From assembly GCA_047495785.1 (NCBI GenBank), contig JBLDXI010000003.1:868001-932000 (forward strand): a DNA stretch of 64,000 nucleotides. The letters run 5' to 3'. The notes under the pieces were generated by a model. The model made no database searches and was not told the DNA's origin. It saw only the letters and a program-made list of their open reading frames with translations. Positions 1-64,000 of this stretch are shown here, piece after piece. The translations under genes were made by a program, and so were the position numbers. This DNA is from Lepidodermella squamata. Lineage: Eukaryota > Animalia > Gastrotricha. How positions within the stretch are numbered: the first letter of the stretch is position 1; each line of letters opens with the position of its first letter.

Positions 1-725
1 CTGTGTGAACGCTCAGTTTTCGATGGAATAGCATTTCTATGATAGGCGTTTGAGGCAGCGTGAGGACCTTCATCATGCCCACGCCAAATATTATGCATTT
101 CGGAATCGGCTGAAGAATCGCGTGGGTAGTAAACGTTTTCCCCAATCGAAATACCACGAATGGTACAGTAAGGACAGGCGAAATAACCACCCGCGTGCGT
201 GCAAAGCATCACATCAGCCTTAGCAGGGGTAGCGCAGACAATTTTGACCTAAAATGTGGCACTGAAGTAGCAGCAGGCACATGGACATCAATCAGCGTGA
301 CTATAACCGATAGATTTAGGCGCTAATTAACTGACTTTTACTCGGGTTTATAGGACCCTGGGAGCCTCCTATTTTAGCGTAAAATTTTAAATTAAAGCTT
401 TTAATTGTCAAGAAATGAAATTCGAGGCGATAAATACCAAGTTTTAGGTAAAAAGCACGAAAATGCCGATTTTCTTAGCAATCTCGTGGACATTCAAAAC
501 GAGATTTTCTGGCGGGAAAACGACGGCCCGGCGGTCGAATTATTGATTGTCTTTCATAGAATTGAATTTGTCACGATATTGCTGATTGATACTACCCAGA
601 GCGGAATGCAGTAGTTCCTTTTCGAATGCGAAAAATCAATAGCAATTCATGAAAAATAATTAATAATTATTAATATTAATTAATATAATTCATGAAAATT
701 AATACCTATTTGTTTCAATTTTTAG

Positions 726-3700
726 AAATCTGAAGAATCTGACCAGTTCCCGCACCCGAAATCGCTGGAAGCCGTGCTGGACGCGTACCCGGACGTGTTC
801 ACCGGCCTGCTGACCGTCATCAACCGCTTCGGCTACCCGATCGAAGTCAACCGCCGCTCGCTCATGTACTCGACCCTGGCGCCGCAAAAGCCCGGCCAGC
901 TCAACGCCTACTTCACCCCGCTGTGCCTCATCCCCGAAATCAAATACCGCTACACGTGCTGGCTGATCCAACAACAACTAGGCCTGAAAAACAACGCGAT
1001 TATCGAACCGAAAATTGTTGCGGAATCGATTTCTCACCTGACTACAGCGATTTCGCTATCCCACGCGCTTGCAGGCCACGATTTTTACCTCGAGGCGGAG
1101 ATGACCTACTTACTAGCGTGTCTGAAACGGGTTACTTTATCCTACTCGAATCGGGCGTATCAATTGCCGTTAGACGACGTGATTTCCACGTATTTGAAGA
1201 GTGTCGAACTTGGCAAGGGGTCGATTCACGATTTATCGCTGATAAAATCGTGTTTCCTCGACATTTCCAACGTTGCTCTGAGTTATCTACACCCCAGCAA
1301 TCAGCCTTCATCCGGGGCCAATACCCCTCTACCAATCGATGTACCGCACTCGGCTTCGTCCAAAAAATCGAGCGCCTCAACTCAATCAGCGTTGAAAAAA
1401 ACGAATTCAAGTGGCCATAAAAGCACATCAGGCCATTCGAAGGACCATAAAGATAGTAGCAAGGACAGTAGTAAGGATCCTGGGGTTGATTTGCCGTTTG
1501 CGTTGAAGGAATGCGCGGCGTATGGCGTTGTTCTAGCGTCGAAAGCGGCTGCCGCCCAGCGGGCTAGGCTGGCCCTGCCGGCGGAACGCGTGGTGTCTGA
1601 GCGGCGGTTCGGCACGCCGCAGGAGTCGGCCCGCTTGCCCGACTACGTCACGCTTGATTTGTTTGCATTGCATACGGTCGCGCGGCGCCAGTTCCGCGAT
1701 TGGGTTGAGGAGGAGCTGGCGGAGTTGGATGACCAAATCAGCGCGAATCGGCCAGAGTCATACGATGTGCAAATGGAGAAGACGCGAGTTGCGGCTGAGA
1801 AGTAAGCTTTAAGTAATTTCAATATTTTAAAATTCCCCTTAAATTTTAGACAATTGGCTGCCGTTCATCTGCTGAACTACGAATCCGTACTCGACCGGCT
1901 TTGCAGCTTCAGCGCGATGGTAGCCGCCCGGGCGCCCACCTCCGGCCGCGCTTCATTGATTCTCCGAAAGCCCCTCCTATCGCGACCATGGTCCGACCGG
2001 CTGACCCACTTCCGCGAGACCCTGCTCCTGCTCGTACCCACCTACACCCTATCACCCGCCCTCGAAATGGCCATGTTCAACCCAGCTTTACAAGGCTTCG
2101 CTCAGATGAACGCGGCCAAGGGCAACCAATACGGGGCGGAGATTCAGAAAATGCTCGTCATCACAGAGTACGCGGAAATGCTGCAGAGCGTGGCTGATAC
2201 GGCGGTGAATGCGCAGACTGTTGAGCTGAGCGAATCTGGGCTAATTGAGACGGCATCGTCGCAGGACGGGCCGCGGAAACAGCACTCGAGACGGTCGAGC
2301 GTGACGGCGCAGGAGTCAGAGGTCATTCTGCAGTGGAGCCGGGATGTGTTTTTCGATGACGCGCCTGCGGCTGGGTTTGCGCTACGTGGCCAGTTGTACT
2401 ATGCGTCGACGCGGAGTGGCTGGCGCAGGGGCGACACGCGGGCGATTGTTGGCAAACGGTTTATCGACTGGGAGCGACTGAAAGGCATCCATGCGTCGCT
2501 AGTGGAGTTGACGCGCCAGGCTGGTCTTGTTCAGGTAAAAATTATAAAAATCTGCGAAAAATTGATTGAATCAGTGGTTTGAGAACCGAGAGTCGACGAG
2601 GCATTGATTCCACTAAATTTATAACAATCTGAACTGCTTTATCTGAACATTTAATTCATTTTAATCGTTCAGTACAAGCCGGAAGAGCCTCAAAAATCGA
2701 AGGTAAAAGACTTGATATTTATTTCTTGGTAAAACCACTGAAAGCCGATTTGAAAGTCCACGAATTTTAAAGTTAACTCATGTACCAAGTATCAGCTCTA
2801 GAAGTAGTTTATCTCGTCTTCGAAGTTGGCAATCCATATAACTTTGTTTCTAACCTTGGATCTTGTGTTTGGTGTCGGTAATTCACGCTGAAAACGTCAA
2901 AGTCAATCTAGCAGGGTAGCTTGATATTTCAGATCGAAAGATTTCGGAAAAGACTGAATGCGGGAGATGGGAGGAATGAAACACTATTGACACGATGTGT
3001 TGATACTTCCGTGCGGCCAGTTCCGCACGGTAAACATCCGCACAAAATGTGTCCACATTAGGTATTTGCACACACTCTGTTTCTTTAAGAGATTAAGGTT
3101 AGGGTGCACGAAAAAAATCAAGAAAAATCAAATGAAATCAGTCGTCAGGCTCTAACGGCAGGTAGAAATTGACCTCTTCATTACCGGCATCAGTCTCGTG
3201 GTGGCCGTTGTAGAACTCGTTCGCTTTCACCTCTTGAGGAAAGACTAAGGCTATGTCGGTCATGTTGACGGCGCAGGCGTCTAGGAATTCCATGAATCCG
3301 ATCTTTCCCGCATCGAGATCATCGCAGAGCCGTTGTATTGAGGCGTTGAGTCGTTTGAGCTTCTTACTTGACCGGTTTTGTAGGTTCTTGCATCGACTCG
3401 AGCCCAGTCGCGACGGGTGAAGGCTTCTTCACAAATGAGGAATGGAAAACTATTGACACTTGACACTTATACATGGAAAAAATGCGAACCCATTTGGGGA
3501 ATTACGAGGACTCGCATCCGAAGAAAAAGCTCATAAAGCGCGTACAAGAACTACGAGCCGAAATATCGATTGAGTCACAAAAGTATTGCTCCTATCGAGC
3601 GTTGGTGCCCGACCAAAAGCCACGAACACGGGCGAGAAGCGAGGTCTCCAGTGGTGAAAAGTCTTGAGCGGCAACAGCTTAGTCTCTAGTCCAGAAAAGT

Positions 3701-4446
3701 CACGCGAAGGGCACGTTACACGATGAATAGCGCCACGCTTGCGGATAGTTCTTGCATCACCTAGCGCGTTGCAAACTTCCAGATCGTCGTGGAATAGAAT
3801 CAGAGCTAGAGCATTTGGATTGTTTGGAAGCAAGTGGCCATGAATTCGCAATCTCTAGAATTAGTTATGCAGAATTTGTTTGTTGGTTATCAAAGTGGAA
3901 AGGAAGCAAGATATTTTCACATCATCGGATTGCCATCTTCGCCTTTTGTTTTTGTTTTTGAAAACTTCAAAAAATTTGAAACGGTTAAGCACTCGTTACT
4001 AGGAATGAATCATTCTTTTAAATTTGTGAACATTTCTTTAGGCTGGATCAGATGGAACCTCGAGCACTTCTCAGGGGGCCTCGTCGACAGCTGCAACGCC
4101 GAGTACCACCCCTGCTCCAAGCAAAACACCCCGAAAAACTGCAGCCGATTCGAAAGCCTTGCTTCAAAAGCCAGCTCAACAAGTCGGGCTGGGGAGTCGC
4201 GTTGAAGCCGCGTTTTTCGCCCTCATGGACGACATCAAGGCCATGCTGACGGGCGCCATAGCCGCCGAGAGTGATACGGCGAGGTCCGAAGCGTCGGATG
4301 ACTCATCGCCTGAGGATCTCCTCGAGCCGAACCGGCAAACCCTGGCGACGTTGGAGAAGCTCTTTGACCCAACTTACGGGTTGATTTTGCGAGGAAATAA
4401 CCAACTCATGAGTTGGTTCCTCGGAATGCTACCTGACAAATATTAA
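726..4446 (+). CDS. CFAP54: 3' part of a CFAP54-like (cilia- and flagella-associated protein 54) gene. Exons 726-1801, 1850-2534, probable 30-nt microexon 2673-2702, and 4042-4446; the 5' part lies upstream of the window
   Basis: GT-AG junctions join ORFs 774, 1854 and 4159 in frame. The C-terminus LEKLFDPTYGLILRGNNQLMSWFLGMLP and the blocks LPDYVTLDL, EVILQW and IHASLVEL resemble the vertebrate CFAP54 C-terminal region as I recall it (not searched). Confidence 0.7.
3500..3830 (-). mobile_element. Degenerate DNA-transposon transposase remnant (CACTA/EnSpm-like) inside the long CFAP54 intron
   Basis: LILFHDDLEVCNALGDARTIRKRGAI resembles the YxDDxExxNPLG...KLGAxY motif of invertebrate CMC/EnSpm-like transposases. 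Surrounding frames are broken and boundaries are approximate. Confidence 0.35.
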
Positions 4447-5245
4447 TTGTGGAAAAATATGTTCATTGTATGAGCTGTGATTTTTGTGTAATTTTTTATC
4501 GAACACAAATCGTAGAGATTTTATTTTAAAGATTCACACCTTATTTTAGCACTCAATAAAATCGCGTGAAGAAAGTTCCGGGACTGTTTTTGTGTTGAAA
4601 GATTGCTGAATTCACTGATTGCTGAAAAAGAGGCAATGGGCAGTGCTGATCAATTTCAATCGGGTCAACAAACTAACTGGCGGCAATATGATATATGATC
4701 GACCTCTGCATCTTTACCCATTTTTCTGCGTTCACTTTTCAATAATTGTTAATTGATTTCAAACGAATATCGAAAAATAATAAAGCATATCAGACCATGT
4801 CCCAATCCGGGAATCACGGATCCAGCTACTGAATACTGCGCGAACGAAGTTGCATTTTGTACGCCGTAACCCGGCTCTCAAACCCGGTCGTAAAAGCTTG
4901 GAAAGCTGAGTCTGGTACAGGCTACATCTTTTTTAACCTCACTATATCCAATCCGAAGAAATGTTGGTTGTAGACTACGCTAATTTCATGATTTCAATTT
5001 TGGCTCAAATAGCATCACAACGATGTGTAATATTTAATTGCTATTGGCGCTGTAAGTAAATATAATAGGGGCTAATAATCGCGAAACCTCCCAAATCCTG
5101 GCTGAGATGTTACCACGCAGCCCAGCTTCATCCACGCAATAGGGCTAAATTCAGCTGGCAGACACATCGGGCTAATTAACTTCGAAACGAAAGGCGCACA
5201 ATATCCGTTATTCTGCCGTCTGAATTCAGTATTTTTGCGCATCAA

Positions 5246-7785
5246 ATGAAGCAGATTCGACTATTACTGGTAGCGACTCAAGTGTTACTTGTTTCTTCTG
5301 CCGACCGTTTTGAAATGGTGACAAACAACACAAGTCGGCGCGAAACCATCACACTTTCGATGGTTATCAATGCGGGCGGGTCTATCCTACCGATTGGCCC
5401 TGAAATTTGCGCCGAATCTTTGCGGTTAGCGTTAGCAGGAGCTGAGGCGAAAGGCATACTCAAAAACTACCGAATTGCTATTGATCTGTACGATGACGAG
5501 GTACGTTTCTAAGACCAAGCAGCTAACAGCTGTTTTACTGGTTTTAATCTCAGTGTGCTGATGGCTTGTCGATTCTGCATGTAGCCAACGTACTACGAGA
5601 TTCGGCCTCTCGAAAGGACAACTTGGTGCCTTTTATCTCTGGGCCAATATGCACAGATGCAAAATGGACAGGTTCAATGATTAAACACCAGCAGTTTGTC
5701 TCTATTTCTGAGTACGGCTCAATCGAAGAAATATTCTGGAATCGCGAGAAGTACAACAGCCAATTCTCAATCTTGCCACCATTCTCCGTCTTCTATCAAG
5801 CGATTCCTGTGTTTGTAAAATTCTTCAACTGGACAAGGGTTTTCTTACTTACAGAAGATTACAACGGCGTATCAGGCTATTGGCAACCTGTAAGCTTAGT
5901 CTTTCTATTTAAAAGCTATAATTTCGCCATTTTTCAGTTCGAGGATGTGCTGTTCAAGGGTCTGGATGAATTGAACATAACACTCGGAGGGACCTCGAAG
6001 GTAAAAGTAGCCAACAGCTTGCCATCACAAGAAGCCGTTGAAATCGCAATGCAAGCACTGATTGGTTTCGATCCAAGAATCATTGTTGTAAACACGAATG
6101 CTGGGCCGCTTATTGCGTGTTGGATGCATCGCTACAAACTTTACGGTCCGGGATTTGTCATCATTTTCACCGGTCAAGCTGTTTTTCTACCCAATTCGCC
6201 AGGAAAGGATGACAACTGCACTGAAACTATGATCTCCCAGGTATTAGAGTCTGTGATCTTTTTCACCTATGGGAAACCATCTGATATAAATCCGAGTCTG
6301 AAAGATGTGTTTGGGTTGAGTGGCAGGGATTTCGACAAACGATTGATGGAAGTTATCAAGCAGCCGGATTTAACAGACAATTGGCTCTTCTGGAGGCCAA
6401 TGTGTTACAGCCAAGTTGTAGGAGCAATCATGGCTCTCGATCAAGTCGATGCAAAACTTCGATCTATGAATGACTCATTGCTGCAATGGGTAACAAGTTC
6501 AGAGAAATTTTTGAAAAATGCATCCGTCATACACAGTTTGATGATGAAAAATCTCAATAATCTGCACTATCAAGGTCTATCCTTGAACCCAGGCCAAAAT
6601 TTCAACAGCCAAACAGGGCTGACAGCTTTCTACCAAGTTCGCTTGAATGAGGGAAACAATTCTGTAACCTATGCTTTAGTCGCTTCTTATGATTCGACGG
6701 TTAAATCCAGTAAGCTAAGCGTTTATGGTAGCAAACTGATCTTAAGGCCGATGAAAATTGACTGGAAAACGCCTGGAAACAAAGTTCCGTTTGATTCGGT
6801 GAAAACCAACGTGATCTATGAATCAGTGTTATCCACCGATCAGAAACTCGCTTTCAACGTGGTATCTCCTGCTTTCCTTTTGATTTGTATTTCAATCAAG
6901 ACTGTTCTCATATTTAAACGGCGTACACTCCGGGTTAAAAACTCAGTGTTCGTGATCAACTTGATGATCCTCGTCGGAGGGGAACTAATGGCAGTTTTCG
7001 TCTTGATCATGGTCAACTCAAATTCGTTTATAGGAGTGATCTTCAGCATAGTAATCGGTGTTCTTTCCGCCTCATTGATTGTAAGTGGAATCGGTTCGAA
7101 ACTACAACTGGCTTATGATGTCAACAAAGAGGGAAACTTTCGATGCGCAACGGCTGCTAGCAGCAGAATGAGGAAAACGGCTTCGGGCTTTGGAAGTCAA
7201 GTAAAACTTTCCATTCGGTCTTCGGCTAATCATGAAGTTGTTGCAACGGATATAAGCAAAGACCATATCCTTCAAGCTTTGAAGAAAGTAGCTTTGCCAC
7301 TGATTTTTTCATCACTAATCCTGGTTTGCATTTGGCTCTCCGCAGCTCCCCTCCAGCAGTTTACAGCTACTAGATCGATAGTGCCATCTACAACTGAAGT
7401 TAGCGTAGCATATGTTAACAGCTATACAAGCTTTGAGTTAAATCGTGATAGCAATCCTGCTATATCGATGGGATGCCTCTTGGCACTGGCTGGTGTCTTT
7501 GGTCTGTCATTTCTCGCATCAATGGCGTATCTTTTCAGTTTGAGAAGTGTCAAAATTTCAACCATCAATGACTTGCATTCAGTTCGAGCTGCTGCTTACT
7601 GCTTTTGGTTCATTCTAATCTCCGGATCTGTTGTAATCTGGCTGTTCTTCAGCCACAGTGATTTCAAGTATCTTTACATAGGAATTTGCAGTTTTAGTCT
7701 CATGCTATCGCTTACTGTCATACTCATCATTTTCGCACCCGGTGTCATCGGAGTTATTCGAGGGGTAAATTCCATGGATGTCTAG
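5246..7785 (+). CDS. Class C GPCR, GABA-B-receptor-like (signal peptide, Venus flytrap domain, 7TM). Exons 5246-5500, 5554-5889, 5938-7785
   Basis: Signal peptide MKQIRLLLVATQVLLVSSA. Intron 5501-5553 joins YDDE to CADG in frame; 5890-5937 is a 48-nt stop-free GT-AG intron. ANF-type motif FFNWTRV; seven hydrophobic helices; ICL3 LRSVKISTIND (GABA-B-type TRxVKIxxLND); TM7 IFAP; no Cys-rich domain. Confidence 0.85.
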
Positions 7786-7997
7786 GTGTACCACTCCACA
7801 AAAGACATTTCTTAGAAGAAACAATGTGTGATTTGTCATTGTATTGTGTCGTATCGTAAAAGATAATTCTTAGAGTGAATGAGTTATTAGGGGTGAAAGC
7901 GGAAAGCGGGCAATTTTTACACTGGTTTAACAGTCGGCCATGAGCATAGATGAGATGCTGTATTCTAGGGCAGATCAACAACCTCAGGGCCATCGTA

Positions 7998-8025
7998 ATT
8001 AGGGTTAGGGTTAGGGTTATGTTAG
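7998..8025 (+). repeat. Short interstitial (TTAGGG)n-like tract
   Basis: attagggttagggttagggttatgttag downstream of the GPCR. Confidence 0.8.
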
Positions 8026-9776
8026 CTTGGTTGAATTTTCAGAACATAGATAATAATAAAGACCGGAAGCTTACGATTCAAAATTTGAGGGTACAAAGGT
8101 CACCATGTGCAAAGCCACGTTTTTGCGCGTTTTATGTGAGCCATGTGTGCCTAGCTAAATGCATATAAAATCGACCCCTTTTTAAATCGATTTTTCAAAA
8201 AAATGTCATTTTTCTAATTGTTTGATAATGTGTGACCTATTACAACGTTTTACGCTCTTTCCAACGAGACCAGGATCGCCTTCCTAGTTCCTAGGACCGA
8301 TACCAGGTCATCTAGATATCCGCAAAGAAGCTAAAATGAATCCCCAAGATCGAAATTTGTCAATGATGTCGGGACGGAAGAAATTGTTAAAATATGAGTG
8401 GAAAATTCCAGAAAAAATATGTTCATTACCAGGATGGGCTAAGCGATCGAAATATATAACTTTTATCCCCGTCAGCCTTTCACATAATCACAAGTAAGCC
8501 ATAAAGCTTAATCACAAGTTTATCAAGTCTCTTTAATTCAAAGTCAACGTAATTTACCGAGAAACTACCATCAACGCAGCTCATTATTCAAGTATGTTAA
8601 AAGAATTACCCCTCAACTTCGCTTTTCGATGGGGCTATTCGGTCGCAATTAATTTGCCAAAACAAGTATGCATCGAATCGGGAGTTTTAAATTTTCCCAT
8701 GCATCCGCAGATTCAGAAGAAATTGGTCGAGAGCCTCGCAATTATCTATTCCGGTCCAGGTAATTAAATGCAACAAAGGGGTTTTCTTGAGTTACACCTA
8801 CACCTGAAAGGGGCGCTTGCAGCTTCAGAACCTTTTACTCTTAGAACTCATACTTTTGACAGAATATGTGTCATCTATCGAAGTAGCTCCATGCAAAAAT
8901 TTATCGAATTCCACTTTATAGTTTTTGAGTATAAGCCTTATTCTACTGATTGAACTTAAGTGTCACCGAATAACCCCTTATTCTGCGATAGCCCCAAATG
9001 ACGGTAGTACGCTAAATCTTGCTTAAGTGCGCGATAAAACGCAATCTTTTTAGGCAGGCGTTGCGATATCCTTCGAGTTCGACAGGATTATAGTCGTGTG
9101 ATTAGTCATAAGTTTAATCCGTAGCGAAGTGGACGATTTTCTGGTTCAAACCGCCCGTATAGATACGGTTATTCCACGCAACATTTCATATACCCTTATC
9201 TTCCGTGCCTCGTTATTTTATCAATCTGCATTGCCGTTTACGGTGATGCTCACGCACAAGTAGAGCGAAACAGAACTATAGATTCGAATATTAACCATTG
9301 CGTAGTGGGTGAAGAGGGCTACGCGCCCGGTTGAAAGATCGAATCAGTGCAAACGCGAAAGATCACATTTGACGTACCTACCTTCTAGATAATGCTATCA
9401 GTTAACAAAATGATAGGACCTTTGGTGTTGTTAGCTACTAGTGCCATATCTTCTCAAAAGGAGACTCTGTTGAGGTCGGAGTTCAAAGTCTGGCAAACAG
9501 GTGGAAACACTATCTTCCTGGTATTCTTTGGTGCCTAGTGCCTAATTTTGCGGACTGCTTATAAGCGCTGAACGGGTAGCTTTCCGATTTTCAAAAATTC
9601 ACTAGGTGATGTCCTTTTAAAACGAATATTCCACGTTTCAACTCGTCAAATCTGGAATCATTTTATTTGAAATTTGAAATACAAGTAATCACGAAATGAA
9701 TACGAGCGAAGATTTCAAGAAATTTTACGTCTTATGATTATGGTAATCATTTGCATTTAGTGAGGGGATTAAATGT

Positions 9777-11312
9777 CTAATTGATGGCGAGCTTCAGCAT
9801 TAACAAAGCTGCAAAATAGATGACTTGAAGGTCGTCGAATAAGTGAGCGAATCCTATCGACTGATTAGTCGTTGTCGGAATAAAGGCAGTAGTTGTTGGT
9901 TCAGCTGATCTAGTTAGCTTGTAACAATGAACTTGTCCGGAAGGAGTAGCTGAGTAAAAGTAGCCATCATAGTATGCCAGCTCGTTCGGGGTCCCCAGAA
10001 GGTCTGCTATGAACGTGCGTAATTTGCCTTTCCTATTGAAAAGCTGCATTGATTCCTCTGTCCGCACCATGACCGCGTCATTGAAGATGATCGCAGTTGA
10101 AGTTGATGATGACCCATCTACGCCTAATGTATACGTCCTCATATTCCACCCAGAGACTAGTTCATATTCATAGAACGCTTTTGTTCCATTCCAAAGCCGA
10201 AACGCCGAAAGTCCATCTGTCGCTGCGAAGTAAACGTTGTTACCTTCGACTTGATCTCTCGCCCACCAATCTGCCTTTTTTTTTATACATCCAGGGCAAT
10301 CAGTCTACCTTGGGAATTCAATAGAGCGATGCCTTTATCGTGAGGCGGTGGGGTGTAGATTTGGCTCGATCCCGCGTACGATCTGCGCCGAACAGAGCCG
10401 TTTACGGCGTCGATGTAGAACAAAGTATCAAGTCGGCTGATGCCTAACATGAGCTCCAAGTCGACAGTGGTTAAAAATGACGGTGCGTCATCGGCCTGTG
10501 TGAATTGGACGCCGTTTCCGAAGGTAAGATCGCGCTCGCCAGTGTCCAAATTAAAGGCATAGAGTCCCCACGTGGATTCGCCTGGCAAATTAATGGCAAA
10601 TTATAAAGAGCAAAATAACAGCGCTTCCTTATTCATATGATTGCGTAGCAAATAAGGTAGATATTTGTTGAACCTTATCCTAGTAGCTCGTTTCACGCAG
10701 AAAATACTACTAGAAACGCGGGCATCACTGTCTGTAAAACGATGGAGACTGCGTTCGTAAAACAAGGGTGGGCATAAACCATTTACAAATTGTCTCATCT
10801 ACTGATCCATTATAACAAGCTAGCTTACCTTGGAGCTGGCCTGCCGTGGCGACACGGCGTTGGTAAAGAGTTATAACAGCTTGATCTGCCGAAATCTTCA
10901 CGGACCAAAGAACGACAGGCGGATTAGCTGTGACATTTATCGCGTGCATAGTAGAACAGGACCGTGATAAGATGACCATAATGCCTGATCTGGGCTCAAT
11001 CATTGGCGAATGCGGGATGCATTCTTCGCTGTTGTACACTACACTGGCGAGTTGATTCCCAGTTTTGGCGTCTAAGACGAACAGCTTTTCACCGCTTGCA
11101 TAGAAAATTTTGTCGGAATAAGCCAGCACCCGCTCGGTGTATCGAGCTTTGGCGTTGTCGGAGTTGAAGAGCCACTCTGGTACTATGCTGTCAACAGTTT
11201 CGATGCCGAGATTGTCGTGTGTGTACCAAGTATGGCCTTCATCACCGCCAGCGTCGATCCAGTCGCCTGATGCTGCGGCGATAGTAAACACTATTAAAAA
11301 CAATCGAAACAT
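9777..11312 (-). pseudogene. PQQ-like beta-propeller gene, copy A. Exons 11312-10829 and 10581-9777; one frameshift/stop in an A-run near 10276-10285
   Basis: Collinear with intact copy C. Phase-1 intron 10582-10828 gives TAGQLQ-GESTW. One missing base in the 9-A run gives DV*, and the frame resumes to ...KLAIN*. This could be a homopolymer sequencing error. Confidence 0.8.
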
Positions 11313-12245
11313 CTTTTTCTGTGGGAAACTGGGTTACACGCGCACCTTTTATACTCCTCCTTATCTTAACGCATGAAAGTCACTTGAGTTACGGATTAAT
11401 CACAGTGTGCGACGTGTAGGTGTGGGCTTATCAGTAGGGTAAAGTGACCCAATTTTGCAAAAAACTGGTCACTGACTGAAGTAGTGAAAATTAATTTCTA
11501 ACCAGTTTTTTTGTAACAGGGAATGATTTTAAACATGACCATCGTACTCTGCGGCCTTTGTTTGACCATAAAATCTTTTGTTCCAGAAAAATTGGCTGAA
11601 AATTGACAACGTTTGCAGTTTAGGACGAAAAATTAGGACGAAAAATAGAAATGCGTTGCATAATTGAGGCCATTGCCTTTAATTACAAAACCGGTGGCCC
11701 TATTGTTTGCGACAGGTGTTTGCGCAACAATGATGAGCTTTTTGAAAATTTCCATTTGGGGCTATTTAGTTCAATACCCAAGGCACCTACTGGCTAAAGA
11801 AGAGCTCTCCATGACCGAGGGCCTTCGATATCAATGGCTTCAAAAATCAGTGACCAGTTCTTTGCAAAATTGGATCATTCTACACTATATAAATAGGGCG
11901 GAGGCTATAGCTCACTGAGGAACCACTATGGAGTCCATGTCAATTGCGTTCGCTGATTGGTCATTCGATCGTTACCATGACCAATATCATGATTGGGTTG
12001 TAAATCTCTCACAGCATTTCAGCTGACCACTGTAAATACCTTTAATTTCGAAAGAAATTTGACCATTAGTCATGCTCAAATGGGTGAGTTAGCTGTCACG
12101 GAAATATCTCCGCTGAAAAAATAGCGGTATTTGGCGAAAAGTTTTATAAAACCCAGACAGAGCACTCGTTAGTAATCCGCAAGTCATTCAAGACAATAGA
12201 CAAAATTCACCCTAGATATGTTTCCATTTGGCTATCTGTAGCTTC

Positions 12246-12571
12246 CCTCTAGCAATTTACGGCGACGGCTCTTTGGTCTGTCTTTGGTCTGTCATTTCTC
12301 GCAACAATGGCGTATCTCTTCAGTTTGAGAAATGTCAAAATTTCAACCATCAATGACTTGCATTCAGTTCGAGCTACTGCTTTCTGCTTTTGGTTCATTC
12401 TAATCGCCGGATCTGTTGTAATCTGGCTATTCTTCAGCCAGAGTGATTTCAAGTTTCTTCATATAGGAATTTGCAGTTTGAGTTTAATGCTATCGCTTAC
12501 TGTCATACTCATCATTTTCGTTCTCGGTGTCATCGGAGTTATTCGAGGGGTAAATTCAATGGATGTCTATA
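12246..12571 (+). pseudogene. Duplicated 3' fragment (part of TM5, TM6-TM7) of the GABA-B-like GPCR
   Basis: Highly similar to ~7350-7785 with an internal deletion; no 5' exons; the 3' flank is also duplicated. Confidence 0.85.
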
Positions 12572-12782
12572 GGTGTACCACTCCACAAAAGACATTTCTT
12601 AGAAGTGTGATTTGCCATTGTATTGTGTATTGTGTCGTATCGTAAAAGATAATTCTTAGGGTGAATGAGTGATTAGGGGTGAAAGCGGAAAGCGGGCAAT
12701 TTTTACACTGTTTTAACAGTCGGCCATGAGCATAGATGAAATGCTGTATTCTAGGGCAGTTCAACAAATTCAGGACCATCGT

Positions 12783-12822
12783 GATTAGGGATAGGGTTAG
12801 GGAAAAGGTTGGGGATGGGTTT
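12783..12822 (+). repeat. Degenerate TTAGGG-like tract
   Basis: gattagggatagggttagggaaaaggttgggg, paralogous to the tract at 23020-23160. Confidence 0.6.
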
Positions 12823-12939
12823 TGGAATATGTATTAGTAACTGAATACTGAGCATCCGGATCCATAAAAGCTGAACCCTTGACTTTCGAAGCATCTCGGA
12901 GAACGAAAATAGGCAGACATTGCGAGTTGCCAGAAATAA

Positions 12940-13127
12940 ATTTATAGCGTCAATGCTACTTATACACGGTATCAAGCCGGCTGATGCCGATTAATCGCGT
13001 GTCCTGGTAGAGGGTCAAAAATGAGTGTGTCTCGCCAGCCTGTGCGAAGTCGGCGCCGGATCCGAAGTTATCAATGAACTCGCCAGTTATCAAATTAAAG
13101 GCATGCAATCGTCACGAGGCTTCGCCC
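12940..13127 (-). pseudogene. Exon-2 fragment of a PQQ-like beta-propeller paralogue
   Basis: Minus strand reads GEAS*RLHAFNLITGEFIDNFGSGADFAQAGETHSFLTL...IGISRLDTVY, matching copy B exon 2. Confidence 0.75.
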
Positions 13128-13649
13128 GATTGAAAAATCAAACAAGCAAATTATCGGCGAAAGGTGATTTCTCTTAATATTAGCACTTGAGGCCTGATTA
13201 TAACCTGAATTATTCTGTCAAAAAGTAATTAATCGAGTTCTGATCTGATGAACGGGGTGCTTCCGGGTATTTTTGGTCCTGAATTCTCAGGCTAAAGGGT
13301 TCGGGTTTTCCTGCCTGAAATTGATCACAAAGGGGCTGATTTGAATAGAAAAAATAGTACGTACTAAATAGTACGATCCTGCTAAAGTGCGCGATAAAAC
13401 GCAATCTTTTTAGGCTTCCCTCGAGTTCACAGGATTAGTCGTGTGATTAGTCATAAGTTTAGTCCGTAGCGGTTTCTGGTTCAAACCGCCCGTATAGATA
13501 CGGTTACTCCACGCAACATTTCATATACCCTTATCTTCCGTAGCTCGTTATTTTATCAATCTGCATTGCCGTTCACGGGGATGCTCACGCCCAGTTACGC
13601 AAAAAGAATTGGTTGAAAGGGAGAATTGGTTTACATCACCAAAACAACA

Positions 13650-15590
13650 GTTTTTATTTATGTTATTTATTTATGAGCATTAATATGCAAGGGGTGTAGG
13701 ACAGTTCAGCTGAAAAATAAGCATGATGTACAAAAAGATTCAATGTGAAAAGGTCATTATGTAGATATCAACGAAGAAAAGTAGGGAAAAAACAATTAAA
13801 TCACTCTAGTATAAAAATATCGTTTTAGACTCAACAAGGATTTATTAATCAATCGTCACTAGGTAACGGTATTTACATTTTTCATCGCCTGCTTGGATGA
13901 CATCACAACCTTCCTCAGCATTAGCAGTAGGTTCAGACAATAAATAATGGTAAGTTAGGTTCCGGCATTGATCAGCGCTGGTAGCTAAGCGAATTTCGTT
14001 CGGTAAGCTGTTCAAAAACGTGGCGCCACGATATCGAAGGCATTGCATCGAAGTATCGATCTTGACGCGAGGGACAACCAGCAGGTTGTTTGATGCATTT
14101 ATGTCGACTTGCCTTCTTGTGACCCTAGCGGTTTTCCTTGGGGGCTTGAAGAACTCGGCTAAGGCGGCCGGTGCTTCGCCATTGATACAGCGCCATATCA
14201 TGGTTGCCAGATGACCTTTCCTTTTACCATATCAAGGTCTAGCTATTTTAGCTTTTTCCTCGGTGATTCGATGTCATCGCTTTCCTTCGCATGACAAATT
14301 ATGCGAATGGCTTTGTCCTGTCGTCGTTGAAGGCGCTCCAAGTTAGGTCTTGTCGCTTGGGCTAGGACACTGTCACAGCACATTAGGTGACAGACGATGA
14401 CACCATTAGCCATCAATTTGAGGGTTTTTTGATCAAGGAATTTAAGCCGCAAATTTTAGAGCAAAGAGACCGCCCCTGGTTTTGTTACCCACCTGTTTGA
14501 GCTGTTCAGTGTGCAATAGTTTTCGATTTTGATGGAGATGCCTGGGGTAGGTGCGTCGGGATCAGTGGCTGTGATTATCATCTGTGACTTTTTTCCATTG
14601 ACTACCAAGCTATTTGTTGCTGACCAGTCACTCAACCGGTTCTTGATGTCGGATTGAAGGCAATCCTTAAGGCGTGCTACGTTTTTATCTGACAAGTAAA
14701 TAGCGGTGTAATCTGCGAATTGAGCTATTTTCGAATGTATTGGAATCGAAGCCATTTCATTTACGTAGACAGTGAATAGCAATGGTCCTAGAACACTGCC
14801 TTGTAGTACTCCGAATTCCACCTTAGCTTTACATGAGCGACTTTGGTTAATTTCTACAGGGTGTTCGCGTAATAATACTCTGGGTGAGCTAAAAATAGCT
14901 ACAAAAAAGCTAAAATGCATGCAAAAAGTAGCAAAGCTATTTTTAGAAGAGTATTATTTATTATTACGCGAACATCCTGTACATACTGGTAACGATCACT
15001 GAGATGGTTTTCGATCTACTGAATAGCTTCCCTGTTCAAAACCCGCACTAGCCAAGGACCTATAGATGCCTTCATGATGTAGCGAGTCAAAGGCCTTGCT
15101 CAAGTCAATAGCTACTGCTGCGACTATTTCCCTCTTTTCGTGCGAAATGCGCCAGTCTTCAGTGAGTTTTGCAAGGCAGCTGTCTGTTGACTGGAATTCG
15201 CGGAACCCAAAACCCAAACTGAGTAGGCGACAAGAATAACCTTGTTTCCGGCTTATTTAAATGCGATTTAATTAGGAATGAGATGCACCTTTCAAAGATC
15301 CTAGATATTGGCGACAGAATTGAAATTGCCCTGAAATTCGACGCATCATCCTTAGATCCTCCTTTGTGCAAAGGATGCTTTCCGTTGCTCGGGAATTATT
15401 TTCGATCGAATTATTTTCATTGAAAAAAGCATGTAAATGCGGGGCAATAACACTGGCACTCATTTTCAAAACTGACTCAGGTATTTCATCTATACCAGTT
15501 GTGGGTTTATTCTTTACCTTAGCCAATGCATCCAGCAGTTCCCTTGTCGTGATTGCGCGAAATTTGAACTGCTCCGTGGTTTGGAATGCA
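13650..15590 (-). mobile_element. 5'-truncated non-LTR retrotransposon (CR1/L2-like) reverse transcriptase relic
   Basis: Frameshifted RT motifs: NFRAISILS, QFGFR, IDLSKAFDS, GVLQGSVLGPLLF, FADYT (degenerate YADD), and C-terminal RGATFLNSLP. Ends are approximate. Confidence 0.9.
14857..14979. mobile_element. 123-bp Tc1/mariner-type MITE nested in the LINE RT
   Basis: TIRs cagggtgttcgcgtaataata / tattattacgcgaacatcctg flanked by TA. Removal restores the RT frame HLSDRYQYVEINQ. Confidence 0.85.
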
Positions 15591-15753
15591 CGGTGAAAAC
15601 GAGCCGCGAGCCTTGCAATCTCCACTCGTCGTTTTTTTGTGAGACAACCTTTGGAGCCATTCATTTTTTTATAATGTGTATCATATTTTATTCGATGAAC
15701 AAAATAGCCAAGAAATTTTAACATGAGATTTTATCTGAAATATTATTCAATTC

Positions 15754-17504
15754 TTAATTGATCCCGAGCTTCAGCATTATCAAGGCTGCTAAATAGATGA
15801 GCTGAAGGTCGAATGAGCGAGCGAATCCCATCGACTGGTTAGGAGGCAGAGCAGTGGTTGTCGATGCATCCTGTCTGATAATTTTGTACCACACAATTTG
15901 TCCAGAAGGTCCATGCGAGTAAAAGTAGCCATTGTAGTATGCTGGCTCGTACGAGGTCGAGAGCACGTCCGTCGAAGACGTACGTGCGTTGCCTTTTCTA
16001 TCGAATATCTGCATAGCGTCCCTTGTCCGCAGTACAACAGCGTCGTCGAAGAGGATAGCAGTCGGGGTTACATCCGACTCGAGGAAGCTGGAAGCATAAT
16101 TATTCAGCTTAAATCCAGACCGAAAATCATATTCTACGAATGCCTTCGTTTCGTTCGAGATTCTAAATGCCGAATAGCCATCTGTAGCTGCGAAGTAAAT
16201 GCGGTTGCCTTTGGCTCGTTCGTAAAACAATATAAGGTATTTTGTTCTTATATGCAGCTCAGTTAGTTGGTCGTTGGCATTCAACAGCGCGAAGCCATTC
16301 CGAACAGGCGGTGGGGTGTAGATTTGGCTCGATCCAGGGTACCATTTGTACCATTGCAGTTCGCCGTTTATAGCGTTGATGTGGTACACAGTATCAAGTC
16401 GGCTGATGCCTATCAGTTGCTCGTGATCTTCAAGGGTTAAATATGTGGGTGTTTCATCGGCTTGTGCGAAGTCGACGCCGGATCCGAAGTTAACTATGCG
16501 CTCGCCCGTTTTTAAATTGAAGGCATGCAGTCTCCACGACGCTTCGCCTGTTGGAAGTTGGAAGAGGCCAACATAAGCAAATTATAGGCGAAAAGCTCTC
16601 CCCTTGAGATTAGCATTTCGGAGTGCATTAAAAATGCAGATCGAAAAGCTGCCGTAAGATGGAATGGCTTGGAACAGTTGGGTCACTTTGTCATATCAAA
16701 AATCGAAGGTTATAAGGTAGAGTGTGACGACTCCTTGAGGAGATGCTGCTTGATAGCCCAAATGAAGGCCCGTCTGAATGTGTAAGATGCACATCAATAC
16801 CCCATTAATGGGCTTCTTAACACTGCCACCTTTGATTTTTGTTGTCTAAGTTTGCGGTATTTAGAATTTGTAAATACCGCAAACATGGTGAAATAGATAG
16901 GTACCACAAATTCGCGTAGTATTTTACTAATCAGACACTCTCTATTTACATGGGGCAATTTTGAACTTTTGGGTATAAAATTGAATGCTTGCAGAATGCG
17001 AGCAACTTGCTCGTCCTACTTACCTTTGAGCTGGCCTGCTGTAATGACACGTCGTGTTAATTCATTAACAACAGCCTGATCCGCCGAAATCTCCACTGAC
17101 CAAATAACGACAGGTGGAATAGCTTTAACATTTATCGCGTGCATAGTCGAACAGGACCGTGAAAGAATTGTCATAATGCCTGAATTCGGCTCAATCATTG
17201 GCGAATGTGGAGTGCATGCGACGCTGTAATACTACAGACTACCAAGTAGACCCCCGGATTTGGCGCCAAGGGTATACAGCGTGGTGCTACTGACGATGAA
17301 AAGCGTGTCGGAGTAAACTAGCACCCTCTCTGCGAACTAGCTGTCCGTGAAGACAGAATACTGCCACTGTATTGCAATGCTGCTAACGGTTTCGATGCCG
17401 AGACTAACGCCTGTGTACCACTTGTGGCCAGCATTACCGCCAGCGTCGATCCAGTCGCCCGATGCTGCGGTGAACGCAAGTGCTATTAAAAAGATTCGGA
17501 ACAT
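15754..17504 (-). pseudogene. PQQ-like beta-propeller gene, copy B (divergent). Exons 17504-17024 and 16547-15754; two in-frame TAG stops in exon 1
   Basis: MFRIFLIALAFTAASGDWIDAGGNAGHKWYT...; TAG at 17337-17339 and 17232-17234; same intron position as A and C; exon 2 open to ...KLGIN*. Confidence 0.85.
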
Positions 17505-17899
17505 CGTTTTTCTGTGGGAAACTGGGTTTCACGCGCACCTTTTGTAGGCCCACTAATCTGAACAGACTATGCGATAAACGAACCCTGAAAAATTAGTCCG
17601 GATTATTCACAGTCTGCTGCGTGTATGTGTGGGCTTATCAGTTTATGAATAGACTATGACTCATTATGTAACCACTATTGAGTCCATGTCAATTGCAAAC
17701 GCTGATTGAGGGTCAATCGATCGATACCATAGCCAAGATCAGTATGAGGCTATAAAAAATTCACTGCATTTCAGCTGAACACTGGAATACCTTCAATTTT
17801 GACAGAATTTTGACCATTAGTCATGCTCGATTGGATGATTAAGCTCAGTCACGCGAATATCCTTATCTCCGCTGACAAAAATAGCGGTAATTTGGGAAA

Positions 17900-18026
17900 T
17901 CTTGCCGACGGTTTCGATGTCAAGACTAACGCCTGTGTACCACGTGTGGCAAGCATTACCGCCAGCGTCGATCCAGTCGCCTGATGCCGCGACGAATGCG
18001 AATGCTAGTAAGAAGAATCGAAACAT
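17900..18026 (-). pseudogene. N-terminal fragment of another PQQ-like paralogue
   Basis: MFRFFLLAFAFVAASGDWIDAGGNACHTWYTGVSLDIETVGK, then an abrupt junction into the upstream region of copy B. Confidence 0.8.
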
Positions 18027-18864
18027 TCCGTTCTGTTCAATACAGGGTTCGGCCTTATTATGCCTGTGTTTGAAATATCCTGAATAAAACTATTGCAGTA
18101 TTGTTCTAGTATTCTGCCACATTATTTTATCGCGCGATAAGGTGCAATCTTAACAGCTGCATTGTAAAAGCTTTCAGGCGACTGTTTACCCAATTTTTTT
18201 ACCACGGAATATCCCTTTTCAAACTCGCTTTTTCCAGCGGCGGAGCAGTAGATGGCGGCAGGATGGTTTAATTCGTCAAAAAATTGAAAAATTGATATAT
18301 GATGGCGCAACTATGAGACTCGCTGTAATAGCGTGTCTCTGGCCCATAAAATGTCGAATCTGAACCATTGCGTAGCGGGTAAGGAGGGCTACGCGCCCGG
18401 TTGAAAGATCGAATTTGTGCACACGCGAAAGATCACATTTGACATTCTAGATAACTAGACCCACATTCTAGATAACACACTATCAGTTAACAAAATGATA
18501 TGACATCTGGTTTTGTTACCAGGTGCCATAATCTTCTCGAAAGGAAACTCTGTTGAGGTCGAAGTTCAAAGTCTGGCAAATAGTTGGAAATACTATCTTC
18601 CTGGGATATTCTTTGGCGCCTAATTTTGCGGACTGATTCTAAGCGCCGAACGGAAAGCGATTTTGGAAAATTAACTAACGGATTCAACTCGTGAATATTC
18701 TTTCATGGCGCATGTTTCAAATTTCAACTCTTCGAATCTGGAATCATTTTATTTGAATTACAGGCAATCACGAAAAGAATATGAGCGAAGATTTGATAGT
18801 GAAGAAATTTTATGTCTTACGATTATGGCAATCACTTTCCTCTATTTTGGGGGAAATTACATAG

Positions 18865-20371
18865 TTAATTTATCGCGAGCTTCAGCATTAACAGAGCTGC
18901 AAAATAGATGACCTGAAGGTCGAATAAGTTAGCGAATCCCGTCGACTGATTAGTCGTTGTAGTTGTTGGTTCAGCTGATCTAGTTAGCTTGTAACAATGA
19001 ACTTGTCCGGAAGGCGTAGCTGAGTAAAAGTAGCCACCATAGTATGCCAGCTCGTTCGGTGTCCCCAGGAAGTCTGCTATGAACGTGCGTAATTTGCCTT
19101 TCCTATCGAATAGTTGCATTGATTCCTCTGTCCGCAGCATGACCGCGTCATAGAAGATGATCGCAGTTGAAGTTGACGATGGCCCATCTACGCCTAATAT
19201 ATAAGTATTCAGCTTCAATCCAGAGTCTATGTCATATTCATAGATCGCTTTTGATCCGTTCCAAATCCTAAACGCCGAAAAGCCACCTGTCGCTGCGAAG
19301 TAAACGTTGTTACCTTCGACTTGATCTTGCGACCAAATTGTCTTTCTTTTGTATACATCAAAGGCAGTCAGTCTACCTTCGGAATTCACTAGAGTGATGC
19401 CTTTATTGTAAGGCGGTGGGGTGTAGATTTGGCTCGATCCCGAGTACGATGTGCGCCGAACAAATGCGCCGTTAACGGCGTCGATGTTGTACACAGTATC
19501 AAGTCGGCTGATGCCTAACATGCGCTCCAAATCGACAGTGGTTAGAAATGACGGTGCGTCATCGGCCTGTGAGAATTGGACGCCGTTTCCGAAGGTAACA
19601 TCGCGCTCGCCAGTTTCCAACTTAAAGGCATAGAGTCCCCACGTGGATTCGCCTGGCAAATTAATGGCAAATTATAAAGAGCAAATTAATGGCGCTGCAA
19701 ATAAGGTAGATATTTGTTGAACCTTATCATAGTAGCTCGTTTAACGCAGAAAATACTATGTACTAGAAACGCGGGCATCGCTGTCTGTAAAACAACTGCG
19801 TTCGTATAACAGGGATGGGCACAATGAGTCATCTCAGCATAAACGATTAACAAATTGTCCCATCTACTGATCCATTATAACAAGCTAGCTTACCTTGGAG
19901 CTGGCCTGCTGTGGCGACACGGCGTAGAGTTATAACAGCTTGATCTGCCGTAATCTTCACGGACCAAAGAACGTCAGGCGGATTAGCTGTGACATTTATC
20001 GCGTGCATAGTAGAACAGGACCGGGATAAGATGATCATGATGCCTGCTCTCGGCTCAATCATCGGCGAATGCGGGGTGCATTCTTCGCTGTTGTACACAA
20101 CACTGGCGAGTTGATTCCCAGTTTTGGCGTCTAAGACGAACAGCTTTTCGCCGCTTGCATAGAAAATTTTGTCGGAATAAGCCAGCACCCGCTCGGTGTA
20201 TCGAGCTTTGGCGTTGTCGGGGTTGAAGAGCCATTCTGGTACTATGCTGCTGACGGTTTCGATGCCAAGACTGTCGGGTGTGTACCATGTGTGTTCAGCA
20301 TCACCGCCAGCGTCGATCCAGTCGCCTGATGCTGCGGTGAACGCAAGTGCTATTAAAAAGATTCGGAACAT
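18865..20371 (-). CDS. Secreted, probably GPI-anchored PQQ/BamB-like beta-propeller protein, copy C (intact, 421 aa). Exons 20371-19894 and 19652-18865
   Basis: Signal peptide; DWIDAGGDAEHTWY N-motif; repeated blade motifs LFVLDAKTG, LYAFKLETG, YNIDAVNG, LTAFDV...W; Thr-rich stalk and terminal hydrophobic tail with no cytoplasmic domain. Phase-1 intron 19653-19893; 1266 nt open. Confidence 0.85.
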
Positions 20372-20872
20372 CGTTTTTCTGTGGGAAACTGGGTTTCACG
20401 CGCACCTTTTGTAGGCCCCCTTATCTGAACACATTATGCGATAAACGGACCCTGAAAAATCACCTCGGTTATAGTACGGATTAATCACAGTCTGCTGCGT
20501 GTGGGTGTGGGCTTATCAGTTTATGAATAGGCTATAACTCATTATGTAACCACTATGGAGTCCATGTAAATTGCGTTCGCTGATTGGTCAATCGATCGTT
20601 ACCATGACCAAGATCAATATAGGGTTGTAAACCTCTCACAGCATTTCAGCTGGCCACTGGAAATACCTGCAATTTCAAGAGAATGTTGACCATTAGTCAT
20701 GCTGAAGTGGATGATTAAGCTCCGTCGCGGACATACCCTTATCTCCGCTGACAAAAATAGCGGTAATTGGGGAAATGCTTTATCAAACCTAGACAGAGCA
20801 CTCGTTAATAATCCGCAAGTCATTTAAGACAAAAGACAAAATTCGCCCTATTTCGACCAATAGAAGTTCTAA

Positions 20873-21649
20873 GACATAGAGCCCTAGGGGAAGCTTACAT
20901 AATTCACATAATTCACATAATTCGAAAATTTAAGGTGCATTTTTTAATTTCTGAAACTTGCGCCGAAGGCGCCAAAAAACCTTGCCCCGCCGTGAAACGC
21001 GAGCGCAGCGAGCATCACGGGGCAAGGTTTTTGGCCGAGCTGAGCGAGGCTCTACGAGCGTAGCGAGGCTCTACGAGCGTAGCGAGTCCCTCCGAGCGTA
21101 GCGAGATTTCCCTATCATGACTGATTGAGCGAAGCGAATTTCCTGTGCTCCCGAGCTCAGCGAGGAATCAACCAAATTTTCATAAAGATACTAACGGAAC
21201 TACTTCTTTCATTCATTTATATTACTTCGATATTGATACTGATCGATTCGATAAACAGCCGAAAATCAAGCTGAAAATGGTTCAGGGTTCACTCAATAAG
21301 GATACAAATTTGGTTATTTAGTCAGGATACCGACGTTACCGGGACGCCCTGCTGTTAGAGCAAGGAGGCTCGGTGGCTTTCAAATACTAGTTCTATGAAA
21401 GACCATCATTGGCCGTAGATTGCTTGCGTTCTATTTGATAGGAGCTTACTGCGCCGTTGTGAAAGCAGGAAGAAGGGAGAATAAGAATAAGACCAAGAAT
21501 AAGAATAGCAACAAATTTAAACGCTTTTTTAAGCTGCATTTTTTATTCTTCAAAATTTTTCGTTTTTAGTCATTTACTATGTGACAATTTTACCAGTTTT
21601 TTCCCGGTTTCACCAGTTTAGTTGATAGCTTCCCCAAGGGCACTATGTC
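20873..21649. mobile_element. PIF/Harbinger-type MITE
   Basis: TIRs gacatagagccctaggggaagct / agcttccccaagggcactatgtc (2 mismatches), TAA on both flanks; internal cgagcg(t/a)agcgag repeats and a palindrome. Confidence 0.75.
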
Positions 21650-21651
21650 TA

Positions 21652-21762
21652 ATAAAGCCCACGGTACGGCTAGTTTCTCGGAAAAATCACATAATAAGCC
21701 TCGGCTTCGCCTCGTCTTATTATGTGAGTTTTCCTCGAAACTGGCCTCCCCTAGGGCTTTAT
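21652..21762. repeat. ~110-bp imperfect hairpin (foldback element)
   Basis: ataaagccc...tagtttctcggaaaaatcacataataag-(cctcggcttcgcctcgt)-cttattatgtgagttttcctcgaaactgg...gggctttat. Confidence 0.7.
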
Positions 21763-22021
21763 TTATACATAAAAATTTGAAAGGAAAATAAAAATTTGGA
21801 GTTATTCAACATATTTATAGGGATAATGCTGAAAGATCTTATCACTGCTTGCTTAGTAACGATTTATTATCGGGTCCTCCTTTTACCTGAACCAAATTTA
21901 CAGTGAGCGGAACAAATTTATGCAATTTTCTATAGAGGCCTGAAATCTCTTTTCGGATATTTCTTGAGTACTCGTATAACGAGTTTCTTGAGTAGTGTCT
22001 TGAGAACTGGCTTAAGGTGCC

Positions 22022-22563
22022 AACAAAGAAGGAACCTTTCGAATCGCGCAACAGCAGAATGTGGAAAGCAACTTCGAGCACTGGAATTCAAGTAAAACTG
22101 TCCACGCGGTCTTATAGGCTAATCAGGAAGAAGCTCAGGCTAATCACTGGCCATATCCTTCAAGCTTTGAAGAAAGTAGCTTTCCCACTGATTTTTGCAT
22201 CACTAATCTTGGTTTGCATTTGGCTATCTGCAGCCCCCCTCCAGCAATTTACAGCAACGGCTCTGGTGTCTTTGGTCTGTCATTCCTCGCAACAATGGTG
22301 TATCTTTTCAGTTTGAGAAACGTCAGAATTTCAACCATCAATGACTTTTATTCAGTTCGAACTGCTGCTTACTGTTTTTGGTTCATTCTTATCGCTGGAT
22401 CTGTTGTAATCTGGCTGTTCTTCAGCCAGAGTCATTTCAAGTATCTTTACATAGGAATTTGCAGTTTGAGCCTCATACTGCCGCTTACTGTCTTAGTCAT
22501 CATTTTCCTTCCTGGTGACATCCGAGTTATTCGAGGGGTTAATGGTCAATTCCATGGATGTCC
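22022..22563 (+). pseudogene. Second duplicated 3' fragment of the GABA-B-like GPCR (ICL2 to TM7), frameshifted
   Basis: HILQALKKVAFPLIFASLILVCIWLSAAPLQQF and YLFSLRNVRISTIND lie in different frames; same ECL2 deletion as the 12246 fragment. Confidence 0.85.
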
Positions 22564-22737
22564 AAGTGTACCGTGTACCACTCCACAAAAGACATTTCTT
22601 GGAAGAAACAGTAAGTATGTGATTTGTAATTGTATTGTGTCGTATCGTATCGTAAAAGATAATTCTCAGGGTGAATGAGTTATTTAAAGTGTCCCATTTT
22701 TAAACTATTTAAACAGTCGCGGCCATGAGCATAGTTG

Positions 22738-23162
22738 TTAGAGTTAGGGATAGGGTTCTGTTAGCTTGGTTGAACTTTCAGAGCCAATGAAATTTGTATT
22801 TGGGTTAGGGTTAGGGCTAGGGCTGAGGTTACAGGTTAAGGGTAGGGTTGCGGGGTAGGCATACAAACAATATGCGATTTTCCGTTGTATTATGTTATAT
22901 CGTATAAGATCACTGAGTGATTAGGGGTGGAAGTGTACAATTTTTTCAACTATTTTAACAAACGGCCTCGAGCATATATGAGATGCTGTACTCTAGGGCA
23001 GAAGAACTTCAGGACTATCGTAATTAGGGTTAGGGTTAGGGTTAGGGCTGAGGTTAAGGATAGGATAGGGTTAGGGTTGTGGCAGCTTGATTGAGATTTC
23101 AGGGCCAATGAAATCTGGATTAGGGATAGGGTTAGGGTATGGGAAAAGGTTGGGGGTGGGGT
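22738..23162 (+). repeat. Degenerate interstitial TTAGGG-rich tracts
   Basis: Multiple ttaggg/taggg units at ~22800-22860 and 23020-23160. Confidence 0.8.
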
Positions 23163-26100
23163 TTGGAATATGTACGAATACCGAATACCGAGCATCCGGA
23201 TCCATAAAAGCTGAATCCTCGAGTTTTGAAGCATCTCAGAGAAATATAATAGGCAGAGCGAGTTGCGAGCGATGAATTTTTGCGTAAAATTAGGACAAGC
23301 ATCAGATGAAAACTCTATTTTTGCGATTTACCGAATGTAATGTCTGAATAAAATATTGGGACCAAAAATTGAGTCTTCACCACCTGTTATAGCCCTAATA
23401 ATTTTGCGCGAAATTTTATTGCCCGCAAATTCTGCCTTTTTGACGCACTATTAAATAATGCGTTATCACAATAAAAAAGTTGTTTGTTTTAGCGCTTCAT
23501 GATTATTTAATATTTCGCTAACCCCTTTTATATACATCATGTCGTCGAAAATAAACGTCAAGCAGCGAGCAAGACGGCGCAAATTGCATTGCTTTTGCTT
23601 GTGCTGTGTTGGTATTTTACATAAAACATGCGGCGGTCTAATAACAACAATAACAATTCAGATTTCTGGTACATCTTCATTATTATTTACTTTGCCAGGC
23701 GATTGTAAGTAATTCTAAATTCTAGTACAAATGATTTTGATGTCCCTAGTCGCTCTGCCCTGTCAATTTGCAGACTGTGTTCATTATACAAAAAAACCAC
23801 TGATTTTATTAGCCGCGGTCAATTCTGGATTAAAGACTGCACTCAAACAGTCATATAGCAATTATTATAAATCGTGCAATATAGGCCACAATCATTTTTT
23901 ATAATAAAATCGATTCGAGTAATAGACCTATTCGGGTAATTAATTGACCTAATGAGCTGACTCGCTCAAATATTGGGGTATAGCTCAAATATTTTACTTG
24001 CTTTTATAATATTATATACTTTCGAATCGCCTATCGAGCCTATCTTAAGAAAAATTTTAAATTTTGAACGAAGGTAAGCAAGGCTATTCCAACTTTTCTT
24101 AGAAATTTCGAGAAATTTCGAGACATTTTCTAATTTCACTCATTTTTTGGCAATTTTGGAAGTTTAAATTTAAATTTCGGTATACTTGCGATAAAATGAA
24201 GCCAGAAATTACTGTCAAGAAAAAGATGAACCAGTGGTTTTATTATATGAAAATGTGAATCTTTCCATATTCCACAATTCCCTTGGCTTGCTATTTTCAA
24301 ATGAAAATTTTGAAACCGGTGAAAATTTTTCGAAACCTTCTGTTAATCAGCACCATATTCCTACTTTCCGTTTTTTTCAATTTTAATCATTGAAAAATTT
24401 TGTATATTTTTCATTTTTTTCCATATCTATAATTCAAATATTAGCCCGTGTTGCAAATAATTGCGCTGATAAACTATATTATCTTGAAATTATCTATACA
24501 GTACCTCGCACCTTGTCCTGGTTTTTCTGGTTTAAAGCACGTTTTCAATGGAACCAGCAGAATATTTGCCCGGAAGCGCAAAAACCAACAACGTTCCGCC
24601 TTTCAACGTTCATAGTCACACTTTATTTGCGTTTCGCCCCAACAAACATGGGCCGTTTCAACTCGTTTACATGCATATCTCACGTGTAATTACGATTTTA
24701 AGCTGTAATAAAATTTCAGAAAAATTCAACTTGTGTTATTTGCACTTTCACACTCGCATTTTTGCGGTAGCAGGGGGTAGGTAGGTAGGTATACCTAGGT
24801 AATATAGCAAACACGCATTGTAATAGCGCGCGCAGCTGCTGATTAATTGCGTGTTGTTGTTTTTTAATTTAAAATCAACCCCACTCACACCTGGTCGAGA
24901 CGCGAAAGCGCGCAAATAATACCTACAACTCAGAGCAGACAAAATGATAAAATAAAGGCGGCGCAAACAAACCGCGCGCTGGTACTCCTTGCTACCTGCG
25001 CCGATATTATTAACCGCAATAATTACTCGCGGCATAAGAGGCAAGTTATTTACGCGTTTATCATATATATCGCGGCGGCACTTATAGCTCTACCTGTGCT
25101 ATTATGATTGTTATAGATTAGGGTGTTTACAAAACATCTCGAGAAAACGAGGGTATGACGAGAACCACCCGTCGCCACGCCAAATTTTTACCGCCATCAA
25201 AGAAGGTGTATAAACACGCGGCGTGTAATTAGGGCGATTACAGGATGCCAGCAGCAGCTGAAAGATGAAAGATGACAATACATCTATACGAGTGCGCGCC
25301 CTACTTGAGCAAACGTGCTTCCGGCGATCGTTGTTGTTGTTGTTATTTACGGCGACGACGACGACAAGCGCGGCGTTCCGGCGCACACAAGCTCAATGAC
25401 ACGCCCTGGCTTGACCTCGCCGCCGCGGCAAATTGTCGCGCACAGGTCAAACTATGGGTAATAAATGTAATTGAGTGCGCGCCCGTCCGCCTTAAATTTA
25501 TTAGTACTAGTGCGCGCGCGCGAAGTGAACATCTGATGATGATGGCGCTATTTTCATCATCGCACCTTCGTTTCATGTTTCATTAATAAACATTATTAGG
25601 TATTTATCGGCGCGCAGTGGCTCAATATTTATTTACCTCCTGCTACCGCTGCCACTGCCACTGCTTAGGACAACAATTCGTTGTCGAGCGGCTAATCCTA
25701 GGCCACTTTTACTCCCGGCTCTTAGAAATCGATGGCAAGCTGTCAGTCATTTGTGACGTCGGAATGTGCCCGGCTACATGCACTTCATTGTAAGTAAAAG
25801 ACCAAATACTCGTGCTGTTCAAATCTCGGTAATATTTTTCCCATGTCGTGTAATTGCGCTGAAAATGCATGTCCAGATTTTATATTATTTATTCATGACC
25901 TAATTTTTTCTACGCGAGAAAAAGCATGTGAAGACGGAAACAAGGCAAATATTATGACTTTTTCCTAATCAACTTATCATCTTTTTGGCTCATTACCTAT
26001 ATAATCCTATTCAAGATTCCATCGATTTCAGTTTATTTTCGCAATCTTTGGGTTTATTAAGGAGGATTTTTTTAAATTATGAATTTTTCATCCCTTTTCA

Positions 26101-29100
26101 AAATTTTTAACCATACCTATAAGATATTCAGTCAATTGATGAATTTTCCGTCCTGAATACATTCTTTTTGATAGATTATGGTAATATACCCCCAGAGTAG
26201 TTCTAAATTCGCACTTTATTTTTGCAATTATATTACGCGCAAATAGCTTTTTCGTGCGCGCAAAATTATACGTGCGCTTACGAACTTTTGCGTTTCTGAA
26301 TTTCTCTATAATAAATTACGGAAAAATTATTTTGCCATTTTTCGTTGTTTTCACTTACCCGACGTTAAATCGTAAAAACTGTTCTCAATTTTTCAAAATT
26401 TTCAATATTATTTTGGGAATTTTTTAATTATTGCCTTAAATTTAGCCTTAATTCTAATCCTTACGAAACAGCTTTGTTATCAGCGGTTTTGCCTAAGGGC
26501 GGTTCATTGATACGAACGAAATTGGGGATTAAAGGTTTGAAATATCTCCCCGCTGAATTGTTATCTACCACCTGGAGTATTGTTATACCGCACACTCGAA
26601 ATTTCAAGTTCTCACCCGCGCGCACGCCTTTATTCAACCGGATATCAATTTCAAAATTTTGCAAACAATTGCGCCATCAACAATAGAAATGTGTGTGTCT
26701 CATCTAAGAAAATATTATCACCTGGCGCGGTTGACCTGCGCAATATAATTTGTCTCATTTTCCGCCTCGCCGCCTCACAGCCGGGTCAAAACGGTGACCT
26801 AAATAATGTAATAATAATAATAAATAGCCGCACATGCGCAGACTCGCAAACTGAACATCTGCCCAGGCTATTTTGTCGCCCGGCTCACACCTATACCTAG
26901 GCCTCGCGTTTCATTATTCATGTGCCTAAATATTATTATTTAACACATAGTATTTACAGGAACTTTCGACCGCGCCTATAATCGCCCAACCATATTAGGA
27001 CGGACTGGCTGATCTAGGCTGTCTGTCACTCTCGTCTCGTGACCAGGTGGCCCGGCTCGCACTTCAAAGCCACGAATGATAGAAATCGATTTCCATACTA
27101 CTACTATTGTTGTTCTAGGTAGGTTGTAGGAGGGGGGATATAACAATAACAATTATCACGATGAGCACCCATCCGGTGCGGATGCGCGTGTTGCGCAACA
27201 CGTGCGAGCCGGTAAATAGATTCGGTTACGCCTCAGCACGAACGCCTCGCCGACTGTCAATCTTTCGGCACTGTTCGCGTAGAATAAACACAGGTATAGT
27301 TATCTACCGCTAGTTATCTCTCGACGGGGTTCATTGAAAACGCACTTCCCTGCCGCGTTGCGGCCACGCGGCCCGTTTTTCGACGAAATTTTCCTATGTT
27401 TTAGATTAATTAATCACGCTAAAAAGCAGCGTGAGATTTACAAACAACTCGCACAATATCCGCGCCTTTTCAATTTAATGATAAGACGCGGCTCGATTAC
27501 AACGCCAATTTTACGGCTGTCATCGATGATGGGTTTTACTGCCCGACGGCCTTGTGTACTGCCTGGAAGATTTTAATTAAGTTTCTCTCTTTGGCGGGCG
27601 GATTTAAGGCGCCGCTTTTCGTCACCGCACCGCGTCAACAAGCGCCTCGAGGCGAGTCGCGCCTAGATTTCTTCACTCGTTATCGCGCACACTGATTCCA
27701 ACACGCGCCTGGGCGTTATCTGGCCGTGAAATCGGCTCACCGGCCAGCCCCCAAGTCCTTCTTTGGCTTAGCTTAGCGCTCGCTGGCCGTTTGCTGCTGT
27801 CGTACGTTATTGTACGCCTTCGTTAGCATATGTCGTCTGGCGCCGCCAATTCGCGAGTAACCAATAATCAGCATATATCGCTTAAATCGCTCGCACGCCT
27901 CTGATAATTTGCATACACGTACTTACGAATTTGTATGCAGTTTTCTTACCTGGTCTACTCGGGCAAAGATAACAAATCAGCGCCCTAAATTTTGGCGCGA
28001 ATATTTTTGAATTTTTGAGAATATTTAATGAACACAACGATGAGTTTCGTAACTCAGTTCGAAATTTTTTATATTTTCCTCTAAAATCTCCCAATTTTCC
28101 AATTGAAGAAATAATTTTTTAGAGAAATATTTTCCAGGATTTTGCGAAATTCCGTGAAATTCCGCTTATTTTCGTGTCCATAAATAACAAGAATTTACCT
28201 CAATTTTTTGATAATTTTAATTGAGAGTTCAATTAATTAATTCGTTTTTTTGAATTCTAAACAACCTTGACCTACAGGCTTTATCGTATCTTTCCAAATT
28301 TCAGAGATATATTCTGAATAAAAAGTTTTTGATTAATCAAGCGGATCCCAAAAATTGCCAAATTATCTTATGTTTTTCAAAATATTTCGTAACATCTTAA
28401 TTTATCTGCGACTGGCTCCAACTCAGTTCCACTAACACTTCTACATTTTTGTCCCATTTTTTATTCCAATTTTATTACGATTTTTTCTGAATTAATTCGA
28501 TATTTTCGTAGTAGTCAAGATTTTTCTCTGATCAACTATATTCTAGGTTAATTTGCATATTCAAAAATGCTGTATTTATTGCATTTTGTTTCGATTGCCT
28601 GCTATTTGCCTGACGAATCATGTTTTGATGGCTCGCGTCAACTAACGGCTAAGTCGTGTAACCGAGTGTCTGGGTCCTTGGCGTAATTTCGCGACTAATC
28701 AACAGAAAATCGGGGTGAAGAGTCCCAAACGTTCAAAATTAGCATATTGCATTATTACCGATATAATACCTGTCGCGTGAAATCTCGAAGAAACAACAAC
28801 AAATCCCGCTATGTATCTCATTCACCCAAGCGCGTTCGTTCGTTCGTCTGATCACCGTGGCGCGTCGGCGACACGCCGCTTTATTGCAGGCATGGCGCCG
28901 CCGCTGCAAAGCGCGAAAGTTCAGCGCACGGCGTGAAAACGCGCACGACGCCACTCGCGCGCAACAAAAGTGCGCGCATTTTTATTATAACAAGAAGTAT
29001 TACCATAGAAATATATTATTACGGCGAGCGCAAAATGCGCGCGCACTTCTTGTCTTGTTGTTACCCTACCTACCTTGATGTATCATATATTATATAAATT

Positions 29101-31131
29101 ACCGGTAGAGAAAATGTTTAGGCCATCATTAGACGGCGACGCCTCGTACGCAACACGCCACGAGACATTTTTGGCCATTTTAATAAATTTTGAACGCGTT
29201 GCCATTTTGAGTATTATAGGTACTTGCTTATAATATTATACTATAAGCATCGAGATGAGAGATATCTCTATCCATCCATCTTCCTCAAGTCTCTTTTCTT
29301 GTTTTGCGAGAGCAAAATGCGCTCGGCTCTTGTAACGCCGAGATAATGCGCGCTTATTATAAATAAATAAAATATTATATTTTTTCTCATCCTTTATTAT
29401 ATTATTTAAGAAGAAAACTTTTCTGACGTTTATTTTTCAGCGGCTCATAAATTCAAGTCATCCAGTGCCGCCGCGCTACGAGACGCGCTGTGGTGATTTT
29501 TGGCCGGCTGCTGTTTTATCTTATTACTGTAGCGTTTTTCCGAGATGATATATTGACCTAGTTACACAACATGAGGATTTTATTATTATTTCCTGAAACC
29601 GCACGCCAATTACGCGTGTATTTACGCGCAAAAAATCTTGCGATAAATCATATTTTAAAACTCACATTTCGCTGACTTGTTTGAGTGCTGCGGACAATAA
29701 TACATAAGTTGAAAAATATTTTTCCAGATTTTTAAATTATTTACCGCAATCTAATTTCGTTGCATTTTTGACTTTGGTCCCACTAAATCAGAATCTGCTA
29801 GCATGATAAAAAAATATTTTCCTTCTCATTTTGAAATTTTATTTGTTGTCAAATCTGTTGAAAATTATTTCAAAATTTCAAATTTCTTCAATTTTCAAAA
29901 ATATTCTGGGTTTTTAATATTTTGCGGAATTCTTCCGATTTTAATTTTATTTTCTGTCCCGTTTTAAAATTTAGTTTTTGAAAATTTGAAATTTTTTGAA
30001 ACGTCTTCATAATGTAGAAATTTTTTATTCAAATAACATCTTCAATTCTCAAAATTATTCTGCGTTTTTAATATATTTTTTAAATATGCCTAACAATTCT
30101 TTCGATTTTAATGTTTGATCCAAGGTCCCCTCTTCCACATCCAGGCAATTTGGCGTAAACAAATCCTGTTATCGTATCAATCTCATCGCCGCCAAAATTC
30201 GCGACCCAGCGCTAGAAATCGAGTTAAGGCAATGCGCCATTATCTATGGCGCCAAGTCCCATCGCGCGCGACGGTCGTTATCTAGGCGCAGCGAAGCGCA
30301 CTGGGGCTAAACTTAATCTCGATAACAACACGACACAAATAAACCCGAGATTTTCGTCGTCAAACATCGCCGAGTTATTAGTTCAATTTTAAGGCGGATA
30401 AAATTTAGGATCTTTCGTTATTAAATTATTTTGCTCATCATCATATGTACATTATGGTGGCGGAACTTGTTGTTGTTAAAGACGCGCTCGCATTTTGACC
30501 CGCCGTCGTCTTTATTATAACGAGTTTGTTTACAATACATTGGAAGGGCCAGGGCGCGTCATTATCAAGCCAGCGAGGCGACGCCTCGATGGCGCCCACA
30601 TTTCGCTACATTTGTTAGAGCAAAGAACCCGGCCGCGACAACACACGCGAATATATAGCCCATTTTGCTATTATCATCTGCGGAACAATGCGGCGATGCG
30701 GCGGCGCACTTTTTACCAGGCACCATGTGTCAATTTTTCCTACCTGAGCGGGAGCGCAAAAAGTGCGCACACGCGCGCATCTTTTGTTTTTGCGCGCCTC
30801 GCACACGCCCTGCTATAGTAATAAAAATGCGCGCGCGCGTGCGTCAAAGTGACGCGCACAATAGCCGGATGTTGGTTATGGGTTGCTATTTCAGGCATGG
30901 TGGTGACAAGCGCGCACTTGAAACGCCAAATCTGAACACCCTAGGTCATGTTTTTCTACCCGTAATTCCTTTATATTCAGCTTTTCTATTCATATACAGA
31001 ATTTTTGTATCATCCTATTTGGATAGAAAATGATATATATTATGAGTAAATTCGAGAAAAATACTTCAGATAATTTACCGAATTTTTTTTCAATTTTTTT
31101 TCTTGCCTAGATTTTTGTGTCACCCTATTAA

Positions 31132-34105
31132 ATGATTACATTAATCGCGTGCCTAGCCGTTTTTTCAGCGGCTATCGACGCGGCTCAAATCGAAGAGCGA
31201 TCCCTGTTGCTAATGACGCGAAATACCGGCCGTGTCGTAATGGGCGGATCTTCGTCAACCGTCGCCGATTTGAACCCACCCGCCGTGATACCCACCCTGG
31301 CGCCGGCTTCTTCGTCATCTTCGGAATTTCGCTACTGCTCCGAGTCGCATTTGTGCGAGTGTACGTCTCGCGTTGTCTCGTGTAAACGCCTCGAAATCAA
31401 CTCGACCGAATTTAACAAACTGCAGCGTGAGGCGAACGCCGCGGCGCCATCCTCGCCCGCGGCGCCCATTTCACACTTTGTGCTACAGGAACTTGTTGTC
31501 TATCGCAGCAATCTGTCCTACATCGAAGCTTTGTAAGTCGACTCATTTCCTAGTCATTAACAATATCAAATCAACTGGAAATTAGTTAGAGCGAGACGTT
31601 GAAACTTATAATTTTGTTTAGGGGTAGCAATTTCCCGAAATTGAGGCGGTTGTGTCACCCTGTAATTAATTTCCAGCGAAATATTAGGAATCCATGATTT
31701 GGAAATTATTTCAATCTGCATAGATATGAAAATTAATCCCCAATAATATTACCTCCCATGATAGTAATTTTTTCGAAAATACCGGAGATATTCGGTTTTA
31801 TCTCATCGTTTCGGGTATTTTCGGGCTTAGTGGAATATTCATTAATTCAGTAATTTTGCGAATCGTTATTCCTCAAATTAGGTTCCGGAACCTCCCATAT
31901 AAAATGTAAACTAAAAAACCCGAAAATTACCGAAAAAACTGAAATCGGGTTTTACCGGGTAATATCGAGTAACAAAAGTCTCGGCAACCCGAAATTATAT
32001 GAAATTTTATTTTTTTCAAAATTTCATTCAAAAATATTTTTTTCGATTTTTAAAGCAATTTCTTGAATTTTATTGTGAATATAATTTTATTGCTAATTTC
32101 AGCTCATTTACGGAGTTGCGGAGCCTGCAGCGGTTGTCGCTGCGCTTCAACGCCATCCGGCACGTTCACGCGGATGCGCTGCGCGGGCTGTTCCAGTTGA
32201 AGACGCTCGACTTCAGGCAGAACGCGCTGTCGTACTTGCCGGCGGACGTGTTCACCGACCTCGTTCAACTCGAAGAGCTCGACCTCAGCGAGAACAACCT
32301 CAACTCTATCGACGCTAATACGCTCAGGTAATTAGCAAATTAACCAATTAACAACGTAAAAGCCTCAACGGAACAAACGAGTAACCTTCAGTTCTGAAAT
32401 TAAAGAATAAAGATCTGTTCTGTATTTTGAAAAAATAAAAAAAAGGAAATTCAGAAACATTTAAGAAATTCGATAAAAATTCTATTCAAAAATTGAAAAA
32501 TATTTCAGTTCCAAATTGAAAAAATTCCAAAATTCCAAAAAATTCTGAAAAAAGATGAAACTAGGTTCCGATATTATGATCCGATCTAATCCTAAAAATT
32601 CCGAATTTTTTTAACTTTCAATAAATAAAAAAAAATGAAAAATTGAAATTTTAAAGGTCATGAACTTTTGAAAAATTGTCTCAATTTGAATTTTAAAAAA
32701 TTTGAATTTTTACAATGAAATTTTAATATTTTTATTCTCATTTTTCAGGCCTCTTCTTCGGCTGCGAAAGCTGTCGCTTGCCTCGAACGATTTTAAATCG
32801 ATTTTTGCAAGTCAAAACCTACCCCGCTTGCCATCGCTCGAGCATTTATCACTGGCCGACAACGATCTAAGCGAAGTGACGGCCGAAACATTCTCCTCAA
32901 TGCTACCCGAACTTCGCAAACTCGACTTGAGCGGCAACCGAATCCAATTCGCCTCACCGCACTCGTTCCTCAACATGCCAATACTCGAATCGATCGATTT
33001 ATTCCGAAATCTGCTGTCCTACCTCGACCCAGCCGCGTTTCAATCACTTCGAAATTTGAACGAACTGCTGCTAGGCGAAAATCCGTTAGTCTGCGACTGC
33101 AAACTGCAACCACTCCGATTATTCTACCAACAAATGGTATCGGCAAACCCGCAAATTATGCAAGACAGGCCACTACTAGCGCCGAGTGTTTTTTCCCGCG
33201 CGAACAGCGGCGAAAAAACGTGCGAGGAAAAGCATAATTGCGCGCCGATTTGCGCCTCGCCCTTCTACCTGAAAGGTCACGCATTTTTCGATTTATCACC
33301 CGCCGAACTCGCCTGTACCACCACTACAACGTCAACGTCCACTACAACCAGCACTACGACTCAGAAAATTTTGAGTAACAATTTATTCTTCGAGGCGAAA
33401 AATAGTAACAACCAATTAGGCGGTATGTTATCCGTCGCCTCGTCTAAAGGCGTGAGGCTATTAGCGGATAACGCGACCCCGGAATTGCCGTTCAACCAGG
33501 CGATAATGTCGAATGGGTTCGACGAGTCGCTAGCTATTGCAATTGGGATCGTGACCTCGGTTTTATTACTCACCGCCCTCGTCGTCGGCACGCTGTGTTG
33601 CCGGCATTATATATCGGCGAAAAAGTCGTCGAAAAGCGACGGCCGGCGTAAAATTGACCAGTCATCAACGGCGTCGCACGACGAGGCGACTACGTCATCG
33701 TCGTCTCACTCCAGCTCGCCGGGTATTGTCAACCAGCCGATGATGGACAAGTTGAATTTATCACAAGCTCCGCCCCGTTATCCCGTTGTTTCGTCGATAA
33801 GTTTCGACGCGTTCGGCAATTATTCACGCTCTAATGATTACGCGTCGATTTTCCCGGCGGGTGAGGCGTATTTTATAAGTACGGATAATAATCATCATCA
33901 CATTGAATCTGTGCCTAATAATAATAATAATAATAACAGTGGGTTATTACTGCAAACCGTTCTAGCGGCGAGTCGAGGGTGTCTGCAAAATTCTGGCACA
34001 ATTTTGAGTCACCCTATGGTTATTTCACAGTCTATGTCTAGTTCGAATGATTTGCGCACCTTCCAACCTTCGTCGAATGTACCTCGATCTGAAAGTCTTG
34101 TCTAA
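31132..34105 (+). CDS. Type I transmembrane LRR protein (tartan/capricious/LRRN-like architecture), 660 aa. Exons 31132-31532, 32103-32327, 32749-34105
   Basis: Signal peptide; LRRNT CSESHLCEC..C; multiple LxxLxLxxN repeats; LRRCT NPLVCDCKL; Thr stalk; TM IAIGIVTSVLLLTALVVGTL; Ser/Asn-rich tail ending ESLV (class I PDZ-binding motif). Two phase-2 introns keep the frame. Confidence 0.9.
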
Positions 34106-34683
34106 ATTTCGCCTCGTTTTTTTTATATTAATGTCTCTCACCTTTATTGTTAATTTTATGTCATACTCATTGAAAACATCGAAAATGAATTAAATTAAAT
34201 TGCTTATTAATTTTTGTTTTGTAAAACGCCGATGCCTTGAATTTTTGTACGCTTTTTATTGCATGAGCTTATGATATTATGATATGTAACCTTTAGCAGC
34301 CGAAATATTGGTTCCTTAAAAATGCCAAAAAAATATTCTCATGATTTTGTTGTATGATGATCAGATATTCGATGAGATTTTTATGATAGAAAATTAATAA
34401 AAATATCGAAATGATTAAGGTGGATTTTTTTTGAATATTTTTCAAGGAAATGTGTGAAATTCTTCAAAGCGGAATTGTGTTAAAAATGCTTAAAAGGTGG
34501 CGGATGCCTTCTGATATCAGCAGCAGCCATCGGAGGTTATTACAGAATTTTGCATAAAGTTTAAGAAAAGCTGCTAAAACCGCGCACTCGAGCCGCGAAA
34601 GCGGTGTGAAATTGCGCGCAGCATTGTTAAAAGTGCGAGGCTTTGCGGCGCCGATATAGTGTGGTTATTAACTAACTAACCGG

Positions 34684-34691
34684 TATAAATA
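34684..34691 (+). promoter_or_regulatory. Candidate TATA box of the Sushi-ankyrin gene
   Basis: TATAAATA about 60 nt upstream of ATG 34745. Confidence 0.5.
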
Positions 34692-34744
34692 CCAGCTCGC
34701 TTAACCTGGTCTCGGACATTTTTCGAGAATTAATTTTATTCGCA

Positions 34745-37055
34745 ATGAAGTTGGTAATTAGCGTTATTCTTGCGGCTCTGATTGGCCTGGTCGATTCGAA
34801 CGATCCAAATTGCATGGAGCACTGCATAGCTGCTTGCGGTAATTAAAATGCTTATTTAAATTAATTTTCGAATATTATTTTAAAAAATTTCAAGTTTTTT
34901 AAGATTTATTAACTTTTCAATTTTTGAAATTTTTCATATTTTTGATGTTTCAGGAGCTTCTTGTGGCCCAATTCCTCACCTTGAAAATGGCCGAATTTCA
35001 AGTGGGCCGTCGTATTTAGGCGCAACTAGGACTGCTTCATGCTTCCGCGGTTACGGCCTTACTGGATCGAATCAAGTCGTATGTGGCCCGGATAGACAGT
35101 GGAGGATGCAGTCAGTCTGCCGCAAAGTAATTGTTTCACAAATTTGAACTCATTTTCGAAAAATTTCAAAAATTAAACGCAAGAGCACAAATGAAATTTG
35201 AATTTTAAAACTGTCCAAAACTGGGTCAAATGCATATATTCCCCACACTTCAAATTGTTTTTGGAAATTTTGTCAAATTTCGAGTCTTCCTTCAGCCTCC
35301 TAAGCTATTCCAAAATCGATTCCAAGTATCGATTTCACATCGGTGATTTTTTCCGATTTCAGAAGTCTACGAAGCCAACGTTGAAAGCTTGTCTATTTAG
35401 CTTGGGTTACCAGTTCGCGGAATATCTTATAGAGTCAAGGGTAGTGAGAGGAAAAAGTCGAAATCGCAAAAATTGAGTGCTTGAATTCAACCTAAATTTT
35501 AGTGGATCAAATATTTAAACCTTTTTCGCATTCGAAAGTGAGTCTATATTGTCCGAAATTGTCCGAAAGTGGGTCAAAGTGGGTGCCGATTTCCCAAGAA
35601 GATATTTCTTGATGCTATTCTGTTTCCTATTTTGTAAATATTTTATAAATATTATTAATTATTGAGTCTTTCATGATTTGATTTTTTTAATTTAATTTTT
35701 CTAATTTTTTAAGGTCGAATATAACGCCGCTTTGGCCGTAGCCGCAAAACACGGCCGACTCCAAGAGATGGAACAGCTGCTATCAATCGGCGCTGACATA
35801 AACGGCAAAGAAGCCGACGGGTGGACACCGTTGCTGTTCGCGGCCTACATGGGCCACACGGAGGCTGTGCGCTTTCTCATCGAGCACGGCGCCGATGTGA
35901 ACGCGCGCAACTCGGACGGCAACACGGCGCTGATTATTGCGGCGCGCGAGGGCGATGCCGATTCTGTGCAGCTGCTCGTCGAAGCCGGGTCGGACGTCCA
36001 TGCGGCTGGCTATGCCAACCACACTCCGCTATTGTGGGCGGCATTCAAAGGCTTGACAGGTAATTTTCATGTAAAAAAAATGAGACGCACTCAGGAAAAA
36101 CAGGAAAAACGAAAAATAGTCCCAACTGAAATTTGGATATTTAAAAAAAAATTAGAATTAAATTGAACCCTTATTCTCAGAAGTATAAATTCTGGGACAT
36201 TTTGGGACATTTGGCAGATATTAGGAAAATATTTCAAAAATTTTAGAAGAAATCGGAAGATTAGAAAACTTTATTCTGGGCATTTTTGAATTTGAGGATT
36301 TTTTGATCTAAAAATTGGATCATTTTTCGCATTTATCGATCGAGAAAACGAGCTCATTAAGTGTTATGATAACGGGACATTTTCAAAATTCTGTTGCTTC
36401 AACTATCAGCATGATTTTATTTTACGACAGATGCCGTTCGACTGCTGATTGAAAATCACGCTGATTTGAACGCTCGGGACATTGATGGCAAATCGCCGCT
36501 GTTACACGCGGCTGAACACGGCCATACGGACACGGTTCGTCTGTTGCTAGAAAAAGGCGCCGACCCTAACGCCGCAACTAAAACCAATTACACGGCCATA
36601 ATGGCGGCGAGCTACAACTGCCACCCGGCTATAGTTCGCGTGCTACTGGAACACGGCGCCGATGTGAATGCTAGGACGCAGTACAGCGATACGGCTCTAG
36701 CTTTATCGGCTGAGTATGGCTGCATGGAATCTATTAGACTGCTCATCGAACACGGCGCTGATATTCAGGTGAGATGGACTTTTATTCAATTTTTTTTTTG
36801 AAAAAACGAGAAATTAGCTTGAGATGGGCTAGGTTACTTAGTAACAATTTTTTTTTGAAAAAATTCAGCTTTCAGCTTTCAGCATTATTTCAACTGGGAA
36901 ACTTCTAAAATGCCTGTAAAACTGTCTGATTTTTACACGCTTTTATGATTTTTCAGGTTCGTGATGTGTTTGGAACAACAGCTTTGTACCACGCCAAGCG
37001 TAAAGGCTTCAACGAAATCGCAGCTTTCCTCACGGCTAAAGGCGCTAAAGAATGA
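34745..37055 (+). CDS. Secreted Sushi/CCP + 8 ankyrin-repeat protein, 349 aa. Exons 34745-34838, 34954-35126, 35714-36059, 36431-36768, 36957-37055
   Basis: MKLVISVILAALIGLVDS signal; CMEHCIAAC; Sushi domain CGPIPHLENG...CFRGYGLTG...C...W...C; eight ankyrin repeats ending GAKE*. All four introns are GT-AG and phase-compatible (1050 nt); AATAAA at 37117. Confidence 0.85.
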
Positions 37056-38420
37056 AAAAACTCGTACAAATGTGACTTCAATCAACTGTGGTTACGTAAC
37101 ACCTGGTATATCTATAAATAAAAAATTGCGAAAAAATCTGTGCGAAAAAATTGATTAGCACTCGGCAGAACTAGTCAGTTAATTAGCAACGCCAGGGCTA
37201 ATTCATATACGGCCGCGTTTTTTGCCCATTGTTCTCATCTTCATAAATCACGGCGATAAGATGCTGTGGGTATGATAATAATATTTTTTCGGGCTGCTGT
37301 TCGCTGTTATTTCAACATGTCATCAACAGTATACGTATATAAGCAATCATCATCGCAATGAAAAACGGCCAAGTAGAGTATCTTCGGTGTGCTGCTTTAT
37401 ATATACATTTACTGAAGGAGGAATACAATGGTTGAATCAACGGGAAAAAAATGTGATTATTTTTTATTTCTTACAACGGCGGGCCAAAAAAACACGACTA
37501 TCATGGCCAGGTCGAACACAATGAAGCATCAGGCCTTCAAGTATCCGGTATTGCAGTATAGAAAAAAACCGGGTTGGACAAAATAGAAAAAAACGGAGAT
37601 GGCTCTAGGTGCATAGCGCACACGCATCAAGTGAATTGGTATTACATCCCCAAAACTTCAACTCCACACAACTTCCAGAGTTTTCACGCCATTTCTCTTT
37701 CAGGGATACCAGTGGATTTGGCGGATTATTGCGGGGATTTTGGTCAAAACCGCATGCGAATCGGAGTCACCAAACTCGAGTTATGAGGACCATTTGGTTT
37801 AGTGGATGCATTGCATAGATGGTTGCAATCATTTGAGACGCGTGAGTGCGCATCTTACCGCATGAAATGTGTTTACATTAGGGCTGCAGATAATGCCGGC
37901 GCGATGTGCATATACTAGCGTTGTAATCTATAGCCGAACAAAGAATAAGAAGGGAGGAATATAAAAATGCGGAAAAACGACGGCCACCATACCACCAAGC
38001 TGCCGTAATATTTGACGTCTATCTTGAAGGCAGCCAGAAGGCACGCCTTGCTATAAATACGATACGTATTAAGAGATCCTCGCTGCAGCTGCAGACGTTT
38101 CGGCGTTTCTTTTTCGTTGCTTCCGCCTGTCTGGCTCGACTTTTTTGTACCTGTGCTGCACAAGAATTCGTGTGTGTGTATAAAAACGGCATTGGGCTAT
38201 TCGCATGCTTCCTGCGAGTACAGCTCATTGTTGTTATAAAAGCAACCATCTACTGAGCGTTAAATTATCGTTTAGCCGAGATGGAGTGCGTATAATTGCA
38301 GCATTTACCGATTTTTTTCACCCCGGTATTCGTTTTCAGACTTCATTTTCACCCCGAAGACGAAACAAGATCTACGAGATTATCTTTATTTAGATATTTT
38401 TAGTTAAATTTGTGTGAAAA

Positions 38421-39051
38421 ATGGCGCTCATCAAGCAACTTTCAGCAGGTAAGACCGTCGTTTTATCCGAAAATTCGGCTGAAATTTTAGTCACGTGACT
38501 CGGCTACAAGGCTTAATTTTTCAGTGCAGCCTTTCTACTGCTGTTGTTGGTCGGTGGCATGATGATTGAGGCCCACAAGGCGCACGAGAAGGACTCCGAC
38601 AACGACGGCATCCCTGGTAAAACCCGAAAAACCCAATTTTATATCCCCGCTCATTTCTGACCTCATTTTCAGACCACCTCGATGACGACGATGATAACGA
38701 CGGCATTCCCGATGATAAGGAAGACGCTGATGGTGACGGAATCCCTGGTAAGTTACCTGTTGCTAAGGACGCTTTTTCTTCGCAACCATTGATTTTTCTA
38801 TAGACCATATTGATGACGATGATGATGGTGATGGTATTGATGATGACGATGAGGAAGATACCGATGGTGACGGAATTCCCGATCATCTCGATGACGACGA
38901 TGATAACGACGGCATCCCCGACGACCAGGACAACGATGACGATGGTGATGGCATTCCCGATGATCAGGAGGACGAGGATGGTGATGGCATCCCGGACCAT
39001 CTCGATGACGACGACGACAACGACGGCGTGCCAGACAAGGAAGAGCTGTAA
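38421..39051 (+). CDS. Small Asp-rich Ca2+-binding protein with nine DxDxDG (thrombospondin type-3-like) motifs and C-terminal KEEL, 145 aa. Exons 38421-38448, 38530-38616, 38673-38747, 38804-39051
   Basis: Spliced product MALIKQLSAAFLLLLLVGGMMIEAHKAHEKDSDNDGIPDHLDDDDDNDGIPD...NDGVPDKEEL*, with three phase-1 introns. Not present in the ORF track. Confidence 0.85.
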
Positions 39052-39542
39052 ATTTTTCAACCTTAGGACTCATTTCTTCAGTGTTCGATAATGATATCGG
39101 CTCCCTGATACTGCCTGTTTAATGTTTGTAAAAAAAACGAAGAGTCGGAAACAATTTTAGACACTATCTATCCTGCTGAACTAAGTCTCGATAATCGTTA
39201 TGTTTTTGTTTAACTTGCCTATCTATGTCAACGTTAAAACCTCGTGTCCTTAAGGTGTATGCAAGTAAGATTGAACGCGGAGGAGAAAAGAATAAATCCA
39301 TAAATGTTTTCCGTGACATCCCCTTAGGATGGCCATTCGACCATCAGCGCTAAACTGTCCATTAAAGGAACAGGAATTACTCTCAGCCAGTAAAACGGAC
39401 TAGCAGGAAATAGCTCAACGTACATTTGGGTCGATTGCTGAGCTGAGACATCCTCAAGTCGGAGGCGAAGAAGGAGTCATATCCGAGGAAAACTTATAAA
39501 ATCTTCAATTAAGTAGTTGTCACGTACTTTCGACAATTGAAG

Positions 39543-39901
39543 ATGATTTTAGCAACCTGCTTATTAATTTTTGCGGCAAGTTTGTTAGCTATTAAATCTT
39601 CGCCAGTTCCTGAAGACTCGCTACATGCCGAAGCTATTAGGGCTTTACGTAAGTATTCATACGAAGAAGGAAACTGGGTAATCTGACTTAATTTGTTTTA
39701 GTTCAAAAGGTGAATGCTGTAATTGAAAAGAATGGCGAGAAGTACGCTGAGAAGCTGCTGAATCGCTTACAAGCGCTGCTGAGAAGACGAAAAATGGCGA
39801 AATGTATAGCTACTCTAGGATCGAGGGCCGTCTGCAATAACCAGGCGACTTTCTACCTATGGGCTCAAATGCTTGCCAAGCAGATGATGGATGAAGATTA
39901 G
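39543..39901 (+). CDS. Secreted C-x9-C peptide precursor, copy 1 (101 aa). Exons 39543-39648 and 39702-39901
   Basis: MILATCLLIFAASLLAIKSSP...LLRRRKMAKCIATLGSRAVCNNQATFYLWAQMLAKQMMDED*; 53-nt phase-1 intron; TATAAAA about 50 nt upstream. Confidence 0.9.
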
Positions 39902-41938
39902 CCTTATGACAGAGATAAAGATCATCTCCGTGCGCTTAAGCAAGAATCTATCATTGCCATCCGAACAGCTTGTATTACTATTTCTAATCGCTTCTCTTTC
40001 CCGAAAATTGTATCAAATCCCGTAATTTTGGATGAAACTCTCCCCTTTTAGGATTAAAGATTAACTCTGTTTTGTTTATACCTAAGAATGGTGTGTAAAC
40101 TTTGCATTGTAAACAATTTATGCATAAAGATGAAAATAGCAGGGAGTTCGGACGCATCTGCTTCCGAATGGCTCCATGAGTTTTCAGTCTTACTCGAACC
40201 TTGGGTCTAATGTCGAAAACAATTATGAGCAATTTGTTTAAAACAATACAATTCCGATCTGTCCCATTTTATCATTCATAGACTTAAATCAGTGTCATAC
40301 AAAAACCAGTCATTTTTCCTTCGATAACTCACAGAGCAACGCTATAGGAATGCCCATGAGTAAGTGTTTGCTCTGCTATCCCCGCTTCGGAAAAAGTACA
40401 CTATTATCGAATTACCTTGCCTACCTTAATTTAGTCATGTCTGCTCGATCTGATTTCAAAAGCACAACCGGCAGGGTTCACAGACGCACAATACCAGACG
40501 TCCCCGAATCTTAATTTTTTCCGCCTGAAAACCGGGGTAAACACACCGCCCGCTGTCATGATACACCACTTGTCTGCGTGTCCCTATCCGCTCGCACATA
40601 AATATGATGTGAGCACGTTCGATCGTTAACAATTAGAGAAAAGCTTTTCTGATATTTTAACGCGCACAGTTGTGCATTTGCTCGATCTGGTGTACAAGCG
40701 TGGTCGAAGCTAAACTGCAATCCACGTTAAAGTATGCTTCAAACGAGGCAAATGTAACTTACAGATGGAAGATTCTCAGGCTGCACTGCAGATATGAGTT
40801 CAAACCAGATAATAGAATATATTTATAAGAATATAGAATTATCGCAAGATCCGCCAACTAAACATGTCTTGCGCATCTCAATTTTCAAACGTGCATTATT
40901 CACAATGTGGATGTTAGGGATTCCTGGATGAACGATGCGTCTAAACCTGTCATTCTCGTTTAAATACGAGCTCTATACTCCCGCGCCTTCAAGTTCTAAA
41001 AAATGATGCTGCAAAGTGTTCTTTTGGTGTTCTCAATGATTCCTTTTTCGCTGAAGCCAGGCAGCGACTTGATGGAGGGATTTCACATCCTATAAACATG
41101 ACTGAATCAGGAGTTCTGGCTAAGCATTTATTTCTATGACATAACATCGGAACCGCACCGATCGAGATCGAAGCCGGCGAGTTTTGGCGAGAAGAATTAT
41201 GGCTTTGTTAGATTCTACCCAGAAGAAAAACAAAACCATTTCGCTGGCAAACGATTTTCCAATGTCTAATTTTCTATCAAAAATTGTTTCAAGCCAAGTG
41301 GGTGAAACTCAATAAATATGAACTATTGAGGTAAAGCTGATATCCATAGGGCTTAATGAACGACATCTGAGAAATCAGAAGCAAGCACTAATGACTAATG
41401 CATTGAATATTGGCTGCGAGGGGTCACACGTTTGGGTATCGAAGCAAACATTTCCGCAGGCTTGTAACGTTACATAGATATGAGCCTCTGCGTTTGTTTG
41501 CTCTCGCGAGAAAGCAAATCGTCAATATTCGAGGAAGTAGCTTTTTCGTTACATTATCGTCTCTCTTATTCAGAGGTTTTCAGGCGAAGAGAGCTGACGA
41601 TTTTTTATTCGATTTTGGGTTAGAAAACGGTTCACAAATGCCTTGTTTCTTAGCGTGGATCTATTTTTATCATTTTGTCACTTTGAGGCCTAGTTAGGAC
41701 ACAGTTTGAGAAATGCTGCAGTCCTATAAGACAGCAAGCGTCGATCTGTTCTTAGTTTTTTCTTTTACATCTCCCTTCCTGTGAGCAACACGGACTATCA
41801 GGAAATAGCTCACTGTATATTGCGGGTCGATTTTTGAGTTCAGACATCCTCAAGTCGGAAGCTGAGAAGAATCCATGCCCAGCGAAAGGTTATTAAAGCA
41901 TCAATTAGGCAGCTCTATCAGCCTTTCAACAATTTGAG

Positions 41939-42314
41939 ATGATTGTAGCAGCATGTTTTTCATTTGTTGTTGCGGCAAGTTTGTTAGCAGTTAAATCATC
42001 GCCAATTCCTAAGGACTCGCTAATTCTCAATCCAACAAACCATGCCGAGGCTATTATGGCTTTAAGTAAGTATTGCCAGCCGGAAACCGGGTTACTCGAC
42101 TCATTTTGCTTCAGATCAAAGGGTGAACGCAATAATTGCAAAGAAGGGAAAGAATTACGTTAGGAAGCTGCTGAACCGCTTGCGTGCGTTGCTGAGAGAG
42201 CGGAACATGGCGAAATGTATGGCTGCTATTGGATCGAAGGCTGTTTGCAATAACCAGGCGACTTTCTACCTATGGGCTCAAATGCTTGCCAAGCAGATGG
42301 TGGATAAAAATTAG
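41939..42314 (+). CDS. Secreted C-x9-C peptide precursor, copy 2. Exons 41939-42065 and 42115-42314
   Basis: MIVAACFSFVVAASLLAVKSSP...RERNMAKCMAAIGSKAVCNNQATFYLWAQMLAKQMVDKN*; phase-1 intron; AATAAA downstream. Confidence 0.9.
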
Positions 42315-42499
42315 CATTATTCATGGCTGAAATAAAAATGATTTCTTTGCGTTTGATCAATAATGTATCATTACTAACCGAACTGATTCTTTTACCGATA
42401 ACTATAATAGATTATCTTTCATAAGAAAATCAATAGAATGTAATATAGAAATTGTCCTCGAAAATATAGGTCGAGTAGCTTGGCCAATTCGATATTTTA

Positions 42500-42615
42500 C
42501 GGTATAACATTCGTAAATCGTTTATATCTGAACTCGCCGCGCTCGGTTTACTCATCTCAACTCGCCTCCGGCTCGTTTCGATTCGTAAATCTCGGTCGGC
42601 TCCGTTCAGAAATGA
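42500..42615. repeat. Dispersed ~110-150-bp repeat; further copies at ~43975-44105 (+), ~45385-45485 (-) and ~62850-62960 (-)
   Basis: Shared core ctgaactcgccgtactcg...ttcgtaaatctcggccggctccgttcaga. Confidence 0.75.
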
Positions 42616-44872
42616 ACTCTTTAATCATGTTATACCATACAAATATAAAGGGTTATATTTTGGATGAAACCATGTTCTTTGAGGATTAAATATTAGTCTT
42701 GGTTCAGAAAATTACGTTTCTTATACAACGGTTATTTATACAGCATTAAGGTGATATATAAATCATTTCTGCGTAAGAATATAGTGGGTAACCTCGGAGA
42801 CACATCTGCAAATGAAGAATATAAACAATTCAAGGTTTAATTTTTGGTGAGAAGGTCAAAGGCTGGACACTCCTCGAAGGCTGGAAAATGGAAAACCTGT
42901 TTTGTTCTATTGTGGAATTATCGCCGCTTCGAAGAGCTGCGCTTGAATGAAATTGCTGGGTCACTCTCAATTTAGTCATGTCCAAAATTCTGTGTCTACT
43001 CAATCTTATTTCAAAAGCACAACCGTCAGAGGTCGCAGATGTTATTAAAGGAACAGACCAGACATACGTACATCCCCGAACCCTAATCGTTTCCGCCTGA
43101 TGGCGGAAAACACCCCGTTGTCACGTTACGCCACCTGTCTGTGTGTCCTTAGACGCAGCTCGCACGTACATGAGCCTGTTCGCTCGTCAACAATTAGAGA
43201 AACTTGTGTAGTATTTTTTCGCGCGGAGTTGATATGTGCATTGGCTCGGTCTGCTTTGCGAGCGTGATCGAAGCTTGGACATCTATTAGTAAGCTTCAAA
43301 TAATACATACTGTGGGGTATGCTACTTTTCAAGGGCTATCCAACGGTATAGCGTCCCAGCAGTTCGTAAAAAACATATCGTGAGTCCGTTATGAAGCCAA
43401 TATCTTCGTCATCTATTATGGTTGGCGCAACCAATATCAAATAAAACCGTGCCGATTCTTTTTTGGTGATGGATTGAAGCAAAAAGGGTTCCATCAACTT
43501 GGAGCGGCGTTTATCAAAATTCATCGCACATGCCCTGTTCGGCCCTACTATGGGGGTTGTTACTCCGTATGGAGGATAACCTCTAGTTTACTTTCACCAG
43601 CACGCGGAAGCAAGAAATATATATTTAACTTCCTTTTAAAATCATCGCTCTTTTTACTAACACTTTTTTCACGCCTGTTTGTGCACATCCCTTATCCAAT
43701 TCGTTGAATTCTACTTTGGTCGAAAAACAGTACAGACAGTACAGAAAAACAGTTGGCGTCAGCATTTGTCGACTGTTGCCGGGAAAACAAAACGCAAAAA
43801 ACGCAAAAATGGCTCATCTGAAATTGAGCAGATTGTACACTCGTGAAGACATTAATCAGGTTCGGTTGGAAAAGGGTTCTTGCTGGATTTTACCGGCCGC
43901 AACAAGAGATTCTGCTAGTTTCAAATAGTACAGTATAGAATTGTCCTCAATAATATATTTCGAGCAACTTAGCCAATTCGATATTTTACGGTATAACATT
44001 CGTAAAGCGTTTATATCTGAACTCGCCGTACTCGATTTACTCATCTCAAATCGCCTCCGACTTGTTTCGATTCGTAAATCTCGGCCGGCTCCGTTCAGAT
44101 ATGAACTCTGTACTCATGTTACACCAGATGAATATACCTACCATATTTTTCATAATTTTTCCTAATTGGCAGACCGTCATGTAGCCAATAGCCTAAACAA
44201 CAAATGCGACATAACAGCAAATTTTTCAACTTGCGACATAACAGCAGAAACGCTGTGCATTTTTTTCGTAGTGAGCTTTGCGCTGTTTTGTCGCGAAATA
44301 AAAAATTCTGTTTAGTCGCATTCGCGGTTCAGCGAAATTGCTGTTTTGTCGCCGTGCCTCCAAATTATAACGCATTTTCCGCTGGGAGCTATTTGAGGAA
44401 AGGCCTACTAGGCTGCATTAACAGCTATGTTGTTGCTAGTTGATATTAAGATTCAGGAATTTCACAACATACGTCTCGTCTATGTCCCCAGCATGACGCA
44501 TGGTCTCAAACGTCTGAAAAATCCTCAATTTAGAGTTCACAGTCGATAATGTTTCCTATTTAATAGAATTATCGCAAGATCCGCTTACTGCACACACATT
44601 TCCGCTTATCAATTGGCAGATGTAGGAGGTTAGGAATTTCCAGAACGTTGAGTCTGCAACTGCCATTCTCGTTAGAAAACGAGTACTAATAGCAACGTTT
44701 TAACGTCCTGAAAAATGATGCTGCAAATTTTTCTTTTGATATTCTCGATGGTTCCTTTTTCGATTGAAGCCAAGCGCCGAATTAATGGAGGGATTTTACA
44801 TCCTATAAATATCTTTCAATCAGGGGTACTGGGTAAGTATTTATTAGTATGATAGAACACGGGTTAAAACTA

Positions 44873-45376
44873 CAGTGACAATCAAAAGATCCGCACGGTG
44901 GAATTGAGGCGATGCTAGTTGTAATTTTTCGCACGTGCGAAATGGTGCTCCAGCAAAACGGACCGAAATGAGGCCTTTTTCACGAGCTCCAAAAATAGCT
45001 CCAAGAAAAGGGGGATAGTTTCAATAATAAGGATATATTCATGAGATGTCATGAAACTAGGACATTCTTAGTTAAGAGCCAAAAATTGCGGAAAAATTTG
45101 AGCACTTATAGCACGGTTACAACAAATCAAAAATAATTTTTCCATAATTTTTCTGACAGAATTGTCAACTTTGAGGGCTTCGGAATATTAATTAACGCCT
45201 TATGAATAATCATATTTTTAAAACTATTAAAACTTCTTGGTCTGTCCGAGTTACAATTTTTATTTATAGCTGAGTTCAACCCATGCTTGGAGCTAAAAAT
45301 AGTTCGGGCGCGTGTGAGATAATTTTAGTTTCAACTCAACAAATTCCTGACCGTGCGCAACTTTTGAGTTTCACTG
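44873..45376. mobile_element. Tc1-like MITE (504 bp)
   Basis: TIRs cagtgacaatcaaaagatccgcacggt / accgtgcgcaacttttgagtttcactg, TA on both sides. Confidence 0.8.
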
Positions 45377-45569
45377 TACTTTTCCGAACTGCGCCGACCG
45401 AGATTTACAGAGCAGAACAAGTCGAAGGCGAGTGTAGATGAGTACGGCGAGTTCAGTATAAGCGATTTACGAGCATTGTTTCGTAAAATGCTTCATACTC
45501 GACCTGTACTTACGTGGGAAATTCTTTATTTGAGAAGATAAACTGTTCATTCATGAGGGTATTTTCTAG

Positions 45570-45769
45570 ATCGATATCTGAAAATTGCGGCTTTTAGAGA
45601 TGCCGGGTTGGCAGCTAAGTTGTTCAAGCTTGTCAAGGCAGCGGAGAAACAACGACGCCTAGCAAGATGCGTAGCTTTGCTTGGATCGCCCGCCATCTGC
45701 CGAGACCAAGAAACCTTCTACCTATGGGCTAGAGTTTTGGCGAGAAAAATTATGGCTGATGATACCTAA
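45570..45769 (+). pseudogene. C-x9-C peptide precursor, copy 3: intact exon 2, exon 1 not found
   Basis: ttttctag acceptor, then RYLKIAAFRDAGLAAKLFKLVKAAEKQRRLARCVALLGSPAICRDQETFYLWARVLARKIMADDT*. The upstream region is occupied by repeats and a MITE. Confidence 0.75.
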
Positions 45770-46894
45770 ATTCCATGGACTACATAATCGAGCAGAAGCA
45801 AACCAAAAACGGTTTTGCTGGTCATAATATCAAATTGTAACCTATATCTTATTCTCGGTGAATAATTGTCTCAAAAGACAAACGGATGAAACTCGGCAAT
45901 AAAATTTGAATTAGAGGTACAACATATACCAAGTGCTCAATGAATCACATCTGAGTATGTAATCGGAACTCTGACTACATGAAATCAAAAGAACAAATTG
46001 TTGGGTAACTAAGTTCCGGCAGGCTTGTCAGATGTAACTTCTTCGTTGCTTTTTCATCTACGTAATCTGTCATCACCCATAACGGCATATTCCAACAATT
46101 ATTGGTAAATTTGCAGTCGAAACCCCAGCTTTCTGGGACCGTTGGGACTGAGACTTAGACCATTGGCGAAATAAATTCATCATTTTCTTTTTGCATCTTA
46201 CACGTTTCTTCCGCGTGGGCACAAGCACTTCGACTGGAAACCTATCAGGCCTGTCAAGCGTTCTGAGATGAACGTCGACGATTTAGGAAGTTCCTTTCAT
46301 CTGCCCACTGTTGAAATGACAAGCTACGTCTGAAACATGTCTGCGATCCTAATCGAAAAACAGGTACGCCTTCCCGCGTAACCCGTTCCGCAAGCTGAAA
46401 TATGTTACTGACGGAAGTGTTAGTAAATAGAAAAACTCGTATTTCCCTGCGCTTAGCCACCCACTTCGAATCTGCGAATTTTATTACGTTTAAATGAGCT
46501 CTAGCTGTTGGGCATCTTCGGAGATCTGCCTTCAGAAGTACTGAATTCATTTTCTACTCATAGTTATGCACCTCCTAATGAGCCCATTGATAATTATCAC
46601 TGGTTATTTAATGCTGGTTGAATCTAAGCCAATACAAGGGAAAACCTACCTTACAGACATTTCAAAAAGCCCTAAGGACATTGTCATGTGTAAGTCTCTG
46701 GTTTTTTAATTGTACTAATTCTTTATTGTTTAGTACTTATTTCAGATAGAAAATTGATGTTGATATCTGCAACCAGAGGATTAGATGTAGCAATAAAGTA
46801 CGTGAATCAGCTTGAAATGGAAAGACGGATGGCGAAATGCATGGCTACACTTGGCTCACGATCGGTTTGCAACAATCAATCTACATTTTTTCTA

Positions 46895-49800
46895 CGGAAT
46901 GGCTATTCGTACATAAATATGTATGCGATTTTGGCTATTCGTACATATTTATGTACGCGAATTTGGCTATTCATACATAAATATGTACGCGATTTCGGCT
47001 ATTCGTACATAATATGTACGCGTTTTTGGCTATTCGTACATATGGAGGAAACACACCTAAGACCACGAAAAACGGAATATGGCGTAGTATTGACCCGCAC
47101 ATTTTTATGTGGGAGTGGATATTCGCACACATTCTAGTACAGTTTTACGACTATTCGTAAATATTTTCAGAAAATGAAACTGCATCATTTTTATTCTCAT
47201 TTGCATCATTCAAACCTTTTTCATGATCAATATTCGGTGTTATCATTTAGTATCTTAACGAATACTAGGTTTCAGTTCAACTAAGGATTAGGACTTTAGG
47301 CTCCGGTCTTCGGCCGCGTTTTTTCGATGATGGGAAGACGGTTGCATGCTGACTTTCGAGGCAGCTAATAAGGTGATTTCGCATGTCCGTTGAGGATTTG
47401 AAGCAGGTCACACCAGGATCGCCGCCATCGATGAGAAGAAGTAAGCATGCAGCTGCGAAAACGCCGCAATCGGTACCGTTTGATTGCCTCGGACATGGCT
47501 CAAGGTGAACCTTCAGCCGCCCGTCTTCCATCAGCAACCGGTACCTATCCCTCAGTTGGGCGCGAAGCTCTTCATCCATTGATGTAGCCGGCAAAGAGTC
47601 ATAAACTGCAACCTTGCGGTGGAAAGTAGTCGACAAAACCCAATGGGTGTTTCTGATGTTGTGGAAATAAAATCCTTGTTCGGTTGCCACATCGCCAGCA
47701 AGTGCAACCGTTGTAGCACAAGGGGCCGTTTCTAGCCGAAATGACGATTTAGCGAGCGCAATTGACGTTATAGCATCCATAACTTCGTCTGTGAGCCACC
47801 CTCCTTGCTCAATTATCTCCTTCTCGTCGAGCGACAGGTTCAACTCCGGGACCCAAGCCCTATCGTCGTTCAGTTCCGTTTCTTCGAGTTGAGACCCGCT
47901 GTTGGCGACTGACCCAGACTTGGATGACATCTGCTCTTCATCGCCGCTGTGCTCCAATCCTTCGCTGTTGATGCTGGGATCTTCAAATGGGTTCGATCCA
48001 GTGGACGAAACGCGATCATCTGATATGTACGATTGCGAAGTAGTAGAAATGGAATCATCTGCGGAAGCTGAGGAAGAGTCATCTTTCGATTTCTGCTCGG
48101 AACTAATTTGCGACGGAAATCAGTGATAAAAATATAGACTTCAGCCTTTTCAGACGTTACCTTCTCGATTTGTTGAAGGAGCGCTGCTGTAAGGGCGGTG
48201 GCAATGCCAATGAGCTCGATGCTGATGATGCCGATGGCGACTCCTCCCATTCCTCGTCCTCGACTTCTTCGACCACCTGATTCCTGCGATATTTTACTTT
48301 TAATCATAAATCGATAATACTTCATCGTTTTAACCAACCTTCGTGAATATCCAGTAGAATTGAACTTGGATCGACTTCTTTGGCTTTCTTCGAACGTTGC
48401 ATGAGTTTGAACACAATTGAGTTCGGAACCGGACTCAGAATCGGCAATAGCTTCTTCTCCGCTCGATACGACTTGCGACAATATCTGTTTTCCCTTCCTG
48501 GAAAATAAAAAACGTTAGCACGTTTCAGATATCTAACGCAAAAATCAAACTTGGGTTTAGTCTTGGACTTGGATTTAGAGCCATCTTTCTTGTTGAATCG
48601 GACTTGTTTGGAACTGCTACTAGGCCGGCCTCGACTTTTAACACCATGTCGAAAGTTCAGCTTCCTTGATCGAGCGATTCCTCCAGGTGTCACAAAGTCC
48701 GCTTCCACCGTCGTAGACTGTTGCTGATCAGAGTTCGCTTCTTCGCCTTCTTCACCGCCGTCTTCTTCGATCGCCACCGTTGTTGTCTTCTCGAGGACTG
48801 CAATCGCTTTTCCCTGTCTCGCGAGTGCTCGAAAATCCTTGAGACTGGAAAGGTAACGTTGGAATTGCACTGAGCCATGCTGAGCTAATATATCCGCGAC
48901 GTCTGTCAAGACATGCACTGCTTCTTTATACTTCCTTTGCGCCTTGGGCACTTTCGGCTTAACAGCAGGCGGAGAATGGAAGTTGGCTGATTCAAAGTCG
49001 AACGGTTCCTCCACAGCTACGTCATCCTGAATCAAAGTTGGGGGGTGATTTTGACGAGATAACCGGTGGTACTGCGCCCCGAAATTTGAAATGTCAAATA
49101 GCGGCTCGTTCAACTTCTTGCGGATGATTAGGATGTGGTGGCACGGCAATTTGTGGCTGTTGTAGTAGCTACTATCACACTTGTCCAAAAAGCTTGCGTA
49201 CTTGCGATCACCTGTATCACAAATAACCACAACACAGCCAGTCTGCACCTTACGATATTGGACCGAATTAAGCAGTTTTAGCTGCAGGAAGAACAGTTTC
49301 ACGGCGTGATTGGTGACTGCGAACGAAGCTTTGTACAAGTCCTTCTCGAAGTCCTTGCTGACCGGTTGAACACGCTTTGAGGTTGCGGCTATCGCTTGAT
49401 CGTCAGCCAGTTCAGCGACTGTGCAGCTTCACCCACATTTCCACTGAGGATAGCCAATTTCTGTCAAAATAGTCGAGAAGACTGACATACTTCTTGTCGA
49501 TGCGAACATCAATGCCAGTTGCAGCTTCAATGAACATTCGGTGAGCATCATCGAATTTGGATATTTCATGCGAATTTGACATGGCGAGGACGCAAGCATA
49601 CAGCCTCTCTTTCACCTCAACTTCAGTTAGCGCAGTTGCTATAAGATTTTTGAAAAACTTGCTGACGTGCCACAAGCACAACAAAACCAGGCATCCAAAG
49701 ATTTCTTCGAGAAGGCTTATTTGCTTGAGGTCTTTGTCGACCAAGCAGTTTCATCCAACAGCATTGCTATTGCGCCAACTGCAGTCTTGCCATTGTCGGC

Positions 49801-51671
49801 GTTGGTGAAACAGAAGAGGATCAATTTGTACCCAGCTTTGTTCGTCCCGAATGTAGTATCGATCACCATTGTCTTCGGCTTTTGCAGTTTCAGACGGGTC
49901 AGCATTGCAGGGGTGGAGAAAAACAAGACTTGAGAGAAGCCGTCTTGAGTTAGCTTTTCAGCAACGAAGCCACCTTTTTGCTCGATAGTTTCGAGGAAGT
50001 CGTGCAACCGCTCCATTTTAACCTCGTCGCTGACGTCCAGCAGCTTCAAATTCGCAACATGCTTCGAAGTAACAGGTTTTCCAATCATTGACTTGATGTG
50101 TTTTGCTGCAGTTCGGCGTTTGATGCACATGTTGAGCGACGTAAACTCCTTTCGAAACTGGTCCTTCTCTTCTTCTGTCAGCCTGCAATTCGCTGGATAA
50201 GTTGCGAAGTCATCGGCGTTCACCGTGTGGCCCGTGTGCCTAAAAACGGCAGCAGCTACATGCCAGAGTCCATCTTTCCTTAATGTAAGCGACAAACGCG
50301 CCTTGCACTCAGAATACAGATAACCTAAAGTTGTACTTGGGTTTCAATGCTCTAAGAATCATCATTTTATTACCTTGGGTTTCTCGGACACCATTGCTCT
50401 TTGTCGCACGCTCAGTACTGTGGCAACATTCGACAATCAGTTGCTTGGGCATCGTTGAACGCTTTATGAAAGGCTGATGAGTTTGATCGCAATGCTTCTT
50501 CACCTTGCCGAACAGTACGCTCTTCGTCATGTTAAAAGAAGCGCCATGAGTGAAAGAGCCTGGGTCGCAGTCGATAACAAGACCTGGAATCAAAGTCGGA
50601 CCGGGATTCATCTCAACATTGCCCGACTGAAGCAGTACATAAAATATTATCAGTCTCCCTCGCTTGCCCGAACCGTTGTTGACGTCAATTTTGAACTTGA
50701 CGTGGCACGTCACGGTTAGCCACGCTGGCGTTAGCCTGGGCGAGGAGGATGGCGATACAGAATTGAAACCAGGGTGGCAGCCATTGCCAATTAGGACAAG
50801 AAAAAGTAAAGTAGATATCATTCTACCTATAGGTGAACTCTGAATATTAGATTGAACACAATTTCACAATGAACCCGTTTGAACCGAATTATAAGCTGAA
50901 TTGTGGTTGTATAAAACAAGAGCTTCCAGCCTAATCTAACTTATGTCTGGGATTCCAGTATAATCTGACCAATGTTCAAAATATAATCGAGAAGCAAAGC
51001 AAAGCAAATGTGGGTTGTATTCGGGACTAGACCTCATAAAAAAGATCCGATGTCCATATTATTTCAAACGACATCTTCAAAATTAAGGCCATTATTGAGA
51101 AATATAGAATGAAAGATATCAAAATTTTGATCGAAATCCAAGAAAACTTTAGGTTAGCTGTTGTTTAAAGACTGGCTTAATGAAAGTAGATAGTGGTTTG
51201 AGAAGCTAATATTTCCCCAAGACAGCGCGCTTCCTCCGGTAACAAGGGCATCAGCGTTTTCGCAAGGAATTTCATTAATGTGATGGGACGGTGACGAGCC
51301 GTATAAACTGGTTCAATGCTAAAATATTTCATTTAACAACCTGAACAAATTTTTTATTTTTTTTTTATTTTTATTTTCTCGCTCAGTAGTAGACACGTTT
51401 GTATCTCCATTCATATATTGCTTTTCAAAAATTACACTCATTTTTTATGGACATTTATTTATTTCATCTCACTTATCTGGCTGATTTATGTTTATTAAGC
51501 CTATTTAACCACATTTTTTACCATATGTACGAATAGCCAAAATCGCGTACATATTATGTACGAATAGCCGAAATCGCGTACATATTTATGTATGAATAGC
51601 CAAAATCGCGTACATAAATATGTACGAATAGCCAAAATCGCGTACATATTTATGTATGAATAGCCTCACTC
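46895..51671 (-). mobile_element. Mutator-like element (MULE), 4.8 kb, internally deleted
   Basis: 9-bp TSD TTTTTTCTA (46886-46894 and 51672-51680); ~150-bp TIRs built of ~33-bp tandem units; transposase, SWIM and Ulp1 coding segments inside. Confidence 0.95.
47277..50821 (-). pseudogene. Spliced MULE transposase gene: 2A-like motif, FAR1-like Zn finger, MULE DDE core, SWIM, AT-hook-like motif, Ulp1 (C48) protease
   Basis: Intron 50325-50373 joins ETQG to YLYSECKARL..HTGH. Motifs IDTTFGTN, VDKD, LCLWHV, KLPCHH, SRGRP; Ulp1 WLTDEVM, THW, YDSL, QSNGTDCGVF. Frame breaks near 49740 and 49415; the catalytic E segment is absent. Confidence 0.85.
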
Positions 51672-52905
51672 TTTTTTCTATGGGCACAAATTGTCGCTCG
51701 AAGAATTATGGATGGCTATTGATAAACTAAAATACAACATTATACCACATATTGCCAAGATAGGCCTGAAAATAACAGAATATTATAAGATTTAATAAAA
51801 ATTCGAAAACGTTATTTCGAGGTTGTCCCCATCAGGCTCGTGTCTCGTGTTACCAGTTTCCTTAGTCAACAGGGGGTGTTCTACATCATCTATAGCAGCG
51901 ACCTGTTCCGATCACCGGACCAGAGAACTGAAAAATGAACGTCTATGCCAGCGACCTCACCCTCGCCGCCTGGGCCTGTCATTGGTGGCGACAATTCAAT
52001 GCTTCGACGCGCGAAAAAATACTAGACAATTTTATCTATTATTGCTGACGAGCGAACGGGATCCTAAGGGCGAGTTCAGGAACATACAGACAGACGGTGT
52101 CTCATGACAACGGGGTGTGTTCAATCGTCGGCGGAAATTATTAGGATTCAGGGACGTTCGTCTATGTCCGATGTACATGACTAAATCGCAAATCGAGCAG
52201 AAGGCGAGTTAATATCATTCTATTATATTGTACCAGCAATTTATTCTCAGCGCAGACATTTTTCGAAGCGGAGAAAATCCCAAAATAGATCATAAAATGT
52301 ACCCGCAAAGCAGGACAAAATTGAACAATGAAAATGAACTTTTAGTTATGGGATCTGATTTCTTGGGCTCGGTAAAGAAAAGATCTCCAGCGTCATCTCT
52401 AACGTAATTCAACTTGAATGAATGAAATAAGGTCGACAATCGCAAAGATGAAACATCAATTATATCGTTTCAAATTTCTGCGAACCAGCCACTTGGAATT
52501 ACAAATATCTGAGGTACCAGCTCGTTTAACAGTTAGTTAACAGTTGCTCCATTTTCCATGTAACAGTGAAGCTGGAAATGAAATACCGTAAAAACCGAAG
52601 GCACTGTCCGCTATTTCTTTCGAAGGGTATTTCCAGAAAATTAAATTGCTCGCCTGCACAAATCAAAGCAAAACAGGCCTTAAATTCTTAGGATAGGTCT
52701 GCCCCTGCCCTTATTTCGGTCCTGCCTTGTAATTCAGTATTTACGGTAATCAGATACCCATCTTCCACTCCACCGCTTGGAGCAACGTCCTATTTCTTAT
52801 GATTTTTGGGAGAAAGTGTTGAAAAGAGCTGTTGAGTGGCAATAATACATCCTTTCTTAAGCGCATCATAATAATCTTTATTTCAGCCATAAATGCATAT
52901 GAAGG

Positions 52906-53279
52906 CTAATCTTCTTCCATCATCTTCCTAGCAAGCATTTGAGCCCAAAGGTAGAAGGTAGCCTGGTTATTGCAGACAGCTCTCGATCCAAGAATCGCCA
53001 CACATTTCGCCATTTTCTGCTCTCTAAGCAAGGCCCGCAAGCGGCTCAGCAGCTTCTCACCGTAATCCTTACCATTCTTTGCAATCATAGCATTCACTTT
53101 ATGATCTGACAAAATGAAGTCAGGTTAGTGTGGTTTCATGCTGTTTCTCAGTACTTACATAAGGCTCTAGCATGGGCATAGTTTTTTGGATTGAAAAGTT
53201 GTGAGTCCTCAGGAATCGGCGAAGATTCGATAGCTAAGAAACTTGTCGCAAGTAGTAATAAGTAGGTTGCAACGATCAT
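52906..53279 (-). CDS. Secreted C-x9-C peptide precursor, copy 5. Exons 53279-53159 and 53105-52906
   Basis: MIVATYLLLLATSFLAIESSPIPED...REQKMAKCVAILGSRAVCNNQATFYLWAQMLARKMMEED*; 53-nt phase-1 intron. Confidence 0.9.
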
Positions 53280-53676
53280 TTTTAAATATTGAAGTTATGA
53301 AAGATATTAGCGCAGATTTATTGAGGCTTTCATCAGCTTTTACGCGGCGTGGCCGCTTCCTGTTTCTCCACTTCCGACTTAGCATTAGCCTTAGCATTAG
53401 TGTACAGTGTGATGTTTCCTAGTCCGTGTAACTTACAGCGTGGGTGATGTTAAGACAAAACTCGGCTCTTGCTGTGATTCCTGTTTCCTTTATTCAATTT
53501 TCATTTGTAGACTAATTAGGCAGCGAGTCCGACTCGTACTCATGACATGTCGGCTGGCTAGAAAATGTACAGTTCGGCTCCTCATAATCACAAGTTGCAT
53601 GGAAAAGGCATCCGTCTTACAATAAGGTTGGTTACCGGGTAATCCTGTGTGGAGGGTTTTCCCCCAGATGTGCAAC

Positions 53677-54373
53677 CAGTGATTCCGAATTGAGTTGATT
53701 TGCTTTTAACTCAATTCAACTTGTTTTTAAGTCGACTCAAAAATCAACTCAACTCATGGATAAAATCCGTCAAATCAACTCAACTCAACTCAATGTCTAA
53801 AGTAATTAGTAATAATGAGAGACGTAGTCTATTAATTGAATAGCTTCACTTTGCAAGTAGTGAGCGTAAGGGCCTAGCTGTTCATAAGCTTCCAACTCAG
53901 TAGCGTTGCGGCTAGCTTGCAACATTTTGCAGGTAACGAAGCTGGCATTAATGCGTGCACTCTTAGCCACCCGCGATTACCTGGGCGCGCTCAACATTTC
54001 AAACGCAATGCTATTGGCTGCGCATCCCAGCATCGCGCGTCTATAAATGGGAGCTACAACGCTATTGGCTGGCCATCCTATGTTTACCTGTTTAGATTTT
54101 TACCTGTACACGGCTATAATGATAAAAGCGACGTTATTGGTTTCGCAAACGAGACACGCGCCTTTTCAAAATTGCTATTGGCTAGAAAGTTGCAGCGCGC
54201 TAATGCGCAATACGACGCGCGTCTATAATGATATGCGTATTGCTATTGGCTGAAAAGTTTGATTGGCGCTCGCGAACACAACGCGCGTTGATGCCAGTTT
54301 TTGTAAACTCAAAAATCAACTCAAATCACAACAGGCGTGAGTCAAATCAACTCAACTCGATTCGGAATCACTG
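53677..54373. mobile_element. hAT-type MITE (697 bp)
   Basis: TIRs cagtgattccgaat / attcggaatcactg, sub-terminal tcaac repeats, 8-bp TSD TGTGCAAC. Confidence 0.9.
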
Positions 54374-54581
54374 TGTGCAACCCCCACTTGAGCAACGGCC
54401 ACTTGCGCAACGATTTTTAGCATTATTATAGGCGAGCGCACAAGTCATTGTTTATTAACCAATAAGAAGCTACAAAAGCATTTATACAGTTTTGAAAGCG
54501 ACAACATATTTGTCAGATAATTTGTCGAGTGTCGAATAGACAACAAGTTGTTTGTCCTTATTAGGATTAACAACAAAAACC

Positions 54582-55394
54582 TCAACCATTGATTGGATTT
54601 TTGTTCATTTTTACGTATTTCTTGGAACGCTTCGCCATTAAACCCGGCTCGGCGGCCACAGTGACCTTGGCAGCCGCCTCTGACTCATCCTTGCGCAACA
54701 ATTCAATCAGCCGCCACACATTGATGTGGTAGGACTTAGCGCCCCAGTTGACTTTCGCGTTCCAGCCATCTGCCGCGTTATTCGTGCCAGTGTTCAGGCC
54801 GTGTACACATTCCACTCGGACAATTTGACGATCACGGTCCACAGCTTCTGCAAATACTTCTTGAACCGGGCCAGCGAAGGTGGGCAACCGGCAAGAAGCA
54901 TCGGCTAGTAATGCTCGGGTAAGGAGAGCGAGAGCCACGAAGCGGCGAATGAAGCGCCGAACGTTGGGCAGCTTGATGTAGTGACCCCACAAACCATTTT
55001 CGCGAACCCAGGATCGCCTTGCAGTAATGGAAGAAGCCTAGAGCGAAAATTTGCTAAAGTCAATTCGTTAAGATCAAATCAACTTACATACTAACATTTC
55101 CCTGAAAAATTTGCGAATAACCGGTGTGAACCCTGTTTCAAATTCGACTGTTGCGCTTTTCTGGCTCAAATCTACCCGGCTTTGAATGATCTCGAAAAAC
55201 CTTCGTAGGTTTTTTCTGACTTTAAAGTCAGCAGAGCAAAGATAGTTGGCAACAACAGCTGCTCGCTGCTCAAACTCCTCGCTGTAGGCGCGCTCCATAC
55301 TAGACATGAAGTCGCCAACTTCTGCACTCGGGTTCTTCGGCACTTTTCGTTTGCCTCGGATGAACATTTCTCTCTCATCCATCTCTATTTTCAC
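54582..55394 (-). mobile_element. Degenerate second MULE transposase relic
   Basis: TVEFETG (tDFE-like), CFFHYCKAI, RRFVALALL, TNNAADGWN, HINVWRLIELLRKDE. Confidence 0.7.
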
Positions 55395-55999
55395 GTTTAG
55401 GTTGTTCAGTTTTTAAGGGATTATGACAGAGGTCACATTACCTACTTACATATCCTTAGAGAATAGAGTTACCTGTTTATTATTATATGTACAATATAAA
55501 CTGTAATATATAATGTGCACACATCTGTGGAGCTCTATGGATGTGCGTTGTATAAAACGACCAAAAAAGTCAAATTACTTTCAGAGCTGAAAACTTCATG
55601 TATCATTTTACTTCCGTCTTTAAAGTTAACAAAACCTGGAAAGCACGTGGGGTACTTTTAACTCATGGCAAGTGTTATAATATTTGGCGACGCGTTACAC
55701 ATGCCGCGTGGCTAGGTTTCTCATTCATGATAAGATGTCGACAAAGTCGAATGTCGCCTCTAAATGCGTGGTGCAAGATGACTATCACGACCTTCTCTTC
55801 CGTCTGGTGTGACTTGTCCCCCAGCTTATACTAAGGTTATAGTTTCCGTTTCCGGCCTAGGTATTCGTATATCGAATGACATGCGTTACGGAACTTAACA
55901 GGCAACATGATGAAGGTATCTTTCGTGTTGCGTGGTGTTCTCTAATTGATCATTTGCCTCAAAGCATTGATCAAGTTCAAAAACTTCAAAAGGCCGACA

Positions 56000-56373
56000 A
56001 TGCTTGTATTATTAGGCCTCTGCATGCTAATTACAATTGGTTCCGCAGCTAGCAAGGATTCACAAGATACCACGGAGGCTCACAATTCAAAAGAACGCAA
56101 CGGGTTACATCCGAAAACCATACGTAAGTCATTGTAAGCTTCCGATCAACGTTTTCCTAATGATTGTTTTCCCCAGCTACGAATTATCGGGCGATGCTGT
56201 TGGCCAACATAAGGTCAGCCATTGATCTAATCAATCAACTGAAAGAGAGAGGAAAGAAAAGCAGAATCGCCAAATGCATTGCCACTCTACGGTCGGTGGA
56301 AATCTGTACGAACAAAGGAGCTTTCTACATTTGGGCTAAAACACTTGCCAACAAAATTGTGGATGGGAATTAA
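56000..56373 (+). CDS. Secreted C-x9-C peptide precursor, copy 6 (divergent). Exons 56000-56123 and 56177-56373
   Basis: MLVLLGLCMLITIGSAAS...KKSRIAKCIATLRSVEICTNKGAFYIWAKTLANKIVDGN*; phase-1 intron; AATAAA downstream. Confidence 0.9.
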
Positions 56374-57485
56374 AATTATATTAGGTTTGCCAACCTTCAA
56401 TCTCATTTGCAGATGATTTCGAAACTTCGCGCAATAAAATCTATTTTAGTCTGTTCTAATTGTAAATCAGCGAGGCGTTCAAATAAAATATGTTTAGTTT
56501 GAAAAAAGTCTCATTTTCCTTTTATCATTTTATCCGACACTGCTGAAAGGAGTATGGTAATCAAAATGGTTTCTTAGCTTTTTAACCTTAATTATTCGGC
56601 CTTCATCTGTCATCGCGGTAATCTCAATCGACAGAAAAGTTAGCGCAGCTGAGCTATATTCGACTTTATCTTCTCATTTTGCAATAGTATCATATTGGCA
56701 ATCAGACCGCAATGTCGACTCACTAATTAAGTGCAGGAAAAAGATGAATCATTTCCGTGGCAATGTCTGCTTCAACAATTCCCTTACCGGATAAGTTTGG
56801 CTGAACGCATTATACAGTGTGCGAAGTACCCACCTCGAGAGGTCCAGGCAATAAACCCCCTAAAAAACCCTAATAAACCCTGAAAAACCAAAGCGAGGAA
56901 GGACTGATGCGTAAATATGCGTAAAATGATGACGGATTATCCTTTCAAAAATGACTGCGCTCTCGATGAGAGAACTGAAAAACTCAAAGAGTGAATCAAT
57001 CAAGTAATCGGCAATAAATGAGTACATTCAATTCATCAAAAGCCTATTTCCATAGCTTTCCGGAATATGGCATGTCAAGAGGGGAAAGGAGACATGTTAC
57101 TCTGATGCGTGTAATTCGCACGCCTCATAGATATCTGAGAAGGACAATTAGAAGAGTGAGTCAATATCAATTATTAAGACAGAATCCAGTTCGTAGCAAA
57201 TGTCTCAGACTAGTTGGAAATATGTTGAACACCTTGTTGGGTTAACGCGAACTTGTTCTCCGAGACTAACCTGTCTATTTTCTGAACTAACAAATTGGAA
57301 ATTATGGCCTAAATGCTCACAGGGCCATCCATCACTACTGGTCCTTGTTATAGTCGGAAGTCCGATCTGCTGCGACCGACCACGCACAAAATTTGAGCTG
57401 TGAATTAGATAGGCTAATTAATTGTCAATCGTATTCTTTAACCTACGCGAAGCGCTCCCTTAACTTCATTCTACTAAAACTAAAG

Positions 57486-57797
57486 ATGCTAAGTACTTCC
57501 TATTTTCTCAAGTTATTATCCTTCACATGTGCGCTGCTCGGAACATTGGCAATTGCCAGTGAGGAGTCTAGAAAGCTGAAGTGGAAGCTATTGGGCTATA
57601 AGCTAAACGAGGTGTTAAAGCAAGACAACAAGCGTTTAACTGCTCTTGTTCAGCTTATTGCTGGCAAAGAACGAGCGCGCCGACTGGCGAAGTGCATGGC
57701 TGTTTTCAACTCGAAAGCCATCTGCAGCTACCAGTCTAGCTTCTACATTTGGGCAAAGATCATGGCGCGGAAAATTATGGAAGGCAGTGAAAAATAG
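57486..57797 (+). CDS. Secreted C-x9-C peptide precursor, copy 7 (intronless, 103 aa)
   Basis: MLSTSYFLKLLSFTCALLGTLAIAS...RARRLAKCMAVFNSKAICSYQSSFYIWAKIMARKIMEGSEK*. Confidence 0.9.
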   Translation: MLSTSYFLKLLSFTCALLGTLAIASEESRKLKWKLLGYKLNEVLKQDNKRLTALVQLIAGKERARRLAKCMAVFNSKAICSYQSSFYIWAKIMARKIMEGSEK

Positions 57798-58619
57798 CTA
57801 TATCAACTATTAGCATTAAACTTCACAAATTGACATGCTATATTGTAAATAAATTACATTCAGAATGCATATTCTAAAGCTTTGAAGAGTTTATGTTCCT
57901 CTGGAATTCCCGAAGAAGTTCCGAAGAGTGGGCTCACAGGCCTATCAACTCGGTTTGTCCGGCATGTCGCTGAGTTCAGCGGACCAGTGTTTCGAACTAG
58001 ATTGAAGGTGTGCCATGTGATGACTATATTCCTACTGAAAAGGGCCATCTAATGACCTACAATAAACACCTGAGCGCTTCAGGACATTCAAGTACTACAT
58101 CTTGAGTTGTCCGCTAAATTGGGCCCGCCGAGTTCAATAAAGCCAGGGATTTTGGAACTCAGAGCGGATCCTGATTTATAGCGGACCGCTCTATGTAAAT
58201 CAGCCCCCTATTATGATGGATGAATGCAAATTTCAGTAATAATTAGTCTCATTAGACATGCGCCACATCTTGCTACACCTGGCACTCAAGTGGCAGAATT
58301 CGATGGTATCCGTGGTTAGGATATAAGGGGTGATTAGCGTTGTCCGCCAAGAAACAGTCCGTCGTGCTAGTTTTTGGGATTTGCTTATCCTCGAGTGAGA
58401 TGGTAACGAGTTACTCACTTTCTCTGTACCAATTGTCGCTTTCAAGTTGATAGAACGGAGAGTTTTCGTAGACCTATGAAATATTTGGAACCATAATAGG
58501 TTGGAACGGATCAATCGTGGTATGCGCGCGGTATCTGCAATTGAATATTACATTTTCTGAGGATGTGTTATGAATCTATATTTTGTTGTCGGTGATCGCC
58601 TGTTGTTCGCAGCGACACC

Positions 58620-59200
58620 TTATTTATTGGCTGACTCCGGATCTGCGTTACGAAGAAAAAGCATAATCCTGCACCCCGACTTCAAAGAGGCTGCCGAAGA
58701 AGCTAAATTTGAACGGCCTTTCAGCAGACGCACTCGCCGAAGTGCAGGCGCTGATCTCGTAGCACTGCAGCACGGACGCATCGCCCTCGTCCTCCCTCCA
58801 CGGCGGTCTTCTCGGCGTCGTCCACCGCTCCGCCGGCTCCTGCACCGTTGTTACCCGCTTCCCAGCCCGCTCCGGCTTTTGCACACCCGCTGCCCGCCCC
58901 GCACCCGGCCTTGGCCACGGCTAACCCCGTCAGTAAGCGTGTCGTTATTATCGATAACATCATCAACATGCGCCGATGTGAGATTGAGCCCGAGCTTGTG
59001 CTAGCGGCGCCCTGGCTCGACTATCACCCTGCCGTTGGCCTCCGGATAATTTGCTCTACGCCAGCTGGCGCGGATCGCTTGCTGAAGAAGGAACTCCCCC
59101 CTCGCTGGTTCACCGTCCCAGGGAACCGGATTCTAGTCGCCCGAGTTGCTTTCTGCTTTTCCACCTGTTCTAGCTCTCGGGTTTCTCTTCTCAATCACCC
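58620..59200 (+). mobile_element. GC-rich degenerate coding relic, possibly a retroelement ORF1/gag fragment
   Basis: Pro/Ala-rich linker followed by KRVVIIDNI...LRIICSTPAGADRLL; frameshifted and compositionally distinct from its flanks. The identity is a guess. Confidence 0.3.
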
Positions 59201-60589
59201 GCAACCGTTTCTTATGATTCATGTCGGATTTATATGGCCTATCGACTGACTATGACTGGAACTATGATTTAGTAATCATCAAAACACCAACGTTATGGGC
59301 GAAACGGATGGCGAGATAAGTTACCAAACGACATTGACGTCACCTGCCGGATTGCCAATGGGCCTTTAATTTCGGACCCGATTGGTTGGTGAATGGCGAA
59401 ATCCCTTTGGACACCTGAAATAGGTCATTGTTTGGAATAAGACGACACAACACGAAAATCATTGTATTTTCACCGAAGAAAAAAAATATAACCGCTAACA
59501 ATTGAGCATCAATTAGCTGTGATTAATCTTTCGAGAAATGTCTAGTCCATTTCCTGAAGCAGCGCGGTTGGAAAAGGCATTTAGATGGCGTGCGGTCGCG
59601 CAATATTATGACTATTAGTGTCCAGGGCTAAGGAGAAAAATGCCACAGCGTTCATTTCGTACCATTTTATAAGCCTGAAAAATGAAACCAGAGGGATCTG
59701 TCAAGATGAATCAGCAGAAAGCTCATAAAGGTCATTCCTTCCTTCTTTCTCTATTCTCTATGGAAAGTACTGTGAACACTGTTTGTCACAAACGTCCACT
59801 TTCTCACAGTACTTATGAACTGTACTTTCCTCCTTGGACTGAAAGAGATCTTTTTTCCAAGCACAAAGAAATGCGTCCCTGGGCGTTTTAAGCCATTTAA
59901 GCTACTCCTAATTATAGCTTAATAAATGACACTTTGCCCAGGCGAGCAAAACAAGCCACGTGGACTGTCGAAGTTGCTGGTTATTTAAAATAATCTGAAT
60001 GAATCATGGGCAAGATTGTGACGAAAGCGCAGCAGAAAATAGACCAAGTCGAAATAGAACTCGAAAAGTCGAAAAATTCCGTGTTGTTCAAAATGAGGCC
60101 CATTGAAGTTTGTTTATTCAGCATAAGGCAATGATACTGGTGTCACGGAGTTGGTATCCCCTTTCTGTTATAATTCATTATAATACAACTCTGCTGATAA
60201 TTAAAATGTTAGTAAAAAATAAGTCGTCATCGCACTGCATTCGAGAATTCATTAGCGCAAACCGTGAACTGGGTTGCGGATCAAGTTATAGCTGAATGGT
60301 TCTGTCAGGGCTAAATTGAAATCCCAAAGAGATGAAGCTGTGAGCTATGGAATTAATGAATAATTATTAAAATCAACGTATTATGAAAGCGCTGGCAGCT
60401 TCTGTGTCAAACTTCGAGGCTCTATAGTTTCCGATTTCAGCAGAAAAATGATAAACTTTTTCAAATTTTATTTGAATGAGAATGAATAAAGTACGAGGCG
60501 ATTTTAGAATCTGCTCACATGCATTATTTCCGGTTAACAAGAAAGGATGTTCAACATCACATTTTTCAATAGAGATACATCCAGTAGAT

Positions 60590-60904
60590 CTATTGCTGAC
60601 CGCCTTCCATGATATGCCGTGCTACAATCTTGGCCCAAATGTAGAAGCTCGACTGGTAGCTGCAGATGGCTTTCGAACGGAACACCTCTAGGCATTTATT
60701 CAGCCGCCGTTTCTTCTCCTTGTCGACTACAAGTTGAACAATAACAAATAGGCGTTTGTTGCTCTTTTGATTTGCCAACTCGCTTAGCTTTGCACCCATC
60801 AGTATCCTCGTTATATTCTTCGCCTCTGCACTGGCGGCTGCCGAGATGCCAATCAGGGCAAACGTGAAAGACAAAAGCTTGAGAAAATAGGAAGTTTTCG
60901 GCAT
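60590..60904 (-). CDS. Secreted C-x9-C peptide precursor, copy 8 (intronless, 104 aa)
   Basis: MPKTSYFLKLLSFTFALIGISAAAS...KKRRLNKCLEVFRSKAICSYQSSFYIWAKIVARHIMEGGQQ*. Confidence 0.9.
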   Translation of the reverse strand: MPKTSYFLKLLSFTFALIGISAAASAEAKNITRILMGAKLSELANQKSNKRLFVIVQLVVDKEKKRRLNKCLEVFRSKAICSYQSSFYIWAKIVARHIMEGGQQ

Positions 60905-61644
60905 GATAACGGCTGTGATGTTGTGGAGTATGGAACACGTGCGGATATCATGAAATCACTCACTAACGCGCTGAGGTCCGGAGTTTTAAATGTGCTACTT
61001 AGATACAGGATACTTTCACGCACATCCAGGTACCTTAACCTAGAGAGTAAAAGGTTGCTGCCTGTTATCCGGATTATGTACACTGCGGATACTCATCGTC
61101 TGTGGTTCGTGAAACAGTACACGGGAGTATGTGATATGCACTAGCTTGTGTACGTTACAAATCGATTGTTGTTTTTTTTGGAAGAAACAGGTGGCGGGGG
61201 CTCGGATGAGTCATTTCCGCATTGTTGAAATGCGAAACCGTGGCGAATCAGCCTATTTCCTGACAGCCCAGCTCCTTAGCTACAAATATATAAGGTCATG
61301 CCTGGACAGAGTTCAGAAAGCATCTGCGCATCAAAAGCATGACGGCATTCGTTTCTATTCTCGGCGAGTTGCTTCATGGCCCACTCCGCTATCCTTCGAG
61401 CTAAATATTAGGCTGTGGTTTTGCTGAGGAGGTTAATAAGAACGGGTTTATCAAGCCACGCCCAAGCCACCCCCCCAAAATTTCGAGTTTTTCGGCTATT
61501 TTTGAACGTCTGAGGTCCATTTTTTCCCCATATTTCTCGGCTACCCACCCCCGATTTCAAAAGGCTAGATAAACCCTTGCTATGAATTCTTAGAAACGAG
61601 GGCTTCCTCAACTTCATTCTACTCGAGGAAACAAGTCTAGGTAA

Positions 61645-62025
61645 GTTAAATGCTTTCTATTTCCTCAAGCTGCTATTATCCTTTGCATTTGCGATCATCA
61701 GAACCTTTTGAATCGCCAGTGACGAGTCAAGAAAATTGACATGAAAGCTGTTGGGCGATGGAATAATTCAGTTGGTTAAGCAAGACGGCAGACTCACAAC
61801 CACGTTGGTTCAACAGCTCGTTAGCGTCATTATGAAAGTGAAATTGAAAATTCACCTTTTTGCCTCTGCATTCACGTAATAAACGCCGCATTTTCTCGCC
61901 ACCTTTCACCTTCAAACTTCCGTAAACAAGCCTAAATCCGAGTTATTCAACGACGCTGAAGATATAGTGGCGGCTGGCGGAATACATGGCAGCTTTCAGT
62001 TCGAATGAAATCTGCAGGCCATAAG
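61645..62025 (+). pseudogene. C-x9-C peptide precursor, copy 9 (intronless type, decayed)
   Basis: Recognisable YFLKLL, IASDESRKLT*KLLGD, KQD and RLAEYMAAFSSNEICRP*, with stops, an insertion, and the first Cys lost. Confidence 0.75.
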
Positions 62026-63236
62026 GGGATCAAAAAGTCCTTTTCAGTTGAATTCGCGACGGAATGAGTTTAAGTCACAGTCTTCTTAAATCTCAACCCC
62101 TATTTCCCCCGTTTGATGACTTGGAAACCGAGAAAAGCTTCTTTCATGGTATTCGCATTTATAAAGAATGGAATAGGAATTGGATCCCAAATGGTAAAAA
62201 ATTGGGTTCCCATGTGGAGAGCGAAACTTCCGTTAATTCCTGCTACTTGGTGTATTATGTTGTATTCCATAAGTACTCCCTACTCCCCATACAGGAATTT
62301 TGGCTTACGAACTGAGTATCAGGGAAGTTGAGCGACGTTTAAGACGACGAATCAATAACTAAATAACAAATATTTCATAAAATGGGCGTCTGGCCGGTGG
62401 CGGGAGGTTGAGTGTCAACAAAGGTTGATCACGTCGAGCGATATAATGAAAATTACAAAAAGGATGCATCGTGATGACATGTTGAGGAAATTGCATTCGC
62501 AAGGCTTGAAAATTCATTTTATCGAGCTGACAAACCAGAAACACTAGACCAGCAGAATGGCTTGTCTGACTTTCCTTTCGTTTCATTTCTTTTCGTTCAC
62601 TTGCTTCAAAATACCTTGGCTGTCCCAGCTGGCAATGACAGTATCTGGACATTCAACCCAACTTCAACGATTATGAGCAATTGTAGAATGGGGCCTCCGG
62701 TCAATTCGCCAACTGAACTGGCAGAAGAGGCAACTCTGATTGAGTACAACCAAAGCTTTTGGTCGATATCGACGACGTTTCTGAAACATTCACCATTTAT
62801 ATAGACATTGGAATTTCCTATATTTGTATGGCATGACACGAGTAAAACGTTTGTATCTGAACGGAGCCGGCCGAGATTTACGAATCTGAACGAGTCGAAG
62901 AAGAGTGGGGATGAGTAAATCGAGTACGGCGAGTTCAGAAATAAACGATTTACGAGGGCTGTATCAAAAAATATTAACTTCAAACTAGAAGTTTCTCAGT
63001 AGATCCGGAAATGAGCACCGGCTAAAACACAGAGGCGAACAGTGAAACAGGGGGATATAACCATCAAGAGATCATCACAGCTCGATTAATGCGACCTATC
63101 GTCCTTCGGAAATACTATGTACAGAGTTTTAAGAATGTTTCGCCTATGCCATCAGCCCCAGCGATTACTTCCAGGCTTGATGACGGATTGCGAAATGCAA
63201 TGAGGAGGATTGCAAAACTCAGAACTATTATTTTTA

Positions 63237-63548
63237 TTATTTTTCACTGCCTTCCATAATTTGCCTCGCGATGATCTTTGCCCAAATGTAGAAGCTAGAC
63301 TGGTTGTTGCAGATGGTTTTCGAGCTGAAAACAGCCAAGCATTTCGCCAGTCGCCGCTCGCGCTCTCTGTCGACCATAAGCTGTACTAGAGCAGTTAGGC
63401 GCTTGCTGTCTTGCTTCGCCAACTCATTGAGCTTGTCGCCAATCAGTTGCCTCAACGTCATTCTCGATTCTTCACTGGCCACGGTTAAGATTCCAATCAG
63501 GGCAAAAGTGATAGAAAATAGCTTGAAAAAATAGAAAGTGTTCAGCAT
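63237..63548 (-). CDS. Secreted C-x9-C peptide precursor, copy 10 (intronless, 103 aa)
   Basis: MLNTFYFFKLFSITFALIGILTVAS...RERERRLAKCLAVFSSKTICNNQSSFYIWAKIIARQIMEGSEK*. Confidence 0.9.
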   Translation of the reverse strand: MLNTFYFFKLFSITFALIGILTVASEESRMTLRQLIGDKLNELAKQDSKRLTALVQLMVDRERERRLAKCLAVFSSKTICNNQSSFYIWAKIIARQIMEGSEK

Positions 63549-64000
63549 GTTGCTTTCAAGTAGAATGGTGCTGATGGCTACTTGAACTGTTTTTATAACA
63601 CGATTGAAATTTCAGTAAAATTCCAGCCATGATGAGGTACAGGCTCAATTATGTGCGTAGTCACGTCATCCTGTAACAGACGATTAACTATGAACAGGAT
63701 ATCACTATAAACAGGAGTCATTTAACAGGCGTGCGATCACTGACACTACCGATCTGTGGACAACAGGCAATTTGAGTCCCCAATTTTAGATTTTCATCAT
63801 GTCAATTTTCCGATGTTCATCAATCATCAATCATCTAATTATGCAGCAGAAAGTAAATAATCGAATAATATGTCTGTGTTAACCCTTTCATGGCGGAATT
63901 ATTTATCTGCGGTAGAAAAAATATTTGACAGCAGTTTTGGGGGTTTTCAAAGGCCCTGATCACGATTTTGAAATCCGTTTGTCTTTATCTATCACCGTTA

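Follow-up and report, generated by a model that had tools for sequence, protein, structure and literature searches.

Small precursor proteins of several described systems resemble the products of the genes analysed here. Calcitonin, CGRP, and amylin (Calc_CGRP_IAPP) have a signal, a pro-region, and basic residues followed, near the C-terminal end of the small precursor, by the active part, a ring and then an amphipathic helix. Pro-MCH carries a ring of a size similar to that considered here at the extreme C-terminus of a ~100–160-residue precursor, behind basic residues; MCH ends just after the ring and is known from vertebrates only. Invertebrate insulin-like clusters (e.g., the nematode ins genes) are large, old, and diverged sets of ~100-residue secreted helical disulfide ligands, found as tandem clusters and dispersed singletons and kept under purifying selection. 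Twin Cx9C (CHCH) proteins are small helix-loop-helix proteins in which a helical setting holds two Cys at a spacing of nine residues, and helical antimicrobial precursors have a three-part structure and form tandem arrays with dead copies. Apart from the end of MCH and its occurrence in vertebrates, all these features are seen, or would be expected, in the family described here.

Membership in the first four of these systems was nonetheless rejected. In calcitonin-type peptides 4–5 residues separate the two Cys, in contrast to nine (60 of the 73 aligned members) or eight (13/73) here; an amidation signal is not conserved, Gly-Lys/Arg being seen in 13/73 tails and at the terminus of none of the window copies; in the structure model, the helix preceding the ring extends well beyond it towards the N-terminus; and Pfam gives no match at E up to 10. 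The original prediction had already doubted this membership, and the ring size and amidation signal bear it out. Pro-MCH has no Pfam match to the family either, and differs by the absence of the conserved ~14-residue helix that follows the ring here; the introns of this genome, of about 50 nt, are invertebrate-like. Insulin/relaxin proteins have six or more Cys, compared with two invariant Cys here, and neither an A/B-chain pattern, nor a Pfam Insulin match, nor a fold match is observed. Unlike twin Cx9C proteins, the family has a single Cys-x9-Cys unit and no Pfam match to them, and its signal-like N-terminus (8/8 window copies) suggests a route through the secretory pathway and not to the mitochondrial intermembrane space. 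Finally, cationic helical antimicrobial precursors are set apart by the modest charge (median +3) and amphipathicity (hydrophobic moment 0.38) of the family, its conserved small-residue face, purifying selection, and a "pro-piece" that seems to be part of the fold.

Gene copies in the array

A motif scan and homology searches of the window (the whole stretch of 64,000 nucleotides analysed) yield eleven family gene copies across 24 kb, at positions 39543–63548: eight intact, one split by a transposon (c4), and two decayed (c10 and c11). The Cys-x9-Cys/aromatic-Trp motif is found in nine copies by a six-frame regular-expression scan of the window, versus none in 30 shuffles; upstream of 39.5 kb, tblastn and a profile search of the window found no family copies. 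The array had been placed correctly in the original prediction, and is real, but the count of ten copies, seven of them intact, is to be amended: a relic at about 40905–41204 was missed, and the supposed orphan exon at 45570–45769 is part of a complete gene (c3).

Three intact two-exon copies belong to lineage A, all supported by ORFs, the motif, and the splice model: c1 (39543–39901, plus strand; exons 39543–39648 and 39702–39901, including the stop; intron of 53 nt; GTAAGT phase-1 splice model; a TATA-like element at −48), c2 (41939–42314, plus strand; exons 41939–42065 and 42115–42314; intron of 49 nt), and c5 (52906–53279, minus strand; exons 53279–53159 and 53105–52906; intron of 53 nt). 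About 150 nt upstream are conserved among these three. Copy c6 (56000–56373, plus strand; exons 56000–56123 and 56177–56373; intron of 53 nt) is intact and forms its own lineage. A phase-1 GTAAGT intron of 49–56 nt is common to five two-exon copies, and c3 (44715–45769, plus strand) has the same donor and phase. Its exon 1 (44715–44832) codes for a start resembling a signal peptide and closes with the phase-1 GTAAGT donor; the acceptor at 45569, in the matching phase, precedes exon 2 (45570–45769), and the 737-nt intron between them contains a dispersed-repeat fragment. The relic c11 (40905–41204, plus strand; identified by repeat family D6, blastn, and tblastn) is c3-like: a promoter and exon 1 are followed almost directly by a short end piece of exon 2, so that an internal deletion is seen and no continuous frame is left.

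The intronless copies c7 (57486–57797, plus strand), c8 (60590–60904, minus strand), and c9 (63237–63548, minus strand), all intact, form lineage B; c9 is the reference sequence for the structure model. A decayed lineage-B copy, c10 (61646–62015, plus strand), was brought in by tblastn and is no longer detected by the family profile; its N-terminal half can be read in a single frame, and what is left of the C-terminal module, a short piece, lies in a different one. In total, four old lineages lie side by side in the array.

In c4 (46566–51722, plus strand; ORFs, motif, tblastn, and splice model) the conserved C-terminal module is interrupted by a MULE-type DNA transposon (46900–51665, minus strand), recognised by inverted repeat I1, direct repeat families D1/D2, and Pfam; c4 is treated here as one feature, and its pieces were compared separately. 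The transposon ends in 145-nt terminal inverted repeats (97% complementary), made of ~32-nt sub-repeats, and its minus-strand coding capacity consists of six ORF pieces with weak Pfam matches to MULE/ZSWIM RNaseH-like and Ulp1 (C48) peptidase domains. A perfect direct duplication flanking it was not found within the range tried. With this split copy and the two relics, the birth and death of genes proposed for the array is visible.

As to the surroundings of the array, Rfam has no match in the window or in four related loci, no tRNA genes are seen in the window, and PDB and Pfam searches with the neighbouring ORFs were uninformative. Orphan receptor-like genes are clustered 17–34 kb upstream of the array in the same window; a search with the window receptor-like ORF gave no relative at E up to 1e-5.

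Conserved features and predicted fold

Each intact gene encodes a precursor of ~100 residues, and the layout is shared, as originally described: the N-terminus is signal-like, the middle is helical and varies between copies, a basic residue stands four positions ahead of the first Cys, and the last ~37 residues are conserved. Every copy possessing an exon 1 begins with a signal-peptide-like segment; by a heuristic test, as distinct from a trained predictor, such an N-terminus is present in 8/8 window copies and 41/52 members from outside. The uncharged N-terminal run comprises 9–19 residues (11–18 in all eight window copies, and at least 9 in 41/52 outside members), which is shorter than a typical membrane anchor requires. 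Judging by these N-termini, the secretion of the family proteins, claimed in the original prediction, is plausible.

The conserved part is located at the extreme C-terminus, with a median length of 37 residues. Two Cys and a Trp are invariant in all 73 aligned members, 36 of which have just two Cys in total; two Ala, with the spacing of tight helix packing, are present in 84% and 93%, respectively. The position of the conserved Arg, four residues ahead of the first Cys, is occupied by Arg or Lys in 88% (64/73) and followed by Leu, Met, Tyr, or Phe in 94%. Upstream of this Arg the identity is low; large hydrophobic residues are found here at positions 30, 35, 42, 50, 53, and 57 (71–96% of members), and helical periodicity is seen over residues 47–64 (permutation p = 0.003). 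The stretch called a variable pro-region is indeed variable and helical, but it keeps a conserved hydrophobic stripe.

AlphaFold2 with the 73 aligned sequences (c9 as the reference) gives a mean pLDDT of 88.9, and 93–97 over residues 51–100. The model has a helix at residues 47–73, which takes in the basic residues and Cys69 without a break, then a short turn with Cys79, and a helix at residues 87–98. The single-sequence model is poor (pLDDT 50.7), hence the fold rests on the family alignment. With confidence, the conserved end is predicted to be a helix-loop-helix, which would be stapled by a putative disulfide between the two Cys. The combined AlphaFold and Foldseek check, suggested earlier for this locus, yields a confident family-alignment model with no neighbour in either of two fold libraries, PDB and BFVD (best E 1.7 and 0.77, respectively).

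Relatives, selection, and age

An exhaustive profile search retrieves 65 relatives, all without a name and with the same layout. They surfaced solely through prokaryote-style gene callers picking up intronless copies in metagenomes; those traced belong to a compact metazoan genome represented by a few environmental assemblies, and in it they too form small arrays. At least one other compact-genome animal has 15 or more paralogues at 8 loci, so the family, described originally as lineage-specific, is not confined to the source genome.

Other searches were negative. Pfam has no family match (seven window copies at E up to 10, 27 members at E up to 0.1), and the sub-threshold noise differs in family from member to member, both for the single copies and for the 27 members. 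The PDB profile search gives designed helical bundles only, with E above 0.01. A word-indexed protein search finds no matches with intact c9 and only six unnamed environmental proteins with the 27-member alignment, and the window family genes are absent from the protein collections searched. Two patterns applied to JGI metagenome contigs matched 83 stretches, none a relative; P0044 (1528 residues, with six weak repeat matches) was rejected as a repeat protein matching by chance; and a literature search on the motif found nothing relevant. Exact look-ups with housekeeping proteins from the related contigs led to unnamed environmental clusters only, and four ORFs of the window are missing from that collection. 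The family is new: both the window genes and the 65 relatives are unnamed, lack a Pfam domain, and have no structural neighbour. That this multi-copy family is unrecognised, as originally suggested, holds for Pfam, PDB sequences, folds, and named relatives alike.

We also calculated dN/dS separately for each region, another check suggested earlier. In the window paralogues it is 0.1–0.5 in every region, with dS from 0.5 to saturation; hence, these copies diverged long ago and have been kept by purifying selection. A recent lineage-specific burst is ruled out by dS being too large, and strong diversifying selection by dN/dS below 1 throughout. Toxin or pheromone arrays usually evolve fast, whereas these old paralogues are constrained by purifying selection, and the original reading of the locus as an array of this type is not upheld.

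Processing and possible role

Our preferred reading, tentative and with somewhat less than an even chance of being right as a whole, is that the array consists of tandem genes of an animal protein family not named before, whose products act as uncleaved secreted helical proteins of ~75–80 residues, probably as extracellular ligands or recognition molecules. The ~100-residue precursor would enter the secretory pathway and lose its signal peptide, leaving an all-helical chain of ~75–80 residues with variable N-terminal helices that share the hydrophobic stripe. The last ~37 residues would form the end of the long helix, a one-disulfide loop, and then another short helix, one face of which is conserved (the aromatic residue, Trp, the two small Ala, and Ile). 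Secretion, the disulfide bond, the lack of internal cleavage, and the ligand role are all inferred: the mature protein would stay uncut, the C-terminal module, judging by its general features, may bind a partner outside the cell, and the four lineages of the array might have different specificities.

The uncut chain is at odds with one observation, the abrupt rise of conservation at the residue that is basic in 88% of members, which would also be expected of a processing site before a bioactive peptide. A convertase might cut after the conserved Arg, or after a basic residue adjoining the first Cys, and release a hormone, neuropeptide, or pheromone of ~37 residues, a ring plus an amphipathic helix acting on a receptor. 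Information per column rises from 0.4–1.6 to 2–4.3 bits exactly at this Arg (basic in 64/73), and the part behind it is the very C-terminus; most window copies have a second basic residue adjacent to the Arg or two to three residues before it; and a ring plus a helix is an established hormone design, as in calcitonin-type peptides. However, a dibasic pair is seen in just 24/73 members, which does not exceed the local background (neighbouring non-diagnostic positions are as often basic, 24–40%), and a strict furin-type site in 6/73; by the rules of thumb of precursor processing, Leu, Met, Tyr, or Phe after Arg, as in 94% of members, is unfavourable; the site lies mid-helix in the confident model, the helix being continuous through it; a Gly-basic amidation signal is limited to 13/73 tails; and the upstream part keeps its hydrophobic stripe, as a folded protein would, although amphipathic pro-regions are also found in true prohormones. 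The release of a 37-residue ring-plus-helix peptide, predicted originally at a "basic cluster", is somewhat disfavoured by these data, and we consider the prohormone rather unlikely.

Considerably less probable is an antimicrobial or toxin-like family, whose amphipathic C-terminal helix would be directed at membranes or at some target of a different organism. The signal, the variable middle, and the cationic amphipathic end would fit it, as would a tandem array containing dead copies, and 32% of members have a C-terminal net charge of at least +4; yet the median is only +3 (quartiles 1–4), the charge is +1 or less in 27%, several window copies have acidic residues at their ends, and the last helix has a hydrophobic moment that is modest on average (0.38). 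The conserved small-residue face suggests packing or a specific partner and not lipid; old paralogues under purifying selection show no rapid diversification; Pfam, PDB, and the fold libraries have no toxin or antimicrobial match; and nothing in the analysis supports either of these roles, both suggested in the original prediction. Very improbable, in turn, are membrane-anchored or organelle proteins, or unexpressed ORFs, with Cys-x9-Cys echoing mitochondrial twin Cx9C: the two Cys are spaced as in the Cx9C motif and the genes are absent from the protein collections searched, but there is one unit and not two, with no CHCH-type Pfam match, and the hydrophobic signal-like N-terminus is conserved. 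Purifying selection and the conservation of both splice sites and promoters speak against dead ORFs, and a second animal has kept the family as well.

Returning to the uncleaved secreted protein, a bolder version of the ligand role, which we regard as improbable, is a new animal family of peptide or cytokine-like ligands of the ring-plus-helix type, shared by poorly sampled compact-genome invertebrates, with receptors that may be encoded by the receptor-like genes upstream of the array. Annotation of animal genomes is poorest for small secreted proteins, and a usable definition of the family is now available: two invariant Cys, an invariant Trp, the helix face, the predicted fold, and, in part of the family, the phase-1 intron. 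The array, with its four old lineages adjacent, provides a test bed. If the products are not ligands, this is a well-delimited orphan family, and a caution that a "propeptide plus basic cluster plus peptide" arrangement is not to be deduced from the sequence by itself; if they are, a new signalling module would be added in an animal group that has been neglected.

Copies and surroundings of the array

The six-frame scan of the window reveals nine copies of the Cys-x9-Cys plus aromatic-Trp motif at 39.8–63.3 kb, compared with none in 30 shuffles of the same sequence. With exons of the copies themselves as queries, tblastn also detects the downstream part of the split copy c4 at about 51.67–51.72 kb, the decayed copy c10 at 61646–62015, and, for the two-exon copies, the signal-peptide exons; a profile built on the nine C-terminal domains has no match elsewhere in the window. 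In c10, one frame still reads through the N-terminal half and a different one through a short piece of the C-terminal module; the family profile no longer detects this copy. Repeat analysis adds c11, absent from the earlier list, at about 40905–41204. Here, 244 nt are 76% identical to the promoter and exon 1 of c3, and almost directly after the exon-1-like part lie 26 nt with 96% identity to the end of c3 exon 2; judged from this arrangement, c11 is an internally deleted relic. The original prediction of an array of ten paralogues, seven of them intact, is borne out and slightly enlarged, to eight intact copies, one split copy, and two relics.

The window is eukaryotic and resembles invertebrate DNA, with no sign of a human contig. 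Its introns are ~50 nt long, with GTAAGT donors and pyrimidine-AG acceptors; splice models were judged by coordinates and phase arithmetic only. Copies c1, c2, c4, c5, and c6 share one design: exon 1, encoding the signal-like segment and 15–20 further residues and ending in a phase-1 GTAAGT donor; an intron of 49–56 nt with a pyrimidine-rich acceptor; and exon 2. Copy c3, formerly termed an orphan exon, proves otherwise: its acceptor at 45569 is in the phase of the other two-exon copies, and a signal-peptide-like exon at 44715–44832 ends in a phase-1 GTAAGT donor, hence c3 is a complete gene with a 737-nt intron. Each of c7, c8, and c9 is one continuous ORF, from its ATG to the stop codon. The two-exon copies were searched exon by exon, and the full-length queries from the window were the three intronless genes only.

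The conserved module of c4 is broken internally by a 4.8-kb MULE-type DNA transposon (46900–51665, minus strand), and the two pieces were compared separately. The element has 145-nt terminal inverted repeats, 97% complementary and each made of about 32-nt sub-repeats, and six consecutive ORF pieces on the minus strand, with five reading-frame interruptions (short introns or disabling changes). These pieces weakly match the MULE/ZSWIM RNaseH-like transposase fold and a Ulp1-type C48 peptidase. The near-identity of its ends suggests a young insertion.

A dispersed repeat of ~160–200 nt is found between array members at 42450–42647, 43939–44136, and 62819–62974 (81–89% identity, one copy inverted), with a partial copy (45376–45451) in the 737-nt intron of c3; the repeat is perhaps a small non-autonomous element. 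Also within the array, ORFs of 106–144 residues at 54582–55394 and 58570–59249 have no Pfam match and may be remnants of other mobile elements; those at 58570–59249 are G+C-rich and Pro/Arg-rich, with overlapping frames. Just upstream of the array is a low-complexity simple-sequence region, 38521–39091, in which long ORFs rich in Val/Ile/Thr or His/Arg overlap on both strands.

The window also contains LRR, ankyrin, reverse-transcriptase, and MULE-type domains. A segmental triplication upstream of the array (5566–22678) includes a 739-residue receptor-like ORF with a weak ANF_receptor match and a hydrophobic C-terminal half, for which no relative is found at E ≤ 1e-5. Its partial C-terminal copies lie at 12220–12645 and 22053–22678, and the copies alternate with three minus-strand genes (9780–11312, 15757–17504, and 18868–20371), signal-peptide-bearing and beta-propeller-like. 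ORF fragments with an RVT_1 match between the duplicated units (13845–15724, minus strand) are probably a decayed LINE-type retroelement.

Constraint, conserved module, and predicted fold

The 150 nt upstream of the ATG are conserved in c1, c2, and c5 (74% mean column identity) and contain a TATA-like element near −48; the same element is seen at −49 in c9. Of the eight intact copies, the seven that were scanned (all but c3) have AATAAA or ATTAAA 17–152 nt past the stop.

Over the conserved domain, the array falls into four lineages: c7/c8/c9 with c10 (70–75% identity among c7/c8/c9), c1/c2/c5 (72–77%), c6, and c3, with c4 outside the comparison. Identity between lineages is just 25–45%, no closer than to members outside the window (42–48%). 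We also estimated dN/dS per region, as proposed with the original prediction. Nei–Gojobori ratios for the signal, middle, and C-terminal regions are 0.1–0.5 in nearly all pairs, these being rough values from few codons, and dS among the paralogues ranges from 0.3 to saturation (small codon counts, likewise rough); the low ratios together with the large dS therefore indicate old, constrained paralogues. Between c7 and c9, dS is 0.10 over the final 37 codons (57687–57797 and 63237–63347), versus about 1.15 in the remaining gene, and this C-terminal patch is likely due to gene conversion between inverted paralogues 5.4 kb apart.

The signal peptide was judged by a heuristic, an uncharged hydrophobic N-terminal run. 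Such a run, of 11–18 residues and followed by small residues, opens each of the eight window copies that have an exon 1. A similar signal-like start, with runs of 9–19 residues, is seen in 41 of the 52 outside members having an N-terminus; the remaining ones resemble mis-called starts or ORFs of exon 2 only. Hydrophobic runs of this length fall short of a typical membrane anchor.

Conservation was calculated as the share per column in 73 aligned sequences. Both Cys residues and the Trp are invariant; 81% of sequences have Arg, and 88% a basic residue, four positions ahead of the first Cys; Ser (77%) and Ile (82%) are conserved in the loop; past the loop follow Phe (89%), Tyr (74%), the Trp, and Ala (84%), then, four residues on, Ala (93%) and Ile (68%). 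The information per column is 2–4.3 bits from the conserved Arg onward, versus 0.4–1.6 bits upstream. From this Arg to the end, the median length is 37 residues and the median net charge +3. Upstream of the Arg identity is low, yet large hydrophobic residues occupy positions 30, 35, 42, 50, 53, and 57 in 71–96% of aligned members, and alpha-helical periodicity is significant over residues 47–64 (p = 0.003).

The AlphaFold model of c9 alone is poor (pLDDT 50.7); with the 73-sequence alignment, the mean pLDDT is 88.9, and residues 51–100 are at 93–97. The model has a helix at 47–73 that includes Cys69 and the basic residues; a short turn at 76–79 with Cys79; a loop; and a helix at 87–98. The conserved residues of the last helix, two small Ala among them, share one face, as seen where helices pack tightly. 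A Cys–Cys disulfide and contacts between the helices are inferred. Foldseek finds no neighbour of the fold in either PDB or BFVD (best E 1.7 and 0.77, respectively), and a profile search of PDB yields designed helical bundles only, with E above 0.01.

Relatives outside the window

The word-indexed protein search finds no relatives. An exhaustive profile search of 1.84 billion representatives yields 65 proteins at E ≤ 1e-3, 11 of them at E ≤ 1e-10. Nearly all are 70–200 residues long with the domain at the C-terminus; one long repeat protein among the matches was set aside as chance. None of the relatives has a name or a Pfam domain, and the family thus remains, as originally described, unrecognised both in sequence and, by the structure and fold searches suggested at the time, in fold.

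The source of every relative is an ENA metagenome assembly or a Logan run assembly. We fetched contigs from four assemblies (two of biosample SAMN13674978) and two Logan runs; one of these runs, SRR10912804, contains the same protein as these assemblies. The contigs are compact metazoan DNA, encoding Integrator subunit 1, G6PD, V-ATPase A, M13 peptidase, Fringe, and an Egalitarian-type domain. Ribosomal protein uS5 on related contigs is closest to vertebrate uS5, and neither uS5 nor G6PD of these contigs has a named relative at 90% identity. The family occupies at least eight loci in this material, four of them with a same-strand array of two or three members and four others with a single copy. 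It is common to at least two animals.

On two of these contigs (L002, 151–7278; L012, 4581–8131 and 15859–20233), long housekeeping genes are almost intron-free, and same-strand neighbours lie roughly 70–660 nt apart, 70–110 nt in places, in an operon-like packing that, together with ~50-nt introns, may help to place the metagenomic animal. Seven proteins from the profile search (P0002, P0003, P0017, P0026, P0028, P0031, and P0047) are short matches of 44–80 residues, and the two that were read have no N-terminal signal segment. Such matches may be exon-2-only ORFs of two-exon genes, and hence the phase-1 intron may also be present in the other animal.

Mature product and place of the family

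In both leading models the precursor would enter the secretory pathway and lose its signal peptide. We rank first, if tentatively, a mature form that is the intact disulfide-stapled helical protein of ~75–80 residues. Ranked second, and rather unlikely, is the prohormone of the original prediction, in which a cut at the basic cluster would free a ring-plus-helix peptide. In favour of this model, conservation sets in sharply at a basic residue, and the conserved part lies at the C-terminus; however, dibasic pairs are seen in only 24 of the 73 sequences and strict furin-type sites in six, and neighbouring positions are 24–40% basic anyway. In 94% of members the Arg is followed by Leu, Met, Tyr, or Phe, which are unfavourable at this position by the rules of thumb of precursor processing. 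The putative site also lies mid-helix in the confident model, and the "pro-region" behaves like a part of the fold.

A membrane-active or toxin-like role is improbable: charge and amphipathicity are modest, selection is purifying, and no toxin or antimicrobial family was matched. The original reading of a released peptide and a lineage-specific effector system thus finds support only in part; the family also occurs in a second animal.

Calcitonin-type peptides share with the family a ring followed by a helix, and invertebrate insulin-like clusters resemble it in genomic behaviour. Judged by its ring size, its Cys pattern, the amidation signal, and Pfam models, the family does not belong to the calcitonin-type, Pro-MCH, insulin, or twin-Cx9C families; Pfam, PDB, and fold searches with queries from the window underlie these comparisons. 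The family is new, but its class is known: small, disulfide-containing secreted proteins encoded in tandem arrays. Invertebrate genomes often carry orphan secreted families; what sets this one apart is its clear delimitation, its confidently predicted structure, the lack of any neighbour, and its presence in at least two animals.
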